A DNA stretch of 64,000 nucleotides from NCBI GenBank assembly GCA_965208675.1, contig OZ242351.1, positions 3,296,001 to 3,360,000 of the forward strand, written 5' to 3'. The notes below the pieces were generated by a model, which was given only the letters and a program-made list of their open reading frames with translations, was not told where the DNA came from and made no database searches. The position numbers were made by a program, and so were the translations under genes. Shown piece after piece: positions 1 to 64,000 of this stretch. Positions within the stretch are counted from its first letter, which is position 1. Each line of letters starts with the position of its first letter. Source of the DNA: Candidatus Poribacteria bacterium. Lineage in GTDB: Bacteria; Poribacteria; WGA-4E; PCPOR2b.

Positions 1-2
1 AA

Positions 3-1952
3 GGCGATCAACCTCAAGCAATTGATAAACTTACTGAGGGCCTATTGAAGGGGGATGGGTTTCAGACATTGTTGGGCGTAACGGGGTCCGGCAAAACTTT
101 TACAATGGCTCACGTCGTTGCGAACCTGCAGCGTCCAACGCTTGTTATATCGCCGAACAAAACCCTCGCCGGACAATTGTACACCGAATTCCGGGAGTTC
201 TTTCCCAACAACGCCGTTCACTACTTTGTTAGTTACTATGACTACTACCAACCGGAGGCGTACATTCCCAGCACAGACACTTATATTGAGAAGGATATAC
301 AAATCAATGAGGAGATTGATCGGCTCCGCCTTGCTTCTACGGCATCGCTGTTATCACGCCCAGACGTCATCATTATTGCTAGTGTATCTTGCATTTTTGG
401 TATTGGGTCGCCGAAGGAGTACGATGTACAACGGGTCGAGCTGAAAACTGGTGACATCATTAAACGTAATAAGCTGCTGCGTTCACTTGTGGATATTCGG
501 TATGGGCGGAACGACGTCGATTTCTCGCGCGGGTGTTTTCGTGTGCGCGGGGATGTGATTGAGGTTTTTCCCGCATACTCAGACACCGCTTATCGGATTG
601 AACTCTTCGGCGACGAAGTAGATCGCATCACCGAGATTGACACACTCACCGGAGAAATCGTGGAAGACCATGCCGAAGTGGCGATTTATCCAGCAAAACA
701 TTTCATGACGGATGCTGAACGATTTGAACAAGCACTGTTGGACATTGAAACCGAACTTCAGGATCGGATTGATTACTTCATTTCGAACAACAAGCTACTG
801 GAGGCGCAGCGGATTGAGGGTCGGACGCGGTTTGATCTTGAGATGATGCGCGAGGTCGGTTACTGTTCGGGTATAGAAAACTATTCACGCCATATCTCCG
901 GTTTGCAGCCCGGCGAACCGCCGTACTGTCTAATTAACTACTTCCCCGACGATTATTTGATGTTCGTTGACGAATCTCATGTGACGCTGCCGCAACTGCG
1001 CGGGATGTATCGGGGCGACCGCTCACGAAAACAGTCGTTGGTGGATTACGGTTTCCGCCTCCCCTCTGCCCTAGATAACCGTCCGCTCCGGTTCGACGAG
1101 TTTCAATCGTACGTCAAACAGGCTGTGTTTGTCTCAGCAACCCCCGGGGAGTTTGAATTAGATAACAGCACCCAAGTCGTGGAACAAATCATTCGCCCAA
1201 CAGGATTGATTGATCCCAAGATAATCGTCCGTCCGGTCGAAGGACAGATTGACCACCTAATGGATGTCATTCAGGAGCGAGTTGCCCGGAACCAGCGTGT
1301 GTTGGTTACGACACTCACCAAACGGATGGCAGAAGGTCTGACCGACTACCTGACCGAAGGAGGCATTAAAGCTGAATACCTCCATTCCGACGTCGATACC
1401 TTGGATCGCGCCCGTATCTTGAAGGAACTACGCCAAGGTGTTTTCGACGTGCTTGTCGGGATAAACCTCCTCCGTGAAGGATTAGATCTCCCCGAAGTCT
1501 CGCTCGTGGCGATACTTGATGCGGATCGCGCTGGATTCCTCCGATCCCAAACTTCGCTAATCCAGATCGCTGGGCGCGCCGCCCGCAATGTCGATGGCGA
1601 GGTCATATTGTACGCGGATGAAGCGACGCCTGCCATCCGCAACGCCATTGATGAGGGCCAACGCCGGCGAAAAATTCAGATGGAGTATAATGAACAACAC
1701 GATATTACGCCGGCGACAATTAACAAAGCCATACACAACTTGATTGATGAACTTGCTACAGATTACGAGGAAAAATCGTCTGAAACAACCGTGCCCGCCA
1801 TTCCAGTGGAGGCTAATCTGGAAGAGATTCAGCCGTTAATTGCCAAATTGACGAAAGAGATGCAGGTTGCGGCAGTGGATCTGGAGTTCGAACGGGCAGC
1901 AGCGTTGCGGGACCAGATTGCAGAGATTAAGCGCGAGTTTGCAGACCACTAA
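3..1952 (+). CDS. uvrB: Excinuclease ABC subunit B, 5'-truncated by the window edge
   Basis: Frame is open from base 3 ([10 protein letters not shown]...). It has Walker A GVTGSGKT, the [10 protein letters not shown] beta-hairpin, [21 protein letters not shown] and a C-terminal UVR motif [11 protein letters not shown]. Confidence 0.98.
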
Positions 1953-2014
1953 AACGGCGTTTTTTGAACCGGCAACCCGCATCTTAATGGGGACAGAACA
2001 ACACAATTTATTTC

Positions 2015-2043
2015 TTGCATTTCTATATGAGGTGTGCTAAAAT
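2015..2043 (+). promoter_or_regulatory. Putative sigma70 promoter for the rubredoxin-like gene
   Basis: TTGCAT-17 bp-TAAAAT with an extended -10 TG, about 50 bp upstream of ATG 2095. Confidence 0.55.
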
Positions 2044-2094
2044 CAGCTTGGGTTGGGACGTAAATTATTGCCATACAGAAAGTGAGGACAACCA

Positions 2095-2367
2095 ATGTAT
2101 GTTTGTACGGCTTGTGGGTTTTTATGGACAGCGGAAGAGAGTCCGACCGAGGAGTGTCCCGCGTGCACAGCGCCAAAAGAGAAATTCATCCCTTATGATG
2201 ACCGGGCCGAACGGTGGGTAAAGCGAGCCGTTGCTCAGCATGTAATGTATCCTGATGAGGAGGGTGCGGATTTACGGGCTGAGAATTCAGCCTTGTCTTC
2301 GCATATCCGGTTTGCAATTGTTGGTTTTGGTGAAGATATCAGGAAGGCTGGGAACCTCAAAGGGTGA
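2095..2367 (+). CDS. Rubredoxin-like small metal-binding protein
   Basis: YVCTACG...ECPACTAPKEKF gives a CxxC...CPxC knuckle pair. RBS GAGGA upstream. Confidence 0.8.
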   Translation: MYVCTACGFLWTAEESPTEECPACTAPKEKFIPYDDRAERWVKRAVAQHVMYPDEEGADLRAENSALSSHIRFAIVGFGEDIRKAGNLKG

Positions 2368-2392
2368 CTATTTAACATAAGTGTTTGCCCCC

Positions 2393-2424
2393 GCTCAGAA
2401 ACAATAGTTTCTGGGCTTTTTTTT
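2393..2424 (+). terminator. Rho-independent terminator
   Basis: Stem GCTCAGAAAC / GTTTCTGGGC with a 4-nt loop, followed by T8. Confidence 0.8.
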
Positions 2425-2462
2425 GGAAGTCAACTAGTTGTCAGAAACAAAGAGGAGTTGTA

Positions 2463-4013
2463 ATGCAACTATTCAGAGCTGTCATACCTCAAACCATAAA
2501 AAGAACCAGCTTACTCGCTTGGGTATTTATCATTCTTTATCCCGTGACCTTAAATGCTGCCGGGTTTGAAGGAATCGAACAACAAATCCGGGAGCATGTT
2601 CTGCCTAACGGCATGAAGTTCATCATCCTTGAGCGGCATGACGCCCCGGTTTTTTCCGGACACATCTATGTCAATGTCGGCAGCAGCGATGAGGTCGTCG
2701 GGAATACAGGGATTTCCCACGTCTTCGAACACATGGCGTTCAAAGGAACAACCACCCTTGGAACAGTGGATTACAAAAAAGAAAAATCCATTATGGACAA
2801 ACTGGATAGGGTGTTCGATGACCTCAGAGCCGAATGGGGAAAAGGCAATCGTGCGAATACGGAGAGATTAAAGGAGTTAGAAACCGACTTTGATGCGCTA
2901 GAATCGGAAGTAGCCCAATATTCGAATGGCGAGGAATATTCAAAGATTCTAGAGCAGGAGGGCGCCGTTGGCGTGAATGCGGGTACATCTGCTGATTATA
3001 CAGTGTATTTTTATAGTCTCCCTTCGAATAAGCTGGAGTTGTGGATGGCGTTTGAATCTGAGAGATTTTTTGAACCGGTGCTCAGAGATTTCTTCAAAGA
3101 GAAAGAAGTTATCAAGGAGGAGCGCCGTCTTAGGACTGAAAGCAGCCCTGTTGGGAGATTGATTGAGGAACTCACAGGACTTGCTTATCTTGCACATCCG
3201 TATGGGCAGCCGACTATCGGCCATATGTCAGACATTCACACAACCACTCGAGCCGAAGCGCTGAAATTTTTTGAAGAACACTACACGCCAAGAAATATGG
3301 TTGCGGCAATTGTTGGTGACGTAAACGCCGATACAGTAATTGAATTGGCGGAAAAATATTTTGGCAGACTTCCATCTCGACAGGATGTGCCGCTTGTTGA
3401 GACTGCCGAGCCTAAACAGTTAGGCGAGCGGCGTGTCAAAATTGTGGAACAAACACAACCCGTAATTGTTATTGCGTATCATAAGCCCGAAATCAGACAT
3501 CCAGATAACGCCGTGTTTAATGCAATCACCGATATCTTGGCATCAGGGCGCACATCGCGCTTGTACAAACGATTAGTCCGAGACGAGAAAATTTCGATTT
3601 CCGCAGGCGCCTTTCCGGGGTTTCCGGGTGAAAAATATCCAAATCTGTTTGTTTTCTATTCATTTCCTGCTCAGGGGCATACGAACGCAGAAAATGAAGA
3701 AATGATTCTGACTGAGATTGAGACACTCAAAACGGAGCTGGTTTCGGAAGCGGAGTTAAAGAAGGTCAAACGGCGTGCAAAAGCGGGGTTAATTCATTCG
3801 CTGCGTTCTAGCAGCGGGTTAGCTAGTATGTTGTGTAGTTCTGAATTCCTCTTGGGAGATTGGAGAGAACTCTTCAAGTCCCTTGAACGAATTGAAATGG
3901 TGACGGCTGACGATATTACGCGGGTTGCGAATGAATATTTCGTAAGCTCCAATCGATCCGTAGCAGAACTTGTGACCGAGGCAACTAAGGAAGAAAAGGA
4001 GGCGGGCGAATGA
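2463..4013 (+). CDS. M16 (pitrilysin-family) zinc peptidase, catalytic subunit, exported
   Basis: Inverted zincin HVFEH(MAFKGT), LPNGM start motif and KEVIKEERRLR. Signal peptide present; RBS GAGGAG before ATG 2463. Confidence 0.92.
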   Translation: MQLFRAVIPQTIKRTSLLAWVFIILYPVTLNAAGFEGIEQQIREHVLPNGMKFIILERHDAPVFSGHIYVNVGSSDEVVGNTGISHVFEHMAFKGTTTLGTVDYKKEKSIMDKLDRVFDDLRAEWGKGNRANTERLKELETDFDALESEVAQYSNGEEYSKILEQEGAVGVNAGTSADYTVYFYSLPSNKLELWMAFESERFFEPVLRDFFKEKEVIKEERRLRTESSPVGRLIEELTGLAYLAHPYGQPTIGHMSDIHTTTRAEALKFFEEHYTPRNMVAAIVGDVNADTVIELAEKYFGRLPSRQDVPLVETAEPKQLGERRVKIVEQTQPVIVIAYHKPEIRHPDNAVFNAITDILASGRTSRLYKRLVRDEKISISAGAFPGFPGEKYPNLFVFYSFPAQGHTNAENEEMILTEIETLKTELVSEAELKKVKRRAKAGLIHSLRSSSGLASMLCSSEFLLGDWRELFKSLERIEMVTADDITRVANEYFVSSNRSVAELVTEATKEEKEAGE

Positions 4014-6235
4014 GAAAAATCGCATTTCATATATTTCTATGCACCCTGACATTTGTTCTGGCCGCAAGTGCAAGCAACCAGATGACGCCGCATCAACAAT
4101 CCACGGGGGTTTTGGCTGATGCGCGCAATCTGCCGGATGGAGAAATAAGCGTATCTGAGGAGGCTGCACCCAGAAAAAAACCGCACGAAGGGCTCGTCTA
4201 CCCACCATTGAATCAGCCGCAGCCGCCGGTTCCCCAAAGGATTGAATTGGACAATGGGATAGTTGTCTATCTATTAGAAGAGCGCGAGTTTCCGATTATT
4301 GAAATTTCGGTTTGGATTCGCACCGGTTCAATTTACGAACCGGCGGACAAGGTCGGGTTGGCGGAAATTACCGGGGCAGTCATGCGTACGGGTGGAACGA
4401 CAAGTAAAACCGGAGATGAACTCGATGAAATCCTTGAGAGTTTAGCCGCATCGGTTGAAACAGGTATCGGCGGTGATTCAGGCTCAGCGTCAATGTCGGT
4501 TTTGAAAGAAGATCTTGATACGGGCCTATCTATCCTTGCCGATATTCTCATGAATCCTGCGTTCCGAGAGGATAAAATCGAGTTGGAAAAGGTGCAGCAT
4601 CGCAGCACCATTTCGCGGCGAAATGACAACCCAACAGGTATTACAGCACGAGAATTCCGGAAACTCATCTATGGAGCGGACAGCCCTTATGCGCGTACGA
4701 CCGAGTATGATACAATAAACAATATTACTCGTGATGACATCGTGGCTTTTTATCAGAAGTATTTCCACCCGAACAACGTCATTATAGGTGTGCTTGGTGA
4801 CTTTAGTTCCGAAGCTATGCTAGCGAAAATACAGGATACATTCAAGGAGTGGGCACCTGCGGAGATGGCAATCACTGCAATACCCGAAGTTCCCGCAACG
4901 TCTGTGAAGAGAGTTGCGCTAGTGAACAAGGACGACGTGAACCAGACAAATATCCGAATGGGACATATTGGCTGGTTGCGTAAGAATGAGGACTATCCTG
5001 CCTTGGTAGTGATGTCCCAAATTCTCGGCATTGGATTTTCCAGCCGGTTGATGAACACCATCCGAGTTGAAAAAGGGCTGGCATATTCAGTAGGGAACAA
5101 CTATGGCGCCGGTTATGATGTGCCCGGCGTATTCTACATTGTGTGCGGCACCAAGTCGGAATCCACTGTGACGGCAATCGAGGCGATACTGGCTGAAGTC
5201 GAAAAGATGCGAATTGAGGAGGTCACCGGCGAAGAGTTAAAACAGGCAATTGACGGCTTCATGAATTCTTCTGTGTTTGACTATGATTCCAAGGCAGAGA
5301 TACTGTCTCGCGCGCTCCGGTATGAATACTATGAATATCCACAGGATTTCGTTGAGCAGCTCATGGCGGGGATTCGGGCGGTAACGAAAGCAGATGTCAA
5401 GCGCGTTGCCAGTGAATATCTACATCCAGACAAATTTGCGCTCATCGCTGTTGGCAAGTCTAGCGATTTTGATAAACCGTTGAATTCGCTTGGAGATGTA
5501 ACAGAAGTCGATATTGCTATTCCACCTCCCTCACCCGAACCTGTCCCCGAAGCGGGTGAAGAAGAAATTACCATGGCGAATGCAATTCTTGGCGAAGTCG
5601 TCGAGGTGTACGGCGGTCATGAGAAATTAAACTTGGTGAAGAATCTTGTGGCTAACGGTCAATTCTCTATGAAAACGCCTGGGGGTATGATGCAAGCAGA
5701 AATAAAACGGTATCATGTTTTACCAGACAAAATCCGACTCGATATGTCGTTTCCATCAATGGGTATGCAGGCAAGCCAGGTATTTGATGGTAAATCTGCT
5801 TGGATGGTAACCCCTCACGGCGTTCAACCCCTTCCCGAGTCACAAGCCGAAGAAATCAAAAAAGTTGCCCTTCGAGACACCATCTACCTGCTAACCCGCT
5901 TTTCTTCAAGCGATGACATATCTGTTCAATATCTCGGGACAGAAGATGTAAATGGGAAATTGGCCCACGCTCTAAAGATTACTTCATCGGATGTGGATGC
6001 ATTGAAACTTTTTATTGACCAAGAAACAAAGTATATCATTAAGAAATCGTATCAAGGGATGGGACAGGCGGGTCCAGTGGAGACGGAGGAGTTTATTGAT
6101 GATTATCGAGATGTCTCTGGCGTGAAATTTGGATTTCACTCGGTCGTTTTCCAAAATGGAGAGGAATTCGCCGAAGGCACCTTGTACGAGATAATAATCA
6201 ATGCTGAGGTGGATGAATCGCTGTTCGAGAAGTAG
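4010..6235 (+). CDS. M16 peptidase non-catalytic subunit with C-terminal LolA-like extension
   Basis: LDNGI start, no HXXEH, SRL..IRVEKGLAY motif. About 220-aa beta-rich tail ending INAEVDESLFEK. Overlaps the previous gene (ATGA). Confidence 0.88.
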   Translation: MRKIAFHIFLCTLTFVLAASASNQMTPHQQSTGVLADARNLPDGEISVSEEAAPRKKPHEGLVYPPLNQPQPPVPQRIELDNGIVVYLLEEREFPIIEISVWIRTGSIYEPADKVGLAEITGAVMRTGGTTSKTGDELDEILESLAASVETGIGGDSGSASMSVLKEDLDTGLSILADILMNPAFREDKIELEKVQHRSTISRRNDNPTGITAREFRKLIYGADSPYARTTEYDTINNITRDDIVAFYQKYFHPNNVIIGVLGDFSSEAMLAKIQDTFKEWAPAEMAITAIPEVPATSVKRVALVNKDDVNQTNIRMGHIGWLRKNEDYPALVVMSQILGIGFSSRLMNTIRVEKGLAYSVGNNYGAGYDVPGVFYIVCGTKSESTVTAIEAILAEVEKMRIEEVTGEELKQAIDGFMNSSVFDYDSKAEILSRALRYEYYEYPQDFVEQLMAGIRAVTKADVKRVASEYLHPDKFALIAVGKSSDFDKPLNSLGDVTEVDIAIPPPSPEPVPEAGEEEITMANAILGEVVEVYGGHEKLNLVKNLVANGQFSMKTPGGMMQAEIKRYHVLPDKIRLDMSFPSMGMQASQVFDGKSAWMVTPHGVQPLPESQAEEIKKVALRDTIYLLTRFSSSDDISVQYLGTEDVNGKLAHALKITSSDVDALKLFIDQETKYIIKKSYQGMGQAGPVETEEFIDDYRDVSGVKFGFHSVVFQNGEEFAEGTLYEIIINAEVDESLFEK

Positions 6236-6286
6236 TCCCGTTACAATTCTTCATATTATGCGTTTCGGCTTTGTACATTCCCTAAC

Positions 6287-7063
6287 ATGAAGCAAATCTT
6301 TCTTGAGATTAACAACCGATTGAAGTTGATTGTTCTTGAATTGCAAGAACTCACACTTTTCATCGGTCGTGTGATTCGCGGCTTGTTCCGAAGACCTCGA
6401 TATTGGAAAGATTTGTTTGACCACATGGATATTCTGGGCGTGGGGTCGCTAGTAATTGTGCTCATCGCGGGGTGTTGCGTCGGGGCTATTATTTCAATGG
6501 AAACCCTGTACCAACTTCGGTCATACGGTGCACAGTCTTTCCTCGGCCGTGTAACTGGCGATTCAATCGTCCGAGGTGCAGGCCCTGTCTTCACAGCGAT
6601 GATTGTTTCCAGCCGTATCTGCCCAGCGACTGCTGCTGAACTGGGATCGATGCAAGTGAGTCAACAGATTGATGCGCTCGTGACGATGGGTATTGACCCT
6701 ATTCGCAAACTGATTACGCCGCGCATCATCGCTAGCCTTTTTATATACCCAGCCCTTACATGCGCCCACACTGTAGCTGCCCTCCTATCGGGCGGTTTAG
6801 TTGCCGAGTTATCGGGCGAGTTAACACTAATGCGATTTTTGAGAGAGTCTTTGGCTGAAGTTTCCTCCGGCGATTTACTTTGGGGATTGATGAAGGCAGT
6901 CGTATTCGGCCTAGTGGTGGTAACGCTTGCCTGCTACTCCGGTATTCGAGTGTCAGGTGGAGCAATTGGTGTACGTAAAGGCGCTACGCGTGCCGCGGTT
7001 AACGCAATCTTGCTCATACTGTTTTTTGATTTTCTGGTAACTAGCTTGGGAAGATCGCTCTAG
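6287..7063 (+). CDS. mlaE: MlaE-family ABC permease
   Basis: AAELGSMQVSQQIDALVTMGIDPIRKLITPR signature, GGAIGV motif and multiple TM helices. Confidence 0.93.
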   Translation: MKQIFLEINNRLKLIVLELQELTLFIGRVIRGLFRRPRYWKDLFDHMDILGVGSLVIVLIAGCCVGAIISMETLYQLRSYGAQSFLGRVTGDSIVRGAGPVFTAMIVSSRICPATAAELGSMQVSQQIDALVTMGIDPIRKLITPRIIASLFIYPALTCAHTVAALLSGGLVAELSGELTLMRFLRESLAEVSSGDLLWGLMKAVVFGLVVVTLACYSGIRVSGGAIGVRKGATRAAVNAILLILFFDFLVTSLGRSL

Positions 7064-7212
7064 GATGGGATAACCGCGTTTGCCGGGTTAACTGTTTGAA
7101 GTTGTTTGGATTTGTCACTACCCGAAGAGAAAAACGGTGTTTGCAAGTATGTGCCCAATCAGCCAAAAAACATTCGACGATAAAACTCACTTCGCGGCGG
7201 CCGTTAAATCAA

Positions 7213-7971
7213 ATGATTATACTGAAAAATATTGACTTTTTCTATGGGGATACACAAATCCTCAAAAATATCACATTTGATATCCCCGCTGGGGAAGTGA
7301 CCACGATTCTTGGGCCAAGCGGATCGGGGAAGACTACGCTGCTTCGTATCTTAACCGGATTACTCCAACCTGCAGGCGGCGAAATCTGGATGCGTGAAAA
7401 GAGTTTGACGACGTTGTCTAAAACAGAACAGGAACACATGCGAAATAATATGGCGATTGTCTTTCAGAACGGTGCGCTTTTCGATTCTCTCACTGTTTGG
7501 GAAAACGTCGCTTTTCCGCTTCACGAACGCTTTTCAATGCCTCTGGCAATCATTCGCCGAGAAGTTGACAAACTCCTTGACTTAGTTGGTTTGCAGAACG
7601 CCGCCGAATTGACCATTAATCAATGCAGCGGGGGAATGCAGATGCGAGTTGCTATTGCCCGCGCTTTTGCCTGTCACCCGGAGATTATTCTTTACGATGA
7701 ACCGACCTCAGGACTCGATCCGATTGCCCGCGACCGTATCTGTGATTGTATTCAAAAGCAACAGTTCCAGCACAATGTGACATCCGTACTTGTGACCCAT
7801 CAGTTGGCGACGGCGTTTCGTGTTTCCAAGCGCTTTATTTGCCTCTACGCTGGTGAAATCCTTTTTGACGGGACTGCTGATGAATTAACAGCATCAAAAA
7901 ATCCCTATGTTCAGAGATTCATCCAACCTTCGAAGCGGGTTTATCGGGTCCTCGAATCCGATTTGACCTAA
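7213..7971 (+). CDS. mlaF: MlaF-family ABC ATPase
   Basis: GPSGSGKT, VFQNGALFDSLTVWENVAFPL, SGGM and LYDEPTSGLDP. Start taken at ATG 7213. Confidence 0.93.
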   Translation: MIILKNIDFFYGDTQILKNITFDIPAGEVTTILGPSGSGKTTLLRILTGLLQPAGGEIWMREKSLTTLSKTEQEHMRNNMAIVFQNGALFDSLTVWENVAFPLHERFSMPLAIIRREVDKLLDLVGLQNAAELTINQCSGGMQMRVAIARAFACHPEIILYDEPTSGLDPIARDRICDCIQKQQFQHNVTSVLVTHQLATAFRVSKRFICLYAGEILFDGTADELTASKNPYVQRFIQPSKRVYRVLESDLT

Positions 7972-8024
7972 TTCCCAATGTTTATTGCCGAGCGAATTTG
8001 ACAAAATTCACGGAGAAATAATTC

Positions 8025-9353
8025 ATGCGATTACAAAGAGCACAAGTCACTTGGTCTCAATTGCGTGTGGGGGTATTTGCGGCAATATGCCTAGTAATTA
8101 TATTTTGGTTTTTGTTTTACAGCGAAAATGGACTGAGAGCCATTAGAAATCAATTTACCGTCGAGACGTTTATCGATTCTGCAGCGGGTGTCAAACCGGG
8201 GACGCCCGTCCGCTTGGCTGGTATTGAAGTAGGAGAAGCCAAGAAAGTTGAATTCATTCATCATATGGGGATGAATAAAGTCCGTATCCAGTTGGCGCTG
8301 AACAAAAATGCAGCCGAACACCTAAGAAGCGATTCGATTGTCCAAGTTAAGTCTGCAGGGCTAACTGACAACAAAGTTATAGAGATTTCATTGGGCACCT
8401 CAGCGGGTACACTAGTTGCAGCCGGTGACACATTGCCAAGCATGCCGCCGATGGAGGCAACTGTTGTATTAAATCAGATAGTGGCGGTCAGCAACAGCAT
8501 GAATAGCTTCTTGAACAGATTCGAGAGCCTCGTCAGTCAACTTCAAGTAGGTGATGGTACATTTGCACAATTGTTGAAAGATGGTAAAATCTACCAAAAC
8601 CTAAACCGAGCAACGCAAGGCGTTTCGCATTTGATGTCAAATTTAAATGAGGGCGAAGGTCTTCTTCCCCAATTGCTTTCCGATGGAGAATTTGCCGAGA
8701 ATGTTACGCAGAGCGCTGCTTCCACGGCAGTATGGGGAAAAAATGTTGCTAACGGAGAGGGCACGTTGGGCAAATTGAGCACGGATGCTGCGCTCTTCAA
8801 TCAGGCGTTAGCCTTTACGACAAAAGGCGATCAAGTATTGGAAAACCTTGAAGCCCGCTTAGAAAGGGCGATCGCCTTGACGGAGGTACTGGTCGAAAAA
8901 ATATCCCACGGTGAGGGAACGGCCGCAAAGTTTGTCAACACGCCGGAACTGTACAATCAAATTCACGCCACGGCGGAAAAGATGGAACAGTTTATAGAAC
9001 TCGCACAGTCGGGTGAGGGAGCAGTCGGACAGCTCTTGTCAAATGCAATGTTTGCCGAGCAGATTTCCGCAACTACGGCATCCATTGCAACGTTGACCCA
9101 GAAACTCAATACTCCCGGAAATACGATTGACACTCTTGCAACAGGATCGGATTTGGTGGATAGCCTGCTAGCAACGACGGTTCATTTGGAATCCATCTTG
9201 ACAAAGGTCGACAACGGGGAAGGCTCCTTGGGGCAGTTAACGGCTGATCCGCAGACTGCCGAAAGCCTCTTACGGCTAGTCGACAATCTCAGGACACTCA
9301 TTGCAGACATTCATGCAAATCCGAAAAAATATGTTAAGCTCAGTCTTTTTTAG
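8025..9353 (+). CDS. mlaD: MlaD/MCE protein with long helical repeat extension
   Basis: N-terminal TM, MCE motif AGVKPGTPVRLAGIEVG, repeated G(E/D)GxxxxL units and C-terminal NPKKYVKLSLF. Confidence 0.9.
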   Translation: MRLQRAQVTWSQLRVGVFAAICLVIIFWFLFYSENGLRAIRNQFTVETFIDSAAGVKPGTPVRLAGIEVGEAKKVEFIHHMGMNKVRIQLALNKNAAEHLRSDSIVQVKSAGLTDNKVIEISLGTSAGTLVAAGDTLPSMPPMEATVVLNQIVAVSNSMNSFLNRFESLVSQLQVGDGTFAQLLKDGKIYQNLNRATQGVSHLMSNLNEGEGLLPQLLSDGEFAENVTQSAASTAVWGKNVANGEGTLGKLSTDAALFNQALAFTTKGDQVLENLEARLERAIALTEVLVEKISHGEGTAAKFVNTPELYNQIHATAEKMEQFIELAQSGEGAVGQLLSNAMFAEQISATTASIATLTQKLNTPGNTIDTLATGSDLVDSLLATTVHLESILTKVDNGEGSLGQLTADPQTAESLLRLVDNLRTLIADIHANPKKYVKLSLF

Positions 9354-9433
9354 AATTGAATATAATTCAGTCACTGAATCATTCAAATCATACTTCCAAG
9401 CTTCTCACTGTTAAGTAATGATCGGAACGCGCA

Positions 9434-10645
9434 ATGGATCTATTTGAAAAATGTTTGGATTTTACCAGTGGTAAAAGTGTCCTCGGGAAAGGCACCAAAC
9501 AAGCACGAGAAGCGGGGCTTTATCCTTACTTCATTCCAATCCAAGAATCTAGAGATACTGAAGTCATTATTGACGGCGAAAAAAAAGTGATGATTGGCTC
9601 CAATAATTACCTCGGTTTGACGCATCACCCGAAGGTTCTTGAGGCGGCTGCTGCTGCTGCCCAAAAATTTGGTTCTGGCTGCACGGGAAGCCGTTTTCTG
9701 AACGGAACGCTCGATATTCACATCGGGCTCGAAGAAGCGCTTGCCGAATTTGTACATAAGGAGTCTGCGTTAGTTTTTAGCACCGGCTTTCTTGTGAACC
9801 TTGGTGTGATAGGCGCGCTTGTAAAGCGCAAGGACATCGCATTCATTGATGCCTTGAGTCACGCGAGTATCGTTGATGCATGCCTGTTCTCTCGTGGAGA
9901 AATGGTAAGATTTGCGCATAACGACTTAGCTGATCTCAGCCGCAGATTGGAATTAGCGGCTTCCCAAGCGGGTAAGCTCATAGTTGTGGAAGGTGTTTAC
10001 AGTATGGAGGGCGACATTGCGAATCTTCCCGGCATCGTGGAAGCAGCCCAAAAACACCATTGCCGATTGATGGTTGACGATGCACACGCAGTTGGTGTAC
10101 TCGGACCGACAGGCGCAGGAAGTGCGGAACACTTCGATGTTGAAAACGATGTCGACCTAATTATGGGCACTTTCAGCAAGTCTTTTGCGTGCATTGGAGG
10201 TTTTATCGCCGGCGAAGCGGCTGTACTCGACTACCTGAAACACCATGGCCGCAGTTTAATCTTTAGTGCAAGCATGCCCCCATCCGCGGTTGCGACCGTA
10301 CATGCGGCGTTAGAAATCATCAAGTCCGAACCGGAACGGCGCGAGCGGCTTTGGCAGAATACCCGAAAAATGCAGGAAGGGTTCCGATCGCTCGGATTTG
10401 ACATCGGCCAGTCTGAATCTCCTGTTGTTCCAATTCTCACCGAAGATGATACAACAGCTTTGGTACTTTGGAGACGCTTGCTTGACGAGGGAATTTTCAC
10501 AAATCCAGTTCCCGGCGCCAGTGCTGCCGTGCCGCCGGGAGGTGCGCGACTTCGTACAAGCTATATGGCGACACACACTGACGATCACCTCGACTTTGTA
10601 CTTGACAAGTTTGCGAAACTCGGTAAAGAACTAGGGATTATTTAA
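9434..10645 (+). CDS. spt: Alpha-oxoamine synthase, probable serine palmitoyltransferase
   Basis: PLP motifs GSNNYLGL, GSRFLNGT, DDAH and GTFSKS. The GLYPYF N-terminus and GSRFLNGT are typical of bacterial SPT rather than BioF/Kbl. Adjacent to a bCerS-like gene. Confidence 0.8.
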   Translation: MDLFEKCLDFTSGKSVLGKGTKQAREAGLYPYFIPIQESRDTEVIIDGEKKVMIGSNNYLGLTHHPKVLEAAAAAAQKFGSGCTGSRFLNGTLDIHIGLEEALAEFVHKESALVFSTGFLVNLGVIGALVKRKDIAFIDALSHASIVDACLFSRGEMVRFAHNDLADLSRRLELAASQAGKLIVVEGVYSMEGDIANLPGIVEAAQKHHCRLMVDDAHAVGVLGPTGAGSAEHFDVENDVDLIMGTFSKSFACIGGFIAGEAAVLDYLKHHGRSLIFSASMPPSAVATVHAALEIIKSEPERRERLWQNTRKMQEGFRSLGFDIGQSESPVVPILTEDDTTALVLWRRLLDEGIFTNPVPGASAAVPPGGARLRTSYMATHTDDHLDFVLDKFAKLGKELGII

Positions 10646-10690
10646 GAATTGAACATAGAACGCAATTTATGCTAGTTACCAATATTCAAC

Positions 10691-11851
10691 ATGAAAGTTG
10701 TTGTCACTCGCGTTCAATCGAAATCGGATCTCAAGGCGTTCATTAGCTTGCCATGGCAGATATACCGCGGTATTTCAAATTGGGTACCGCCGCTGCGCGG
10801 AAATCTCAAAAGTCGGTTAGATTTGTCTAAGCACCCGTTTATTGGTTCCGCTGATGCGGCACTTTTTATTGCGCGTTGTGATGGACGAACCGTTGGCAGT
10901 ATCGCTGCAATCAACAACCATAACCATATTGATTTTCATAAGGAAGCTGTGGGTTTCTTTGGATTTTTCGAGTGCGTCCATGACCACAAAGTAGCCGAAG
11001 CCCTGTTTTCTCATGCCGCTGATTGGTTGCGAACTCATAACTTGGAAATAATGCGGGGGCCCACGAGTTACTCAACGAATGAAGAATGTGGCTTGCTTAT
11101 TGATGGATTCGATCGCCCGCCTGTCATCATGATGCCCTATAACCCGCTCTATTATGTCGATCTCGTTGAAGGATTCGGCTTCAAGAAAACAATGGACCTA
11201 CTCGCATACGAAATCACCGATGAAGTGCCCTTGCCTGACCGCCTGAAGAAAACCGTTAAATTAATCGAAAAGAGAAAAAAAGTCACAACGCGTCGCCTCA
11301 ATGTAAAACAGATTGACCAGGAAATTAAATGTGTGAAGGAAATTTATAACTCTGCATGGGAGAGAAACTGGGGATTTGTCCCAATGACAGATAAAGAAAT
11401 CGATCACCTGGCGGCGGAACTCAAACCGATTGTCGATCCTGATATTGTGCGTTTTGCCGAAATTGAAGGTGAGACAGTTGCATTTGTCCTATCCTTACCC
11501 GACTTCTATCAAGCGCTGAAGTATACCAACGGGCGGCTATTTCCGTTTGGGTTGCTCAAATTGCTCTGGCATAGCGGCAAAATCTGGCCTGCTCGAAATA
11601 AAATCGACAAGATTCGCGTACTAACGCTGGGTATAAAAAAAGAATTTCGGCGGCAAGGAATTGATGCGCTGTTGTATTACTATTCCTACGTTGAAGGTAA
11701 GAAAAAAGGGTATCGGCGGGCTGAATTGTCGTGGATTTTAGAGGATAACACCCTCATGAATCGAGCGCTGGAAAACATGGGGGCGAGAGTCTATAAACGC
11801 TATCGGATTTATGACTACCCGCTGGTTAACGCTGCTCGCGAAGCGGCATGA
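10691..11851 (+). CDS. GNAT-fold acyltransferase, probable bacterial ceramide synthase (bCerS/YghO-like)
   Basis: FISLPWQIY...WVPPL, GFFGFFEC, MMPYNP, AWERNWGFVP and ELSWILEDN..M motifs of the bCerS/YghO family. Directly after spt. Confidence 0.78.
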   Translation: MKVVVTRVQSKSDLKAFISLPWQIYRGISNWVPPLRGNLKSRLDLSKHPFIGSADAALFIARCDGRTVGSIAAINNHNHIDFHKEAVGFFGFFECVHDHKVAEALFSHAADWLRTHNLEIMRGPTSYSTNEECGLLIDGFDRPPVIMMPYNPLYYVDLVEGFGFKKTMDLLAYEITDEVPLPDRLKKTVKLIEKRKKVTTRRLNVKQIDQEIKCVKEIYNSAWERNWGFVPMTDKEIDHLAAELKPIVDPDIVRFAEIEGETVAFVLSLPDFYQALKYTNGRLFPFGLLKLLWHSGKIWPARNKIDKIRVLTLGIKKEFRRQGIDALLYYYSYVEGKKKGYRRAELSWILEDNTLMNRALENMGARVYKRYRIYDYPLVNAAREAA

Positions 11852-11897
11852 AAATTGTAGCGTAACGCCGGCCTTCAGGCAAATATCCAATTCGTTG

Positions 11898-14800
11898 TCA
11901 CAATACTTTAACAACGACCACCGTCATATCATCAGCGAGTTCGGTAGGTGCAGTAAATGTCCGGACATCGTTCAGGATAGTATCTACCCATCCCTGCGAG
12001 GGCTTCCGCTGATAAACGAGTGCTTTTAATACATTCCACATCCGAATTCTCTCGTATTCGCCCTCGTCAGCATTTCTAGCTTCCGTCAGCCCATCGCTGA
12101 AAAGCAATAGCACATCACCCTTGTACAACTTAATGGGTGCCCCGATGTGTTCCGCGCGAAATGAACACCCGAGCGGTACCGTGCTTTTGATTTCCAACTC
12201 CACGGATTGGCCTTTCCTCAACAAAATCGGTTCGGGAAGACCTGCGTTGAAATGTGTCAGCGTATTATCTTGAAGATTGAATTGCGCGAACGATGTCGCG
12301 ACAAATGCTCTTTTGGGAAGGATTTCTTGAAGTGATTGGTGCATCTTTAACAGTATTTCAGACGGAAAACTTCCCCTGCGGCTTTCCAATTGCAGCATGC
12401 CGTTGGCGAGAAATGCATTCGTTGCTGCTGCCATGCCATGGCCAGTTACATCCATCAACACGATGCCAAACTGCGTTTTATCCTCGTCTAGCCAAAGGTA
12501 TGTAAAGTAATCCCCACCGACTTCTGTTGCAGGTTCACAGACAGCAGCAATATCAAAACCTTCAATATGTGGTGCAGTTTCGGGCAACAGAGACAGTTGC
12601 ATTTCACGTGCTGTCTTGATTTCCTCAACAGCAATACGTTGGTAGGCGATTACCTGCCTGCGGCGTTTAAGTAAGACTACCGCCTGCATCACGAGCATCC
12701 CGACCACAATCGCGCTGCCGCCAACCGCCGGCACGAGGAAAAGAGCCGTTTCATGAAATGGCGTCGGTACCGTGAAATTTAGAGTCGTAGGGCTGGAATA
12801 GTTAAAATCACGGTCGACCGCTTGTATTTCGAATGCGTAGTCGCCTGGCAAAAGGTTAAAATATTGGATTTCTTCCGCATTGATTGGAGGTTGCCAATCG
12901 ACTTCTTTTCCGATTAGCCGGTGATAATATCGCATCCCTCCTGGTCGAGTTTTGAAACTGACGGCGTTGAAACTGAAAACCACGCGTTTGACTCCGGCGG
13001 GTAACGTGAGAAAATCTGCCGGCGCTTCGTAGACCTGGTCGTCGGCAGCGACTCTCGTGATGGCCACAGGCAACTCAACTTTCTTCGGTCGGTTAAACCG
13101 GATGGCCCCACCGCCTAGCGTCCCGACCCAAACTGCTCCGTTGCTATCCATATACACAGATGTCACGCTGTCATTCGGCAGGCCGTCTCGCGAGTCGATG
13201 GTTTGAAACGTCCTGCCGTCATAGCGGCTGATTCCACCGTCGACCGTTCCAAACCACATCACGCCCTCCGTATCTTGAATAATTGCGCCGATATAGTGGC
13301 TTCCAAGCCCGTCTGCAATGGTATAGGATGTCCAATTCGTCCCATCAAATCGGCTGACCCCTCCGCCGAACGTTCCGAACCACATGTCTCCTTTTTGGTC
13401 TTCGAAAATGGATAAAACCGTGTTATTTGCCAAGCCGTCCGCCGTAGTGTAAGTAATCCAATTTTCGCCGTCAAATCGGCCTACGCCATACCCGGGGTCA
13501 ATTTGTCCTCCTGTACCAAACCATAATGCCCCTTGCCGATCTTGAAATATTGATGAAACGGTGTTTTTCGGCAACCCGTCCACCTCAGTGACTGTTGTCC
13601 AATTCTTCCCATCAAACCGAACGACCCCCTTTCCAGGGTTCATTTGACTTCCCGTCGCGAACCAGATGTGACCATCGGCATCTTCAAGGATTGCGCTTAC
13701 GCTGTCCACCATAAACCCGTTTTGTCGGGTATAGTGTGTCCAGCGCTTTCCATCGAAGCGGCTGATACCCCCCCGATGCTTCGCAACCCAAATCAAACCT
13801 TCTTTATCTTTGAGAATCACATTCATAGGACCAAATTTCAAATCGTCCTCTCTGGTATAAGTTTGCCAGTTTACTCCATCAAATCGGCTGACACCGCCAA
13901 ACGTCCCGAACCACATTGCGCCGCTATCATCTTGTCGGATGGCGTGCACCTTGTCGCTCGGCAAACCGTCTTTTTGCGTGTACACGGTCCAACTTCTCGT
14001 ATCCAACCGACTGACGCCGCCGCCGAGCGTGCCGAACCAGATGGCGCCCTCCCTGTCTTGCATGAGCGCAAATACAGAGTTGCTAGCTAATCCATCTGCG
14101 GATGTATATGATTCCCATTTCTTGCCATCATACCTAGAAACGCCGCCAGTTTCGGTTCCGAACCACAACATTCCCGTGTCGTCCTCCATCATGGTGTGGA
14201 CGACATCATCAGCCAATCCATCGCTTCTGGTAATGGCGTGCCACCCTTCGCCGTCAAATCGCTTGACGCCTGCGCCGATAGTCCCCGCCAAAATGTCGCC
14301 AGATTGGGTTTCAAGCAGCGCGGTCACGCGCGAGATTGCGCCATCTTGATTTTCCTGTGAAGGGATAGCAGACGGGGTAGTTAGATTAATTTTAATCCAA
14401 TTCTCTCCATCATACCGCTTGAGTCCGTCCATCGTCCCGGCCAAAATGTTTCCTTCTCTGTCTTGAAGTAGGGCTGTTACCCAACGATACCGCCCGGCTA
14501 CGTGAACGGTACGCCACTCCCGCCCGGCGTATCGTACAATACCGCGTCGCGTTCCTGCCCAGATAACGCCTTCTCGATCAATGAGAAGCGCCGTTACTTC
14601 TCCCGACTTTTGATTTGAGGCGTCTTCAAAGGCAACACGGCGCCACTCGTTCCCGTCATAGCGGCAAAGTCCACGATTCGTTGCTGCCCAGATAGCGCCA
14701 GTTCGATCTTGCCGAAGCGCCCGAACCGTGGCACCGGCAAGACCGTCCTTTTCGGTGTAGTTAATCCAATTTCTCCCATCAAACCGGCTTACACCGTCCT

Positions 14801-15053
14801 GTGTTCCAAACCAAATCTCACCGTCAGTGGTTTGCAGGGCGGAGAACACAGCGTTGTGCGCCAGTCCATCCACATGCCGGTAGGTTTTCCAAATTCCCAC
14901 GGTTCGATTCTCTTGCGTGGTGTTTTGCTGGCAATTCGCGTCTTGATACTGCATGCAAAACATGAGGCTGGTCAACACACCGATGAACGTGCCGTAATGA
15001 ACTTGAACGATTTGGAATCTCAAATAGGATTTAATAACGGATATCGGATTCAT
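11898..15053 (-). CDS. Membrane sensor: Reg_prop beta-propellers + Y_Y_Y + TM + SpoIIE/PP2C phosphatase
   Basis: Many DGL..N.V..I.QD..G..WFGT repeats, YFNLLPGDYAFEIQA, one TM, then VGGDYF, DVTGHG, LFSDGLTEA and DDMT. Confidence 0.92.
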   Translation of the reverse strand: MNPISVIKSYLRFQIVQVHYGTFIGVLTSLMFCMQYQDANCQQNTTQENRTVGIWKTYRHVDGLAHNAVFSALQTTDGEIWFGTQDGVSRFDGRNWINYTEKDGLAGATVRALRQDRTGAIWAATNRGLCRYDGNEWRRVAFEDASNQKSGEVTALLIDREGVIWAGTRRGIVRYAGREWRTVHVAGRYRWVTALLQDREGNILAGTMDGLKRYDGENWIKINLTTPSAIPSQENQDGAISRVTALLETQSGDILAGTIGAGVKRFDGEGWHAITRSDGLADDVVHTMMEDDTGMLWFGTETGGVSRYDGKKWESYTSADGLASNSVFALMQDREGAIWFGTLGGGVSRLDTRSWTVYTQKDGLPSDKVHAIRQDDSGAMWFGTFGGVSRFDGVNWQTYTREDDLKFGPMNVILKDKEGLIWVAKHRGGISRFDGKRWTHYTRQNGFMVDSVSAILEDADGHIWFATGSQMNPGKGVVRFDGKNWTTVTEVDGLPKNTVSSIFQDRQGALWFGTGGQIDPGYGVGRFDGENWITYTTADGLANNTVLSIFEDQKGDMWFGTFGGGVSRFDGTNWTSYTIADGLGSHYIGAIIQDTEGVMWFGTVDGGISRYDGRTFQTIDSRDGLPNDSVTSVYMDSNGAVWVGTLGGGAIRFNRPKKVELPVAITRVAADDQVYEAPADFLTLPAGVKRVVFSFNAVSFKTRPGGMRYYHRLIGKEVDWQPPINAEEIQYFNLLPGDYAFEIQAVDRDFNYSSPTTLNFTVPTPFHETALFLVPAVGGSAIVVGMLVMQAVVLLKRRRQVIAYQRIAVEEIKTAREMQLSLLPETAPHIEGFDIAAVCEPATEVGGDYFTYLWLDEDKTQFGIVLMDVTGHGMAAATNAFLANGMLQLESRRGSFPSEILLKMHQSLQEILPKRAFVATSFAQFNLQDNTLTHFNAGLPEPILLRKGQSVELEIKSTVPLGCSFRAEHIGAPIKLYKGDVLLLFSDGLTEARNADEGEYERIRMWNVLKALVYQRKPSQGWVDTILNDVRTFTAPTELADDMTVVVVKVL

Positions 15054-15306
15054 GTATTAATTCAGCGTGGGACATCTTAAGGATCGGCTACGGGCGAAAC
15101 CGAACCCCATTTCTCGCTAATATCCAACAAACAGATTGGAGAGACATCTGTTCCAGAGGAAATCGGCGGGCGTGCAAAGTATTCATCACATTTTAAATGG
15201 TCAAAGTTGTCACGTGTGTTCTATAATAGTGTAGATGAATCGGTATTTCAAGAGTTATTTATTCAATACATTCCAAAGTATTGGTCAATCGCGGAGATTT
15301 CAAAAA

Positions 15307-18108
15307 ATGGATTGGAATGCAATATTATTAGTCACAATCGTAGTTATCGCATTTGGTGCACTTGCTTCTTCGAGCTTGTGGGCGTCGCTTGCAATTAGCG
15401 GCTCAGACAACGAGGTAGTAAAGACCACAATAACTGTCGATAATACGGGCGAGTCTGTCTTTGTTATGTGGACGACTCGGGATTGTTTTCCGCCGCAACA
15501 GCGCTGGGGCCTCCATCTGCGGTTCAATTCGTCCACCGATGGGGGCGCAAACTGGAAGGGCCGCCCAGTAAACTTCATACACAATTCCCCTGCTGATGCT
15601 AGTGATGTCCTGCCTGAACTGGCTGTTGACAACCAAGGGAAACTTCATCTGCTCTGGTCCCGCGGTGATGATAGAGCGTCGCCCTACTACACCTCTTCGC
15701 TTGATTTCGGGCTTTCATGGAACAATCCAATTGCAATTGGATTGGAGGGCTACGGATGGGTACAGCACAACGGCCTCGGGCTGGCGGTTAGCGAGGACGG
15801 GAAGAATCTCTGGGCATTCCATAACGACGCCGACTGGACTGCAAACGATTGCGGCTCTAGCGACGGCGGTTTGACCTGGACGCAGCTCGGAAGGCACTTG
15901 GCTGCGGGCAGCCGCATGGATGGCGGCAACCCGACCCAAAGTTATTGCTCCGACGCTATAGTCGTGGGTGATTACCGGTACGTATTGCGAAAGCGAAACG
16001 ATCGGCTCAACGTTTTGACTTACGACGGCAACACATGGTCGTCCTCGACTCCGACTCAGGTCAAGAACCCGCTTTCACTGGCAGACGATCACACTATAGT
16101 CGCTGACAGCGACGGCGGCATATATATTGTCTTTAGCGACGCGGGCGGGATTTTTTGCATGCGTTCAGCCGACAGCGGTGTCACTTGGGAAGATAAAGTG
16201 CGAGTGGACGATAGTCTGGAAGGCAAACACCTCCTGCCGGTCATAGGGATAATGGGGGATGGGACTTTGGCTATTGCGTGGCAGGACGGCCGCGAAACAG
16301 TCTCCGCGATTCGGTACTCAATTTCGAAAGATGCCGGCAAAACCTGGGGCGCCAGCGAAATTCTCTCGCCATCGGCAATGAGCCAGACGGCACCTGATAT
16401 GTATATCGTCAACGAATCCTTGTATTTTAGCTACACGGAAGATGGCAGAGCCTTTTTCGCACGGATTCCGTGCGTACCGCCGCTGGATACATCCAACCTT
16501 TTTCCGATTTCCGGCTTTGACGTCTTTGGTTCGCAATTTGACGGAAGGCTGCCGGCCGGCTGGAGTTTTGATTCTTGGAACCAGGAATTCGCGGGTGAAA
16601 CGTTCGGCAAGGCATCTCCCGGCAGGAATGGAGAGGGATTCTGTTTAGCGCTGAAGCAGGGATTGCCTGCGAATTCCTTTACGATTCGCAGTCAGTCAGT
16701 GCCCGTGACAGCCGATACTGCGTATGTTTTCAAGGGGTACTATGCCGCAGTGTGCCGGGGAAAGGTGTCGGTTGCGGGACAATGGATCGACACAGACGGA
16801 GAGGCATTCGAAAGTTTTGAGGTCAAACTTCCCGATACACAGGACGACTGGATTGCATTCTTCGAAGAGCTCTATAGCCCGGCTAACGCAGCACAATTGC
16901 AGATAGTGATTACGAAAGAGTGGCGGGATGGCTCAGTGCGATTTGATGATTTTTCCCTCCGCAAAGGCGTTCTACGGGACTATGCATCGGAATTTTCTCT
17001 GCCTCCGCTGAAGCCCGGCGAATCGCGATTCCCTATCTACGGTCTTTTCACCAGCGGCCCCGGCCTCGGCGCAGAATGGGAGGCTGAATGCGCAATGGCA
17101 AACTTCAGCGTCGGTTCCTGGCGTGCAAAGTACGGGTTGCGAAGGCGTATTTCTTCGACTTGGGCGTCTACTTGGGATGACTCAGAACTCGTAAAAGCCA
17201 ATGAGGATTCTGAGGTTTTTGATATCTCGGGGCACGACGAGCCGGGGAAGTGGCAGTATTTAGATCTCGCGGAGCAAAACCGCCGATTTAGGCGGCTTGC
17301 ACCTTCCAAACCCTTTGTAGTGAATCTACTCCCATGCTATGGGCCATATTCTCCCTATCCGGTCTACCGAGACTACGTCCGGTCATTTATTGAAACCGTT
17401 GAACCGTCACTGTTTACTTATGACAACTATGCGTTGGGCGGAGAATCTCCGTCCTACGGCGGGCATTTCTTCCCCAATTTTGAAATCGTGCGTCAAGAAG
17501 CCCTGAGAGCAGACGTCCACTTTGGCTTCATCGGTTCGGTGGTCGCGTTTTTCCACATTCGCAGCCCGAGCGAAGCGGAGCTTCGCTGGCAGGCTTATAG
17601 CGCATTGGCTTATGGCGCACGAACCTTGGGTTGGTTCACTTACAACACGGAGGTCGAATATGGCGGCCATAATTGGCATGATGCTGTTATAGAAAGCGAC
17701 GGCAGCCGGTCCTTGCACTATTCTATGCTGCGCCGAGTGAACGGTGAGATACTCAATATTGGCGATACCTTGCTGCGGCTGAAATCCACGAACGTCTTTC
17801 ACACAGAGCCTTTGCCGGAACTGACTCGAGATGTGTCAGAATCAATGTTAATAAGTTCAATTAGCGAAGGGAAGTGGGTTGTAGGCGAGTTCGTGGATAG
17901 TTCAGGCGTAAACTACTTCATGCTGGTCAACCGCGACTTCACGAAGGAGCAGAAAGCAGTTTTAACATTCAACGGCAAGCCCAAAGCTCTATTCGAGATC
18001 GATAAATCCGATGGTACACAGACGCCGGTCGTGGGTTTCAGTGCGCAAAACCGATCGGTATCTTTGACGGTGACTGCCGGGAATGGCCGCCTATTTCTCC
18101 TCAAGTAG
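15307..18108 (+). CDS. Exported multidomain carbohydrate-active protein: BNR/Asp-box propeller + CBM-like jelly roll + glycoside hydrolase-like barrel
   Basis: Signal/TM segment and five Asp-boxes (SSTDGGANW, SSLDFGLSW, SSDGGLTW, SADSGVTW, SKDAGKTW). VRFDDFSL ends the CBM-like part. HDEP and LRWQAYSALAYGA..LGWF are GH42-like motifs. Start taken at ATG 15307. Confidence 0.7.
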   Translation: MDWNAILLVTIVVIAFGALASSSLWASLAISGSDNEVVKTTITVDNTGESVFVMWTTRDCFPPQQRWGLHLRFNSSTDGGANWKGRPVNFIHNSPADASDVLPELAVDNQGKLHLLWSRGDDRASPYYTSSLDFGLSWNNPIAIGLEGYGWVQHNGLGLAVSEDGKNLWAFHNDADWTANDCGSSDGGLTWTQLGRHLAAGSRMDGGNPTQSYCSDAIVVGDYRYVLRKRNDRLNVLTYDGNTWSSSTPTQVKNPLSLADDHTIVADSDGGIYIVFSDAGGIFCMRSADSGVTWEDKVRVDDSLEGKHLLPVIGIMGDGTLAIAWQDGRETVSAIRYSISKDAGKTWGASEILSPSAMSQTAPDMYIVNESLYFSYTEDGRAFFARIPCVPPLDTSNLFPISGFDVFGSQFDGRLPAGWSFDSWNQEFAGETFGKASPGRNGEGFCLALKQGLPANSFTIRSQSVPVTADTAYVFKGYYAAVCRGKVSVAGQWIDTDGEAFESFEVKLPDTQDDWIAFFEELYSPANAAQLQIVITKEWRDGSVRFDDFSLRKGVLRDYASEFSLPPLKPGESRFPIYGLFTSGPGLGAEWEAECAMANFSVGSWRAKYGLRRRISSTWASTWDDSELVKANEDSEVFDISGHDEPGKWQYLDLAEQNRRFRRLAPSKPFVVNLLPCYGPYSPYPVYRDYVRSFIETVEPSLFTYDNYALGGESPSYGGHFFPNFEIVRQEALRADVHFGFIGSVVAFFHIRSPSEAELRWQAYSALAYGARTLGWFTYNTEVEYGGHNWHDAVIESDGSRSLHYSMLRRVNGEILNIGDTLLRLKSTNVFHTEPLPELTRDVSESMLISSISEGKWVVGEFVDSSGVNYFMLVNRDFTKEQKAVLTFNGKPKALFEIDKSDGTQTPVVGFSAQNRSVSLTVTAGNGRLFLLK

Positions 18109-18350
18109 TTGCCATTGGCAAACGTAAGGCATTAGCGGGCAAAAACGTGGAACCCCCAATAGCGCCGCACGGATTTTTCATTTATCCCGTCCAGCAGAAC
18201 CTGGGTGTTTATGCACCTCCTTCCTCCTTGTCAAGGCGGGGAATGATTCAGAAAAATCCTCCCCCTTATCAAGCTTACTATTACCCACAAGTCCAGAAAT
18301 TTGCACGGAGCCGCGCTGTGGGAGGGAAATCCTTCTCCCGATTGTCGAGA

Positions 18351-18405
18351 ATCAAGCGACCGAATAGGGAGCATCAACTGAGCGGATAGCGAAGGCGATA
18401 GTCTT
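18351..18405 (+). repeat. 33-nt hairpin element: truncated copy (18351-18372) plus full copy (18373-18405)
   Basis: ATCAAGCGACCGAATAGGGAGC followed by ATCAACTGAGCGGATAGCGAAGGCGATAGTCTT. Confidence 0.9.
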
Positions 18406-18477
18406 AAAATGCCTCTCCAACAGTGAGAACGCCTTGTCGGCTCATTACAATAATCATTCCCCTCCTTACCAAGGAGC

Positions 18478-18510
18478 ATCAACTGACCGATTAGGGAAGG
18501 CGATAGTTTT
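18478..18510 (+). repeat. 33-nt hairpin element
   Basis: ATCAACTGACCGATTAGGGAAGGCGATAGTTTT. Confidence 0.9.
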
Positions 18511-18725
18511 TATAGTTCTTATAGGTTGGGTTGTGCGCTGTTTCTAGCACCCTCCATTAAGATGTAGGTAATAGTAAGCTTAGTAAGGGGGAGATTTATT
18601 CCGACGAACATTGCCGCGATTCGGAGATTGCGCCTACGGAACCTACAAGAACTAGCGAATATGTGCCGTGAGTTGGAGATTGCGCTTACCGAAGGTGCGA
18701 GAACGGTTGGAGGGGCGGCGAGGTT

Positions 18726-21700
18726 CTACCACGGTGAGCCGGTAATCGGGATGTCGATTGGCGAGGTTGCGACGAGCAAGTATCCGACGCCGCCCTCGAT
18801 TGGGCCGTCACCGTCTTGACCGGGTGCCGTAATCGTGTGAAATCCAAAGCCAGCGGCTTTGGAGACCGCGATTGCCAAAACACCTTCGAACAGCAGCAGG
18901 CCGCTAATCATGTTGATGCCACCCGGATTGCGCGGAAAGCCGACGAGGTTGTTTCCGACTTCCACGTTAATTTCGGAAACGCCGCCGGATTCTAACGCAT
19001 CGCCGGCAAGCTCTAGCTTCGCAGCCCTGCGCATCACGGCAATTAGACCTGTATCGGCACGGATTTCGGCATCGGCTGCACTTCCCGCGCTCTCGTCACC
19101 GATGTAGCTTTGCCATCTGCCATTGTCGTCAAGTGATATGATGAAGTTGACGGCATCTCCGAGGGAATCAAAAAGGTCGCCCACCGTGTCGATTACAACA
19201 TCTTGGCCGTTAATCTGATTAACTTTCAACGGAATATGTATCCCATGTGTGCCCCGTGGGATGGACAACGTAAACATCGGTACCCTTACAGATTCGATAG
19301 TCAGCAAGGCGACAGTATGGGAAATACCTTCGACGCTCACGAAAACCTTGTTGATGCCGGGATCGGCGCCAAGTGTGAGGGTACTCTCCGCCCTGCCGTT
19401 GGCATCAGTTGCGGCAATTTTCGGTTGGACCGTCCCGCCGCCTGCGGTGACGGTAAAGGAGACCTGAATACCCGGCACGGGATTATCAGATTGATCTCGC
19501 ACTTCCACAACAAACGGCTCTTCAAGCGGCGCGCCGGGAGTTCCCTGCTGGTTTTCGCCAGAGATTATTTCGAACGTTTTGAGTATTCGGATGGCTTCGG
19601 CGTTAAACACGACTAATTTCTGGATGCCGGCAACAGAAACAGTGACGGAGTTTGTGCCCGCATTTGGGCTTAACGTGAGGGTACTCTCAGCCCGACCATT
19701 TGCGTCAGTCGATTCGCGCGCGGCACTCAGCATACCACCGCCGCTGCTGACGGTAAAAGTAACCGGAACGCCTTCAAACGTAACACTATTTTCGTCCCGA
19801 ATTTCCACAACGAACGGTTTGTCTAACACGGCACCGGGTAATCCCTGTTGGCTATTGCCCGAGACTATGCGAATCTCATGAGGCGTTCGGTTGTCGAAAT
19901 CCACCTCAACCCCCCGCTCCCGTAAGGCAGGAATGTGCGTGTATATGGATGCGTAACTCAAGGGATTTCTCCGAAGATAAACCATTGCCCCGCCCGCTAA
20001 TCCAGTATTCGCAATTAAGGGTGACATATCTGTTATTGAGTTGCCTTGAAGATTCAGGGATGTAAGGTTGATTAATCCCGTTAAAGCCGAGGTGTTGGTA
20101 ATTTTGTTGTTCTCTAACCCCAGCGCAAATAGATTGGTCAATCCTGCTAAAGGGAAAATGTCGGTGATGTTGTTATTTATTAGATACAAGCCCGTTAGGT
20201 TGGCTGCGCTTTCGAGGCCGGCAAGGTTGCTAATGTCGGCGCCGCCTGCATAAAGATAGGTCAAGGTTTCCATATCTGCCGGGGCTATTGGTGTTCCCGA
20301 CGCCACACCGAGCGTGTTTTCAATCGCGGCGCGAAGATTTGGATCGGGGATGTCTAACGGTGCAACCGCCACGGCGGTAAAGGTTACCGCCTCCTCAATT
20401 CCAGCGGCAGACACCCGTACGGTGTTGATTCCCAAATTTTTTCCCAGCGTGAGCGTACTCTCCGCGCGTCCATTTTCATCGGTCACGATGTGCTGCACGC
20501 TGAGAACACCTCCGCCTGCGGTAACGGCAAAGGTGATGGCGACGCCGCCAAGTGGAGCACCGTCATCTGAATTTCGTGCTTCAATGACAAATGGGATAGG
20601 CAACGGAGTGTTAGCTAAGCCGTGTTGGTTATCGCCCGAAATTTTCGAAAGCGGTTGAAATGCGTCAGAAACCAGTACAAATTCTTCACCGCCCCATGTG
20701 TCTCCATTCATGTCAACGGCATCAACAACAATCGGATGAATTAGAGGGTTCGAAAGACTGGTGTTTCTGCTGTATGACGGTTCATGGGCAGATGGAATAA
20801 AACCGTTATATTCAAATTCAATAACGGCTTCCTTTTTGCCCGCTAACCCGCGGCATGCCTTCAATGTGAATCGGTTGTCTGGTTGGGCGGCGTGTAGAAT
20901 CGCTTGGTGCAGCCCATCTGAATCTCGGATTGAGAGTCGAACTAGGGTGCTTTTTGAGGCTGCCGGATAGGAACGGGGGGAAACAAATTCAATGATGGGC
21001 GGCAGCCCTGATTTAAGTGGAGCATCGTGCTTAAAGTAGGGATGCACGGACAAATATTCGGCGTTGCATTGGGATAACCGATTCCAGCTTGGTGAATCCG
21101 GTGAGCCGTACGACATGATGTACGCGCCGTCGCGGAAGTCGTGGTAAAGTCCGAAGGCGTGTCCGAGTTCATGCGCCGCTAAGCCCCAATTAAACCTACC
21201 GGAAACCAATGCCTCGCCACCGGTTTTTCCGCGTCTGCCGCCGACACCGCGGTAAACGGAATCGCCCATACCAATTCCATTTATACTGTTGTCAACGACG
21301 ATGAGATAGACATTTGCTTCGTGATTGAAGGCACTGTTAATCTCGGCAGACACAACACGATCTGTTTCTTCAAGATAGTGACTATCAGGATATTGTCCAG
21401 CTACATCGTGCACCATCGGCTCGCCTTGAGAGTCAGTTTCAAAAATGAACGTTGAGTTTCCGTACCCATGCGCCTTCATCTGCTCGGCAAAGAAAGATTG
21501 AATAGTGCGAATATCCGTTTTCATCTGTTGAACCACGCCGGTGCGGTACGGACGGTCATTGGGCAGGAAGTAAATCATTCTTACCGTTCGCGGGGCGCCG
21601 ACGTTTAAGTTTGGTGCGAAGGTTCGGGCGTAATTACGGGTATCCGGACGCTTGGAATCATTATGAGATTGAAGTTGGTATTGGACAGCCCCGCATAAAT

Positions 21701-21803
21701 GTGCCGCATTCCCTAGGGTTGGATGGGGAGCGGCAACCGCAAAATTGGGTGTGAAAACGGGGAGAAAAAGAATTACCAATGTTTTTATGATTTTGATTGC
21801 CAT
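18726..21803 (-). CDS. Exported surface protein: zincin metallopeptidase domain + invasin/Big_1-like Ig repeats + internalin-like LRR
   Basis: Signal peptide; HELGHAFGLYHD with Met-turn YIMSY; three (I/V)SG.NQ.G...PFV.E.R...G(R)AESTLTL Ig units; IPDPNLRAAI cap with L..L.L..N.I LRRs. Start may instead be TTG 21809. Confidence 0.85.
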   Translation of the reverse strand: MAIKIIKTLVILFLPVFTPNFAVAAPHPTLGNAAHLCGAVQYQLQSHNDSKRPDTRNYARTFAPNLNVGAPRTVRMIYFLPNDRPYRTGVVQQMKTDIRTIQSFFAEQMKAHGYGNSTFIFETDSQGEPMVHDVAGQYPDSHYLEETDRVVSAEINSAFNHEANVYLIVVDNSINGIGMGDSVYRGVGGRRGKTGGEALVSGRFNWGLAAHELGHAFGLYHDFRDGAYIMSYGSPDSPSWNRLSQCNAEYLSVHPYFKHDAPLKSGLPPIIEFVSPRSYPAASKSTLVRLSIRDSDGLHQAILHAAQPDNRFTLKACRGLAGKKEAVIEFEYNGFIPSAHEPSYSRNTSLSNPLIHPIVVDAVDMNGDTWGGEEFVLVSDAFQPLSKISGDNQHGLANTPLPIPFVIEARNSDDGAPLGGVAITFAVTAGGGVLSVQHIVTDENGRAESTLTLGKNLGINTVRVSAAGIEEAVTFTAVAVAPLDIPDPNLRAAIENTLGVASGTPIAPADMETLTYLYAGGADISNLAGLESAANLTGLYLINNNITDIFPLAGLTNLFALGLENNKITNTSALTGLINLTSLNLQGNSITDMSPLIANTGLAGGAMVYLRRNPLSYASIYTHIPALRERGVEVDFDNRTPHEIRIVSGNSQQGLPGAVLDKPFVVEIRDENSVTFEGVPVTFTVSSGGGMLSAARESTDANGRAESTLTLSPNAGTNSVTVSVAGIQKLVVFNAEAIRILKTFEIISGENQQGTPGAPLEEPFVVEVRDQSDNPVPGIQVSFTVTAGGGTVQPKIAATDANGRAESTLTLGADPGINKVFVSVEGISHTVALLTIESVRVPMFTLSIPRGTHGIHIPLKVNQINGQDVVIDTVGDLFDSLGDAVNFIISLDDNGRWQSYIGDESAGSAADAEIRADTGLIAVMRRAAKLELAGDALESGGVSEINVEVGNNLVGFPRNPGGINMISGLLLFEGVLAIAVSKAAGFGFHTITAPGQDGDGPIEGGVGYLLVATSPIDIPITGSPW

Positions 21804-22006
21804 GGTCAACCCGTCAAAGAATGTCTGAACTGTGATTAATGGAGTGAAATGTTATTCGGTGTTGACAAACTCTTGTAGGATAGGTAGAGCGGGATTGATG
21901 ACACATGTGAATTATGAGACAGGTAGTTGTTGAATTGATTGGGTTCAAGACTTGTTTATGTGTGGGGATATGCAATGTTTTTGGTGGTCCGGAGGTTTCA
22001 ATGCTG

Positions 22007-22039
22007 AAGACTATCGTCTTCGCTATTCGCTCAGTTAAT
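22007..22039 (-). repeat. 33-nt hairpin element
   Basis: Reverse complement reads ATTAACTGAGCGAATAGCGAAGACGATAGTCTT. Confidence 0.88.
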
Positions 22040-22373
22040 CGTTGGGTTTCGCTGCGCGTAATAAGCAATGCGGTTTTCTTGCGTACCGAACGGACATAGC
22101 TATCGGCACGGTTTTGGATTTACCCGCTCTACCCAACCTACAAGAACTAGCGAGTATTTGCCGCGATACGGAGAACGTTCCTACCGCGGCGGTGGATTCC
22201 AAATTCGCGAAGTAAAGTCAATAACCCCCTCTAGCTCAACTTGGTAAGGGGGAGGATTATGATAGCTTTTGTAGGTTGGGTAGAGCGGGTAATACGAAAA
22301 CCGTTGCGATTGCTTTGACGGTTCAGTCCCAAGAACATTGCTCTATGCAGATTGCGTGTAGCGAAACCCAACG
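22040..22373. repeat. Large imperfect inverted repeat of REP-like units
   Basis: Arm 22040-22149 (CGTTGGGTTTCGCT...TTACCCGCTCTACCCAACCTACAA) is complementary to arm 22263-22373 (TTGTAGGTTGGGTAGAGCGGGTAA...AGCGAAACCCAACG). Confidence 0.85.
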
Positions 22374-22415
22374 CTTTTCTGCCGTCTAGAGATTTCAAAA
22401 GCGTTGGGTTTCGGA

Positions 22416-22448
22416 AAGACTATCGCCTTCGCTATTCGCTCAGTTGAT
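22416..22448 (-). repeat. 33-nt hairpin element inside a REP-like unit
   Basis: Reverse complement reads ATCAACTGAGCGAATAGCGAAGGCGATAGTCTT. Flanked by GTTGGGTTTCG and CTCTACCCAACCTAC. Confidence 0.9.
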
Positions 22449-22524
22449 CTCTACCCAACCTACAGGAGTTAGACGCATAACGTACCATCGGGTATCGGAA
22501 TGCCCTCATGGCAGTTCGTATTGA

Positions 22525-22553
22525 TTGACATACTCGCAAAACGGTGTTATTCT
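22525..22553 (+). promoter_or_regulatory. Putative sigma70 promoter for the kinase/regulator pair
   Basis: TTGACA-17 bp-TATTCT with extended TG, 35 bp before ATG 22589. Confidence 0.6.
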
Positions 22554-22588
22554 TGTGCGAACTTATCCGGCAAATCCCGAGGTGAGAA

Positions 22589-24199
22589 ATGCAAGCGGAA
22601 GATGAGAAACAATCACAACGAAATAGCGAAATACGGCGGTTGCGCCAGCGAGTGGCGAGGTTAGAGCGCGATAGAGATAAATTCAAGCGGATGTCGGAGG
22701 CAGACCCATATTACAACGGCCCGGACATGTTTGCTTCTGCTGATGCCGTCTCGGAAAGGGTTCTCCACTGCAATGAAGCGTTATGCACGGCGTTGGGTTA
22801 TGCAGAAGCGGAGATTGTGGGCCGCCCTATTTCGAAGATATATCATCCGGACAGTGTTGAAAGTGCAAAGCAAGCCTTCGCCAGCCTTGTAAGCGACGGT
22901 ACAATACGTGATGTGGAGCTAGTATTGCGGAAGAGTGATGGAAGTACATTGGCGGTGAACTTAAATGCCGCAACTTACCGTAATACAAGAGGAAAGGCGC
23001 TTTACTGCCGGTTCATTTGGCGGGACATCACGCGGCAGAAGGAGACGGAACAGGACCTACGAGCGAGTGAAGAACGCTTTCACCAGTTGGCGACCAGCAT
23101 CCGCGAGGTGTTCTGGCTAATGTCGCTCGAAGGGGACGAGTTTTTCTACCTCAGCCCCGGATACGATGAGATATGGGGACGATCCCGCGTGGACTTAATG
23201 GCGGAACCGATGTCGTGGGTGGACAGCATCTATCCGGATGACATAGAGCAGGTTATTGCTCATTTTGAGCGGCAGAAACTCGGCGATTTAGTGGAGTATG
23301 AGTTTCGTATGGTGCGTCCGGACGGTGAAATCCGTTGGATTCATGCGCGCGCCTTTCCAGTCAACGATGAGAACGGCGTACCCTACCGCGTGGCGGGCTT
23401 TGCGCTGGACATCACGGAACGCAAGCGTGCAGAGGAGCAGTTAATTCAAGCGAGTAATATGGCCTCATTAGGGCAGCTCACGGCCGGCGTAGCGCACGAG
23501 ATTAGCAACCCGGCCAATTTTGTTTTGCTAAACGGAGAATCCCTTCAGAAATCTTGGTCAAGCGTAATACCGTTTCTGGATGAATATTGCGGCGAGCACG
23601 GGGATTTCATGTGCGCCGGCATGCCCTATTCGAAATTGCGGGGCCGTATCAGCAAACTAGCTACCGGCATCATTGACGGTGCGAATCGAATCAAAAAAAT
23701 CGTGGATGCGCTCGGCGATTTCTCGCAAAGCGGCAGCGAAGATTTAAGCCAACCGGTCAATTGTAATGCGGTGATTGACTCCGCAGCCGTAATTATGCGG
23801 AATCTGATTAAAACATCGACGAACCACTTCTCGACTCAATTTGAGGACAATCTGCCTGATGTTCTCGGCAACTCGCAACATCTCGAACAGGTATTTATTA
23901 ACTTAATCACTAACGCTTGCCATGCGCTGCCCGATCCGGGCAAAAAAATCGTGGTTTCGACCCAAACGAGTTCAAAGGGTGTATTGATTGAGGTTTGCGA
24001 CGAGGGAGAGGGAATTCCGCCTGAAAATTTAGGACGCATTATGGACGCCTTCTTCACGACCAAGCAAGGTGCCAGCGGCGTCGGACTAGGGCTTTCCATC
24101 TCTTACAATATTGTCAAGAATCATGGCGGGGAATTAACCTTCTCCTCCGAACTTGGAAAGGGAACGACAGCGGCAGTCAAGCTGCCTGCCGCCCGTTAA
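22589..24199 (+). CDS. Cytoplasmic double-PAS sensor histidine kinase
   Basis: Two PAS/PAC units ending DIT, H-box AGVAHEISNP, N-box QVFINLITNA, and DEGEGI, FFTTK, GVGLGL. No TM segment. Confidence 0.95.
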   Translation: MQAEDEKQSQRNSEIRRLRQRVARLERDRDKFKRMSEADPYYNGPDMFASADAVSERVLHCNEALCTALGYAEAEIVGRPISKIYHPDSVESAKQAFASLVSDGTIRDVELVLRKSDGSTLAVNLNAATYRNTRGKALYCRFIWRDITRQKETEQDLRASEERFHQLATSIREVFWLMSLEGDEFFYLSPGYDEIWGRSRVDLMAEPMSWVDSIYPDDIEQVIAHFERQKLGDLVEYEFRMVRPDGEIRWIHARAFPVNDENGVPYRVAGFALDITERKRAEEQLIQASNMASLGQLTAGVAHEISNPANFVLLNGESLQKSWSSVIPFLDEYCGEHGDFMCAGMPYSKLRGRISKLATGIIDGANRIKKIVDALGDFSQSGSEDLSQPVNCNAVIDSAAVIMRNLIKTSTNHFSTQFEDNLPDVLGNSQHLEQVFINLITNACHALPDPGKKIVVSTQTSSKGVLIEVCDEGEGIPPENLGRIMDAFFTTKQGASGVGLGLSISYNIVKNHGGELTFSSELGKGTTAAVKLPAAR

Positions 24200-24209
24200 C
24201 GGCAACTAT

Positions 24210-25643
24210 ATGAATCCAGTTCAGTTTCCTACGCATCCCATTCTACTGGTTGACGACGAAGAACATTTCCTATTCAGTGCGGATCACACGTTGAATTTAG
24301 CGGGCATGAATAATATCGTCCAATGCGGTGACAGCCGCGAAGTTATGTCCACTCTGTCGAAGAGAGACTTTTCGGTTGTCGTGCTGGACTTGCTGATGCC
24401 CGGCTTATCCGGACTGGACATACTACCGTTGATTGTTTCGGCCTTTCCGGAACTTCCCGTAATGGTCTTCACCGCTGTCAACAATGTGGAAACGGCGGTC
24501 GAGTGTCTGAAACTTGGGGCGTACGACTACATCCTGAAACCGATAAATAGCGTCAGGCTTGTGTCCACGGTTCGACGCGGTGTAGAAATGAGCGAACTGC
24601 GCCACCATAACCGGCAACTCAAAGACCGGCTCCTCTCGGACGCCTTGGACCATCCTGAAGCGTTTTCGAACATCGTCACACAGGATCGTGCGATGTATGC
24701 CGTATTCCAATATACCGAGACAGTTGCTCCAACGCCGATGCCGGTTTTGATTACGGGCGCAACCGGTGTTGGCAAGGAACTGATTGCAGCGGCAATCCAC
24801 AAGCTGAGCGGGCGGGAGGGTGAATTTGTTTCAGTCAATGTCTCGGGACTCGACGACCACCTATTCTCGGACGCGCTTTTCGGCCACAAAAAGGGAGCGT
24901 TTACGGGCGCGGATTCAGAGCGAAAGTGGTTAATTGAACGCGCGTCAAACGGCACGCTCTTCCTTGATGAAATCGGCGACCTGCACCTGGAGTCTCAGGT
25001 CAAACTGCTGCGTTTTTTGCAGGAAAGAACTTACTACCCGCTTGGCGACGATTTCCCGCGAACAAATAACGCAAGAATAGTTGTTGCTACGAATCGAGAT
25101 ATACAATTCCTGAGAGAGTCCGAAACTTTTCGCAGCGACCTCTACTTCCGCTTGAAAACTCATCATATTCACCTGCCGCCGCTTCGCGAGCGGGCGGGCG
25201 ATATCCCGTTATTGGTATCGCATTTTCTGGAAATCGCCGCTAAGAAACTAGAAAAGGAAACGCCCACGGTTCCACCCGAACTCTACACCTTGCTTGGAAC
25301 CTACCACTTCCCGGGCAATATCCGAGAACTTGAAGGCATGGTACTAGACGCTGTCAGCCGGCACAAAGGGGGTGTACTTTCCATAGCATCTTTCCAGCGA
25401 GCGATTGGCGAGCAGTCTATAGTTTCCCACGAGGATACGACGGTTAAAGGAAGCAATTTTGCGGAAGGATTGTCGGCGCTAGCCGCACTTCCCTATTTGA
25501 AAGAAGTAGAACAACTGATGATTACCGAAGCCCTTAAGCGCGCCGATGGCAACCAGACGCTTGCAGCTAAACTCTTGGGAATGTCGAGAAATGCGTTAAA
25601 CAAGCGTCTAAACCGTTCCAAAACATCATCGGACGATGAGTAA
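24210..25643 (+). CDS. Sigma54-dependent NtrC-family response regulator
   Basis: Receiver (LLVDD, DLLMP), GATGVGKE, GAFTGA, LFLDEIG and a Fis-type HTH GNQTLAAKLLGMSR. Confidence 0.95.
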   Translation: MNPVQFPTHPILLVDDEEHFLFSADHTLNLAGMNNIVQCGDSREVMSTLSKRDFSVVVLDLLMPGLSGLDILPLIVSAFPELPVMVFTAVNNVETAVECLKLGAYDYILKPINSVRLVSTVRRGVEMSELRHHNRQLKDRLLSDALDHPEAFSNIVTQDRAMYAVFQYTETVAPTPMPVLITGATGVGKELIAAAIHKLSGREGEFVSVNVSGLDDHLFSDALFGHKKGAFTGADSERKWLIERASNGTLFLDEIGDLHLESQVKLLRFLQERTYYPLGDDFPRTNNARIVVATNRDIQFLRESETFRSDLYFRLKTHHIHLPPLRERAGDIPLLVSHFLEIAAKKLEKETPTVPPELYTLLGTYHFPGNIRELEGMVLDAVSRHKGGVLSIASFQRAIGEQSIVSHEDTTVKGSNFAEGLSALAALPYLKEVEQLMITEALKRADGNQTLAAKLLGMSRNALNKRLNRSKTSSDDE

Positions 25644-25723
25644 ATCGGCGTTTGCTTTTCCCCACCCCGCTCTCTAATCTGTACCAACCCTCTCTTTTAA
25701 CGAAAACCAAGTCTTCAAAGGGG

Positions 25724-25839
25724 TGCGCCATTTGGCGCTATTGCACACTTTTGGCGCACAACCCCCCAAACCCTTGCCTGGCAAGGGTTTCCTCGCTTAT
25801 TGACCCCAATTTTTCCGAATCGTGGGGACATTTGGCGCA
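25724..25839. promoter_or_regulatory. Putative enhancer (UAS) sites for an NtrC-family activator
   Basis: TGCGCCATTTGGCGCT (25724), TGCACACTTTTGGCGCA (25742) and TGGGGACATTTGGCGCA (25823) share the half-site TTTGGCGC, about 130-245 bp upstream of a sigma54 promoter. Confidence 0.6.
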
Positions 25840-25966
25840 CCCCTTTCCAAATCTCGCCAGGACGTTGCCGTTCCAGTCTGAAAAAAACTTTAAAATGCCC
25901 GTATCCCTTGATACGTAAGGCTTTCCGAGTCAAAGCCGAGCCCAAATTGAAGCATGATTTTGTACT

Positions 25967-25982
25967 TGGCATAGAAATTGCG
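25967..25982 (+). promoter_or_regulatory. Sigma54 (-24/-12) promoter
   Basis: TGGCATAGAAATTGCG has GG-N10-GC and matches TGGCAC-N5-TTGC. Confidence 0.75.
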
Positions 25983-26045
25983 CATACAATGCCCAAAGTA
26001 TCTTGATTTGGAACGCGGGGATTCATTTCAAAAGAGGCGGCGTTG

Positions 26046-28079
26046 ATGAATTTTGGGGTCACGCGCATTTCACTTACCATCGGGTTCTCCGTTGTATTGG
26101 GTTGCTTGTTACTTTTTACGCAAGCCATCGCAGATGCCTCCGATGCCTTCACGCTCATCTATGCCGGTGACGAAGGCGGGCAGCTTGGGCTCCACGGATG
26201 CGGAACCGAACAGGTCGGCGGGCTTTCTCGACGCCAGACCGTTATACAATCCTTGCGTGAAAAATACCCTGTCTCGCTGAACCTTCACACCGGAAACTTC
26301 CTTGACCCTACCGACCCGAACAATGAACTCATCTGCCAAATCGCCCTCGAAGCCTTAAGCGCTATGCATTACGACGCGGTCTGTCTCGGACCGGGTGACC
26401 TGTGTCTTCCCGTTGATTCACTCTCCGCCCTTTACGCCAACCATCCGGATTTGCCCGTTATTTGCACGAATATCGTAGGCGCGCAGTTCCTGCGACCGTT
26501 TGAAGCCATCGAAGCGGGCAAGAGTAAAATTGCCGTGGTTGGGTTGATATCAAATTCGTATGAAACCGAGATTTCCGCCTATAATCCGGAAGTCACGCTT
26601 ACCCATCCAGCGGAAGCGCTAGAGACTTTGGGGGAAGAAATCACGCCTCAAAGTGATTTTGTCGTGGGCGTATTTCACGGATCAGAGACGGAAGCGCGTG
26701 AACTCGCGGAGAGGTTTTCATGGTTATCCGTTCTCGTCCTCGCCCAGAATGAACCCACAGAAACACCTTCCGTGCCACCGATTGTCGTGGGCGATACAAC
26801 CATTGTCACCAACCCTGCGAAAGGAGAAGCCGTTGGGGTTCTAGAAGTTGGGCTTGACGCTAATCTCCAACATGTGGTGTCGAGGGAGAATCAGCGCATT
26901 GCGGTCTCAGAAGGAATTTTACCTGACGCCGACCTTGAGACGTTATTGGGGCTTTATGATTTCCTCTCCGAAGATTTCGAATTTGGCGGTCAAGATCGTG
27001 TACCTGATGACCGTGCTGTCCATATCACCTACTTTCACAAACGTGGCTGCCAGAAGTGTGCTAGAGCCAGCGAGATTTTGAAACGCCTCGAAACCGAATA
27101 CCCGCAGATTGTGGTTGAAAAACGCTACGCCAAAGCCGACCAACAACTGCTTGAGGCGATGGGGGCGTTGTACGACGTTCCGGAAGTCAAGCGGCTCACC
27201 ACACCGGCGGTGTTTATCGGAGATGCGTATCTCTTGGATGAACTTGATGAAGCAAAACTGGAAGAGATTATCGGAACATACCTCGTAACAGGCGTTGCCT
27301 CTCGGTTATCGGACGCACAAGCCAAAACTGGTGAAGCGGAATCCGAAATCGTCAAACGCTTTAGCGCCTTCGGGACATTGGCTGTCGCGGGTGCGGGGTT
27401 GCTTGACGGAATTAACCCGTGCGCCTTCGCAACGATTGTGTTCTTCATCTCCTATCTTTCTCTCGTTGGACGCTCACGCAAAGAGATGCTCGTTGCCGGC
27501 GGGGCATTCGCTGCCGTGGTGTTTGTGACGTATCTGCTGTTGGGGATGGGACTGCTCAAATTCCTCTCGTTCCTCAACGAGTTCTCGGTCGTTGCCAAGT
27601 GTGTCTACCTAGTTGCTGCGATTGGGACGTTCACGCTGGCGTTCTTGAGTCTATACGACGCAATCAAAGCCAAACAGGGCAAGGTGAAGGAAATAACATT
27701 ACAGTTGCCCAAATCTCTGAAACAGCGCATCCATAAGGTCATCCGCGAACAGACGCGGACATCAAGCGTCATCATCGGCGCATTGGTCATCGGCTTTGCG
27801 ATTTCTGCCCTAGAGTTGGTCTGTACCGGTCAAGTCTACTTGCCGACGATTACGTTCGTCATGGGTGTTGAGGGGATGCGCGCAAATGCCTTGGCGTACC
27901 TGATTCTGTACAATCTAATGTTTATCACGCCGCTGCTGGTTGTGTTCGGTTTCGTGTATTGGGGCACGACCTCGATGGAGTTGGGTGGCGTGTTGCAAAA
28001 GCAACTGATGCCGGTAAAGGTCGGAACGGGAGTATTGCTGTTTGGGTTAGGGCTTTGGTTACTTTCAGGAATCCTGTGA
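26046..28079 (+). CDS. Fusion: UshA/5'-nucleotidase-like domain + thioredoxin-like CxxC + CcdA/DsbD-type membrane domain
   Basis: Signal peptide; G.L..HGCG...GGLSRR and YDAVCLGPGD; YFHKRGCQKC; TM block with DGINPCAF and ELVCTGQVYLP. Confidence 0.75.
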   Translation: MNFGVTRISLTIGFSVVLGCLLLFTQAIADASDAFTLIYAGDEGGQLGLHGCGTEQVGGLSRRQTVIQSLREKYPVSLNLHTGNFLDPTDPNNELICQIALEALSAMHYDAVCLGPGDLCLPVDSLSALYANHPDLPVICTNIVGAQFLRPFEAIEAGKSKIAVVGLISNSYETEISAYNPEVTLTHPAEALETLGEEITPQSDFVVGVFHGSETEARELAERFSWLSVLVLAQNEPTETPSVPPIVVGDTTIVTNPAKGEAVGVLEVGLDANLQHVVSRENQRIAVSEGILPDADLETLLGLYDFLSEDFEFGGQDRVPDDRAVHITYFHKRGCQKCARASEILKRLETEYPQIVVEKRYAKADQQLLEAMGALYDVPEVKRLTTPAVFIGDAYLLDELDEAKLEEIIGTYLVTGVASRLSDAQAKTGEAESEIVKRFSAFGTLAVAGAGLLDGINPCAFATIVFFISYLSLVGRSRKEMLVAGGAFAAVVFVTYLLLGMGLLKFLSFLNEFSVVAKCVYLVAAIGTFTLAFLSLYDAIKAKQGKVKEITLQLPKSLKQRIHKVIREQTRTSSVIIGALVIGFAISALELVCTGQVYLPTITFVMGVEGMRANALAYLILYNLMFITPLLVVFGFVYWGTTSMELGGVLQKQLMPVKVGTGVLLFGLGLWLLSGIL

Positions 28080-28103
28080 ATTATATTTAGCGAAAGTTGA
28101 ACA

Positions 28104-29021
28104 ATGATACAGTATTTGCATTCCCATAAATTCTTGCTAGTAAGCATCTTTATGGTCGCTTTTTGTTTATTGAATCAACTAAGTTTCGGTGAACAGCTAG
28201 GTCTCAATGAAGTTGTCGAAATTCTTAATTTTGCACGGCAGAGCATTGAATACGGAGAATTGAAAATGTTCTCGTACTGGCCTGCTAAACCTCAAGTGCC
28301 TTCGCTCGACGAAGAGTTGGAGTTGAAACAGCAACTGTATCACTGGCAGCAACAATACGACAATGCCAAGACCTTAAAGAAGCGAGAATTGGCTGCGGAG
28401 CAGTTAACCTTCTATCAGGAACAACAACAATATTTTTTGAATGGCAGTCCAACATTTGAAGAGAGAAACATCATATTCCTCGTCCGTCCAAATTTTATTG
28501 ATAAAGATTCTAATGAACTCTATGATGCACGAATTCTCGACATTGACCGTTACAGACAGTTCACTCATTCTCGACCACCTTCTTTTTTTGAAGAATCCTA
28601 TCTTAATGCGAACTACATTTATACGACAATCATGAAAGCTGAATTTAATGCATATTTGTGGGCAAAAGAGAAATCCTTGAGCGGGTTCGTGGGAAAACCG
28701 GGAAATGTCAGTGACTTCCCTTACCACCTAAATGGAAGGTCTGATTTCCCAATAGATGCCGACCGCGTTGTGTCATTTGAGATGATTACCGATGACAAGG
28801 GGAATGACCTTTATTTGCTTGAGTTTTTGCCATCAACTTGGTCAGATACAGATTCAAAAACCATCGAACGGGAGGGCAAAAGCGTTGAACACAAGCTACG
28901 GATTAAAGTATCCGAAGGTGTTACCAAGGGGCCATTACGAGACACTTTAAAAATTCACACAACGCATCCCGCCCATCGAAAAATTGAAATACCTGTCTCT
29001 GGTATCGTAATGAACAGGTAA
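28104..29021 (+). CDS. Hypothetical exported protein, possibly chimeric
   Basis: Signal peptide. The C-terminal GPLRDTLKIHTTHPAHRKIEIPVSGIV resembles the end of a DUF1573-associated Ig-like domain. Confidence 0.55.
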   Translation: MIQYLHSHKFLLVSIFMVAFCLLNQLSFGEQLGLNEVVEILNFARQSIEYGELKMFSYWPAKPQVPSLDEELELKQQLYHWQQQYDNAKTLKKRELAAEQLTFYQEQQQYFLNGSPTFEERNIIFLVRPNFIDKDSNELYDARILDIDRYRQFTHSRPPSFFEESYLNANYIYTTIMKAEFNAYLWAKEKSLSGFVGKPGNVSDFPYHLNGRSDFPIDADRVVSFEMITDDKGNDLYLLEFLPSTWSDTDSKTIEREGKSVEHKLRIKVSEGVTKGPLRDTLKIHTTHPAHRKIEIPVSGIVMNR

Positions 29022-29036
29022 GTGAGGAATTCTTTG

Positions 29037-29894
29037 ATGAAACAAAAAAGCTGGCTAATCAAGACTTTCGCTGGAATAATCTGTCTGATTGCCGTACTTG
29101 CGATGGGGGTTGCTGGTAAACTTTCAACCGGCAGTGAAGACAAAGGTTTGATTCCGATTCCTGCCGGGGAATTCCTTATGGGAACGGACGATCCTAACCT
29201 CCCCTTCAATCATCAGCCGATGCAGTCGGTGAACCTTGATGCGTATATGATTGGGGCATGCGAGGTGACAAATTCTGAATTTGAACAGTTTGTCATAGAT
29301 GGCGGATATCAACGAAAAGAACTTTGGCTTCCCAATGGCTGGGCTTTTATTCAGGAACATAAAATTCAGATTCCATACAGTTGGCGTAATTCCGAGTTTC
29401 GGCAGCCATCCCAACCCGTAACTGGTGTAAGTTGGTATGAAGCAAACGCATTTGCTGGCTGGGCAGGTAAACGCCTACCCACAGAAGCGGAGTGGGAGAA
29501 AGCAGCACGAGGCGAAGCGGGGTATCATTTCCCTTGGGGAAATACCTTTGATTTCAGATGTGTAAACTATTCTGCCTTTACATTGCCCCTCCCGGTTGGA
29601 AGTTTCCCTGACGGACAGAGCCCCTATGGAGTATTTGATATGGCTGGAAACGTCGCGGAATGGGTTATGATTACTGAAGATGATTCTGATTGCTCCGAAT
29701 TTAAAAGCTTCAAAGTAGTCAAAGGCGGGGCATGGTCATCAATCCGTAGCGAGTTCCGTTGTGCCAATCGCCGTTATGAGAAGCCGACGTGGCGCGGCCT
29801 TGATGTTGGATTTCGTTTGGCTACATCATCACCGGGCACAGATACTTCCGAGGAAAACGCTACTATGGGCGCAAGTAAAGGGGTGGCGCCTTAA
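29037..29894 (+). CDS. FGE-sulfatase (SUMF1-like) domain protein
   Basis: IPAGEFLMG, EVTN, PVTGVSW, RLPTEAEWEKAARG, DMAGNVAEW and GFRL. RBS GAGGA. Confidence 0.92.
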   Translation: MKQKSWLIKTFAGIICLIAVLAMGVAGKLSTGSEDKGLIPIPAGEFLMGTDDPNLPFNHQPMQSVNLDAYMIGACEVTNSEFEQFVIDGGYQRKELWLPNGWAFIQEHKIQIPYSWRNSEFRQPSQPVTGVSWYEANAFAGWAGKRLPTEAEWEKAARGEAGYHFPWGNTFDFRCVNYSAFTLPLPVGSFPDGQSPYGVFDMAGNVAEWVMITEDDSDCSEFKSFKVVKGGAWSSIRSEFRCANRRYEKPTWRGLDVGFRLATSSPGTDTSEENATMGASKGVAP

Positions 29895-30026
29895 AAGAAA
29901 GGTGAGTTTCGGCAAACTCGCTATAGCTTGTCTTAATATCGGTTCCTCCTTGCCGAAATGCTTTCTTTGCGCGTTTTGAGCAGAGGATCGCGACCGTCAA
30001 GATTTGAACATTGAAAGTGTAATCTT

Positions 30027-30596
30027 ATGAATTTCAGGAATAAAAGGATTCTTGTCGTTGGCTTTGTTGTTATAGGAAGCGCCGTCATATTGGTCGTTGG
30101 ATACCGGGGGTACCAAGCTGCGAGACCTACAAAACCGATGTCGGAGGTCGATATATCTGCTACCATTCATATCGAACGGCGCCCACAGGAGGCTTCTAGA
30201 TTTGACTACATGCTGCTTGAGATGCTTTCTGCAACGGCGAAATCTCCGTCCACAGAAGAAGAAAAAACATTGGACAGTTCGATTACAGCGAAACAACTTC
30301 TGCAGAAAAAGTTGCAATCACAGATGGAGATCGGCTATCACTTATTGATAGCACTTCATCAATCTAAACGAGAAATTGATAAGCTTCTAGGCGCTTCGAG
30401 TTCTAAATCCGTAGACCAATTGAAACAGCTGCGGCAGAGATACAACGAGCAAATTCTCTTATTGGCCGAAATAGGAGCCTTTCTCGGAGAAAGCGAGGTG
30501 AGATTGATGGCAAAAAGATTGCTAGGCAAATTTCCCGATCAAGCCGATGCATTACTTCATCGGATTCGTGCATTCTTACGTGACCACGGTTATTAG
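30027..30596 (+). CDS. Hypothetical membrane-anchored helical protein
   Basis: N-terminal hydrophobic helix; sits in the same-strand run. Confidence 0.6.
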   Translation: MNFRNKRILVVGFVVIGSAVILVVGYRGYQAARPTKPMSEVDISATIHIERRPQEASRFDYMLLEMLSATAKSPSTEEEKTLDSSITAKQLLQKKLQSQMEIGYHLLIALHQSKREIDKLLGASSSKSVDQLKQLRQRYNEQILLLAEIGAFLGESEVRLMAKRLLGKFPDQADALLHRIRAFLRDHGY

Positions 30597-30610
30597 GGGG
30601 TTTAACAGAT

Positions 30611-31600
30611 ATGTGGCTGCAAACAAGAAGGATATGTTTCCATGTTATGGCAGTAACTGCCATTGTTATTTTCTTTAGATGCGGCGGATTAGAAAGGAGC
30701 GTCGTTGCGCAACAGCCTGGTGCAAAGGAATTGCTTCAAGAGCATCTGAAAGACCAACGATCACGATTGCAGAATGGAACGGTGATGCTCATTCTGCGAC
30801 GAGATGCCAATAGCACTACGCATGGGTTCTTATACCTAGTGGCCTTTCTGGACGATAAAATGCGGTGGGAGTCGTATGTTGTACCTCATAATTTCTCTCT
30901 GGACTCCAAGGAAGAGATTGGTTTCATTTTTCAGGAAACTTCCGGGATGTTTGTAAAGCTTGTTGTGTCCTATTCGGATGGCTATTACTCGAACGTTCAA
31001 GGTGCGATTTCCATTGGACGGTCTACAACGATTTCAAACCAGATCGCCTATTACCGATTTTTGGACGAGGTCATTAATTCGCTTGATTCCCGCGACGTAC
31101 AGGTTCAAAAGCATGATGCTCCTGCTCCCTATGTCGGTGTGAATATCCGCCTATCGGATTGGTACCAGCTATCGAAGGACACGGATCAACGTGTCGAGTT
31201 CACGACGGACATCTGGCTAGACCCTGAACACGCTGGCTTGGCGACCCGTCTAGCTGGAACAAGACCAGAGTTTTGGAAAGATCCGCAGAAGGGAGAAGGT
31301 GCACCGAGTTCTGTTGTTTATTTAACTTGGCACGCGGAGGTTAAGGCATTTGCAAAAAGTCATGGCATCTGGTATCCCCAAATCGTCATGACTAAAGTAG
31401 AAATGGAACCTGATGCCCCGCCCCAAGAAGATCGTTGGGAGGTACTCGGTTTCTGTACAGGTGTGGATTTGCCTATTTCAATCTTTGGAACATCGCCGAA
31501 TAGGAAGATGAAAGCGGATAGTGCTTGGCCGCAGGTTGCCGAATGGATTGTATTGAATCCACCTCAACAGCCAGTTGACAAGATTAAAGAGGAGAAATAA
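30611..31600 (+). CDS. Hypothetical exported protein
   Basis: 329-aa ORF with a signal-like N-terminus; beta-rich; tight spacing with neighbours. Confidence 0.65.
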   Translation: MWLQTRRICFHVMAVTAIVIFFRCGGLERSVVAQQPGAKELLQEHLKDQRSRLQNGTVMLILRRDANSTTHGFLYLVAFLDDKMRWESYVVPHNFSLDSKEEIGFIFQETSGMFVKLVVSYSDGYYSNVQGAISIGRSTTISNQIAYYRFLDEVINSLDSRDVQVQKHDAPAPYVGVNIRLSDWYQLSKDTDQRVEFTTDIWLDPEHAGLATRLAGTRPEFWKDPQKGEGAPSSVVYLTWHAEVKAFAKSHGIWYPQIVMTKVEMEPDAPPQEDRWEVLGFCTGVDLPISIFGTSPNRKMKADSAWPQVAEWIVLNPPQQPVDKIKEEK

Positions 31601-31601
31601 G

Positions 31602-32306
31602 ATGTCCAATAAAGCCATGATAGTCAGTCTTCTGTTGATAGTCGTTGTTGTCGCCGTTGGGATAATTTGGTATGTTTTCCGTCCCGGCGCAAATGAAACT
31701 GAGCAAATCGTAGAATATGTCATATCAGCGCCTAAGCAAACGGACAGTTCTCTTGAATCTCAAGCGAGTTCCGGTGATACTTCAAAACAGCAAGATGTCA
31801 TGAACACCGATGAACTTGAAGCATTGAATCGAATGATAGAGATACTTGAAGCCATGGAGGAGTCTTCCGAGGAATCTACCAGTGTGGAGATGGAAATGCA
31901 AGAAACAGTCTTTAAGCAGCAGGAAACTGAAGAACAGGAAATTGAAGAATCGCCTGCTGGCACCCCATCCGCCGGTGATATGGAACTAGCAGAGCAACAA
32001 TTTCGGCCGCTTTGGGAAGAGAAGATAGATATAGGCAATGAACTGCTTACCGTACTTCACGAATACAAAGCAGATTATGCTGAAATTTTAAGTCAACCGG
32101 TGGATTCGTTGGATGAACTAATGGAAGTGAAAATGCAACTTCATGAAATGAATAATGATCTTGGACAAATGACAACATTCTTTGAAGATGATGAAATTGT
32201 ATCAATCATGAATCTTGTGTATGGTGGATATCCCGATGAAGTCCAAGCGTTTCTGAATCGGGTTGCCGACTTCGAGCGTGAATTGGAAGCTTTACACGAT
32301 AATTAG
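31602..32306 (+). CDS. Hypothetical acidic membrane-anchored protein
   Basis: RBS GAGGAG, N-terminal TM and a Glu-rich body. Confidence 0.65.
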   Translation: MSNKAMIVSLLLIVVVVAVGIIWYVFRPGANETEQIVEYVISAPKQTDSSLESQASSGDTSKQQDVMNTDELEALNRMIEILEAMEESSEESTSVEMEMQETVFKQQETEEQEIEESPAGTPSAGDMELAEQQFRPLWEEKIDIGNELLTVLHEYKADYAEILSQPVDSLDELMEVKMQLHEMNNDLGQMTTFFEDDEIVSIMNLVYGGYPDEVQAFLNRVADFERELEALHDN

Positions 32307-32329
32307 TAATCTCTTTGAGGTGTATTACG

Positions 32330-34144
32330 ATGTCGAAGAATTTTAGAGGTTTTTCCCGTCCCCACTCGAATCTAGCGATGAGTCCTAAAAAATTCCAGAA
32401 GCCCAAATTCATTATCTTAGGCGGATTGCTGATTGCCGTAGTGTGTCTACCACGCATAATGGGTCTCACATACCACTGGTCTTCTGACGAAACAACATGG
32501 TTGAATCGCTCTCATAGTTTTGCGACGGCGTTACAACAGCGTGACTTCGCCGATACGTCCCAATCTTATCACCCCGGCGTGACAACGATGTGGATAGGAG
32601 CTTTGGCTATCTGGCGTGATTACGGCAAAACGTTGTCGATTGCTCCCAACTTAGTAACCCAGAGTTTTCTGTCTCCTGAACTGCTAGCTCGGGCTCGCTT
32701 ATTGGTAGCACTCATAACAGCCTTGACAATTTTACTTGCGGGACTGCTGCTGCAACGGTTGCTAGGCAACACCATTGCGCTGGTAGGAATTCTGTTCCTG
32801 GCCCTGGATCCCTTCTTTCTTGCGGAAAGCCGGCGACTGCATAATGATGCCCTAGCCACCGGTTTTCTAATGCTTACGCTGTTCTGGTGGTTCTGCTATC
32901 TTGAAGACGAGCACCCTCGGCGGCGTGACCTCATCTTGTCAGGCATTAGCTTCGGACTGGCATGTCTCTCCAAAAGCCTCGCAGGTGCATTCCTGTTCTT
33001 TCTACCACTATTGCTGATGTGGTATGTCAAACAATGCGCCTTGTCCGCGTTGCGCGTGCTATGGGGAGCTTTATTGTGGGTGGCTATTGCACTGCTAACT
33101 GTCCTTAGCTTGTGGCCATATCTGTGGACGTGGCAATTCGGACACATACCCATGTTTCCTCTGCTATTATCAGGTGCCATTGCCTTAGCCATTTTAGCAT
33201 CACGACAGCACGGGAAAAGTTCAACAGTGAACTGGTCTCTACCTGCGAAAGGAATAGCTATTTTGGCTGGTTTGGGGCTGTTGGTAGTAGGTTCATTTGC
33301 ACTTAATGCATCATCAACGGTGTTAGGACACATGTACAAGGCGTTAACGACACCGCATGAAATTCCTCAACTGTTTTTGGGACGAATCGGTCATGCGCAG
33401 AGTGGACTTTACTATCCGGTTTATTGGTTTGTCTTGGGTGCGCCGCTGACCGTACCATTGATTGTCTTCGCCGGTTGGCAATTATGGCGTCAGCGCCGGG
33501 AACATCCAAAAACATACCGCGTAGGCGTGGCGCTCTTGCTGTTTGGGGTGTTCTATCTGTTGGGACTGACGCTGGTGGCGAAAAAGATCCCTCGCTATCT
33601 TGTCATCAGCTTTCCCCCATGGGACGTGTTAGCAGCCATTGGCACCGTTTCGTTGATACGACTGCTGCGAAATTTCGTCAAGAAACCGATTTTCACTTAC
33701 GCCATGGTGACTTTTACCCTTTTTTTTCAAGCCGCACCCGTCTTGAGCCTACACCCCAACTACCGTGCGTATTACCATCCGTTAATCCCCGCATCATGGA
33801 TTGTGAAAAATATCTCTCAAGGGGGTGGTATGGGATTAGATTTCGCTGCCCAATACCTCAACGGCAAACCCAACGCGGAACAGTTGACTACCTACGTGAC
33901 GCCGCTTGGTGGTTTTCTGGAGTATTATTTTAATGGGCATACCCGCCCAATTGATACCCAAACCACCTTGCTTCAATCCGATTACGTGGTCGTATACATC
34001 CGCGACCAACAGATTGGGTGGGTCCCACAAACCGAACTTTTTCAGAAATTATCCTTAGAGCATGTCGTTCGTGTTAACGGTGTTGAATATGCATGGATCT
34101 ACAGAGCTAATGAATCAATTCACGTCACTGGAGTAAGTCAATGA
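32330..34144 (+). CDS. ArnT/PMT-like (GT-C fold) membrane glycosyltransferase
   Basis: SDE motif after the first TM, YHPG, LALDPFFLAESR...D, GLACLSK and PRYL. Many TM helices. Start uncertain (32330 or 32378). Confidence 0.85.
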   Translation: MSKNFRGFSRPHSNLAMSPKKFQKPKFIILGGLLIAVVCLPRIMGLTYHWSSDETTWLNRSHSFATALQQRDFADTSQSYHPGVTTMWIGALAIWRDYGKTLSIAPNLVTQSFLSPELLARARLLVALITALTILLAGLLLQRLLGNTIALVGILFLALDPFFLAESRRLHNDALATGFLMLTLFWWFCYLEDEHPRRRDLILSGISFGLACLSKSLAGAFLFFLPLLLMWYVKQCALSALRVLWGALLWVAIALLTVLSLWPYLWTWQFGHIPMFPLLLSGAIALAILASRQHGKSSTVNWSLPAKGIAILAGLGLLVVGSFALNASSTVLGHMYKALTTPHEIPQLFLGRIGHAQSGLYYPVYWFVLGAPLTVPLIVFAGWQLWRQRREHPKTYRVGVALLLFGVFYLLGLTLVAKKIPRYLVISFPPWDVLAAIGTVSLIRLLRNFVKKPIFTYAMVTFTLFFQAAPVLSLHPNYRAYYHPLIPASWIVKNISQGGGMGLDFAAQYLNGKPNAEQLTTYVTPLGGFLEYYFNGHTRPIDTQTTLLQSDYVVVYIRDQQIGWVPQTELFQKLSLEHVVRVNGVEYAWIYRANESIHVTGVSQ

Positions 34145-34286
34145 TACTTCAGCCAATCAAATTTTCGCTTATCTTTTAACGTGTGAATATTGTTGACTAG
34201 GTGACGGTTGTCGCGACTTAATCTGATGATGTTGAGTTTCGATACAAAATGATTTGAATACATGCAGGTGTGTCAGGTAAACCCAA

Positions 34287-35309
34287 GTGAAAACACTCCC
34301 GAAAATCTCCATTATCGCGCCCGTCTTTAACGAATCCGCAACCCTTAAGCCGCTCTACCATCAGATTCGAGATGTCATGAAGATAATTGGTTTTCCGTAC
34401 GAAATAATCTTCGTGGACGATGGCAGCACGGATGGTTCGTTCGGCATAATGGAGGAGATTCATCACCTCCATCAAGAATCGGCGCCTACGGCGGCAGCAA
34501 CCCCGAGGCCTTCGGAATTTGATGACACCCCAGTTGCCGCGACGGCTTCCAATATTATTGTCATTCAGTTTCGGCGCAACATGGGCAAGGCGTTAGCTTT
34601 GGCAGCGGGGTTTGCGCGCGCAAAGGGAGATGTTGTCATCACGATTGACGCCGATTTGCAAGACGACCCTAGCGAAATTCCAAACTTGTTGGCGAAAATC
34701 GAGGATGGCTACGATGTTGTATCCGGTTGGAAAATCGATCGTCAGGATTCGTGGTCTAAAGTGCTGCTTTCCCGAATCTTTAATCGAGTGGTCTGTTGGT
34801 GCACGCGTCTGAATCTTCACGACATCAACTGTGGGTTCAAAGCCTATAAATGCGAGGTGATTCAGGAGCTCTTGGTGTACGGAGATCGTCACCGATACCT
34901 GCCGATTTTAGCTCACCAAAACGGTTTTCGAGTCACGGAAGTTCCCGTGAAGCATCAGCCTCGCCAAAACGGCAAATCGAAATATGGCTTTGAACGCATC
35001 CCCCGCGGCTTTTTGGATTTGTTGACTATCCTGTTTCTCAATCAATACTTGAAACGCCCGCTCCACTTCTTTGGGGTACTGGGTTTCTTATGCGTCATCA
35101 GCGGCACAGGAATTAACATTTACCTTGCCGTATTGTGGTTTGTTCATGGGGGCATCGGATTTCGTCCCCTGCTCATGTTGGGCATTCTGCTAATGATTTT
35201 GGGGATGCAATTTTTCTCAATCGGCTTTTTGGGCGAGATGCTAACCAACTCCTTTGAGCGTCTAGATTGCCGCCACCCTATCAAAAGGGTGTTAGAAGGA
35301 CTGAAATAG
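34287..35309 (+). CDS. GT2 polyprenol-phosphate glycosyltransferase (ArnC/DPM-like)
   Basis: IIAPVFNE, VDDGSTD, DADLQDDP, DINCGFK and two C-terminal TMs. Confidence 0.92.
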   Translation: MKTLPKISIIAPVFNESATLKPLYHQIRDVMKIIGFPYEIIFVDDGSTDGSFGIMEEIHHLHQESAPTAAATPRPSEFDDTPVAATASNIIVIQFRRNMGKALALAAGFARAKGDVVITIDADLQDDPSEIPNLLAKIEDGYDVVSGWKIDRQDSWSKVLLSRIFNRVVCWCTRLNLHDINCGFKAYKCEVIQELLVYGDRHRYLPILAHQNGFRVTEVPVKHQPRQNGKSKYGFERIPRGFLDLLTILFLNQYLKRPLHFFGVLGFLCVISGTGINIYLAVLWFVHGGIGFRPLLMLGILLMILGMQFFSIGFLGEMLTNSFERLDCRHPIKRVLEGLK

Positions 35310-35318
35310 GGTGAAAAT

Positions 35319-36293
35319 GTGATCTCCATCATTATCCCGACTTATAATCGAAAAGATGAACTGGGAGACTTACTCACCTCGCTCAGACAGCAGGAGTGTT
35401 CTAGTTCCATTGAGATTATCGTTGTCGATGATGGCTCGGCGGATGGGACACGCGAACTACTAAAAAACCTAGCCGAAGACTGGAAGGGGAGGTTGCGGTT
35501 TCTTAAGCAAAATCGTGCTGGTCCGGGAGCTGCGCGGAATCTGGGAATTAATCACGCTCACGGCGATATTTTAGTCTTCGTTGATTCAGATTGTATTGCG
35601 CCTCGCGGGTGGCTGAACAATCTGACCTCGGTTTTCGACAACCCGAAAGTTGGGGCGGCCGGCGGCCCTGAGATGGCGCCAGTCGATGATTGTTTGCTTC
35701 GAAAGTGCCAGAGTTACGTGATGACGGCTTTTCTCACTACCGGCGGACTGCGGGGTGGAAAGGGAAAGAAACTTGGAGTTTATTATCCGCGGAGTTTCAA
35801 TATGGCTGTCCGAAAGCGCGCCGTCGAAGCGGTTGGGGGGTTTCCCAATCGGTTCTATGGAGAGGACATTCTCGTCGGTTTCAAAGTGGAACACATGGGT
35901 TACACGCTCAAGTATGTTCCGGACGCAGAAGTTTATCATCGCCGACGAGGGACACTGAGCCAATACTTCAGGCAACTGTACCGAATGGGAAAGGCGAGAA
36001 TCGAAATGGCTTATCTGCATAAGTCCTTGTTGGAACCGGTATACACGGTGCCTGCGCTTGTGCTCCTGCTTTGCATCATACTGGGCTGCGGCGCTATTTT
36101 CTCTGAAACGCTTTTTAAGATTGCTTTTGGGTGCATGATAATGGCCTTGCTGTTTCTGACTACCATCGGTATCCACAGCACAATCCGTCTGAAAACGCTC
36201 AAGGCTTTTGGGATTGTGCCCTTTCTGTTTATCATACAACAGACAGCATATGGGTTTGGAACTATCGTCGCTGCATTAAGGAGACAAGCATGA
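35319..36293 (+). CDS. GT2 glycosyltransferase with C-terminal TMs
   Basis: SIIIPTYNR, VDDGS, GPGAARN, FVDSD and GED. Confidence 0.92.
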   Translation: MISIIIPTYNRKDELGDLLTSLRQQECSSSIEIIVVDDGSADGTRELLKNLAEDWKGRLRFLKQNRAGPGAARNLGINHAHGDILVFVDSDCIAPRGWLNNLTSVFDNPKVGAAGGPEMAPVDDCLLRKCQSYVMTAFLTTGGLRGGKGKKLGVYYPRSFNMAVRKRAVEAVGGFPNRFYGEDILVGFKVEHMGYTLKYVPDAEVYHRRRGTLSQYFRQLYRMGKARIEMAYLHKSLLEPVYTVPALVLLLCIILGCGAIFSETLFKIAFGCMIMALLFLTTIGIHSTIRLKTLKAFGIVPFLFIIQQTAYGFGTIVAALRRQA

Positions 36294-37222
36294 AGGACCA
36301 CGCTTTTCCAGCGGGAAACATGAAAAGCCCTGATAGGTTGGAGGGTGGAACCCGCCTTGGCACCCATTTCGATAGAAAACTGAACACTGGCGATCCGCTT
36401 GTAAGCGTCATTACGATCTGCCTCAACGCCGAGAAGACCATTGAGCAAACCATCCAATCGGTCATTAACCAGACCTACAATAGCATCGAATATCTTATTA
36501 TCGACGGTGGCTCAACGGATAGCACCTTGGATATAATTAGAAAATACGATAACCAGATAGACTATTGGGTGAGTGAACCCGACGGTGGGACTTCTGATGC
36601 CATAAACAAGGGAATACAGTTGAGTTGCGGCGCGCTTATTGGCATCTTATGTGCCGATGACTTCTATGAACAAGATGCGGTGGAAACTATAATCGGAAAT
36701 TATTCTGCCGCTCCACCGAAAATCTATCACGGGGATATGACGCGGATTGATGTCGATACAGGCGAAAAAACCTTCCTACTAAAGCCGCCCGAAAACCCAA
36801 GAAAGTTATTCCAGGGCTGTTCGGTAAATGTACTCGCCGCTTTTGTAGATCGGCGAATTTACGAAACACATGGTCTGTTTAACAACGACTATAAAATTGC
36901 AAACGACCACGAATTTTTGCTGCGTGCATTTTCAGCGGGTGTGGAGTTCAAATACATCCCAAGGAATATTACCTTCATGCGTGAAGGTGGGCGGAGTCAT
37001 GAGCATTATATCCGGGCATGTCGGGAATCTTTTAACGTGTCCGTCAAGTACGGTTACCCTGTACCAAAGGCGTTCTTTGTATTTCTCATTACCGTGCTGA
37101 AAAAGGCAGTCGAACGTGGAATTGCGAAGTGGTGTCCCTTCTTGCTAAAACCGTACTGTAGTTTTAAGTTCTTGTCACTAAAGAGTAGCACGTGGCATGA
37201 TGGTCAACAGGAAGATTTTTGA
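36290..37222 (+). CDS. GT2 glycosyltransferase (WcaE-like)
   Basis: VSVITICLN, IIDGGSTD, SEPDGG.SDAINKG and ADD. Confidence 0.9.
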   Translation: MKDHAFPAGNMKSPDRLEGGTRLGTHFDRKLNTGDPLVSVITICLNAEKTIEQTIQSVINQTYNSIEYLIIDGGSTDSTLDIIRKYDNQIDYWVSEPDGGTSDAINKGIQLSCGALIGILCADDFYEQDAVETIIGNYSAAPPKIYHGDMTRIDVDTGEKTFLLKPPENPRKLFQGCSVNVLAAFVDRRIYETHGLFNNDYKIANDHEFLLRAFSAGVEFKYIPRNITFMREGGRSHEHYIRACRESFNVSVKYGYPVPKAFFVFLITVLKKAVERGIAKWCPFLLKPYCSFKFLSLKSSTWHDGQQEDF

Positions 37223-37279
37223 AAGGTCTCTACCTTATTACTGAAAAAACCACAGTTTATTATTGAGAGATGGAACGCG

Positions 37280-38227
37280 ATGAGTTTTTGGCAGGATAAG
37301 CGAATTTTAGTAACAGGAGGCGCAGGATTTCTGGGTTCTCACGTCGTTGAGAAGCTAGATCAGCGCGGCGTTGCCTCCGACGCGATTGTTGTGCCTCGAC
37401 GGGCGACTCAAGATTTGCGTCGCTGGGATGTTTGCCTAGCGGTGACTGCAGGCACGGATGTTGTGCTTCACGTCGCGGGACATGTGGGCGGGATTGGATA
37501 CAATATTGCGTACCCCGCTGAGTTGTTCTATGACAATTTGATGATGGGTGTCCAACTGATGGACGCCGCACGGCGCAATGGGGTGCAAAAGTTTGTCACG
37601 GTTGGCGCTGCATGCGAATATCCCAAGCACACCCCCGTGCCATTTCTCGAAGCAGATTTGTGGAACGGCTATCCCGATGAGACCAACGCCCCTTATGCGA
37701 TTGCCAAGAAAGCGCTGTTGGTAGGCGGACAAGCCTATCGTCAACAATACGACCTCAACACAATCTATCTTATACCCGTCAATCTCTACGGTCCTCGAGA
37801 CAACTTTGACACAGAAGGGTCACACGTGGTTCCGGCGTTCATCCGGAAGTCACTGGAAGCGAAAGAGAGACGAGATGAACAAATGGTGGTCTGGGGCGAC
37901 GGCTCCGCGAGGCGGGAATTTTTGTACGTCGAAGATGCAGCAGAGGGGATTGTGTTGGCTACTGAGCATTACAACGGGAGCAATCCGGTAAACTTGGGGG
38001 GTACCATTGAAATCAGCATCAAGGAACTACTTGGGATTGTCACGCGTCTCACCGGTTTTGAGGGAAAGGTTGTATGGGATACCACAAAGCCTAACGGTCA
38101 ACCGCGCCGCAAGTTGGATACAAGCCGCGCGAAACGGGAGTTTGGGTTTCAGGCACAGACCTCGTTTGAAGAAGGGTTACAGCGGACAATCGATTGGTAT
38201 ATTAATCATAAGGACTTACGCAGTTGA
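37280..38227 (+). CDS. fcl: GDP-L-fucose synthase-like epimerase/reductase (Fcl/ColC type)
   Basis: GGAGFLGS, VGGI.YN, YAIAKK, PVNLYGP.DNF, WGDGS.RREFLYV and KPNGQPRR. Confidence 0.88.
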   Translation: MSFWQDKRILVTGGAGFLGSHVVEKLDQRGVASDAIVVPRRATQDLRRWDVCLAVTAGTDVVLHVAGHVGGIGYNIAYPAELFYDNLMMGVQLMDAARRNGVQKFVTVGAACEYPKHTPVPFLEADLWNGYPDETNAPYAIAKKALLVGGQAYRQQYDLNTIYLIPVNLYGPRDNFDTEGSHVVPAFIRKSLEAKERRDEQMVVWGDGSARREFLYVEDAAEGIVLATEHYNGSNPVNLGGTIEISIKELLGIVTRLTGFEGKVVWDTTKPNGQPRRKLDTSRAKREFGFQAQTSFEEGLQRTIDWYINHKDLRS

Positions 38228-38357
38228 ACGTCCAAAGGTTCGTAGTAGGGCAATTTATTGCCCGTTTCTACATAAAACAATATGTCAGGTCAAGGAAGTG
38301 AACGACCTGCCGGACGCGCAATAAATTGCGCTACTACAAGCTGATCTGCGTAAGTCC
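38212..38357. mobile_element. MITE-like element with internal REP pair
   Basis: Terminal inverted repeats GGACTTACGCAG / CTGCGTAAGTCC enclose inverted REP-like palindromes GTAGTAGGGCAATTTATTGCCCG and CGCGCAATAAATTGCGCTACTAC. Confidence 0.7.
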
Positions 38358-38443
38358 GAAATTATTTTGAAATTTCACAATCTTGAAGTCTTTAGAAATT
38401 CTGGCCCGCTTACATTTTTGGACATTGAACAGGAAGGTGATAA

Positions 38444-39379
38444 ATGACACACGTTCTGGTAACTGGCGGAGCCGGCTACATCGGCGCGATTCTTTGCGAG
38501 CACCTTCTATCTGAAGGCTTCAGCGTGACTGTCCTCGACAACTTGGTGTACCGTCAGGGCAGCCTCTTCCACCTCTGCGCCCATCCAGCCTTTGATTTCG
38601 TCAAGGGCGATGCCCGCGATGAAGAACTCATACGCCATCTTGTGAAGGATGTTGATGTGCTCATTCCACTTACAGCGGTCGTCGGTGCTCCTGCCTGCGA
38701 CCGCGATCCATGGCTGGCAAAATCGGTGAATCTGGAATCGGTACGGTTGCTTAATCGACTGAGATCACCGCAGCAGTTGGTTATCTTTCCTACAACGAAC
38801 AGCGGTTACGGGGCGCAGTCCGGGGAGACATATTGTACAGAAGACACACCGCTGCAGCCGATCTCGTTCTACGGTCAGACGAAGGCGCAGGCGGAGGCGG
38901 AGATACTAGATAGCCCGAACAGCATAACCTTGCGTCTCGCAACGGTGTTCGGTATGTCGCCCCGTATGCGTCTAGACTTGCTGGTGAACCATTTCGTCTA
39001 TGCAGCGGTCTCTGACGGATATATCGTCATCTTTGAGAAGGATTTCAAGCGCAACTACCTCCACGTCCGCGACGCGGCGGATTGTTTCGTTTACTGCATT
39101 GAGAATGCGGGGCGGATGAATGGCCGCCCTTACAACGTCGGATTGGACGATGCTAATCTTTCAAAGATGGAACTGGCGTTGAAGATTAAGGAACACGTAC
39201 CCAATTTCTACCTACACTTCTCCGAAATTGGCAGCGACCCGGACAAGCGCAACTACATCGTTTCCAATCAGCGGTTGCGGGAAGCTGGATTTGAGGCGAA
39301 GCGTTCACTGGACGATGGGATAAAAGAGTTGCTGAAAGGGTATCGAATGTTGGGACGGGCGCCATTCAAGAATGCCTGA
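38444..39379 (+). CDS. NAD-dependent epimerase/dehydratase (extended SDR)
   Basis: GGAGYIG, YGQTK and LRLATVFGMSPRMRLDLLVN. Confidence 0.9.
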   Translation: MTHVLVTGGAGYIGAILCEHLLSEGFSVTVLDNLVYRQGSLFHLCAHPAFDFVKGDARDEELIRHLVKDVDVLIPLTAVVGAPACDRDPWLAKSVNLESVRLLNRLRSPQQLVIFPTTNSGYGAQSGETYCTEDTPLQPISFYGQTKAQAEAEILDSPNSITLRLATVFGMSPRMRLDLLVNHFVYAAVSDGYIVIFEKDFKRNYLHVRDAADCFVYCIENAGRMNGRPYNVGLDDANLSKMELALKIKEHVPNFYLHFSEIGSDPDKRNYIVSNQRLREAGFEAKRSLDDGIKELLKGYRMLGRAPFKNA

Positions 39380-39390
39380 GAGGGAGAGAT

Positions 39391-39650
39391 TCCCCCCTTA
39401 TCAGGCTTACTATTACCCACAAGTCCAGAAATTCGCACGGAGCCACGCTGTGGGAGGGAGATCCTTCTCCCGATTATCGAGAATCAAGCGACCGAATAGG
39501 GAGCGCGATAGTTTTAAATGCCTCTCCCACAGTAAGGACGCCTTGTTGGTTCTATCATAATCATTCCCCTCCTTACCAAGGAGGATCAACTGACCGAATA
39601 GGGAAGGCGATAGTTTTTATAATTCTTCCTAGTTCTTGTAGGTTGGATTG
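39391..39650 (+). repeat. Approximately 260-bp composite dispersed repeat, copy B (contains 33-nt elements at 39483-39515 and 39585-39617)
   Basis: Aligns with 18260-18533. Confidence 0.92.
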
Positions 39651-39727
39651 AGCATCCTCTCGAAACCCAACCTTCGCGGATTCTTAAGAATGTCTAAAAG
39701 AAACGAGAATTAAGGGACGGACAGCAA

Positions 39728-40801
39728 ATGATTATCAGCAGAACCCCATTTCGCATCTCTTTTTTCGGCGGTGGGACGGACTATCCGGCATGGTACCTGC
39801 AACACGGCGGGGCGGTGCTCGCCACCACAATTGACAAATACTGTTATCTGACGTGTCGATACCTCCCTCCGTTCTTCGAGCACCGTATCCGAATCGTTTA
39901 CTCCCAGATAGAGAGATGCCAGATTTTGGACGAGATTCGCCACCCCGCTGTTCGTGAAGACTTGCGGCATGTAAATCTTAATCGCGGGGTGGAGATTCAT
40001 CATGATGGAGACCTGCCCGCGCGAAGCGGGATGGGGTCGAGTTCCGCGTTCACGGTTGGGCTTTTGTACGCGCTATATGCCCTCAAGGGTCAGATGCCAA
40101 ACAAGATGCAACTGGCGAAAGAGAGCATCTACATAGAACAGGAACAACTCAAAGAAGCGGTTGGCTCTCAGGATCAGGTGCTCGCTGCTTACGGAGGATT
40201 CAACCACATCTCTTTTTATCAAAATGGTGATTTTTCTATCGTGCCAATGACTGTCCCTCCGGAGCGTATACGGGAATTAAATTCCCATCTGATGCTGTTT
40301 TACACCGGCATCAAGCGGACGGCTTCGGATATCGCCCACAGCTACGATATGGCGGGGAAACGGAAGCAGCTTCGCATTATGATGGATTTGGTCGAGGAAG
40401 GGCTTTTAATTCTGAACAGCGGGTCGGACATTACCGCCTTTGGGAGATTACTCCACGAAGCCTGGCGCGCCAAACGTACGTTGAGTCCGAAGGTCTCCAA
40501 TTCCTGCGTGGATGAGATTTACAATCGGGCACTGACGGCGGGCGCTATCGGCGGGAAGCTGACGGGCGCTGGCGGCGGTGGTTTCATGCTGCTTTTTGTG
40601 CCGCCCGACAGACAAGAAAAAGTGAAGGCGTCGTTCAATACGCTCATTCATGTCCCATTTCAGTTTGAAACTTCGGGCAGCCAAATCATTTTTTACGATC
40701 CCGAAGTAGACTATCGTGCGGAAGAAGAGTCACGAAAAACCCAGCCTGTGCAGGCGTTCTATGAAAACCCGTTACTCCATACAGTGGACACTAACATGTG
40801 A
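39728..40801 (+). CDS. hddA: GHMP kinase, D-glycero-alpha-D-manno-heptose-7-phosphate kinase-like
   Basis: SRTPFRISFFGGGTD, PARSGMGSSS, VGSQDQ and GGKLTGAGGGGF. Confidence 0.85.
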   Translation: MIISRTPFRISFFGGGTDYPAWYLQHGGAVLATTIDKYCYLTCRYLPPFFEHRIRIVYSQIERCQILDEIRHPAVREDLRHVNLNRGVEIHHDGDLPARSGMGSSSAFTVGLLYALYALKGQMPNKMQLAKESIYIEQEQLKEAVGSQDQVLAAYGGFNHISFYQNGDFSIVPMTVPPERIRELNSHLMLFYTGIKRTASDIAHSYDMAGKRKQLRIMMDLVEEGLLILNSGSDITAFGRLLHEAWRAKRTLSPKVSNSCVDEIYNRALTAGAIGGKLTGAGGGGFMLLFVPPDRQEKVKASFNTLIHVPFQFETSGSQIIFYDPEVDYRAEEESRKTQPVQAFYENPLLHTVDTNM

Positions 40802-40839
40802 GTTGCATTGTTACGTTTACCTCAAAAGGGAAGTTATTG

Positions 40840-41781
40840 ATGCACGATAAGTTCTATAGAGCTTTATACCGCATCCGACGAACGGAAGAAGAGATAGCCA
40901 AGGTTTACCCCACCGACAATATCAAGAGTCCCGTTCACCTTTCAATCGGTCAAGAGGCGATATCTGTCGGGGTTTGCGAGGCGCTGCAACCGAGCGACGT
41001 TGTTTTCGGCACTTACAGGAGCCATGCGCTCTACTTGGCGAAGAGCGGCGATTTAAAAAAAATGATTGCCGAATTGTACGGCAAGGTTACGGGCTGTACT
41101 AGGGGGAAAGGGGGTTCGATGCACCTAATTGACACCGCCGCCGGGGTCATGGGCACCTCCGCCGTTGTGGGAACGACCATCCCGCTGGCAGTCGGCTACG
41201 CCTATGCCTTGAAGTTGAATGGAAAAAACGCTATAGTGGTCAGCTTTTTGGGTGATGGCGCGGTCGAAGAAGGGGTTTTCCATGAGAGTCTGAATTTTGC
41301 AGCCCTCAAGAGCGTACCTATCCTTTTTATCTGCGAAAACAACGGCTACGCCATCCAGTCGCATCAATCCAAACGCCAGTCGATGGATAACATCTGCGAG
41401 CGTGCGCGCGTTCATGGGATGCCAGCGGAGCGAATTGAAGATAATGACATCTTCAAGATATACGAACGAGTGAAGCGCGCAAGCAATGAGATACGAAATG
41501 GGAGGCAAGGTCCCAGATTCTTCGAGTGTTTGACATATCGGTGGAGGGAACACGTGGGTCCCAATGAAGACTTCGATGCAGGCTACCGTTCCAAAAGCGA
41601 GGCGCGGCCCTGGTTTGAAAGTGACCCGCTCAAAACCATCGGCGCCAGATTGAATCCCGTGCGGCGCGGACAAATTGAAGCGGATGTGGAAGCGGAAATC
41701 AATGAAGCATTTGAGTTTGCTGAAGACAGTCCGTTTCCCGATGAAGACGAACTCTACACCGATGTGTTCACGGAGGTTTAG
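40840..41781 (+). CDS. TPP-dependent E1 alpha-like subunit
   Basis: HLSIGQEA, YRSH, GKGGSMH, GDGA...ENN and TYRWREH. Confidence 0.9.
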   Translation: MHDKFYRALYRIRRTEEEIAKVYPTDNIKSPVHLSIGQEAISVGVCEALQPSDVVFGTYRSHALYLAKSGDLKKMIAELYGKVTGCTRGKGGSMHLIDTAAGVMGTSAVVGTTIPLAVGYAYALKLNGKNAIVVSFLGDGAVEEGVFHESLNFAALKSVPILFICENNGYAIQSHQSKRQSMDNICERARVHGMPAERIEDNDIFKIYERVKRASNEIRNGRQGPRFFECLTYRWREHVGPNEDFDAGYRSKSEARPWFESDPLKTIGARLNPVRRGQIEADVEAEINEAFEFAEDSPFPDEDELYTDVFTEV

Positions 41782-41782
41782 C

Positions 41783-42850
41783 ATGGCGCGTATGTTGACC
41801 TATGCGGAAGCAGTTCTTGAGGCGACTGAAAACGAGATGGCGCGAGATGCGTCGGTCATGGTGTTGGGCATCGGTGTCGACGATTTCAAGGGGATTTACG
41901 GTACTACAACGGGGTTGGTTGAGAAATTCGGAAATGACCGCGTTGTAGATACGCCGATTTCCGAGGACGCTATGACGGGGGTTGCCATCGGCGCCGCGCT
42001 CGCCGGATTGCGTCCGATTCACGTTCATATCCGCATGGACTTTCTGCTTTTAGCCATGAATCAACTGGTGAACATCGCCGCCAAGAGCCGGTATATGTAC
42101 GGCGGCGAAGTCTGCGTGCCCATCGTAGTTCGTGCCATTATTGGTAGAAGTTGGGGACAGGGGGCGCAGCACTCACAAGGGCTTCACTCATTCTTTATGC
42201 ACGTACCGGGGATGAAAGTGGTTGCCCCCAGCACGCCTTACGACGCAAAAGGTTGCTTGATTCAGAGTATCCGGGACGATAATCCGGTGGTGTTTGTCGA
42301 ACACCGCCTGATACACTATCAGAGGGGTCATGTGCCGGAATCTGACTACACTGTGCCCTTCGGTCAAGCGAGGGTGCTGGCGGAAGGGCGTGACATTACA
42401 CTCGTCGGTATTTCACATATGGCTGCAGAGTGCTTAGGCGCGAAGCGATACCTCCATGACATTGGTCTCCGCGCTGAAGTCATAGACCCGGTGTCTTTAA
42501 GTCCTCTGGACATAGGTACGATCGCCGCCTCTGTTGAAAAAACAGGAAGACTCCTCGTTGTTGACACCGCCTGGACCTCTTGCGGTGCCAGCGCGGAAAT
42601 TATGGCGCAGGTCACAGAACATCTAGGCAACGCGAGAATGGAATGCCGCCGGATGGGGTTTGCGCCTGTGACCTGTCCTACCACAAAAAATCTGGAGAAC
42701 TGCTTTTACCCGGATGCAAAAAAGATAGCAACTGTGGCGTACCGTATGGTTCATGGAGACGGCGTTCCTACGGCTGTAGATAGACAGCTCGATTTTTCAA
42801 TACCACCCGAGGTATCGCCAGAGTCCGTCGATTTCAGGGGACCTTTCTAA
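41783..42850 (+). CDS. TPP-dependent E1 beta-like subunit
   Basis: DTPISE, GLRP, WGQGAQHSQ, PSTPYDAKG and SVEKTGRL. RBS GGAGG. Confidence 0.9.
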   Translation: MARMLTYAEAVLEATENEMARDASVMVLGIGVDDFKGIYGTTTGLVEKFGNDRVVDTPISEDAMTGVAIGAALAGLRPIHVHIRMDFLLLAMNQLVNIAAKSRYMYGGEVCVPIVVRAIIGRSWGQGAQHSQGLHSFFMHVPGMKVVAPSTPYDAKGCLIQSIRDDNPVVFVEHRLIHYQRGHVPESDYTVPFGQARVLAEGRDITLVGISHMAAECLGAKRYLHDIGLRAEVIDPVSLSPLDIGTIAASVEKTGRLLVVDTAWTSCGASAEIMAQVTEHLGNARMECRRMGFAPVTCPTTKNLENCFYPDAKKIATVAYRMVHGDGVPTAVDRQLDFSIPPEVSPESVDFRGPF

Positions 42851-44031
42851 TGGGAGGACAATACCGGCTTGCGGAACAGACCATTGACGAGGAAGACCTC
42901 CAGGACCTCATCGCGTGGATAAAGACCAACCCATGGTTGACTCAGGGTGAACTGGTACACGAATTCGAGCGTCAATGGGCAGAGTGGCTTTATACCAATT
43001 ACGCGACCTTTGTCAATTCCGGTTCTTCAGCCAATCTTCTGATGTACGACGCCCTCTTGTTGTCCGAGAAGTTGGCCAACCAAAAGATTGTCCTCCCAGC
43101 CGTCAGTTGGTCAACTTCCGTTGCGCCCGCGATTCAACTCGGTTTTGAACCGATTTTATGCGAAGCGGATTGGAACACCTTTGGGCTGGATTTGGACTGT
43201 CTAGAAAGACTATTGAAAGTACACAATCCGGGAGCGGTTCTCATTGTTCACACACTCGGTGTGCCGAACGAGATGGAACCGCTTCTCGCGCTCAAAAATC
43301 GGTACGGGTTTATCCTGATGGAGGACGCTTGCGCCGCAATTGGATCTTACTATGACAACCAACCTGTTGGAACATTCGGGGAGATTAGTACATTTTCTTT
43401 CTATTACGGCCACCACCTTTCTACGATAGAGGGCGGCATGATTTGCACAAACGACGAAACACTCCACGACATTTTGGTTCAGATTCGGAGCCACGGTTGG
43501 GCTAAGGATCTCCCTCCTGAGAAAGCGGAGAAGAGAGCCCGTGAGAACAATGTCATTGCGTTCAATCGCCCTTTCACTTTCTACTATCCGGGCTACAACC
43601 TGCGGTCAACGGATCTGAACGCGCGAATCGGATTGTCCCAAATGAATAAGATTGATTACGTCGTGAAGCGGCGAATCGAAAATCACAACATCTACCAGTC
43701 TCGGTTCCAAAATGCTACAGATTTTCATTGCCAGCGAAATGACCGTGCGACCATCTGCAGTATTGCTTTTGCCGCCTTGGCTCGATCGCAGGCGCATCGG
43801 GAGAGAATTGCAAAAGCCCTTAGAGAAAACCATATTGAGACGCGGCCGCTAGGTGGAGGTAACATGTCACGCCAGCCCTTTTGGGCGAATAGGTATGAAT
43901 GCACCGCTTTTCCAGTTGCCGACCGAATTCACTCGACCGCCTTTCAACTCCCGAATCATCCCAGGCTCAGCCGAGAAGATGTCAACTATATCTGTGATAC
44001 TGTGCTTTCCATCCGGGATTCTGATTTGTGA
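42850..44031 (+). CDS. DegT/DnrJ-fold PLP enzyme, ColD-like 3-dehydratase
   Basis: NSGSSANLL and EDAC. SFYYGHHLSTIEGG has His at the usual catalytic Lys position. RSHGW follows without the Cys-rich Fe-S insert of RfbH/E1. Confidence 0.8.
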   Translation: MGGQYRLAEQTIDEEDLQDLIAWIKTNPWLTQGELVHEFERQWAEWLYTNYATFVNSGSSANLLMYDALLLSEKLANQKIVLPAVSWSTSVAPAIQLGFEPILCEADWNTFGLDLDCLERLLKVHNPGAVLIVHTLGVPNEMEPLLALKNRYGFILMEDACAAIGSYYDNQPVGTFGEISTFSFYYGHHLSTIEGGMICTNDETLHDILVQIRSHGWAKDLPPEKAEKRARENNVIAFNRPFTFYYPGYNLRSTDLNARIGLSQMNKIDYVVKRRIENHNIYQSRFQNATDFHCQRNDRATICSIAFAALARSQAHRERIAKALRENHIETRPLGGGNMSRQPFWANRYECTAFPVADRIHSTAFQLPNHPRLSREDVNYICDTVLSIRDSDL

Positions 44032-44317
44032 ATCGGTGAGCAGAGTGGGATTACTCTGGCACTAAACCCACAGAGAGTATCCCGTATCTATGTATGCATA
44101 GGCACGTCATAACAGTGCTGACTACTGCGGTTCAACTGTAATTTCCGGGGCCTCGACGATTGTCTGCACTGATGATTATCAGGGTGTTAAACCCAGGTAT
44201 GCTCACTGATACAATCGTGTACGATGCAAGAAAGGCGCGAACTCACCGATTTTAAATTGTCCAAATTAGTATAACCAAGACCTGCAGTGATGTCACTTTG
44301 CAAAGGTGGCTGACGGC

Positions 44318-45829
44318 ATGACTCAAACACTCAAACTACATGGGCGCTTGTTGGTGAGAAATACCAGCCTCAACTTTGGGGCGAAGGTGCTGCCCTTGGT
44401 TGTGATGGGGATCACGGTTCCGTATGTGATTGACGGTTTGGGTGTGGCGCGCTACGGGATTTTCACGCTTATCTGGGCTGTCATAGGCTATTTCAGTGTC
44501 CTTGATCTGGGTTTGGGGAAAGCAACTGCAAAGAAGGTAGCGGAAGCGCTGGGTAGAGGGGAAAGCGCTTCGATTCCCGCTATCGCTTGGACGGCTGTCG
44601 TCCTTACACTGGGTTTAGGGTTAATTGCAAGCTTCTCCCTTATGGCATTCACGTCGCTTCTGGTAAACAATGTCTTTCAGGTGGATGCCAACTTGAGCGA
44701 AGAGACCCAGCAGGTCTTCTACCTTGCTGCGGTCGGTCTGCTCATCGCATTGGTCAAATCTGCGCTTACCGGGGTGTTGGAGGCGCATCAGCGGTTCGAT
44801 TTAATCAACATGGTGGGCGTACCTTCAAGCCTGCTGTCCGCGGTTATTCCACCCTTTGTGCTTTATGCGGATGGCGGATTGCCTGCTATCGTTATTCTAC
44901 TCGTCATCAAAAACGGTTTCGAGTTATTCGTTTTGTCCTTCCTCTGGTTGAAGGTGTTGCCGTCCGGAGACCGCTTCTTTGCGCTAGATATGAAAATGAG
45001 CCCCGCCCTTTTTTCGTTTGGAGGGTGGTTGACACTGCACAACGTCGCAAGTTATGTTCTACAATACGTTGAGCGGTTCCTAATTGGCGCGCTCGTGACA
45101 GTAACAGCGGTCACCTATTACAGTGTTCCTTTCACCCTCATCAGTGCGTTGACGGTTCTTCCTTCGAGCCTGATGCCTGTCCTCTTTCCCGCTTTTAGCG
45201 TCCTTCACCATTCAGATGTTACGAAATTAGAGAATCTCTTCCGGCGGGCGCTGAAATACCTCGTCGTGCTGATGGGGCTGGCGGCATTGTTTCTGATGAT
45301 ATTTTCGGAGGAAATCTTGGTGTTGTGGATAGGCGAGGATGGTATAAGAAGCGTCTATGTGCTTCAGTTCCTCGCCGCGGGATACGTGCTCTCGGTTGTT
45401 TCATGGTATTTCAGCACGTTCCTGCAAGGGACGGGTTATATTAAATCGGTGACCGCAATTGGGCTGGCGTTCTTGGCTTTTCAGGTTCCATTCTCATGGG
45501 CGTTCATAACAGGGTGGGGAATTGAGGGCGCGGCTTTGGCATTCACATTTAGTCGGGCGCTAGTAGTTTTGGTATTCTACTGTACCGCTCGAAGGTTTAA
45601 TCTGATTCGTCCTTTGCGGGTTTCCATCGGCAAAATGGCAAAACTCACTTGCGGGTTTTTGATTATCATTTCAGCAACGCTGTTGCTCAAAACAGTTGTA
45701 GGTATTCTACCTTGGTCTATCATTTTGAGCGCCCCTGTATTCATTGGAAGCACCTTCCTGTTTGGCTGGTATGCCATTCTCACCCATGAGGAAAAAAGCA
45801 TGGTGTTACAGACGGTAAAGCGAGTCTAA
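44318..45829 (+). CDS. wzx: Wzx-type polysaccharide flippase
   Basis: LG..RYG, DLGLG, ERFLIG..V...AVTYY and LFPAFS; many TM helices. Confidence 0.9.
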   Translation: MTQTLKLHGRLLVRNTSLNFGAKVLPLVVMGITVPYVIDGLGVARYGIFTLIWAVIGYFSVLDLGLGKATAKKVAEALGRGESASIPAIAWTAVVLTLGLGLIASFSLMAFTSLLVNNVFQVDANLSEETQQVFYLAAVGLLIALVKSALTGVLEAHQRFDLINMVGVPSSLLSAVIPPFVLYADGGLPAIVILLVIKNGFELFVLSFLWLKVLPSGDRFFALDMKMSPALFSFGGWLTLHNVASYVLQYVERFLIGALVTVTAVTYYSVPFTLISALTVLPSSLMPVLFPAFSVLHHSDVTKLENLFRRALKYLVVLMGLAALFLMIFSEEILVLWIGEDGIRSVYVLQFLAAGYVLSVVSWYFSTFLQGTGYIKSVTAIGLAFLAFQVPFSWAFITGWGIEGAALAFTFSRALVVLVFYCTARRFNLIRPLRVSIGKMAKLTCGFLIIISATLLLKTVVGILPWSIILSAPVFIGSTFLFGWYAILTHEEKSMVLQTVKRV

Positions 45830-45840
45830 CGCAATACCAT

Positions 45841-45924
45841 TTTAGTTGCGGAACTGGAAACCTTAACGTAACTGGATTGAACGGGGGAAGGGGCACACGT
45901 TTTCTCGGCAATGCGCATTCGCCT
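45841..45924 (+). pseudogene. Relic of the 3' end of a third PD40 paralog
   Basis: Translates to FSCGTGNLNVTGLNGGRGTRFLGNAHSP, compared with FSRGDGNIYLTKLGGGGITRYFNNAHSP in 47957..49897. Confidence 0.7.
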
Positions 45925-45962
45925 GCAATCAACTCGCTTAGCATCGTATAGCGTTAGGAGAC

Positions 45963-47867
45963 ATGACCATGATGATTATAGCGAAATGCCATCAGCAAAC
46001 CAATACATGTGATGCGAATCGTTACTTGTCGGCACGAGTTGAGGTCGTCACACATTTTGTTATTTTGTTGCTCCTGATGAATTTCATTGTTTTTCCGGCA
46101 AATGCCCAAAATCTACAAGAGCAGATTGTGTTTGTGTCTGAATTGGGAGACATTCAACAAATACATCTCAGCATGCCCGGAGGCGGTCAAATTCAAAAAC
46201 TTACTTTACAACATAAACGCTATGCCACACCATCATTGTCGTTTGATGGAGAACGGGTTGCGTTTGCATCGGCAGACCGTAGAAGTCGAAACTATGACAT
46301 TTTTGTTATGGATATACAATCTCGAGAGCAGCGTCGCGTGACATTTGCGGGAAGCTTAGACATTCATCCTTCTTGGGCGCCTGATGGAAGTCGGATTGTG
46401 TTCGCTTCAGATGCAGGAGGAGTTTTCAATCTCTACACCGTGGATGAGAATGGGGAAAACCGCACCCGCCTGACGAATAGTTCGGGTGACGATATCCATC
46501 CTGACTGGTCTCCGGACGGGAGCAAAATAGCGTTCGCGTCGGATCAGGCAAGCGCAGTTCATCAGGCTTACTGGCTGAATCCTAGAACAGGACACCAAAA
46601 GCAATTGACTCAAATCAGTTTTGGAATTGATTACCCGCGATGGTCGCCTGATGGGGCAAAAATAGCATTCTTTTCGGCAGTTCGCGACAGGGAACGATGG
46701 CCAGTCGGCAACAGGCAAATTTGGCAAGTCAGCGCCGATGGAACCGGCTTAAAGAGTCTAATTACAGACGGCGACTACAATGATGAGCCAGTCATTTCTC
46801 ATGACTTAAAGTGTATTGCCTTTAAATCTACGAGAGACGATAACACGGACATTTATATCTTCAATCGGGATTCCCGAAAAATTCTGCGTCTAACTCGCCA
46901 CCCATCTTACGATTCGCGGCCGAGTTGGTCGCCGGACGGTAAACATCTAGTGTTCGTTTCTCGCAGATCTGACAACGCTGACATTTATAAGATTAACGCC
47001 GATGGCGGCGGGCTTGTGAATCTGACTCGCAGCGATGCCGATGAATCTATGCCGGTTTGGTCTCCGAAGGGGGACACAATCTGTTTCGTGCGAAATGTAG
47101 ATGGAAGGCGGGAGATTCGTGTGATGGACAGTAATGGGAAGCGTCAAATGCGGCTGGATAATAGCCCATTCTACAGCTCACCGCCGACATGGTTGCCGCG
47201 AGGAGATAAGATTGCCTTTGTGAGTAAACCCGTTCAGCTTGGTAGGGATTATCGTATCTATACAATGGATACGGATGGGCAGAATAAGCGACTGTTGTTT
47301 AGGACAGTAGATGGCGAAGTTCGAAAAATCAGTTGGTCTGCGGATGGCAAGCAAATGCTGTTTGTCCATTACGCCAATGGGGTTCACGAAATTCGTATGC
47401 TTGATGTGATTACACGAAAGGTTAGCACAATAAATTTGAATTTGAAGGTGGTTGCGCCTGACAACGCGGCTTGGGCGCCTTTAGGCAGGACGATTGTGTT
47501 TTCAGCTTTACCAATAAATCGACTACGGTCCGCCTTACGATATGGCATTCTCTTGATTGACGCCGACAGCGATAAAACTCAAGAACCAGAACCCGTATGG
47601 GATACCTTCAGTCCCGACCCGATTCGATTACCCGACAGAAGAGCATGTTTTTCGTGGTCGCCGGATGGGCAAAACTTGCTTTTTGGTCGCGGAGATTCTG
47701 AGAACCTCTACCAAACTGGATTAAGCGGGGCAGGCGTCACACGTTTTCGCAGAGATGCCCATTCACCGGATTGGAAAACCCCTCGCGTCTGGCGGAGTGT
47801 AACACCCAAGAACAAGCTGCATACAACTTGGGGAGAAGTCAAAGAAATAAACCGTGCCCAGGATTAA
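45963..47867 (+). CDS. TolB-like PD40 double beta-propeller protein, exported
   Basis: Many P.WSPDG..IAF repeats, a signal segment and C-terminal VTPKNKLHTTWGEVK. Confidence 0.9.
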   Translation: MTMMIIAKCHQQTNTCDANRYLSARVEVVTHFVILLLLMNFIVFPANAQNLQEQIVFVSELGDIQQIHLSMPGGGQIQKLTLQHKRYATPSLSFDGERVAFASADRRSRNYDIFVMDIQSREQRRVTFAGSLDIHPSWAPDGSRIVFASDAGGVFNLYTVDENGENRTRLTNSSGDDIHPDWSPDGSKIAFASDQASAVHQAYWLNPRTGHQKQLTQISFGIDYPRWSPDGAKIAFFSAVRDRERWPVGNRQIWQVSADGTGLKSLITDGDYNDEPVISHDLKCIAFKSTRDDNTDIYIFNRDSRKILRLTRHPSYDSRPSWSPDGKHLVFVSRRSDNADIYKINADGGGLVNLTRSDADESMPVWSPKGDTICFVRNVDGRREIRVMDSNGKRQMRLDNSPFYSSPPTWLPRGDKIAFVSKPVQLGRDYRIYTMDTDGQNKRLLFRTVDGEVRKISWSADGKQMLFVHYANGVHEIRMLDVITRKVSTINLNLKVVAPDNAAWAPLGRTIVFSALPINRLRSALRYGILLIDADSDKTQEPEPVWDTFSPDPIRLPDRRACFSWSPDGQNLLFGRGDSENLYQTGLSGAGVTRFRRDAHSPDWKTPRVWRSVTPKNKLHTTWGEVKEINRAQD

Positions 47868-47956
47868 CCCTTGGCGATATCTTCAGCGACACTGATTCTA
47901 GTCGGAAAGTCAACAATTGCAATCAACTCGCTTAGTATCGTATAGCGTTAGGAGAT

Positions 47957-49897
47957 ATGACCATGATGATTATAACGAAATGCCATCAACGAACCAATAC
48001 ATGTGATGCGAATCGTTACTTGTCGGCACGAATTGAGTTCGTTCCACATTTTTTTGTATTATTGCTCATGATGAATTTCAGTGTTTTTTCCTCAGATGCC
48101 CAAAATCAACAAGAGCAAATTGTGTTTGTGGCTGAGGTCGCAGACCTTGAACAAATACACCTAAGAAAGGCTGGAGGCGGTCGAGTTAAAACTAATAAGC
48201 TCACATTACAAGAGCCAACAGGAAGCTATTTAACACCATCACTATCGTTTGATGGAGAACAGGTTGCATTTGCCTCTCGACTTGGACGAAACTATGATAT
48301 CTATGTTATGGAGCTACAGTCTCGTAAGCAGCGCCGCGTGACGTTTGCGCCAAGTCGGGACCTTTATCCGTCTTGGGCGCCCGATGGAAGTCGGATTGCC
48401 TTTGCTTCGGACAAAGAGGGAGTTTTCAATCTCTATACCATCGAAAAAAATGGAGAAAACCGCACCCGTCTGACAAATAGTTCGGGCGACGACATCCAGC
48501 CTGACTGGTCTCCGGACGGGAGCAAAATAGCGTTCGCATCTGATCAGGCGAGCGCGGTGCATCAAGTTTACTGGATGCATGTCCGAACAGGGCACCAACA
48601 GCAACTGACACAAAGGACTTTTCATATCCGGTACCCGAGATGGTCACCTGATGGGACAAGGGTGGCATTCTATTCGGGAGTGTCTGCTTGGGTGCCGCCA
48701 CTCGGCAAAAGGCAAATTTGGCAGGTCAGCGCGGATGGAACCGGTTTAAAAAGCCTAATCACTGACGGCGACTACAATGATGACCCGGTTGTTTCTCATG
48801 ACTTAAAGCGTATTGCTTTTACATCAACGAGAGACGGTAACACGGACATTTATACCTACGATAGGGATTCGATGCAAATTCACCGCATAACGCATGACCC
48901 GTCTGACGATTATCAGCCGAGTTGGTCTCCGGACGGCAAACACCTTGTTTTTGTTTCTGACAGAACGGGCAACCCTGATATTTACAAGATGAACGCCGAT
49001 GGCGGCGGGATTGTTAGGTTGACTCGAAGCGATGCCGATGAAACTATGCCGGCTTGGTCTCCAAGAGGCGACATGATTTGTTTCGTGCGAAAGGTAGGAG
49101 ATGATTTAGTTGGAAGACGGGAGATTCGTGTGATGGCCAGCAACGGCAACGGTCAAATGCGGCTGGATTATATACCGCATTCAAACAGATTTCCGGCATG
49201 GTCGCCGAAAGCGGATAAGATTGCCTTTGTGAATAGGCCCGAACGGCTCTCTAGGGTTGTTCGCATCTATACAGTTGATATAGATGGACAGAATAAACGA
49301 TTGTTATTTGAGACATTAGATGGTGCAATCAGAAAAATCAGTTGGTCTCCGAATGGCAGGCAAATCGCGTTTGTCTATCACTCTTCACGTGATGGGATTC
49401 TTCAAGAAATCCGCATACTTAATGTGCATACACGAAAGGTCAACACAATTGAAATTGAATTGAAGGTGGTCGATAATTTTAAGGTAGTTGAGTTTCAAAA
49501 TGCTGCTTGGGCACCAATAGGCAGGACGATAGTGTTTTCAGGTATGCCATTACGTCCAGTGTCCACCGTACCCCCTTTCCGCTATGGCATTTTCTTGGCG
49601 GACGCCGATGGCGATAAGACTCAAGAACCAGAACCCTTATGGGATACCTTCATCCCCAAGAAGCAATACCCATACAAAAAAGAACGTTTTTCGTGGTCTC
49701 CGGATGGGGATAGCATCCTATTTAGCCGAGGAGATGGAAACATTTACTTAACAAAGTTGGGTGGTGGAGGGATTACACGTTACTTTAACAATGCGCATTC
49801 ACCGGATTGGAAGACGCCTCGTGTCTGGCGGAGCGTAACTCCCAAGAACAAGCTGCAAACAACTTGGGGTGAAGTCAAAGAAATAATCCGTAACTAA
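47957..49897 (+). CDS. TolB-like PD40 double beta-propeller protein, tandem paralog
   Basis: Colinear with the previous gene, including about 40 bp of upstream DNA. C-terminal VTPKNKLQTTWGEVK. Confidence 0.9.
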   Translation: MTMMIITKCHQRTNTCDANRYLSARIEFVPHFFVLLLMMNFSVFSSDAQNQQEQIVFVAEVADLEQIHLRKAGGGRVKTNKLTLQEPTGSYLTPSLSFDGEQVAFASRLGRNYDIYVMELQSRKQRRVTFAPSRDLYPSWAPDGSRIAFASDKEGVFNLYTIEKNGENRTRLTNSSGDDIQPDWSPDGSKIAFASDQASAVHQVYWMHVRTGHQQQLTQRTFHIRYPRWSPDGTRVAFYSGVSAWVPPLGKRQIWQVSADGTGLKSLITDGDYNDDPVVSHDLKRIAFTSTRDGNTDIYTYDRDSMQIHRITHDPSDDYQPSWSPDGKHLVFVSDRTGNPDIYKMNADGGGIVRLTRSDADETMPAWSPRGDMICFVRKVGDDLVGRREIRVMASNGNGQMRLDYIPHSNRFPAWSPKADKIAFVNRPERLSRVVRIYTVDIDGQNKRLLFETLDGAIRKISWSPNGRQIAFVYHSSRDGILQEIRILNVHTRKVNTIEIELKVVDNFKVVEFQNAAWAPIGRTIVFSGMPLRPVSTVPPFRYGIFLADADGDKTQEPEPLWDTFIPKKQYPYKKERFSWSPDGDSILFSRGDGNIYLTKLGGGGITRYFNNAHSPDWKTPRVWRSVTPKNKLQTTWGEVKEIIRN

Positions 49898-49966
49898 CCT
49901 TATTTTTCTGAGATTTCGTTCGTAAAGATATAGCTTCTCTTGGCACTTTCGAATGAGGTAAAGATT

Positions 49967-50299
49967 ATGCGAAAAAAACGGCTTCCCTTGGTGATACTAC
50001 TAAGCATAGCAGTTTCATTTTTGCTCTACTTCTTCATATCCAATTGGTTGGAAGAACCAGAAATCCAGATAGTATACGTGCTGCCGGATGAACCTATCAA
50101 GGCTGTCGCTAAACGGCGGTCCCGGTATTATGCTGCTCATGCTCAAACCACAGGGCAAGGCGAACGACATGAGTCGATGGAAGTACAGCATGAACTACCT
50201 GATGAAATGGAACGCGATAACCGAGAATTCAACACATCGCTACTTCTTTCCTTCTTGACAACCTCGCGGCAATCGGTTACAATTACCTTCCTAAAATAA
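49967..50299 (+). CDS. Short membrane-anchored hypothetical protein, possibly truncated
   Basis: RBS GAGG, basic N-terminus plus TM. Ends just before a repeat-rich intergenic region. Confidence 0.45.
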   Translation: MRKKRLPLVILLSIAVSFLLYFFISNWLEEPEIQIVYVLPDEPIKAVAKRRSRYYAAHAQTTGQGERHESMEVQHELPDEMERDNREFNTSLLLSFLTTSRQSVTITFLK

Positions 50300-50434
50300 G
50301 CACCTCCGTGTCCGGAAAAATGGGGTCTCTTCATATATCGAAACGATTGCATAGGTGCATAGCGCTGACGTTTGAGGCGTAAGAAATATTGGGGCGTGTT
50401 GACATTTATGTAAAGCTGCCTGTAATCGTAAGGG

Positions 50435-50490
50435 ATCAACCGAGTGAATAGCGAGGGATCAAGCGACTGAATAGGGAGTGCGATAGTTTT
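50435..50490 (+). repeat. 33-nt hairpin element: truncated copy (50435-50457) plus full copy (50458-50490)
   Basis: ATCAACCGAGTGAATAGCGAGGG followed by ATCAAGCGACTGAATAGGGAGTGCGATAGTTTT. Confidence 0.9.
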
Positions 50491-50824
50491 ACTTATAGTG
50501 TTTATCAGGCAACCTCGCCCATTGACCAACGCGGGCAGGGAACTCTCAACCATACAGGTTGAGTGGGTTGTACATCAAGAATCATATCTTGAAAAAATAA
50601 CAGGAGTGTTGCACCATAGTCTTGGCTCAAAAAAGCCGGCATGTTGCACTACATTCTAGAGTAACACCGAATTTGGTCAAACAACCTACAGCAGCCCGAA
50701 AGCGTGTCTGATTGTAAACAAAGGGTTGGGGGACCCAACCCCTACGAAAGGTCATGTGTCTGTGCACCTCTCTCGATTGTCCGGTTGTGATGAAATGTCA
50801 AGGAGAACCTAGTAACTTGGAAAC

Positions 50825-51583
50825 ATGAGAACACCAATCGTTGCGGGTAACTGGAAACTCTACAAGACAATCAGTGAGGCTGTAGAGTTTGGTATTGAGT
50901 TGCGGGAATTAGCCGCGGATGTTACCGGTGTTGAGATTGTTATCGCTCCTCCCTTTACAGCCCTCTCGGCGGTTGCAAATGTGCTAGCAGGCAGCAATAT
51001 CCGTCTTGCAGCGCAGGATGTGTTCTGGGAAGAAAAAGGTGCATTTACCGGCGAAGTTTCTCCAGGAATGCTCAAGGATGCCGGTTGTGACTATGTAATC
51101 ATCGGTCATTCTGAGCGGCGGGGATATTTCGGCGAAACGGATGTAAGCGTCAATCGCAAGGCAAAAGCGGCGCACATTCACGGCTTAAGACCGATTCTCT
51201 GTGTGGGCGAGAAACTTGAAGATCGGGACGCCGGAAATACCCAATCGGTCGTTGAAGCACAGGTCGTGAAGGGAATTTCCGGGTTCTCCGAATCCGAAGT
51301 GCTGTCTACCGTGATCGCCTATGAACCCGTGTGGGCGATTGGCACGGGCATAACCGCAAGATCGGATCAGGCACAGGAAGTTCACGGTTTTATCAGATCG
51401 TTGTTGTCGAGAATCTACTCGACTGATGCGGCAAAGCAGGTGTGCCTCCAATATGGCGGCAGTGTCAACGCAGGCAACACTGCCGAGTTGATGGCGCAAC
51501 CGGATGTGGATGGCGTCTTGGTTGGCGGAGCAAGCTTGGAAGTTGAGTCATTTGCACAGATCGTAAGAGCAGCACACGGATAA
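50825..51583 (+). CDS. tpiA: Triosephosphate isomerase
   Basis: AGNWK, IIGHSERR, AYEPVWAIGTG, YGGSV and LVGGASL. Confidence 0.99.
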   Translation: MRTPIVAGNWKLYKTISEAVEFGIELRELAADVTGVEIVIAPPFTALSAVANVLAGSNIRLAAQDVFWEEKGAFTGEVSPGMLKDAGCDYVIIGHSERRGYFGETDVSVNRKAKAAHIHGLRPILCVGEKLEDRDAGNTQSVVEAQVVKGISGFSESEVLSTVIAYEPVWAIGTGITARSDQAQEVHGFIRSLLSRIYSTDAAKQVCLQYGGSVNAGNTAELMAQPDVDGVLVGGASLEVESFAQIVRAAHG

Positions 51584-51601
51584 AGTAAAGCGAGGATTAT
51601 C

Positions 51602-52000
51602 ATGGGAATTTTTATCGGTTTTGTAATGGTACTATTTGTGCCCGTATGTATTTTGTTGGTAGTCATCATATTGTTGCAAGATAGTAAAGGTGAGGGGCTG
51701 TCATCTAGCGCATTTGGAGCCTCTGAAGTACAATCGATTTTGGGCGGTCGAGGGGCTGCGACCTTTCTCTCCAAACTTACAACCTGGCTCGCTGTTGGAT
51801 TCATGGTGATGTCGCTCTTTTTAATGCGTTTCTACGGTGATATTAATAGCGGCGCCTTGACCCCGATTGAGACGGAAGAGGCGCAGTCGGAAAGCGCTGT
51901 GTCCACTGATGATGATGAAGGCAATCAAGCAGAAACAGATGAAGTTATTGACGCTGCTGAAACCGGCGGCACCGGCGACGCTGAATCCGATAGTCAATAG
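51602..52000 (+). CDS. secG: Preprotein translocase subunit SecG
   Basis: Two TMs, ILLQ..KG.GL..AFG, FLSKLT, and the conserved tpiA-secG order. Confidence 0.92.
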   Translation: MGIFIGFVMVLFVPVCILLVVIILLQDSKGEGLSSSAFGASEVQSILGGRGAATFLSKLTTWLAVGFMVMSLFLMRFYGDINSGALTPIETEEAQSESAVSTDDDEGNQAETDEVIDAAETGGTGDAESDSQ

Positions 52001-52058
52001 TCCTTATTGTCAATCGTTACTCGTTTCCCCTTGAGTTTTTAACCCTGTTAAACCGCCA

Positions 52059-52475
52059 ATGTCCGAGCAAGGAGTTCCTCAAGAGAGTTGGACTGTCCAC
52101 CCGCTCTGCGACAGTTGGAAGCGCTCTGCACTCTTGTTCCTTTTCCTCACCGCTATTTTCATTACCGTCTATTTTTTCTGGCGGTCTGTGTGGGTTACGC
52201 TTTTTTCGGCGATACTTCTAATTGGATCGCTGTACCGGTATTTCGTGCCATTCCGTTATGAACTCTTCGCGGATGGATTAGTTGTTACGTCATTGTTTTA
52301 CCGCGTTGCAAAACCGTGGTCAGACTTCCATAGCTTCTATGTCGATCGCAACGGCGTATTGCTTAGCCCATTCGCCAAACCCTCCCGCCTTGAGAATTTC
52401 CGAGGCCTATATGTCCGTTTTGGTTCCAACCGTCTCGAAGTGATTGATTTCATCAAACGAAAAATTTCATCATGA
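52059..52475 (+). CDS. Hypothetical two-TM membrane protein
   Basis: Two hydrophobic helices, then a soluble domain with LSPF..PSRLENFRG. Confidence 0.75.
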   Translation: MSEQGVPQESWTVHPLCDSWKRSALLFLFLTAIFITVYFFWRSVWVTLFSAILLIGSLYRYFVPFRYELFADGLVVTSLFYRVAKPWSDFHSFYVDRNGVLLSPFAKPSRLENFRGLYVRFGSNRLEVIDFIKRKISS

Positions 52476-52594
52476 AGTTGTAGGTGGACGCGACCCATGA
52501 CATCAATCGCCGAGACTGATGAAAGATTGCGGCCGGATAGGTGCTTTTCGGTAGTTAATCAGTTACTGATATGTCCGAGTCCGCGATTTTGTAT

Positions 52595-52623
52595 TTGATT
52601 AAAAAATCTAGTTGTGCTATACT
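52595..52623 (+). promoter_or_regulatory. Putative sigma70 promoter
   Basis: TTGATT-17 bp-TATACT with extended TG. Confidence 0.5.
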
Positions 52624-52757
52624 AAAAACCCTGATTGAACCAAGCAATCCACAATAAATCCACCAGCAGTGATGGGATTAACCGAATGAATGATGAGGGC
52701 GATAGTATTCCAAGTCGCCAAAGTTTTGAAGTTCCCGCTAAGGAGGTAAAATCTCTA

Positions 52758-53549
52758 ATGAAGAGTTCGAACGACTCTGTAAAAATGAATATTGTTGCAT
52801 TGCTCATATTTACCTTATTCGTTGCCGGCTGTATGGGAGGAACCGCGTTAAAACACGAAGCGCCGGTTCTCCCTCCTGAGAATCTACCCGAAGATATCGT
52901 GCTTGACGCAGAAAACCCTGACTTTTTCAAAATCGCTGCCAAAGGCCCAATACTTTCAATGACGCAGAAGGATATTACCGTTTCACTTTCCTATTGGCGA
53001 AACGCCGATCTTAATTTTAGATACAATCGCGGGAGTTCAGTCTCACCTTTTTTTGAAACAGAAGGACTTAAACAAGGCGATAAGACAGATGTCTTTTATG
53101 TGAAAATCGAAAACAACAGTCCCCAGAAAGTAATCTTCAAGGTACAGGGAAGACGGGCTAGAGATGTGGGGGGATCGACGGCGATATGTGAAATAGCCGA
53201 TAAGAGAGAGAATCGTTTCCCAGTGCTGAGTTACGCAGATTTGGAGCAACGTCTCAGATACATGTCAAAGGTCGGCGGGATGTATGTCAAGAATGGACTC
53301 GCGATAGCCAAGCAAATCTTACTAGAACTTCAGATTCCAGACGATGTAATACTACCGGGAGAAAGCGCCGAAGGTTTCCTTCCATTTCAAGAGCTGAAAC
53401 TAAACACCAGAGAGTTAGAAGTAATCATCCCGTTGGAGAAAGCGCCGCCGGAAGGTACAGCAGGGCGTTATCAAAACGTAGTGTTCAGATTCCCCTTTGA
53501 ACACTCCGAATCGATTAGACACGCTCAACCTCCCACCACCAGATACTGA
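52758..53549 (+). CDS. Hypothetical lipoprotein
   Basis: RBS AGGAGG; hydrophobic signal ending in the lipobox VAGC. Confidence 0.75.
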   Translation: MKSSNDSVKMNIVALLIFTLFVAGCMGGTALKHEAPVLPPENLPEDIVLDAENPDFFKIAAKGPILSMTQKDITVSLSYWRNADLNFRYNRGSSVSPFFETEGLKQGDKTDVFYVKIENNSPQKVIFKVQGRRARDVGGSTAICEIADKRENRFPVLSYADLEQRLRYMSKVGGMYVKNGLAIAKQILLELQIPDDVILPGESAEGFLPFQELKLNTRELEVIIPLEKAPPEGTAGRYQNVVFRFPFEHSESIRHAQPPTTRY

Positions 53550-54167
53550 TGGCAGCAGCGTAGTGTCTGAAGTAGTTCATCTTCAATGTCGGTAGGCTTA
53601 ATTTAATCGCCTCTTTCTCATTGCGAGTTGATTTCCATTTTGGCGGGACAGCCGTGTTTGGCTAGATTTACAACCATTGATGAAGTGCGTTTTTACAAAA
53701 TGGCGTGCTATCTTCGCTTGGACGCTGAAGTCATGTAAATGTCAAGTGCGACTAACCCCCATCTCTATCTCTTTTTTGCTCGCAGCTTTAGGTATTTTCC
53801 ATTTGTCAATTTAACATTAATAGTTCGGCTTTCATGGCTGAAAGCAGCCTAGATTTCAAAAGTAGTCTCCCGCTTGGTTTAATATCCCTCCAGTATCTTG
53901 CCGTTAACTCTTTCAATGGCGCTGTCCTCGGCAGCTAATGCCATTTCTCCAAGATGCCAGTGCATAAAAAGCGGAATCAAGCAAGAATTTCCTGCAATGC
54001 TCGCCGCTTTAACACCAACCCATCACCTTCGCTGCCAACACCGTACGCTTACGTGCGCTCGTAACCATAGTCCATCGCTCAAACACACAATTCAAAATTC
54101 CGACAGCCGCCTCGCCAAAGCCGAAATGCGGGCTATGCAATAGGGGGTCTCTCTTGCGTGAACGGCG

Positions 54168-55919
54168 TCAAACCTTGAAGATTTCTCCTAGACGGTTGCC
54201 GAGAAATCGTCCGGCGGCGATGAGGCATGCAGTCAATATAAACATCCCAACTACACCCATTGCACTGGCGACATAGGCTCCCCCTACCGGACGTTGCGAG
54301 AGATTCCAGATGGCTTTGGTAATTGGGTTGAATTGGTCTCGCATTGACAATATTAAGCTGTCGGCGACTTCCAACATTGAGAATGAGAACACCAGAATAG
54401 ACCCAGCGATGATATTGGCTGCCACTAGCGGAAGCGTAATCTTGTAGAGTGAACGTGCTGGACTTGCGCCTAGATTCTGCGAGGCTTCCTCGAATGTAAC
54501 GCTGGTTTGCTGGAGTCCGGCATAAATCGAGCGAAGCATATACGGTAACCGCCGCACAGCGTAGCTAATGATTAGCAGTGCAATAGGGTTTTGGCGAGGG
54601 TCTAATTTTGACACAATTTGATCCGGTAGATGGCGGAGTAGCAGTGTCGTATTCGCGAAGCTTCCGACATAACCAAATGCAAGCGCCACGCCGGGGAGCG
54701 CTAAGGGTAACATCGCGATAGCATCAATTGAATTTTTGAAAGGAATGCGTTTTCGGGTGAGCAAATACGATATCAGAATGCCAAAGATGAGCGCCAGTAA
54801 GGTACTGAACGTGCTGTAAAGTAAGCTGTTCTTAATGCTAGGAAGGGTATCATTGTGAGTGAACACGGTTTCATAATGTTTCGGTGTGTAGCTTTGCGGG
54901 AAAACACTGAAATTCCATTGACTTGCATCGGGGGTTAGAGAGGTCAACACCACGCTGATGTGCGGGAGGAATGCTATGAGAAAAATTCCCCCCACCACTA
55001 TATAAATCACGAGGCGCATCCGCTTGCTGGCTTGAACTTCACGAGTGCTGACATGACCGCGTCCCAACATTGCATACTGTTTGTTGCCTGTATACCGTTT
55101 GGATACATAGAATGCGATTGCAGTTAGCAAAATAACCAAAACAACGAGTGCGTATCCCATCGGGTTAACGTTTGCGTCTGTGACTTGCCGGAAAATTTGT
55201 ACCGCAATAACTTCGTTATAGTTCAAAATTAACGGTGTGCCCAAATCAGTGAACGCCCAGATGAAAACAAGAATAGCGCCGGCGAAATAGCCGGGCAGCA
55301 TAAGCGGGAATGTAATCGTCCAAAGCACTTTGAGGCGCGAAGCACCCATGTTTTCGGCTGCTTCCTCCAGACTGCGATCTACATTGGATAGGGCAGCGAC
55401 AACGTTTAAGTACATGATTGGATAGAGGTGCAGAGTTGCTAGCAGCACTACCCCCCAAAAACCGCTGCCGAACCAGTCAATTGGTTCGGCAAATTCAATG
55501 AGTCCAATCTTCATGAGGAACATATTCACGCTGCCATACAACCCAAAAAACTTCTGCATGCCAATCGCGCCGACGAAGGGCGGCATTATTATCGGAATCA
55601 GGATGATGCCCTGCAGGGTACTCCGTCCGGGGAAGCGATAACGCGTCAAGAAATAGGCGAGGGGAAGGCTAACGAATGTTGCAGCAATTGTTACGGCGAT
55701 TCCAATCTTAAAGCTGTTAGTTACTAGTTCACGTGCGTTTCCATCCGTAACAATTAGCTTAAAATACGATAGGCTGAATCTTCCATCGATCCAAAAAGAT
55801 TCTTTGAATATGTAAAGAAGGGGATATATCAGGAATATGGTGAAGAAAAGGACAATTGGTAGGAGCAGGACGAAAACAGAGCGATCAAGCGAACGAATAG
55901 TGAGTGCGATAGTCTTCAC
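54168..55919 (-). CDS. fbpB: Fe(III)-type ABC transporter permease (FbpB-like)
   Basis: Two EAA loops (LEEAAENMGAS and FEEASQNLGAS), PPFVGA and FTDLGTPL. Confidence 0.9.
   Translation of the reverse strand: MKTIALTIRSLDRSVFVLLLPIVLFFTIFLIYPLLYIFKESFWIDGRFSLSYFKLIVTDGNARELVTNSFKIGIAVTIAATFVSLPLAYFLTRYRFPGRSTLQGIILIPIIMPPFVGAIGMQKFFGLYGSVNMFLMKIGLIEFAEPIDWFGSGFWGVVLLATLHLYPIMYLNVVAALSNVDRSLEEAAENMGASRLKVLWTITFPLMLPGYFAGAILVFIWAFTDLGTPLILNYNEVIAVQIFRQVTDANVNPMGYALVVLVILLTAIAFYVSKRYTGNKQYAMLGRGHVSTREVQASKRMRLVIYIVVGGIFLIAFLPHISVVLTSLTPDASQWNFSVFPQSYTPKHYETVFTHNDTLPSIKNSLLYSTFSTLLALIFGILISYLLTRKRIPFKNSIDAIAMLPLALPGVALAFGYVGSFANTTLLLRHLPDQIVSKLDPRQNPIALLIISYAVRRLPYMLRSIYAGLQQTSVTFEEASQNLGASPARSLYKITLPLVAANIIAGSILVFSFSMLEVADSLILSMRDQFNPITKAIWNLSQRPVGGAYVASAMGVVGMFILTACLIAAGRFLGNRLGEIFKV
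55884..55916 (+). repeat. 33-nt hairpin element forming codons 2-12 of the permease ORF
   Basis: ATCAAGCGAACGAATAGTGAGTGCGATAGTCTT; the minus strand reads KTIALTIRSLD. Confidence 0.88.
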
Positions 55920-56029
55920 TAGTTTTGGGGATTACACCCCTTTTTGATCGGATTTAAGGTGATGTATAATTTTTGGTTGCCGTGACTATAAACAAATTTT
56001 GTTTGTAAGATTGTAGGTTAGCTTGAACA

Positions 56030-56062
56030 ATCAACTGAGCGAATAGCAAAGACGGTAGTCTT
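56030..56062 (+). repeat. 33-nt hairpin element (diverged)
   Basis: ATCAACTGAGCGAATAGCAAAGACGGTAGTCTT. Confidence 0.85.
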
Positions 56063-56224
56063 ATCATATTAAGAGGACATCGGTTTTACGTGGGCGGCTG
56101 ATGCCAAGTCGGTAACAGCGTCAATAATTTTAGAAAATTAAGCCGCCCATAAGATTTAAACCTCGCCACTCGAATGAGTTAGATGCAAATTGGGGAAACG
56201 CGCTGGCAATATAGCGGCTGTTCT

Positions 56225-57943
56225 CTATCTGGGCACAACAGCGAGTTCCCGATTTAAATTATACATTAGCGGTCGGCGGTCAAAATCGTCTACGAAGTCG
56301 TACAGTCCGTAAAGAATCGATCCGTCATTTTGAATCGTTTTGTCTTGAAGCGAGTCATATGCGAGGTTTTTTAGATACTCGTTTTTTTCGCCAATCCTTT
56401 GCGCGACAAGATTACGCCGCGTAGTAAAACGTACAGCTTTCTCCAGCTGCGTTGGAACGGGTGCTGAGATGTTCAGTGTGTCAGCGTTTTTGCTAATGCG
56501 ATACGTCTTCTTATTTTCGTGATTGACTATCAGCCACTAGCTGCCCTTGTCTTCAATCGAGATTTTGGCATTCTTGGGTAGGGGGAGGCTATTGTTTTGG
56601 AATTCTTGCCGCAGATTAACCGAAATTTTTCGTTTATCCAATTCAGTTTGGAACTCTATCCCAATACTAGCGAGCGGCTTTTGACGCAGTTGGAGAAACC
56701 TCTTCATCAAATACCAACGCTTAGGCCCGCCGTTATAGAAGGTGTAGTCTGTCCAGTACGACGGATTGAGATTTCGATCTAGGTTTAATTCGGTTTTGAG
56801 GAGAGCAGCATTGTCGCCGTAAAATTTCATACATTCATCATATAAGTCATACATCTCATCCCGTTTGAGGTGATAAGCAGCTAGAAAAGCGCTGATATGG
56901 GGCCTTTTAAGCAAATTGATATAATATCTGCCCGCAGGGTTTTTCGTGGGGTTGAAAGTGCCTTTTAGCTCTGCTTCGAGTCGAGTCAAATAGTTCGTCC
57001 ATGTCAGCGGTTCACCCGTCTCTACGTCTTTACCAAGGTTAAGAAATTCCAGAAAGGGGCTATATACCGGGGAGCCCGGATTCATAATGTCGCGGATTAA
57101 CCCGGGTAAAACCGCCAAGTTATTTTGTGCAATCCCAATATCATCGTTATTTACTCGGGCGTCATTGCGGCCTACTGCGATTTCATCGAAGTTCGATTCA
57201 ATCTCAAAAATTTTCAAAAGCCGCAGTGGATCCACGCCAGCTACTTGCCCAGCCACAAGCGCAAACGGGAAATAACGCCTGCCTTCAAACAGAACGTGCC
57301 GCAACGTCATCGGTGAATAGCCGGGAACCTTGAGACCCTTCTGATAGATTAGTTCATCTGTCGTAATTCCGTAGACCCTTCGCTCAGTCTCAAGATCGAA
57401 ATTTTTATAAATCCAATAAGCTTGTTCAATCGCCGCTGCAATTCGGTTCTCAAAGGTCAGTTGATAAGTCGAACGCAATGTTTCATCGTAAACGACGACT
57501 GATTGCCCATGCCAATCTCTTTGAGCATATCCTGACACTGCGAGTTCAATCAACTTCTGTTGTAGATCCATGCCGGGCTGCGTAAGCTGATTTAGTACGT
57601 CATCTATTGCCGCGTCCTGAATTGTCTTTTGATTGGTCAACGTAACAGCAAGCGTCTGGTTATTTTTTAGATAATGCCAAACTGTGTCATGGTCCTTTAC
57701 AATACGATACCCAAGGAAAACACCTAGTGCAGAGATACCTAGAGCGGTTAATATGGACGCGATTATCAAAATTATTCGGGAAGTTTTTTTAGCTATTGCG
57801 AAAAGGGAAGTTTTCGGTACAAACGGCGGAATCAATTTATGCAGGCAATCACCCATTTTTTTCTCATCCAAAACGAGCGGTTCAATTTGTGAAGGACCCG
57901 ACTTTCGCCGATTACGATTCCATTTTCGCTGTGGTGTTGTCAT
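56225..57943 (-). pseudogene. Membrane-anchored lysozyme/SLT-like protein with internal in-frame TAG (56537-56539)
   Basis: N-terminal TM; IFEIESNF, DIGIAQ and YNGGP are lytic-transglycosylase-like motifs. The frame continues for 103 sense codons after the TAG to a stop at 56225. Confidence 0.6.
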
Positions 57944-58048
57944 AGTATTCTAAACTAAACGGTGAGTGTCTCGAATGGGGCCCTGAATAGTGTTAATCTG
58001 CTGATTCACGTTCAAACAATTCAATGTTCGAGGTTTTAAAAATTTTCG

Positions 58049-60202
58049 TCACACATTGCTCATGAAGAAATATTCCAGCTGTTCGATGGGGGTTTCCAAC
58101 CGAGCCGGCATCAGCTCGCTGACAAGCGATCGAAGTTGCTTTTCCCCGCCCGGAATTGTATGCAACTGCAAGTTTTGCATATTGAGGTAGTGCTGAAGTT
58201 GTTGGATAAGAAATGTCTGCAACCCGTTCCCTGATTCGTGCAGTTGGGATGGAAGCAGTGCCGGGACACAAATGCCGCTGATAAAGGTCTCAATGAGTTG
58301 GGTATACTCATCAAGTTGTTGCGCAATCTGACGGTATTCCTGAGCGGCATTTTCGCGTATCTGCTTGTTAAAATCTGCCACATCGCGCCGTACAAGTTGG
58401 ACGTACTCTTCGTTCCACTCATTTTCAATGTATTGCCTATTGTTGGTGCAAATTCCTTTTAATTCCCCGGTAATTTGCATGAGGCGATTCGAAGTTGTGT
58501 TCTTTATAGTCTTATCAATTTCAGCCGCTAGTTGGGCGAGTGTCCCGATGAATTCTAGTTCAAAAGCCCTGATATCGCCCGTTGGTTCGTCTTTCATCAA
58601 TTCCACAAGCAGATTGGAAATATCATGTAACGCACGGGACTGCTTCAGATGAAGCAGCACAAGTATGTAGCTTGACTTTCCCAAGCTCAATGCAACATCG
58701 TAGGAAGAAAAGGAAGTCTGGTTTTGAATGTCGTGAACTTCTTTTTGGGATTTGAGCAATTGTTCATAATAACTCTCTTGCTCGCCTTGAATAGCGGAGT
58801 AAGTGCCGGTGTTTGGGACTTCAAACACTCTCTTTGTAAGAATTTCACGTTTGTCATTGATTTCGCGGTGCCGCTGCATTTCATCCGCATCTTCTAAGGC
58901 TTTGGCTAACGATTCGATAGTTGGGTGAAGCCGATCTATTTGTGCGCGAATCGGCGGATAGGCATCATAGCGCGCATCCGTTGTGATGTTTCGAATATTC
59001 CCGAGTACCTCGCCGAGTCTTTCTTCATACGCCTGATCTTCAAGCGGTGAATATATTGCTTCCTCCGCGTTCATGTCCTCCTCGGCCAGGAACATGTGCA
59101 TGAATCGATAAAAATGCTCAAGTTGATTATCTTGCAGCAAACTCGCCTCTACGTAGAAGCAGAGTTTATCTTTGATAATTGTGCAGCTATCAATCACTGA
59201 GGCGCGGTCCAGGCTCAATGCTGCCAAGCTAAGGTAAAAGAGATCTTCCTCAAGTTCGGCGAAGTGCTTTTCAAAAGCCAAAGCTATTTTTTCGTAAGCT
59301 TCATCAGAAATTGATTGATGCCGGTTTTGGTTGCCATCCGAACGATGAAAATCGCTAGCTTGTTGGCGGGTCTTCGTAATAATCAAAGGCGGATTGTCAT
59401 CCGCTGCGCGGCTAGAAGGTCTACGCATCGACGATTCCTGATTATAAATATTAAGAGCAGCTTGATAGTGGCGCAGCAATTCGCCGTTACCGAGTTCAAT
59501 CAGCAGCGACTCGATTGTGTTTTTCGGATCGAGGGCAATTCCCTCCTGCGCAAGCAATCTGTTAGATAAAGCAGCAAACCCTTCGCCGCCCAAATTCCGG
59601 AATGGGCGCAGCAGAAATGCGCGTCCATCTTCAATGTAGATCTTTTGCTTGCCCAGTGGAAAGCGGTTCTTGATGTGACCTCTTTCGTTATCGAACCAGA
59701 TTTCCATGGGGAAAGCATTGTTGTAGACCTGAAAATTGATGGTGCCTTCCAGTAACCGATCGAACAAATCTCGGCGGATGTGCTCAAGGTCATTAACATC
59801 AATAAGAATCATCGAAGCGTTATCGTTCGTATGCAGATTTGCATCAATGATTTTGTCGTTTGGAACCAAATAACGCCGTTCGAAAAAATGAATGCCCGTA
59901 ACATTATCGTTCGTAATGGCAAGCCTTGGTATATCATACTCATCATAATAATAATATGATTTCCAACTAAGCGCACGCCGTCTCATCTTCTCAAACAACT
60001 GGAAAGAGAGACGTTGTTTGACTTTTCTTTCACGCTTCGGCACGGATTCTGCCTGATACGGAACAAGTGCACCCTTTGTATCAGGAACCTGTAAACTGAG
60101 TTGTGGCAGCGATGAAGTTTTTTTCTTACTTGGTAGGCGGGTTAGCGCTTTATCAAGATATTCATTCCAATCGATCATCTTCATCTCCTTATACAACATC
60201 AT
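58049..60202 (-). CDS. Hypothetical protein (717 aa, helical C-terminal half)
   Basis: Long ORF with an RBS AAGGAG near the start (true start may be a nearby downstream ATG). No motif recognised. Confidence 0.8.
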   Translation of the reverse strand: MMLYKEMKMIDWNEYLDKALTRLPSKKKTSSLPQLSLQVPDTKGALVPYQAESVPKRERKVKQRLSFQLFEKMRRRALSWKSYYYYDEYDIPRLAITNDNVTGIHFFERRYLVPNDKIIDANLHTNDNASMILIDVNDLEHIRRDLFDRLLEGTINFQVYNNAFPMEIWFDNERGHIKNRFPLGKQKIYIEDGRAFLLRPFRNLGGEGFAALSNRLLAQEGIALDPKNTIESLLIELGNGELLRHYQAALNIYNQESSMRRPSSRAADDNPPLIITKTRQQASDFHRSDGNQNRHQSISDEAYEKIALAFEKHFAELEEDLFYLSLAALSLDRASVIDSCTIIKDKLCFYVEASLLQDNQLEHFYRFMHMFLAEEDMNAEEAIYSPLEDQAYEERLGEVLGNIRNITTDARYDAYPPIRAQIDRLHPTIESLAKALEDADEMQRHREINDKREILTKRVFEVPNTGTYSAIQGEQESYYEQLLKSQKEVHDIQNQTSFSSYDVALSLGKSSYILVLLHLKQSRALHDISNLLVELMKDEPTGDIRAFELEFIGTLAQLAAEIDKTIKNTTSNRLMQITGELKGICTNNRQYIENEWNEEYVQLVRRDVADFNKQIRENAAQEYRQIAQQLDEYTQLIETFISGICVPALLPSQLHESGNGLQTFLIQQLQHYLNMQNLQLHTIPGGEKQLRSLVSELMPARLETPIEQLEYFFMSNV

Positions 60203-60569
60203 GTGGGCATTGATGTTGATAATTTGGCATGTGATGCTGAATCTATAGGGAGTTGGCGCCTAGAAGTAGAGCGTACGTGAGAAATTACTGAAAGAGCTTT
60301 TGACAATTAGCCACTCAAAATGTGGTTTCAATTTATGGCAAAATGGTGTATAATGCTAGATTGAGGGTTGCTTAATGGCGTATAACGTAAGGGGAAACCC
60401 GACCTTAAAATTTCAAGATTTGGCGTCGTAGGACAAATCAATTCGGCAAGTATGATGATTTATTATTGAGTTTGCTGCACTCGTCAATTTCCAAGTATTT
60501 TCGCCGAATAGATTAAAATAGCATGCCGGTGGCTGTTCAAACACCTTACATATTGTAGCATAGCTCCAC

Positions 60570-61556
60570 ATGGAAGAAAAGAAAAATAAATCCATCGTCG
60601 GTCGTTACCAGCAATTAGTAATGAGTTACGATCCATCTGTAGTAACATTGCCTTCGGAGGAAGATTTGAAGAAGGCACTGTTACTGTTAGATTTGTTGGC
60701 TGGGGACTTCGAAAAATCCATCGGCTTTCTGAATCAATTGGAACACTTTGCTTCCGCGCCTCTCGATTTCAAGACATTTCAAAGGAAGATGACGGATCTC
60801 ATAGAAGGTACCAGAGAAATTACTGAGCGAGCACTCGATAATTACCACTACCTTACAGGCAATCTCAAGGACATTTATACTATTTTTACACAAACCGTTG
60901 AATCGGAAAATGCCATCGGTGAAACTCATGAAAGTATAAATGCGCGGTTTAGATTTTGGATGCACTCAGTTCGGACTGAAAATGCAGGCGAAGGGGAAAT
61001 CTCAAAAGAAATACGAGCCTTTTCTGAATTTATCCAGTTGCTGTCAAATGAACAATCGGGGTATGCCTATTTTTTATCTCCCCTTGGGGGAACGCACGTA
61101 CTCATCTGCCAGAGTGCCCCTCTTGAAAGTAGTTCAGAGCAGTTTGAGCTCCATTTTTCCACCTACGTGGAAGCGCCGGGCGCTCCTTTTAAAAATTTAA
61201 AACGGGCATGGAACAAAATGTGCAGCGCCGCCAATAAGAGGGTTTACCATCTTTTCCGCGACTCACCCCCAAGCCCTACGATTGGAACATTCAAAGAGCG
61301 ATTGTCGGTTTCCATCCCGCCCTATACACCGCATCGCTACAATCACGCGGAGCAACTTACCAAGATTATCTATGACTTCATCAACGTTTACGGCGTTGAC
61401 GCACGACGTCATGTCCACCTGTTGAGCCACGATGATAAATTTGCCGTTTTCACGACCGATAGTCCAATACGGTTCGATGGACGATTTGTTGACCTAGCGG
61501 ATGTTGATACTGCTAGCGAATTACTTGGAGGCGACTACCGCGTTATTATTGAATAA
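60570..61556 (+). CDS. Hypothetical cytoplasmic protein
   Basis: 328-aa ORF divergent from 60202. No motif recognised. Confidence 0.75.
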   Translation: MEEKKNKSIVGRYQQLVMSYDPSVVTLPSEEDLKKALLLLDLLAGDFEKSIGFLNQLEHFASAPLDFKTFQRKMTDLIEGTREITERALDNYHYLTGNLKDIYTIFTQTVESENAIGETHESINARFRFWMHSVRTENAGEGEISKEIRAFSEFIQLLSNEQSGYAYFLSPLGGTHVLICQSAPLESSSEQFELHFSTYVEAPGAPFKNLKRAWNKMCSAANKRVYHLFRDSPPSPTIGTFKERLSVSIPPYTPHRYNHAEQLTKIIYDFINVYGVDARRHVHLLSHDDKFAVFTTDSPIRFDGRFVDLADVDTASELLGGDYRVIIE

Positions 61557-62003
61557 ATCGCAAGGCGTGGATATTCATCTCCAACACAAATTGGTGCTAA
61601 CCGCCAGTTTTTCAGTATTAGCGATAATCCTCCAGTATTTTACTACTCAAATAAAACCCCAAGACATTGGAGACATCGAAAATACGCTACTTGCAGCTAC
61701 ATTACCCAGCCTTTAAAAGCAATTACCTAGCATGTAACGAAATCCAAGCGGCGTTTCTTCCCAAGTACAAATCGTACCATCGCGGAGTCGCAAGAACAGG
61801 AGGCTTCCAGCGTTCAATGGTCTTGACACAGGATGGATATCCGTGTAAAATAACAACAACCTTTTTTGATTCTCCTTAGAGACTTGTCTTCGTCGAAGGG
61901 CAAGCCATACAAATTTGCAAATGCACGGCTGATAACTAACCAATCATTGTTAAAAATATGCACAGCAGCAGGTTTAAACACCGTAAGAGGGAGGTGACAA
62001 TCT

Positions 62004-63023
62004 GTGCAAACTCGAAAAATCAACTCAACGGTTGTGTTCATTGGTGTGCTGTTTTTGTCCAGCGCCGCTGTGTTAATGATTGCTCAAGCGCAAGCCCCTA
62101 TACGTTCAACCATTGCCGTTGCTACTTCGGGAGCGGATGGATTCGGAATCTTTATCGTGGATCCGAAGAGACCCCATGGCGGTGCAGAGCAACTCCTTGA
62201 AATTGAAGGAGACCCCATTCCCGGTGGATTGGAATGGTCCCCGGACGGCACCAAGATAGCTTTCCATACCCAAGTTGGACAGAATATAGATGTTTTCATT
62301 GTCAATGGACACGGGGATGGGCTCAAAAAACTGACCGACCATGAAGCCGAAGATAGCTGGCCCGCATGGCACCCGAGCGGTCAAAAGCTGGCATTCACGA
62401 CCAATCGCGACGGCAACCTGGAGATTTACACAATGACATCTTCCGGGGTAGTTATCGAAAACCTAACAAACGATCCCGCGCCAGACAAAAATCCCGCGTG
62501 GTCCCCAAATGGTCGTAGTATAGCTTTCGCTTCCAAGCGCGGCCGTACTATCTCTGATGTCTGGATAATGGATTCCGCAGGAGCAAACCCGCAGAATCTG
62601 ACCAATCACAAGGGAGAAGATATTGAACCCTCGTGGTCGTGGGACGGACATAAGATTGCCTTCACGACCCGCCGGTTTGGATCCGGGCGCGCCATGACAA
62701 TGGCCCCTGATGGCGGCAACCTGCTCAAGATTTCGGGACCGGACGTTGAGCGAAGAGATCCCGAGTTTTCACCGGATGGTAAAGAAATCGCTACTGTGTG
62801 GTTCGGCGGCGGCCAGACACGTCTGGATATATATTCAAGTGACGGCAAGCACGCGGATGCCGACCAACATGGGCCGCCGGTGTGGGATATCATAGATCTC
62901 GGGTTCCCGAGTGCAGGGCCGGCTTGGTTTGACCCCGACTTTGTGGTGCCATTCTCCGTTGCTCCTACGGACAAACGCCCTTTGAGCTGGGGTTGGCTTA
63001 AGAGCGCAGGAATAGAGAAATAA
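62004..63023 (+). CDS. TolB-like PD40 beta-propeller protein, exported
   Basis: RBS GGGAGG, signal peptide, WSPDG repeats and C-terminal VAPTDKRPLSWGWLK. Confidence 0.9.
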   Translation: MQTRKINSTVVFIGVLFLSSAAVLMIAQAQAPIRSTIAVATSGADGFGIFIVDPKRPHGGAEQLLEIEGDPIPGGLEWSPDGTKIAFHTQVGQNIDVFIVNGHGDGLKKLTDHEAEDSWPAWHPSGQKLAFTTNRDGNLEIYTMTSSGVVIENLTNDPAPDKNPAWSPNGRSIAFASKRGRTISDVWIMDSAGANPQNLTNHKGEDIEPSWSWDGHKIAFTTRRFGSGRAMTMAPDGGNLLKISGPDVERRDPEFSPDGKEIATVWFGGGQTRLDIYSSDGKHADADQHGPPVWDIIDLGFPSAGPAWFDPDFVVPFSVAPTDKRPLSWGWLKSAGIEK

Positions 63024-63145
63024 TCTCTTTTAGTGAGGAATATTTCAACAGCAATTAATTGCGTGCGAAGAGATGCCAAAACATCTTGGACCAATATTGA
63101 CGCTCCTGCATTGAATTGGTGTAAATCATCTTGGGAGGTTGACTT

Positions 63146-64000
63146 ATGCAAGTGCGGAAAGTAGATTTGAAATGCTTGATTGCTATGGGTGTGCTTTTCT
63201 TGAGCGGCTTCACCGCATTGATGATTGCTCAAGCACAAGCCCCCCATCGTTCAACCATTGCGATTGCCACATCTGGAGTGGAAGGATTCGGAATTTTTCT
63301 GCTCGATCCTCAGAAACCAGCAGCTGCTGCAGAACATCTCCTTGAAGTTAAAGGAGACCCCATCCCCGGTGGACTGGAGTGGTCGCCGGATGGTAATAAG
63401 ATTGCTTTCCATACCCAAATTGGTCAGAATATAGAAATCTTCGTGGTCGATGGTGATGGGAACGGTCTCAGACAGCTCACCGACCATGAGGCGGAAGATA
63501 GTTGGCCCGCTTGGCATCCGAGCGGCCAAAAGCTGGCATTCACGAGTAGCCGGGATGGCAACCTGGAAATCTACACCATGACAATGGGTGGAGAAATTAT
63601 CGCTAACCTAACGAACGATCCGGCTCCAGATAAAAATCCCGCTTGGTCGCCGAATGGCCGCAATATTGCTTTTACTACCAAGCGTGGGCGGACGCTGGCA
63701 GATATCTGGCTGATGGACTCTGCGGGAGGCAACCTAAAAAATCTGACCAACCACAAGGGCGAGGACCTTACCCCCTCGTGGTCGTGGGACGGCGAGAAGA
63801 TTGCTTTTACGACGCGGCGGTTTGGCGCCGGCCGTACGATGCGGATGGACGCCGATGGCGAGAATCTGTTGAAGATTTCCGCGCGTCAAGTGCCGCGGTT
63901 AGACCCTGAGTTTTCCCCGGATGGAAAAGAAATAGCGAACGTATGGTTTGGAGGCGGCCAGACACGCCTCCATATATGGCCAAGCGACGGCGGGCTTGCC
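63146..64000 (+). CDS. TolB-like PD40 protein, tandem paralog, runs off the window
   Basis: ATG 63146 after GGGAGG. MQVRKVDLK...AQAQAPHRSTIAIATSG is colinear with 62004..63023. Missing from the ORF track because no stop lies in the window. Confidence 0.88.
   Translation, partial: MQVRKVDLKCLIAMGVLFLSGFTALMIAQAQAPHRSTIAIATSGVEGFGIFLLDPQKPAAAAEHLLEVKGDPIPGGLEWSPDGNKIAFHTQIGQNIEIFVVDGDGNGLRQLTDHEAEDSWPAWHPSGQKLAFTSSRDGNLEIYTMTMGGEIIANLTNDPAPDKNPAWSPNGRNIAFTTKRGRTLADIWLMDSAGGNLKNLTNHKGEDLTPSWSWDGEKIAFTTRRFGAGRTMRMDADGENLLKISARQVPRLDPEFSPDGKEIANVWFGGGQTRLHIWPSDGGLA

Follow-up and report, generated by a model that had tools for sequence, protein, structure and literature searches.

The motif dispersed over the analysed window (a stretch of 64,000 nt of Candidatus Poribacteria DNA) is the core of a 34-36-nt module, which, with slightly more confidence than doubt, we explain as a tiny dispersed repeat, non-autonomous and belonging to two Poribacteria genera, whose spread has taken place, and probably continues, at the DNA level by means of a putative trans-acting enzyme. 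The module consists of a 23-nt hairpin part (ATCAA-xx-GA-yy-GAATA-y'y'-GA-x'x'-G), followed by CGATAG and a tail of 5-7 nt, which differs between the genera: TYTTC in g1, the genus of the genome that holds the window (hereafter G000; a single contig, 96.4% complete), and NNNATCC (AGATCC or AAATCC) in g11.

When the window was searched with the pattern ATCAANNGANNGAATANNGANNGCGATAG at up to three mismatches, with 100 shuffles as a control, 10 matches were obtained against 0.00 expected, and thus the dispersed 33-nt element claimed in a preliminary description of this DNA is real. Altogether, the window holds ten full ATCAA-xx-GA-yy-GAATA-y'y'-GA-x'x'-GCGATAG copies and two truncated ones (Table 1), the latter (18351, 22 nt; 50435, 23 nt) being genuine 5' parts, each immediately followed by a full copy. 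All copies listed in the preliminary description were found, including those on the minus strand at 22007 and 22416, which are the same copies as 22011(-) and 22420(-) counted from their 4-nt tails, but the copy at 52677 (two mismatches) was missing from that list. The same ten full copies were recovered by a covariance model built from 150 copies (37-54 bits, E from 4e-11 to 5e-7). In the whole genome G000, 285 copies were detected at up to three mismatches, 122 of them exact; 245 of the 285 lie outside crude ORFs, which cover 84% of the genome. No Rfam family matched at the gathering threshold over the whole window, nor at E values up to 10 within positions 39350-39700. A record-level literature search (supplementary files aside) returned no publication on DNA repeats of Poribacteria, and the Poribacteria single-cell genomics paper, its supplementary files likewise aside, has no passage on DNA repeats.

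Table 1. Copies of the module and their parts in the window
Feature	Position	Strand	Remarks
22-nt 5' part of outer unit	18351..18372	+	broken by the next copy; directly upstream of full unit 18373
Full unit, inner copy of nested pair	18373..18406	+	29-nt core and tail TCTTA; 1 mismatch; 47.4 bits
Full unit, loop variant GATTA	18478..18511	+	44.4 bits; directly after CCTCCTTACCAAGGAG hairpin module
Full unit	22007..22039	-	2 mismatches; 44.6 bits; pattern start 22011
Full unit	22416..22448	-	0 mismatches; 53.7 bits; pattern start 22420
Full single unit	39483..39516	+	49.5 bits; RNA minimum-energy fold identical to covarying structure, -8.1 kcal/mol
Full unit	39585..39618	+	50.6 bits; RNA minimum-energy fold -6.5 kcal/mol; after CCTCCTTACCAAGGAGG hairpin module
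23-nt 5' part of outer unit	50435..50457	+	within MITE with terminal inverted repeats
Inner full unit	50458..50491	+	core and tail TTTTA; 50.9 bits; between G23 and C24 of outer unit
Displaced, altered 3' remnant of outer unit, CTTATAG	50492..50498	+	
Degenerate full copy	52677..52705	+	2 mismatches; 39.1 bits
Full unit	55884..55916	+	0 mismatches; 53.1 bits
Degenerate full unit	56030..56062	+	3 mismatches; 37.1 bits

The two stems of the hairpin covary throughout the genome. Among the 285 copies, the outer pairs are mainly CG (182), GT (33) and GC (30) at positions 6-22 and CG (127) and TA (105) at positions 7-21, while the inner pairs are mainly GC (136), CG (87) and AT (21) at positions 10-18 and CG (189), TG (45) and TA (36) at positions 11-17. 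In an alignment of 150 copies from many MAGs, 91.7% of the stem cells were paired against 74.6±0.9 in shuffles, and 252 cells were changed on both sides against 64±12, a value reached by none of 500 shuffles; slid alignments, used as controls, gave only 20-47% of paired cells. The G.A/A.G opposition is kept in 265/285 and 268/285 copies, and the unpaired bases are invariant between the two carrier genera, which belong to different families. The ratio of G.T to A.C in the stem cells amounted to 121 : 44; therefore it is a single strand of the module that folds, and the module folds on one strand only. Stem covariation, a nearly fixed GA/GA opposition and a single-stranded fold of defined polarity had all been claimed in the preliminary description, and these counts bear them out.

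The module serves as a component of larger repeats. Its hosts are many and unrelated: at least three kinds of REP hairpin, REP doublets, MITEs of two families, a GC-rich hairpin module, a single ORF and unique intergenic sites. In the window, unit 18373 separates the arms of a CTGTGGGAG-type REP doublet and unit 39483 sits in the spacer of a REP doublet (CTGTGGGAGGGAG... / ...CCTCTCCCACAG); of the minus-strand units, 22007..22039 directly follows the 3' arm (...AACCCAACG) of a hairpin repeat of the GTAGGTTGGG type, and 22416..22448 occupies the loop of a GTAGGTTGGGTAGAG ... CGAAACCCAAC hairpin repeat. Contrary to the earlier statement that the flanks are unrelated, 18351/18373 and 39483 have about 45 nt upstream and about 60 nt downstream in common, both flanks of 18478 recur at 39585, and 22011(-) and 22420(-) are embedded in hairpin repeats of one kind. 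The unit inside the ORF (2179 aa) is in frame, and the orthologue in the closely related carrier genome G002 (2196 aa) stays open with an extra nested copy. The 3' foot of a hairpin was rejected as a target, the signal being too weak: a paired 3' arm was present upstream of 44-47% of 204 outermost units and of 34-42% of 816 controls.

When the module inserts into itself, the insertion point is fixed between G23 and C24 of the resident copy, and stacked 5' parts and displaced 3' remnants are left behind; at most insertions the preceding base is G. At the MAG loci, stacked 23-nt 5' parts were found in 55 of 312 full units, and 38 of these 55 stacks had an equal number of displaced ..ATAG remnants downstream (33 with one of each and five with two of each). 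Against a mobile module stand the stacks of 5' parts in G000, where 43 of 48 are without a recognisable 3' remnant. In most displaced remnants the first 1-3 bases are changed, and this, too, we counted against this reading.

Paralogous filled and empty sites were revealed in G000 by a BLAST-based search; they cover five host repeat types as well as self-targets. Thus, the sites of 18478 and 39483 have paralogues without the unit at C1:1580428 and C1:2817505, respectively. At C1:1580326, the paralogue of the 18351/18373 site has just one unit, without interruption, in the same host repeat, and the two sites differ in size by 23 nt. The 50435/50458 site has single-unit paralogues at C1:2245395 and C1:1905223, with a size difference of 35 nt. 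In five paralogue pairs the lengths are 21-23 nt apart (exactly 23 in four of them), a result that unequal recombination within arrays could give as well. No target duplication was seen at the filled/empty pairs of G000, and the module ends in this genome, ATCAA and GCGATAG, are not inverted repeats of each other, in agreement with the preliminary description on both points.

Among 176 Poribacteria genomes, bulk carriage of the element was confined to two genera: all four genomes of g1 carry 186-202 copies each and all ten genomes of g11 carry 495-1132 copies each (at up to one mismatch). Of the remaining genomes, seven hold 1-17 copies and 155 none, and a reversed-pattern control gave no match in any of the 176. 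Genome G024 has 21-23 copies (at up to two mismatches), but they sit on five contigs, a pattern that bin contamination or an island would give, and G024 was rejected as a partial carrier of informative value. An all-species scan yielded at least 117 stretches with the element; among the matches listed, all belong to Candidatus Poribacteria, a sponge symbiont, and none to Nostocaceae. A cyanobacterial source of the window, to which the SDR analogy had first led, is thereby rejected. Four public sponge-metagenome runs, which come from four studies, likewise contain contigs with the element, and depth peaked in the bins containing units. Contigs of short-read metagenomes end at units.

Close genomes differ in the presence of the element. 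At four clean loci the difference consists of composite inserts of 200-250 nt that carry the unit, and presence/absence between G000 and G002 mostly concerns such whole composite repeats; therefore much of the spread may be hitch-hiking. A single difference concerns the unit itself, namely a copy that stands alone in G000 but contains another 23-nt core and 10 further nt in G002. As for the window, copy 50458 is conserved in G002 (L128:13109), and the G002 orthologue of copy 52677 differs at stem positions. The stretch from 55884 to 56058 is polymorphic, G002 having one degenerate copy and lacking the ~117 nt between both copies; a 45-kb contig of metagenome run X9 has 56 letters in place of 55889-56090. 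The "minimal non-autonomous mobile element" of the preliminary description is thus supported by fixed-point nesting, filled and empty paralogous sites, presence/absence in close genomes and patchy carriage restricted to two genera. Its alternative, a protein-bound structural tag, is conceivable as well.

As to the mechanism, a putative structure-specific enzyme acting in trans would read the invariant unpaired bases on a single-stranded intermediate, the bases proposed being ATCAA, the two G.A pairs, the GAATA loop and GCGATAG. The enzyme would then join the module at G^C-type sites without target duplication, and the stem sequences would drift freely while pairing is kept. No mobilising gene for the module was found among the genes near units or in the examination of Y1, RT, IS110 and TnpB. 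An autonomous parent element was rejected for G000, where none of the 28 unit-flanked ORFs is transposase-like as judged by sequence and only three are alike, and also for the MAGs, where the ten recurrent ORFs tested near units (117 loci) encode secreted, WD40 or oxidoreductase proteins. The genes common at high identity to G000 and the loci of other MAGs were housekeeping or metabolic only, by a filter that separated g1 and g11 loci poorly. Tentatively, the module may represent a distinct class of minimal mobile DNA, made up of a single 23-nt hairpin and a fixed tail of ~12 nt. Its targets would be the junction at its own 3' stem and further G^C sites, and the enzyme behind it would be of an unrecognised kind, confined to two Poribacteria genera and perhaps passed between symbionts that live in one sponge.

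It seems doubtful that the module is a strict REP family, in which the hairpin with GCGATAG would be the substrate of the genome's own Y1 (RAYT) transposase and be copied via the REP/REPIN route. Y1_Tnp was the sole candidate enzyme class found in G000 (four loci). The REP beside the best-scoring RAYT (L001) ends in GGGG-CGA(C/T)AGGT and so has the same G-CGAYAG junction as the insertion point of the unit; in a regular-expression scan of G000, eight L001-type REPs had an intact CGAYAGG tail and four continued at the junction into a unit start. However, in G000 the unit is not the flanking repeat proper to any of the four RAYT genes, each of which has a different cognate REP. In two g11 genomes a full unit was found within ~1.5 kb of 12 of 17 Y1 loci, and one g11 RAYT (L151) is bracketed by inverted units, but the g11 units near Y1 loci sit inserted in those genes' own REPs, and such proximity is expected anyway, because units insert into REPs. 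Close pairs of units in G000 (n=36) include seven convergent and two divergent ones, as this reading would have it, yet the other 27 have the same orientation, and inverted doublets are therefore not the rule.

Nor does the occurrence of the Y1 genes follow that of the module. They are present in 149 of the 176 Poribacteria genomes with no excess among carriers. Phyletic profiling covered the types L001 and L002 of the four RAYTs (L001 to L004): an L001-type RAYT occurs also in the non-carrier G007 (79% identity), and carriers G002 and G003 gave weak Y1_Tnp matches only (best E 1e-11 and 3e-10 vs 5e-25 in G000), which we read as a probable lack of the L001 type in both. Of the 176 genomes, 90 have the L002 type, which was not found in carriers G001, G058, G059 and G062; among its five closest relatives, four belong to non-carriers. 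Hence the link to HUH/Y1 enzymes suggested in the preliminary description received neither phyletic nor positional support. As far as the available text of the sources on REP/REPIN elements and BIMEs with RAYT (Y1) transposases goes (Nunvar 2010, PMC2817692; Bertels and Rainey 2011, PMC3116915; Di Nocera 2013, PMC3733652), the module shares with them imperfect palindromes of 20-40 nt, extragenic location, hundreds of copies and mosaics with other motifs, and G000 does possess RAYT genes that have REPs of their own. Unlike REPs, which according to the available part of Di Nocera 2013 (PMC3733652) conserve a GTAG or CGTC tag at one end, the unit ends in ATCAA and GCGATAG without either tag, occurs mostly singly or in same-orientation copies rather than in inverted doublets, and inserts into REPs and into itself.

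It is unlikely that the module is primarily an RNA element. In this reading, a hairpin bearing a GNRA-like pentaloop and two tandem non-canonical blocks would bind a host protein or influence mRNA (3' ends, stability or processing); host selection would account for the abundance, and other mobile repeats would carry the copies about. With RNA parameters, the minimum-energy fold coincided with the covarying structure in 5/5 sense copies (-4.0 to -8.1 kcal/mol), and the antisense fold was weaker in 3/3; with the ViennaRNA DNA parameter set, the covarying fold was reproduced in 0/5 copies and no stable fold was obtained. The contrast is weak, because the DNA parameters, to our knowledge, carry no bonus for tandem G.A pairs. 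Counted by unit, co-orientation with transcription prevails by 114 to 50; counted by tandem-gene spacer (n=131), the units run with the flanking genes in 89 and against them in 38, the remaining 4 being ties. Such a bias could indicate a role at the RNA level, the more so as GC skew and gene-strand profiles of G000 display no clean replichores and gene orientation shows no replichore pattern able to explain the co-orientation indirectly. The invariance of the unpaired bases across two families and the predominance of composite repeats among the between-genome differences also fit an RNA role. Against it, the outer copies of nested stacks are split and unable to fold, yet common, ~30% of the units in tandem-gene spacers run antisense, one copy lies within a gene and is translated with it, and an Rfam family is absent. 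The module does not look like an intrinsic terminator, for which a stable GC-rich hairpin and a U run behind it would be expected, the fold having just -4 to -8 kcal/mol with two internal loops; the U-rich tail (TYTT) occurs in g1 only, which argues against a general terminator.

It is highly improbable that a reverse transcriptase spreads the module via an RNA intermediate or that an IS110-type recombinase does so. The strand-specific fold with tolerated G.U pairs would suit such a route, and IS110-family elements target REP-like hairpins, but RVT_1, DEDD_Tnp_IS110 and the TnpB zinc-ribbon gave no match in the nearly complete single-contig G000, while control genomes matched in the same searches; moreover, the truncated copies lack the 3' end and not the 5' end. 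Judging from this gene content, the mover would be neither a reverse transcriptase nor IS110 nor TnpB, since none of them was found in G000, and the co-distributed RT or IS110 gene envisaged in the preliminary description was not found there either. An assembly, library or amplification artefact is hardly conceivable, as the element recurs in 14 species genomes from two genera, each assembled separately, and in contigs of four sponge-metagenome runs from four studies; nothing was found in favour of it.

The small non-autonomous repeat that we favour resembles several other known systems in part. Like MITEs, it is non-autonomous and intergenic and displays presence/absence polymorphism, but it lacks terminal inverted repeats and target-site duplication and is 3-10 times smaller; the MITEs of G000 carry the unit as a passenger. 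IS200/IS605 elements (IS608 being the model) have two different hairpin ends and encode TnpA. With these the module shares a subterminal hairpin with conserved flanking bases, strand polarity, absence of target duplication and insertion beside a short specific sequence, but in its case a single 23-nt hairpin makes up the whole element, without a known cognate gene.

The comparison with the small dispersed repeats of Nostoc, made already in the preliminary description, is apt as a likeness of kind, by description. The repeats SDR4, SDR5 and SDR6 of Nostocaceae, reportedly the subject of a 2008 study by Elhai and colleagues, are said to be very short (21-27 nt), to be located inside other repeats and to keep their hairpin through compensatory changes, and the module would be like them in the last two respects. 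We know of no mechanism for the movement of Nostoc SDRs. In the available portions of the respective sources, SDR5 is given as 21 nt (PMC13756078), is said to insert between the 3rd and 4th base of HIP1 (PMC4390886), and no SDR-like repeat was found outside Nostocaceae (PMC5861425). To the extent of these portions, both kinds of repeat are tens of nucleotides long (SDR5 21 nt; Poribacteria core 23 nt), highly iterated, without coding capacity and without terminal inverted repeats, and both insert precisely at a short site, SDR5 in HIP1 and the module at G23^C24 of itself and after G elsewhere. Compared by description and not by sequence, the module differs in that it occurs in Poribacteria and not in Nostocaceae, has a target other than HIP1, is longer (34-36 nt) and possesses a fixed CGATAG with a tail and two tandem mismatch blocks.

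Very small dispersed repeats behaving as mobile DNA were reportedly described in Nostocaceae in 2008, and we regard the Poribacteria module, which seems to be mobile and would then be among the smallest DNA elements of that type, as a second, independent case of such repeats in an uncultivated phylum of sponge symbionts. Its anatomy is clearer than in the Nostocaceae case: the self-insertion point is fixed, halves are stacked, and the unpaired bases next to the freely varying stems are invariant. The 14 carrier species (200-1100 copies each) and ~155 related genomes without the element provide a natural experiment; therefore the question of the mover is directly testable by comparative genomics and biochemistry. 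If the module does represent a distinct class, finding the enzyme through the gene content of carriers vs non-carriers would give the first mechanistic handle on Nostoc SDRs. In practical terms, the units break short-read assemblies. For the genomes that carry them, they mark variable regions rich in families of secreted proteins and are able to add in-frame peptide segments to genes.

The unit (ATCAA-xx-GA-yy-GAATA-y'y'-GA-x'x'-GCGATAG plus tail, 34-36 nt in full, with a 23-nt hairpin core) was searched for as ATCAANNGANNGAATANNGANNGCGATAG at up to three mismatches, which gave 10 matches in the 64-kb window versus 0.00 expected from shuffles; a 150-copy covariance model, a check proposed in the preliminary description, found the same ten at 37-54 bits. 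All nine full copies described there were recovered by pattern search, along with a tenth, degenerate one absent from that list. The two minus-strand copies noted at 22007 and 22416 are real, but had been counted from their tails and correspond to 22011 and 22420. At 18351 and 50435, the truncated copies consist of 5' parts of 22 and 23 nt, each abutting a full copy. The window's own genome (G000; a single contig of 4.89 Mb, 49% G+C, the window being G000:C1:3296001-3360000) contains 285 copies at up to three mismatches, 122 of them exact, representing 179 distinct 29-mers and 113 stem combinations; 245 lie entirely outside crude ORFs, which take up 84% of the genome. The sequence around these copies is conserved from about -4 to +4, base -1 being G in 233 and the tail TCTT or TTTT in 173. 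The tail differs in g11, a second carrier genus belonging to another family (AGATCC or AAATCC).

The four variable stem positions are paired in 87-95% of the 285 copies, with several pair types each: 6-22 (CG 182, GT 33, GC 30), 7-21 (CG 127, TA 105), 10-18 (GC 136, CG 87, AT 21) and 11-17 (CG 189, TG 45, TA 36). Variation is slight in the loop, as previously described, and in the ATC/GAT clamp; the G.A and A.G oppositions are retained in 265 and 268 copies, respectively. The 150-copy alignment, drawn from many Poribacteria genomes by a search pattern with free stem positions and including one copy per stem combination, had 91.7% paired cells in the stated structure versus 74.6±0.9 in shuffles that ignore relatedness; 252 cells were changed on both sides versus 64±12, a value reached by 0 of 500 such shuffles, and sliding the partner by 1-3 columns lowered pairing to 20-47%. 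The base pairs thus covary as first claimed, and the independent pair types (CG, GC, GU and AU at a single position) are too many for a few amplified subfamilies. Since G.T pairs exceed A.C (121 versus 44), the given strand is the folding strand, in agreement with the single-strand fold of defined polarity suggested earlier. With RNA parameters, the minimum-energy structure was the covarying one in 5/5 sense copies (-4.0 to -8.1 kcal/mol), and the antisense strand folded more weakly in 3/3; with DNA parameters, the covarying fold was reproduced in 0/5 copies. The DNA parameter set used is not known to include a bonus for tandem G.A, so the RNA/DNA contrast carries little weight.

The units insert into one another at a fixed point. 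In g11-type loci, stacked 23-nt 5' parts (ATCAA...x'x'G) lie directly upstream of a full copy, and downstream of it are as many 3' pieces (C/T-G-ATAG plus NNNATCC) that have been displaced; locus L083, for instance, has three of each within a GTAGGGTGGG...CCCACC hairpin. Each new copy, a full unit of 36 nt, occupies precisely the G23/C24 junction of the resident copy. Among the MAG loci, 55 of 312 full units carry stacked 5' parts, and remnant numbers match in 38 stacks (33 one plus one, 5 two plus two) and mismatch in 17. The stacked units have different stems and are therefore not slippage duplicates. Stacked 5' parts accompany 48 units in G000, a 3' remnant being recognisable by the criterion used in only 5, because the inserts in paralogue alignments are core-only or have altered remnants. 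In five pairs the difference is 21-23 nt, exactly 23 in four of them, and corresponds to the core alone (among them 18351/18373 versus C1:1580326). In five more it is 33-35 nt and in another 30 nt, an altered remnant being present (CTTATAG, ACAAG, TTTAG), as at 50435-50498 versus C1:2245395. Displaced remnants, including those of g11 (CATAG, TGATAG), have usually lost or altered their first one to three bases.

The flanks, previously regarded as unrelated, in fact sort into recurrent classes of REP, hairpin-module and MITE hosts, listed below. Given these classes and the separate REP of each Y1 gene, the unit is one component among others in a BIME-like mosaic.

Coordinates of units, host repeats and associated loci (plain numbers, window positions; G002, closest genome to G000; slash within a sequence, junction; last column, length difference between G000 paralogues with and without unit)
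Feature	Position	Unit or flanking repeat	Filled versus empty
GTAGGTTGGG...CCCAAC hairpins	22011, 22420	unit in loop or at 3' arm	
REP doublets, CTGTGGGAG type	18351/18373, 39483	unit in spacer	
REP-doublet spacers			+29 or +30 nt, 5-6 nt replaced
CCTCCTTACCAAGGAGG hairpin module	18478, 39585	unit after module	
MITE with terminal inverted repeats	50435/50458	unit inside	
240-nt MITE		unit inside	
REPs, GTAGTAGGG type (GTAGTAGGG/CAAT...)		unit inside	+34 or +35 nt
REPs, AAGCCCCAGCGGGG type		unit inside	
...ACCCAACG/CTTT			+23 to +36 nt
CCCCCTGATAAGG module			+26 to +29 nt, about 7 nt replaced
CCTCCTT..AAGGAGG module			+29 or +30 nt
Degenerate tenth copy	52677		
L001, Y1 RAYT-like	G000:C1:2029870-2030214	REP, ACCTGTCGCCCCGCTGGGGCTT type	
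L002, Y1 RAYT-like	G000:C1:3522617-3523117	REP, CTGTGGGAGAGGCA type	
L003, Y1 RAYT-like	G000:C1:190577-190780	REP, GTAGTAGGGCAAT type	
L004, Y1 RAYT-like	G000:C1:2071908-2072126	REP, AGTAGTAGGCACAC type	
Segment with 1027-aa gene	18274-22520	repeat clusters either side of gene	
1027-aa gene	18726-21809 (-)		
Empty site of G002 240-nt MITE	~1983-1985 (G000:C1:3297985)	TCTT either side	
250-nt MITE of G002	G002:C1:3046739-3047079; absent at G000:C1:3154561-3154568	internal unit	
38-nt insert of G002	G002:C1:3052462 versus G000:C1:3159997	right after GCGATA of unit	
2179-aa ORF	G000:C1:3218107-3224643 (-)	unit at G000:C1:3219188	
Dioxygenase/cytochrome gene pair	G000:C1:2648657-2650875	five units just upstream	
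Unit-cluster bins	39002-39668, 50341-51007, 55677-56343		

Paralogues of five host repeats occur in G000 both with and without the unit. No target duplication was found at these filled/empty pairs, as had been stated; the base preceding the insert is G, and the following one is often C. The AAGCCCCAGCGGGG/CGAYAGG REPs share the G/CGAYAG junction with the unit itself, and in a regular-expression scan of G000 eight had an intact tail and four a unit start at the junction.

Differences in presence were also found between genomes. Over 433 kb compared with G002 (86-96% identity to G000), 33 G002 units had an orthologous G000 site with the unit in 13 cases, without it in 10 and unresolved in 10; four of the ten unit-less loci were clean, all being 200-250-nt composite inserts. 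The 240-nt MITE of G002, one of these four, combines a AGCCCCAGAGGGGCG-type REP, a GGCGGGG...CCCGC hairpin and one unit. A single unit-level difference was seen, in the 2179-aa ORF: within a copy that stands alone in G000, G002 carries a further 23-nt core and 10 nt more. The pair at 55884/56030 is polymorphic, with one degenerate copy in G002, and a 45-kb metagenome contig has 56 letters there in place of 202 nt. Separately, the 38-nt insert of G002 ends in its own GCGATGG, so that the GCGATAG-TCTT junction is duplicated; similar GCGATAGTCTTC pieces stand in isolation 10-16 nt downstream of several G000 units. The 250-nt MITE has terminal inverted repeats GGGCGTGTTGACATTT, and the copy at 50435-50498 sits in a member of this family. 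The 4.2-kb segment with the 1027-aa gene is absent at the syntenic G002 site, where its flanks are only ~15 nt apart, and occurs at another G002 location with 91% identity; the gene has a large family of paralogues, its translation showing a HELGH zinc-protease motif, Ig-like and leucine-rich repeats.

A scan for exact matches, in which each prokaryote species was represented by one genome, yielded at least 117 stretches, and among the matches listed all came from Candidatus Poribacteria MAGs, the hosts being sponge symbionts. A search of 176 Poribacteria genomes at up to one mismatch found the element in 4/4 genomes of the own genus (186-202 copies each), in 10/10 of g11 (495-1132 each), in 7 others (1-17 each) and in 0/155 of the remainder; the reversed-pattern control matched in none of the 176. 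Bulk carriage is thus restricted to two lineages; the copies in G024 (21-23 at up to two mismatches, on five contigs) and G146 (on two contigs) suggest bin contamination or islands. The literature searches turned up no account of repeats like these in Poribacteria. Between G000 and locus L013 of a 6.15-Mb MAG of g11, an adjacent PhyH-like dioxygenase and cytochrome bd subunit I (recognised by eye) share 94-97% protein identity, versus a median of ~40% over all hits; this pair may reflect recent gene transfer between co-resident symbionts.

One rival reading takes the unit as the true REP of a RAYT. G000 encodes four RAYT-like Y1 genes, each bordered by its own, different REP, and units lie near 12 of 17 Y1 loci in g11 genomes, inside the REPs belonging to those genes, as expected since units target REPs. 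The co-distributed RAYT/TnpA envisaged in the preliminary description was not borne out: Y1_Tnp occurs in 149/176 genomes without excess in carriers, and the two types profiled do not track the element. The non-carrier G007 harbours the L001 type at 79% identity, and the carriers G002 and G003, whose Y1_Tnp matches are weak (best E 1e-11 and 3e-10), are read as probably lacking it; the L002 type, present in 90/176 genomes and undetected in four carriers, has non-carriers as the source of four of its five closest relatives. We therefore consider a true REP unlikely. Inspection by eye of 28 unit-flanked ORFs in G000 revealed none that was transposase-like, and ten recurrent ORFs near units (117 loci) encode FlgD_ig/Por_Secre_tail secreted, Laminin_G_3, WD40 and GFO_IDH_MocA proteins.

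Somewhat less probable still is an RNA element spread by hitch-hiking; the RNA fold and the composite inserts speak for it, the split outer copies of nested stacks, which cannot fold, against it. Of the G000 units that lie between two genes of the same strand, 114 run in the direction of the genes and 50 against it (per spacer 89 versus 38, with 4 ties). Neither gene-strand nor GC-skew profiles of G000 display clean replichores, so the bias is local and transcription-related; it is compatible with RNA-level selection and equally with units entering the non-template strand where this is exposed. Spread by a reverse transcriptase or IS110 is very improbable: G000 gave no RVT_1, DEDD_Tnp_IS110 or TnpB zinc-ribbon match, while positive controls matched in the same searches. 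An artefact can practically be dismissed.

Taken together, the best-supported reading is a mobile hairpin module of very small size that is non-autonomous, the minimal mobile element of the preliminary description being partly supported, without its unrelated flanks, by the fixed self-insertion point and the presence/absence differences. Transposition would pass through a single-stranded intermediate, the unit being moved by a putative trans-acting, structure-specific enzyme and presumably joined at G^C without duplication. On this reading the unit is akin to the SDRs of Nostoc, though it occurs in a different phylum and has an anatomy of its own. In four sponge-metagenome runs (X5, X7, X9, X10; window 37001-57000), summed contig depth rose ~10-fold in each unit-cluster bin, and many contigs stop there; the units break up short-read assemblies of these symbionts. 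The unit in the 2179-aa ORF is in frame (…IDRPNRE…), and the G002 orthologue (2196 aa) is still open with an additional nested unit; the repeat thus extends a giant protein by additional peptide segments.

Follow-up and report, generated by a model that had tools for sequence, protein, structure and literature searches.

Our data point to a non-coding, non-autonomous mobile element of 33-34 nt, similar to the small dispersed repeats (SDRs) of Nostoc, that would insert at the feet and in the loops of hairpins, its own hairpin included; we place the probability of this reading at roughly 0.55. Such a cassette would comprise (G)ATCAA, a strand-specific 17-nt hairpin (two 2-bp helices around a tandem G.A/A.G core, closed by a GAATA loop) and the tail GCGATAGTYTT, and its copies would be pasted into foldable DNA, either within the loops of other palindromic repeats or at their 3' feet, with the loss of few target bases and no target duplication. 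The cassette's own hairpin would also serve as a target, where a newcomer would settle exactly behind the resident hairpin and displace or replace the resident tail. The expected outcome would be hairpins of different types stacked head to tail, with a single tail at the end where the stack grows. We infer that these events are gains and not losses, that they pass through single-stranded DNA and that an enzyme is involved, for which a trans-acting HUH-type nuclease is one candidate and an unrecognised activity another.

The window, i.e., the whole stretch of 64,000 nt analyzed here (G000:C1:3296001-3360000), belongs to a source genome of 4.89 Mb in a single contig (G000). It was compared with a sister genome (G002) of about 95% identity in syntenic DNA, and all comparisons with the sister genome, orthologue counts included, cover 2.8 of its 4.7 Mb. 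Array counts were all taken from a strict detector, which found 280 arrays with 362 units in the source genome (207 single, 64 double and 9 triple arrays) and 1 array in the reversed genome; an earlier, looser detector had given 352 arrays, including chance matches inside genes. GCGATAGTYTT (at most one mismatch) had 13 occurrences in the window, where shuffled sequence gave 2.33 ± 1.62 and 0 of 100 shuffles reached 13. The excess of both this motif and the arrays over their controls is beyond chance.

Hairpin units, tails and the 270-bp repeat family

Each unit consists of (G)ATCAA (GATCAA in 245 and AATCAA in 58 of 410 heads) and a 17-nt hairpin, c1c2-GA-n1n2-GAATA-m1m2-GA-k1k2, in which c pairs with k and n with m, the GA dinucleotides are opposed (tandem G.A) and GAATA forms the loop. 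In a covariation set of 96 distinct cassettes, picked by the tail alone from the sister genome and the window, the inner helix was 89.1% paired, all four pairs varied on both sides, and 111 double-change cells were counted, compared with 43.8 ± 4.6 after shuffling (reached in 0 of 500 shuffles) and at most 13 in slid controls. All four pairs were formed in 141 of the 170 units with an exact core. The hairpin fold is specific to the plus strand, with G.T exceeding A.C at pair 1 (62 vs 15) and pair 4 (60 vs 12), while pairs 2 and 3 were unbiased. Under RNA parameters, the mean folding energy was -1.88 kcal/mol on the plus strand and -0.42 kcal/mol on the minus strand, the plus strand being the lower in 266 of 338 units, and the fold ((..((.....))..)) was obtained in 198 of 338; under DNA parameters the fold was marginal, and mostly the inner 2-bp stem alone was predicted. 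The ATC of the head could pair with the GAT of the tail or with that of the next GATCAA, in columns that are nearly invariant. Cassettes of a second genus of the phylum (g11) additionally carried the pair types AC..GT, GT..AC, AG..CT, GG..CC and AT..AT.

The features of the window that bear on this element are as follows.

18261..18530, plus strand: copy A, a composite repeat of about 270 bp with REP-like arms and two cassette sites (alignment to copy B; 10-copy family)
18316..18349, plus strand: left arm of the host palindrome, CTGTGGGAGGGAAATCCTTCTCCCGATTGTCGAG (this repeat also lies beside a RAYT gene at another genomic location)
18351..18372, plus strand: unit 1, resident, ATCAA and hairpin GCGACC-GAATA-GGGAGC (sequence, alignment)
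18373..18394, plus strand: unit 2, the extra 22 nt, ATCAA and hairpin CTGAGC-GGATA-GCGAAG, of another covariant type (alignment gap)
18395..18405, plus strand: tail of the copy A doublet, GCGATAGTCTT (GCGATAGTYTT search)
18406..18423, plus strand: right arm of the host palindrome, AAAATGCCTCTCCAACAG (sequence, family alignment)
18478..18510, plus strand: second cassette of copy A, single, at the 3' foot of hairpin CCTCCTTACCAAGGAG
22007..22039, minus strand: single cassette with tail ACGATAGTCTT
22416..22448, minus strand: single cassette in the loop of the GTAGGTTGGGTAGAG...GAAACCCAAC palindrome
39483..39515, plus strand: copy B site, one unit and tail, 'empty' as regards unit 2 (alignment, family)
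39585..39617, plus strand: second cassette of copy B, single (alignment)
50435..50490, plus strand: doublet of unit CC.GT, a G, unit GC.CT and the tail (the sister-genome orthologue holds the first unit only; case 2)
52677..52709, plus strand: single cassette, decayed
55884..55916, plus strand: single cassette, type GC.AC

According to the original prediction, copy B of the 270-bp repeat holds one element and copy A an added, different variant. Alignment of window positions 18150-18600 with 39280-39720 confirmed this: the copies are alike from about 18261/39393 to 18530/39640 (copy B spanning 39393-39640), and the one long internal gap is the 22-nt ATCAACTGAGCGGATAGCGAAG (18373-18394), placed between ...GGGAGC and GCGATAGT. 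This gap cannot be slid, as its flanking bases differ, and thus no target duplication accompanies it. The tails are also unlike, with GTCTTAAAA in copy A against GTTTT-AAA in copy B and GTTTTAR in the four one-unit copies. A related pair at 50435/50458, for which a junction shifted by 1 nt had been noted, indeed consists of two complete units at a 23-nt spacing and then GCGATAGTTTT, the shift being the G of GATCAA.

The source genome holds 10 copies of the 270-bp family, in which one and the same site carries no unit (three copies), one unit (five), two units (copy A) or three units (one). The copies without a unit read GTCGAG|GCAGGG|ATGCCTCTCC and have no tail. Four of the one-unit copies consist of unit GC.CC and a tail, and the fifth has a unit of another type. 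In the three-unit copy (1921558, minus strand), the second unit resembles the insert of copy A, with the same rare GGATA loop, and a third unit stands behind it, followed by a new tail and another 16 nt. Unit 2 of copy A is represented by a diverged version in the three-unit copy and is missing from the four one-unit copies. Aligning all copies and tabulating their length changes, as had been proposed, yielded this 0/1/2/3-unit series; the length changes were not of one size, being +22 nt in copy A and 33-35 nt at orthologous sites (see below).

Copy A lies between convergent genes for a BNR-domain protein and a Big_1/LRR protein, and copy B between an epimerase and a GHMP kinase gene; the epimerase gene is too conserved for a taxonomic placement. 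The sister genome has no orthologue of copy A, as the segment 18274-22519 is wholly missing at the syntenic site, where the flanks are only 15 nt apart. This segment of 4.2 kb carries the Big_1/LRR surface-protein gene, with the 270-bp repeat as its left border and a palindrome plus cassette as its right; a 91%-identical copy of the gene, without the 270-bp repeat, is found elsewhere in the sister genome. Judged from these borders, the difference looks like a repeat-bounded move of the gene. Among public runs, the stretch is present in sponge metagenomes and in none of the RNA runs listed; the sponge-metagenome contigs end at the repeat, and none of the pieces listed spans 18343-18377. Three public runs contain the form without a unit, with GCAGGG between 18349 and 18409, which probably derives from paralogous copies.

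Filled and empty orthologous sites

The limits of the spreading piece were evident from the 33-mer ATCAACTGAGCGRATAGCGAAGGCGATAGTCTT (at most one mismatch), which occurs 32 times in the source genome and 11 times in the 2.8 Mb of the sister genome. Likeness among its copies begins at ATCAA and stops after GTCTT, with unrelated flanks on both sides. Behind 248 of the 280 arrays, a tail matches GCGATAGT at no fewer than 7 of 8 positions. Mapping between the two genomes (both 200-nt flanks with at least 90% identity) gave 79 array records, some of them reciprocal duplicates, with 60 of equal and 19 of differing length. In case 7, 33 nt replace 7, with CTGATAAGG followed by GGGGCTAG and GGGGG on one side and ...GG followed by ATCAA..GCGATAGTTTT and GGGGG on the other. 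Case 6 (39 nt in place of 4) and case 11 (36 nt in place of 7) have cassette-less orthologues that lack the tail, as does one further orthologous empty site beyond these three. In case 4, 35 nt (the cassette) stand in place of a 73-nt loop. Because unit-less sites lack a tail and the 33-mer is sharply bounded, the tail is part of the element and not its target.

Unit-number differences at orthologous sites on the tail side (n = 3) measured 35, 35 and 33 nt and not 22-23 nt. In case 2 (50435-50490), the sister genome reads ...GCGAGG|GCGATAGTGTTTATCAGG and the source genome ...GCGAGG|GATCAAGCGACTGAATAGGGAGT GCGATAGTTTTACTT|ATAGTGTTTATCAGG; the latter has an added unit and a new tail, and a remnant of the old tail, ATAGTGTTT, persists downstream. 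In case 10, a minus-strand cassette of the source genome (G000:C1:3219184-3219216) lies in frame within an open frame of 2186 codons, and its orthologue has a second unit, +33 nt, with the frame kept. Losses were also seen: case 9 lacks 23 nt, and case 3 is a precise deletion of 163 nt, from the hairpin end to the next GATCAA, which makes a doublet with 1-nt microhomology.

The two options for the mobile unit in the original prediction fared differently against these sites. A piece of about 33 nt that overwrites the resident tail fits the observations better, and the view of GCGATAGTYTT as a pre-existing target did not hold, given the unit-less sites without a tail. The net gain of copy A, +22 (+1) nt, would fit a cassette that replaced the entire old tail; insertion of a bare 22-mer may be an alternative for that single case. 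As a general account, mobility of a bare hairpin unit of 22-23 nt that integrates just 5' of a GCGATAGTYTT target appears improbable to us. It draws on the clean 22-nt difference between copies A and B and on the 23-nt spacing at 53 of 82 junctions between adjacent units, but unit-less sites lack GCGATAGT, so the tail comes with the first unit; moreover, the three orthologous differences amount to 33-35 nt, and the tail of copy A, GTCTTAAAA, is unlike the GTTTTAR of all four one-unit copies.

The 3' limit of added DNA was ragged, ending 0 to 16 nt past the tail, which is easier to reconcile with templated copying from a donor than with a transposon whose two ends are fixed. Many of the hosts are multi-copy repeats, and gene conversion between their copies could mimic insertion. 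An account without any dedicated mobility, in which ectopic gene conversion or replication template switching patches cassettes in where hairpins stall synthesis, a stalled or nicked strand copying 35-50 nt elsewhere and returning, is in our estimation unlikely but worth weighing. The ragged 3' limits, including the 16 extra nt behind the third unit of the three-unit copy, are in its favor, as are the replacement of few target bases without duplication, the interchange of long-loop and cassette forms of one palindrome (case 4 and two LONG cases), the 163-nt deletion of case 3 that joins unit borders at 1-nt microhomology, and the negative search for a cognate enzyme. However, conversion tracts should vary at both ends, whereas 32 copies share their 33-nt limits despite unrelated surroundings and the 5' limit is always (G)ATCAA. 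Cassettes also occur in unique DNA, such as the 2186-codon open frame, and a wholesale swap of unit type was seen in 0 of the 60 same-length orthologous records. Against a mobile cassette also stand the negative enzyme search, the deletions that stop at unit borders (cases 3 and 9), the gain of +22 rather than +33 nt in copy A and the presence of a clear stem of at least 6 bp at only about one-fifth of the arrays.

Stacking, landing sites and decay

The spacing of adjacent units (start to start, 82 junctions) was 23 nt in 53 cases, 18 nt in 18, 17 nt in 5 and 24 nt in 2, with single cases of 19, 22 (copy A), 37 and 40 nt. The predicted near-fixed nesting position is thus borne out as two classes, 23 nt (53/82) and 17-18 nt (23/82), with the 22 nt of copy A unique. 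In the 17-18-nt class, the leading unit ends after GAATAG. At one orthologous doublet, the full form GAATAGAGAGGGATCAA is found in the sister genome and the short form GAATAGGATCAA in the source genome; therefore, the two classes interconvert. The 23-nt junction pattern was also present in five other genomes that carry the element, with 33-172 matches each and none in controls.

Tabulation of all element tandems, which had been suggested as a check, gave non-random junctions and halves that are never of the same type. Neighbors of the same type numbered 0 among 82 adjacent pairs, compared with 9.6 expected from the type frequencies. In line with the earlier claim that slippage does not suffice for halves of different covariant types, simple slippage is excluded for the hairpin stacks because neighbors are never of the same type, and the differences fall at covarying positions. 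As an origin of the tandems in general, replication slippage or tandem duplication is scarcely credible. In G038 (C1:174704-174913), at least six near-identical copies of unit plus tail run head to tail with a 36-nt period, where whole-cassette slippage seems to happen; this run, with six copies among the matches listed, is a point in favor of slippage. So is a second tail-like ATAGTYTT within 45 nt behind the tail, found in 35 of 248 arrays against 2.3% in the control, most commonly at an offset of 11 nt and at 9-12 nt after the first tail in 23 of 248 arrays, and slippage is a possible source of such tail duplications.

The extra unit lay on the tail side in six of seven informative comparisons, namely copy A, the three-unit copy, 4712321 (three units) versus 4712465 (two units), and cases 2, 5 and 10. 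The head-side exception, case 1, is an 80-nt difference that includes other hairpin modules. In multi-unit arrays, the tail variants CTT/TTT, set against the type of the unit at one or the other end of the array, gave 6/2 versus 19/11 (p = 0.69; small numbers).

Upstream of the first unit, the context was GGGTWGAGC(G) in 49 arrays, AACCCAAC(G) in 42, a hairpin of the CCTCCTT..AAGGAGG type in 33, TAGGCGGGR in 15, GTAGGGG in 12, GTCGAGA in 9, GATAAGGG in 7 and TTGTAGG in 6; the other 107 arrays had other contexts, most of which end in GG or CG. Perfect local stems of 7 bp or more terminated precisely at the junction in 8.2% of arrays (23 of 280) compared with 1.4% of random positions, and at offsets of 3-6 nt upstream such stems were found in 0-4 arrays each (at most 1.4%). 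With the limit set at 6 bp, a stem ended within -2 to +1 of the junction in 57 of 280 arrays. These counts all include related copies. Further cassettes lie inside the loops of long palindromes. As far as can be judged from these contexts, the cassette appears to have settled in five or more families of host repeats, either at the foot of a stem or within a loop, and this placement would also account for its landing behind its own hairpin. At the junctions of the empty orthologous sites, no conserved target word was shared. The commonest host palindrome has arms, GTTGGGT ... ACCCAAC, that match the attC core words of integrons in the opposite order. The core words of attC sites are GTTRRRY and RYYYAAC, and the likeness is probably a coincidence.

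A bolder version of the preferred reading, which we regard as doubtful, is that of a structure-guided, self-targeting single-stranded DNA mini-element that would go to the 3' foot of any suitable hairpin by means of an enzyme outside the recognizable transposase families of the source genome. If it were true, the stacks would be chronological records with tail-end growth, the oldest unit lying farthest from the tail, in a CRISPR-like manner, and the rule that neighbors are never of the same type would reflect either a constraint of the mechanism or the fast loss of identical neighbors.

Divergence in the 60 same-length orthologous records was 5.6% in the arrays and 5.7% in their flanks, as would be expected of selfish DNA, and no unit-type swaps were found in these records. 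In tandem gene contexts (crude open reading frame calls), 132 arrays were co-oriented with the genes and 60 were not; a further 55 lay between convergent and 44 between divergent genes. Such co-orientation would be in keeping with plus-strand transcription as well as with insertion into the template of the lagging strand. GC skew, which is weak and irregular in this genome, gave no clear pattern of replication-strand bias. That the arrays are functional sites, as protein-binding or RNA elements in which selection keeps the hairpins distinct, strikes us as very improbable. The co-orientation (132 vs 60 in tandem contexts, from crude calls), the strand-specific fold and neighbors that are never of the same type, as independent folding would require, are consistent with such sites. 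However, the units diverge at the rate of their flanks, presence and absence alternate frequently at orthologous sites (19 of the 79 mapped records differ in length), the cassette pattern was not found in most related genera, the 64-kb window had no match to known RNA families in Rfam 15 at the gathering score, and the orientation bias is equally expected from insertion into the lagging-strand template.

Among 121 genomes of the phylum, high copy numbers were confined to genera g1 (4 of 4 genomes; 93-122 exact matches) and g11 (8 of 8; 186-466), which belong to different families, no other genus reaching high copy; outside these, three genomes had 1-2 matches. The cassette pattern was found in 0 of 82 genomes of family f2, and a control pattern in none of the 121.

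Candidate enzymes and related systems

The source genome encodes four Y1 (HUH) transposases, L001-L004 (at 2029831, 3522617, 190373 and 2071473). Two exceed the NCBIfam RAYT cut-off of 80 (scores 132.2 and 85.3), one is of the IS200 type and one falls below the cut-off. Each gene is flanked by its own hairpin repeat with 9-26 genomic copies (13-mers, both strands), such as CAAAGCCCCAGCGGGGCGACAGGTA and GTAGTAGGCACACGGAGTGTGCC, and the hairpin that flanks the single IS200-type TnpA differs from the cassette. One of these flanking repeats is the CTGTGGGAGGGAAATCC / GGATGCCTCTCCCACAG palindrome, which hosts the cassettes of copy A; overall, cassettes are inserted in copies of at least two families of Y1/RAYT-flanking repeats. 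The four genes have neither units nor tails within 2.5 kb, and none of their orthologues tracks the distribution of the cassette. The four Y1/RAYT genes were accordingly rejected as cognate partners, having their own repeats, no nearby cassette and no co-occurrence with it. Searches of the source genome for the RVT_1 reverse transcriptase, the TnpB zinc-ribbon domain and the IS110 DEDD domain gave 0 matches each, and the absence of RVT_1 is evidence against an RNA route in the source genome. The IS91 Y2 profile also gave 0 matches, equally so in control genomes. RAYT homologues occur in G005, G006, G014, G022, G029, G032 and other related genomes, many of them with exactly one in-frame TAG within the matching region.

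SDR1-8 of Nostoc punctiforme and its relatives were reportedly described by Elhai and colleagues in 2008, with an RNA route proposed. We know of no enzyme for these repeats, and to our knowledge they have been unexplained since that description and are the smallest mobile DNA of cyanobacteria. Among described kinds, the SDRs of Nostoc appear closest to the cassette, a likeness judged from descriptions rather than sequences. Both are very short and of high copy number (SDRs of 21-27 nt, units here of 22-23 nt), share a hairpin with compensatory changes (here at four of four pairs, 0 of 500 shuffles), nest in other repeats and in their own copies (here the 0/1/2/3 series and the host palindromes) and insert precisely at a fixed position. 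Our element differs in its phylum, in its spreading piece of 33-34 nt (unit plus tail), in its invariant tandem G.A core and in its one-directional growth at the tail end; there is also no RVT_1 here, which is evidence against the RNA route reportedly proposed for SDRs. SDR5 is placed between nt 3 and 4 of GCGATCGC (PMC4390886), and among HIP1-rich cyanobacteria no SDR-like repeats were found outside Nostocaceae (PMC5861425). Among the matches listed in a literature search on small dispersed repeats, titles and abstract openings placed none in another bacterium, and one REPIN paper cites SDRs; a search for Poribacteria with repetitive extragenic palindromic or MITE repeats returned nothing relevant.

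The cassette also resembles REP, BIME and REPIN sequences, which are short intergenic hairpins, mosaic, variable in number and with a strand-specific fold (Bertels & Rainey 2011, PMC3116915). The source genome encodes RAYTs, and cassettes sit within RAYT-type repeats. Unlike REPs and REPINs, however, the cassette has the head (G)ATCAA and no GTAG, no RAYT gene is flanked by it (the Y1 genes having other repeats), and it is a guest in at least five host palindromes. It also forms direct stacks (73 arrays of at least two units), with neighbors on opposite strands in 10 pairs within 150 nt and 6 within 20 nt, unlike the inverted doublets that are the replicating form of REPINs. Classification as a REP or REPIN was rejected on account of the missing GTAG, the missing cognate RAYT and the direct stacks.

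The ends of IS608 and ISDra2 have a guide-like motif on the 5' side, a short linker on the 3' side and an imperfect hairpin that contains non-Watson-Crick bases, and we take the target of ISDra2 to be TTGAT, the complement of the ATCAA of the cassette. The cassette is like such IS200/IS605 ends in its guide-like 5' motif, imperfect hairpin, 3' linker, lack of target duplication and single-stranded DNA logic. It is unlike them in having a single hairpin instead of a left and a right end and empty sites that share no junction word; furthermore, no TnpB was found, and the lone IS200-type TnpA has a different flanking hairpin. A miniature IS200/IS605 derivative was thus rejected, the cassette being without two ends and without a fixed target of 4-5 nt.

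The cassette family offers unusually clean material, from another phylum, on how mobile DNA of 20-35 nt moves. Its useful assets are the site with 0, 1, 2 or 3 units, the filled and empty orthologous sites in a 95%-identical sister genome, the sharp 33-nt limits and the hairpin with its G.A core, and its presence or absence across genera could be mined for the responsible gene. For annotation, cassettes are to be expected in intergenic regions, within other repeats and in frame in a large gene, and short-read assemblies break at them. The window contains repeats of other kinds as well. Positions 45924-49891 hold two tandem paralogous segments of about 2 kb with 76-91% identity (families D1, D2, D5, D9, D11 and others), and at 13246-14798 a periodic repeat of 123-141 nt (families D3 and D7) runs within a minus-strand gene of 1051 aa, the product of which is probably a repeat-domain protein.
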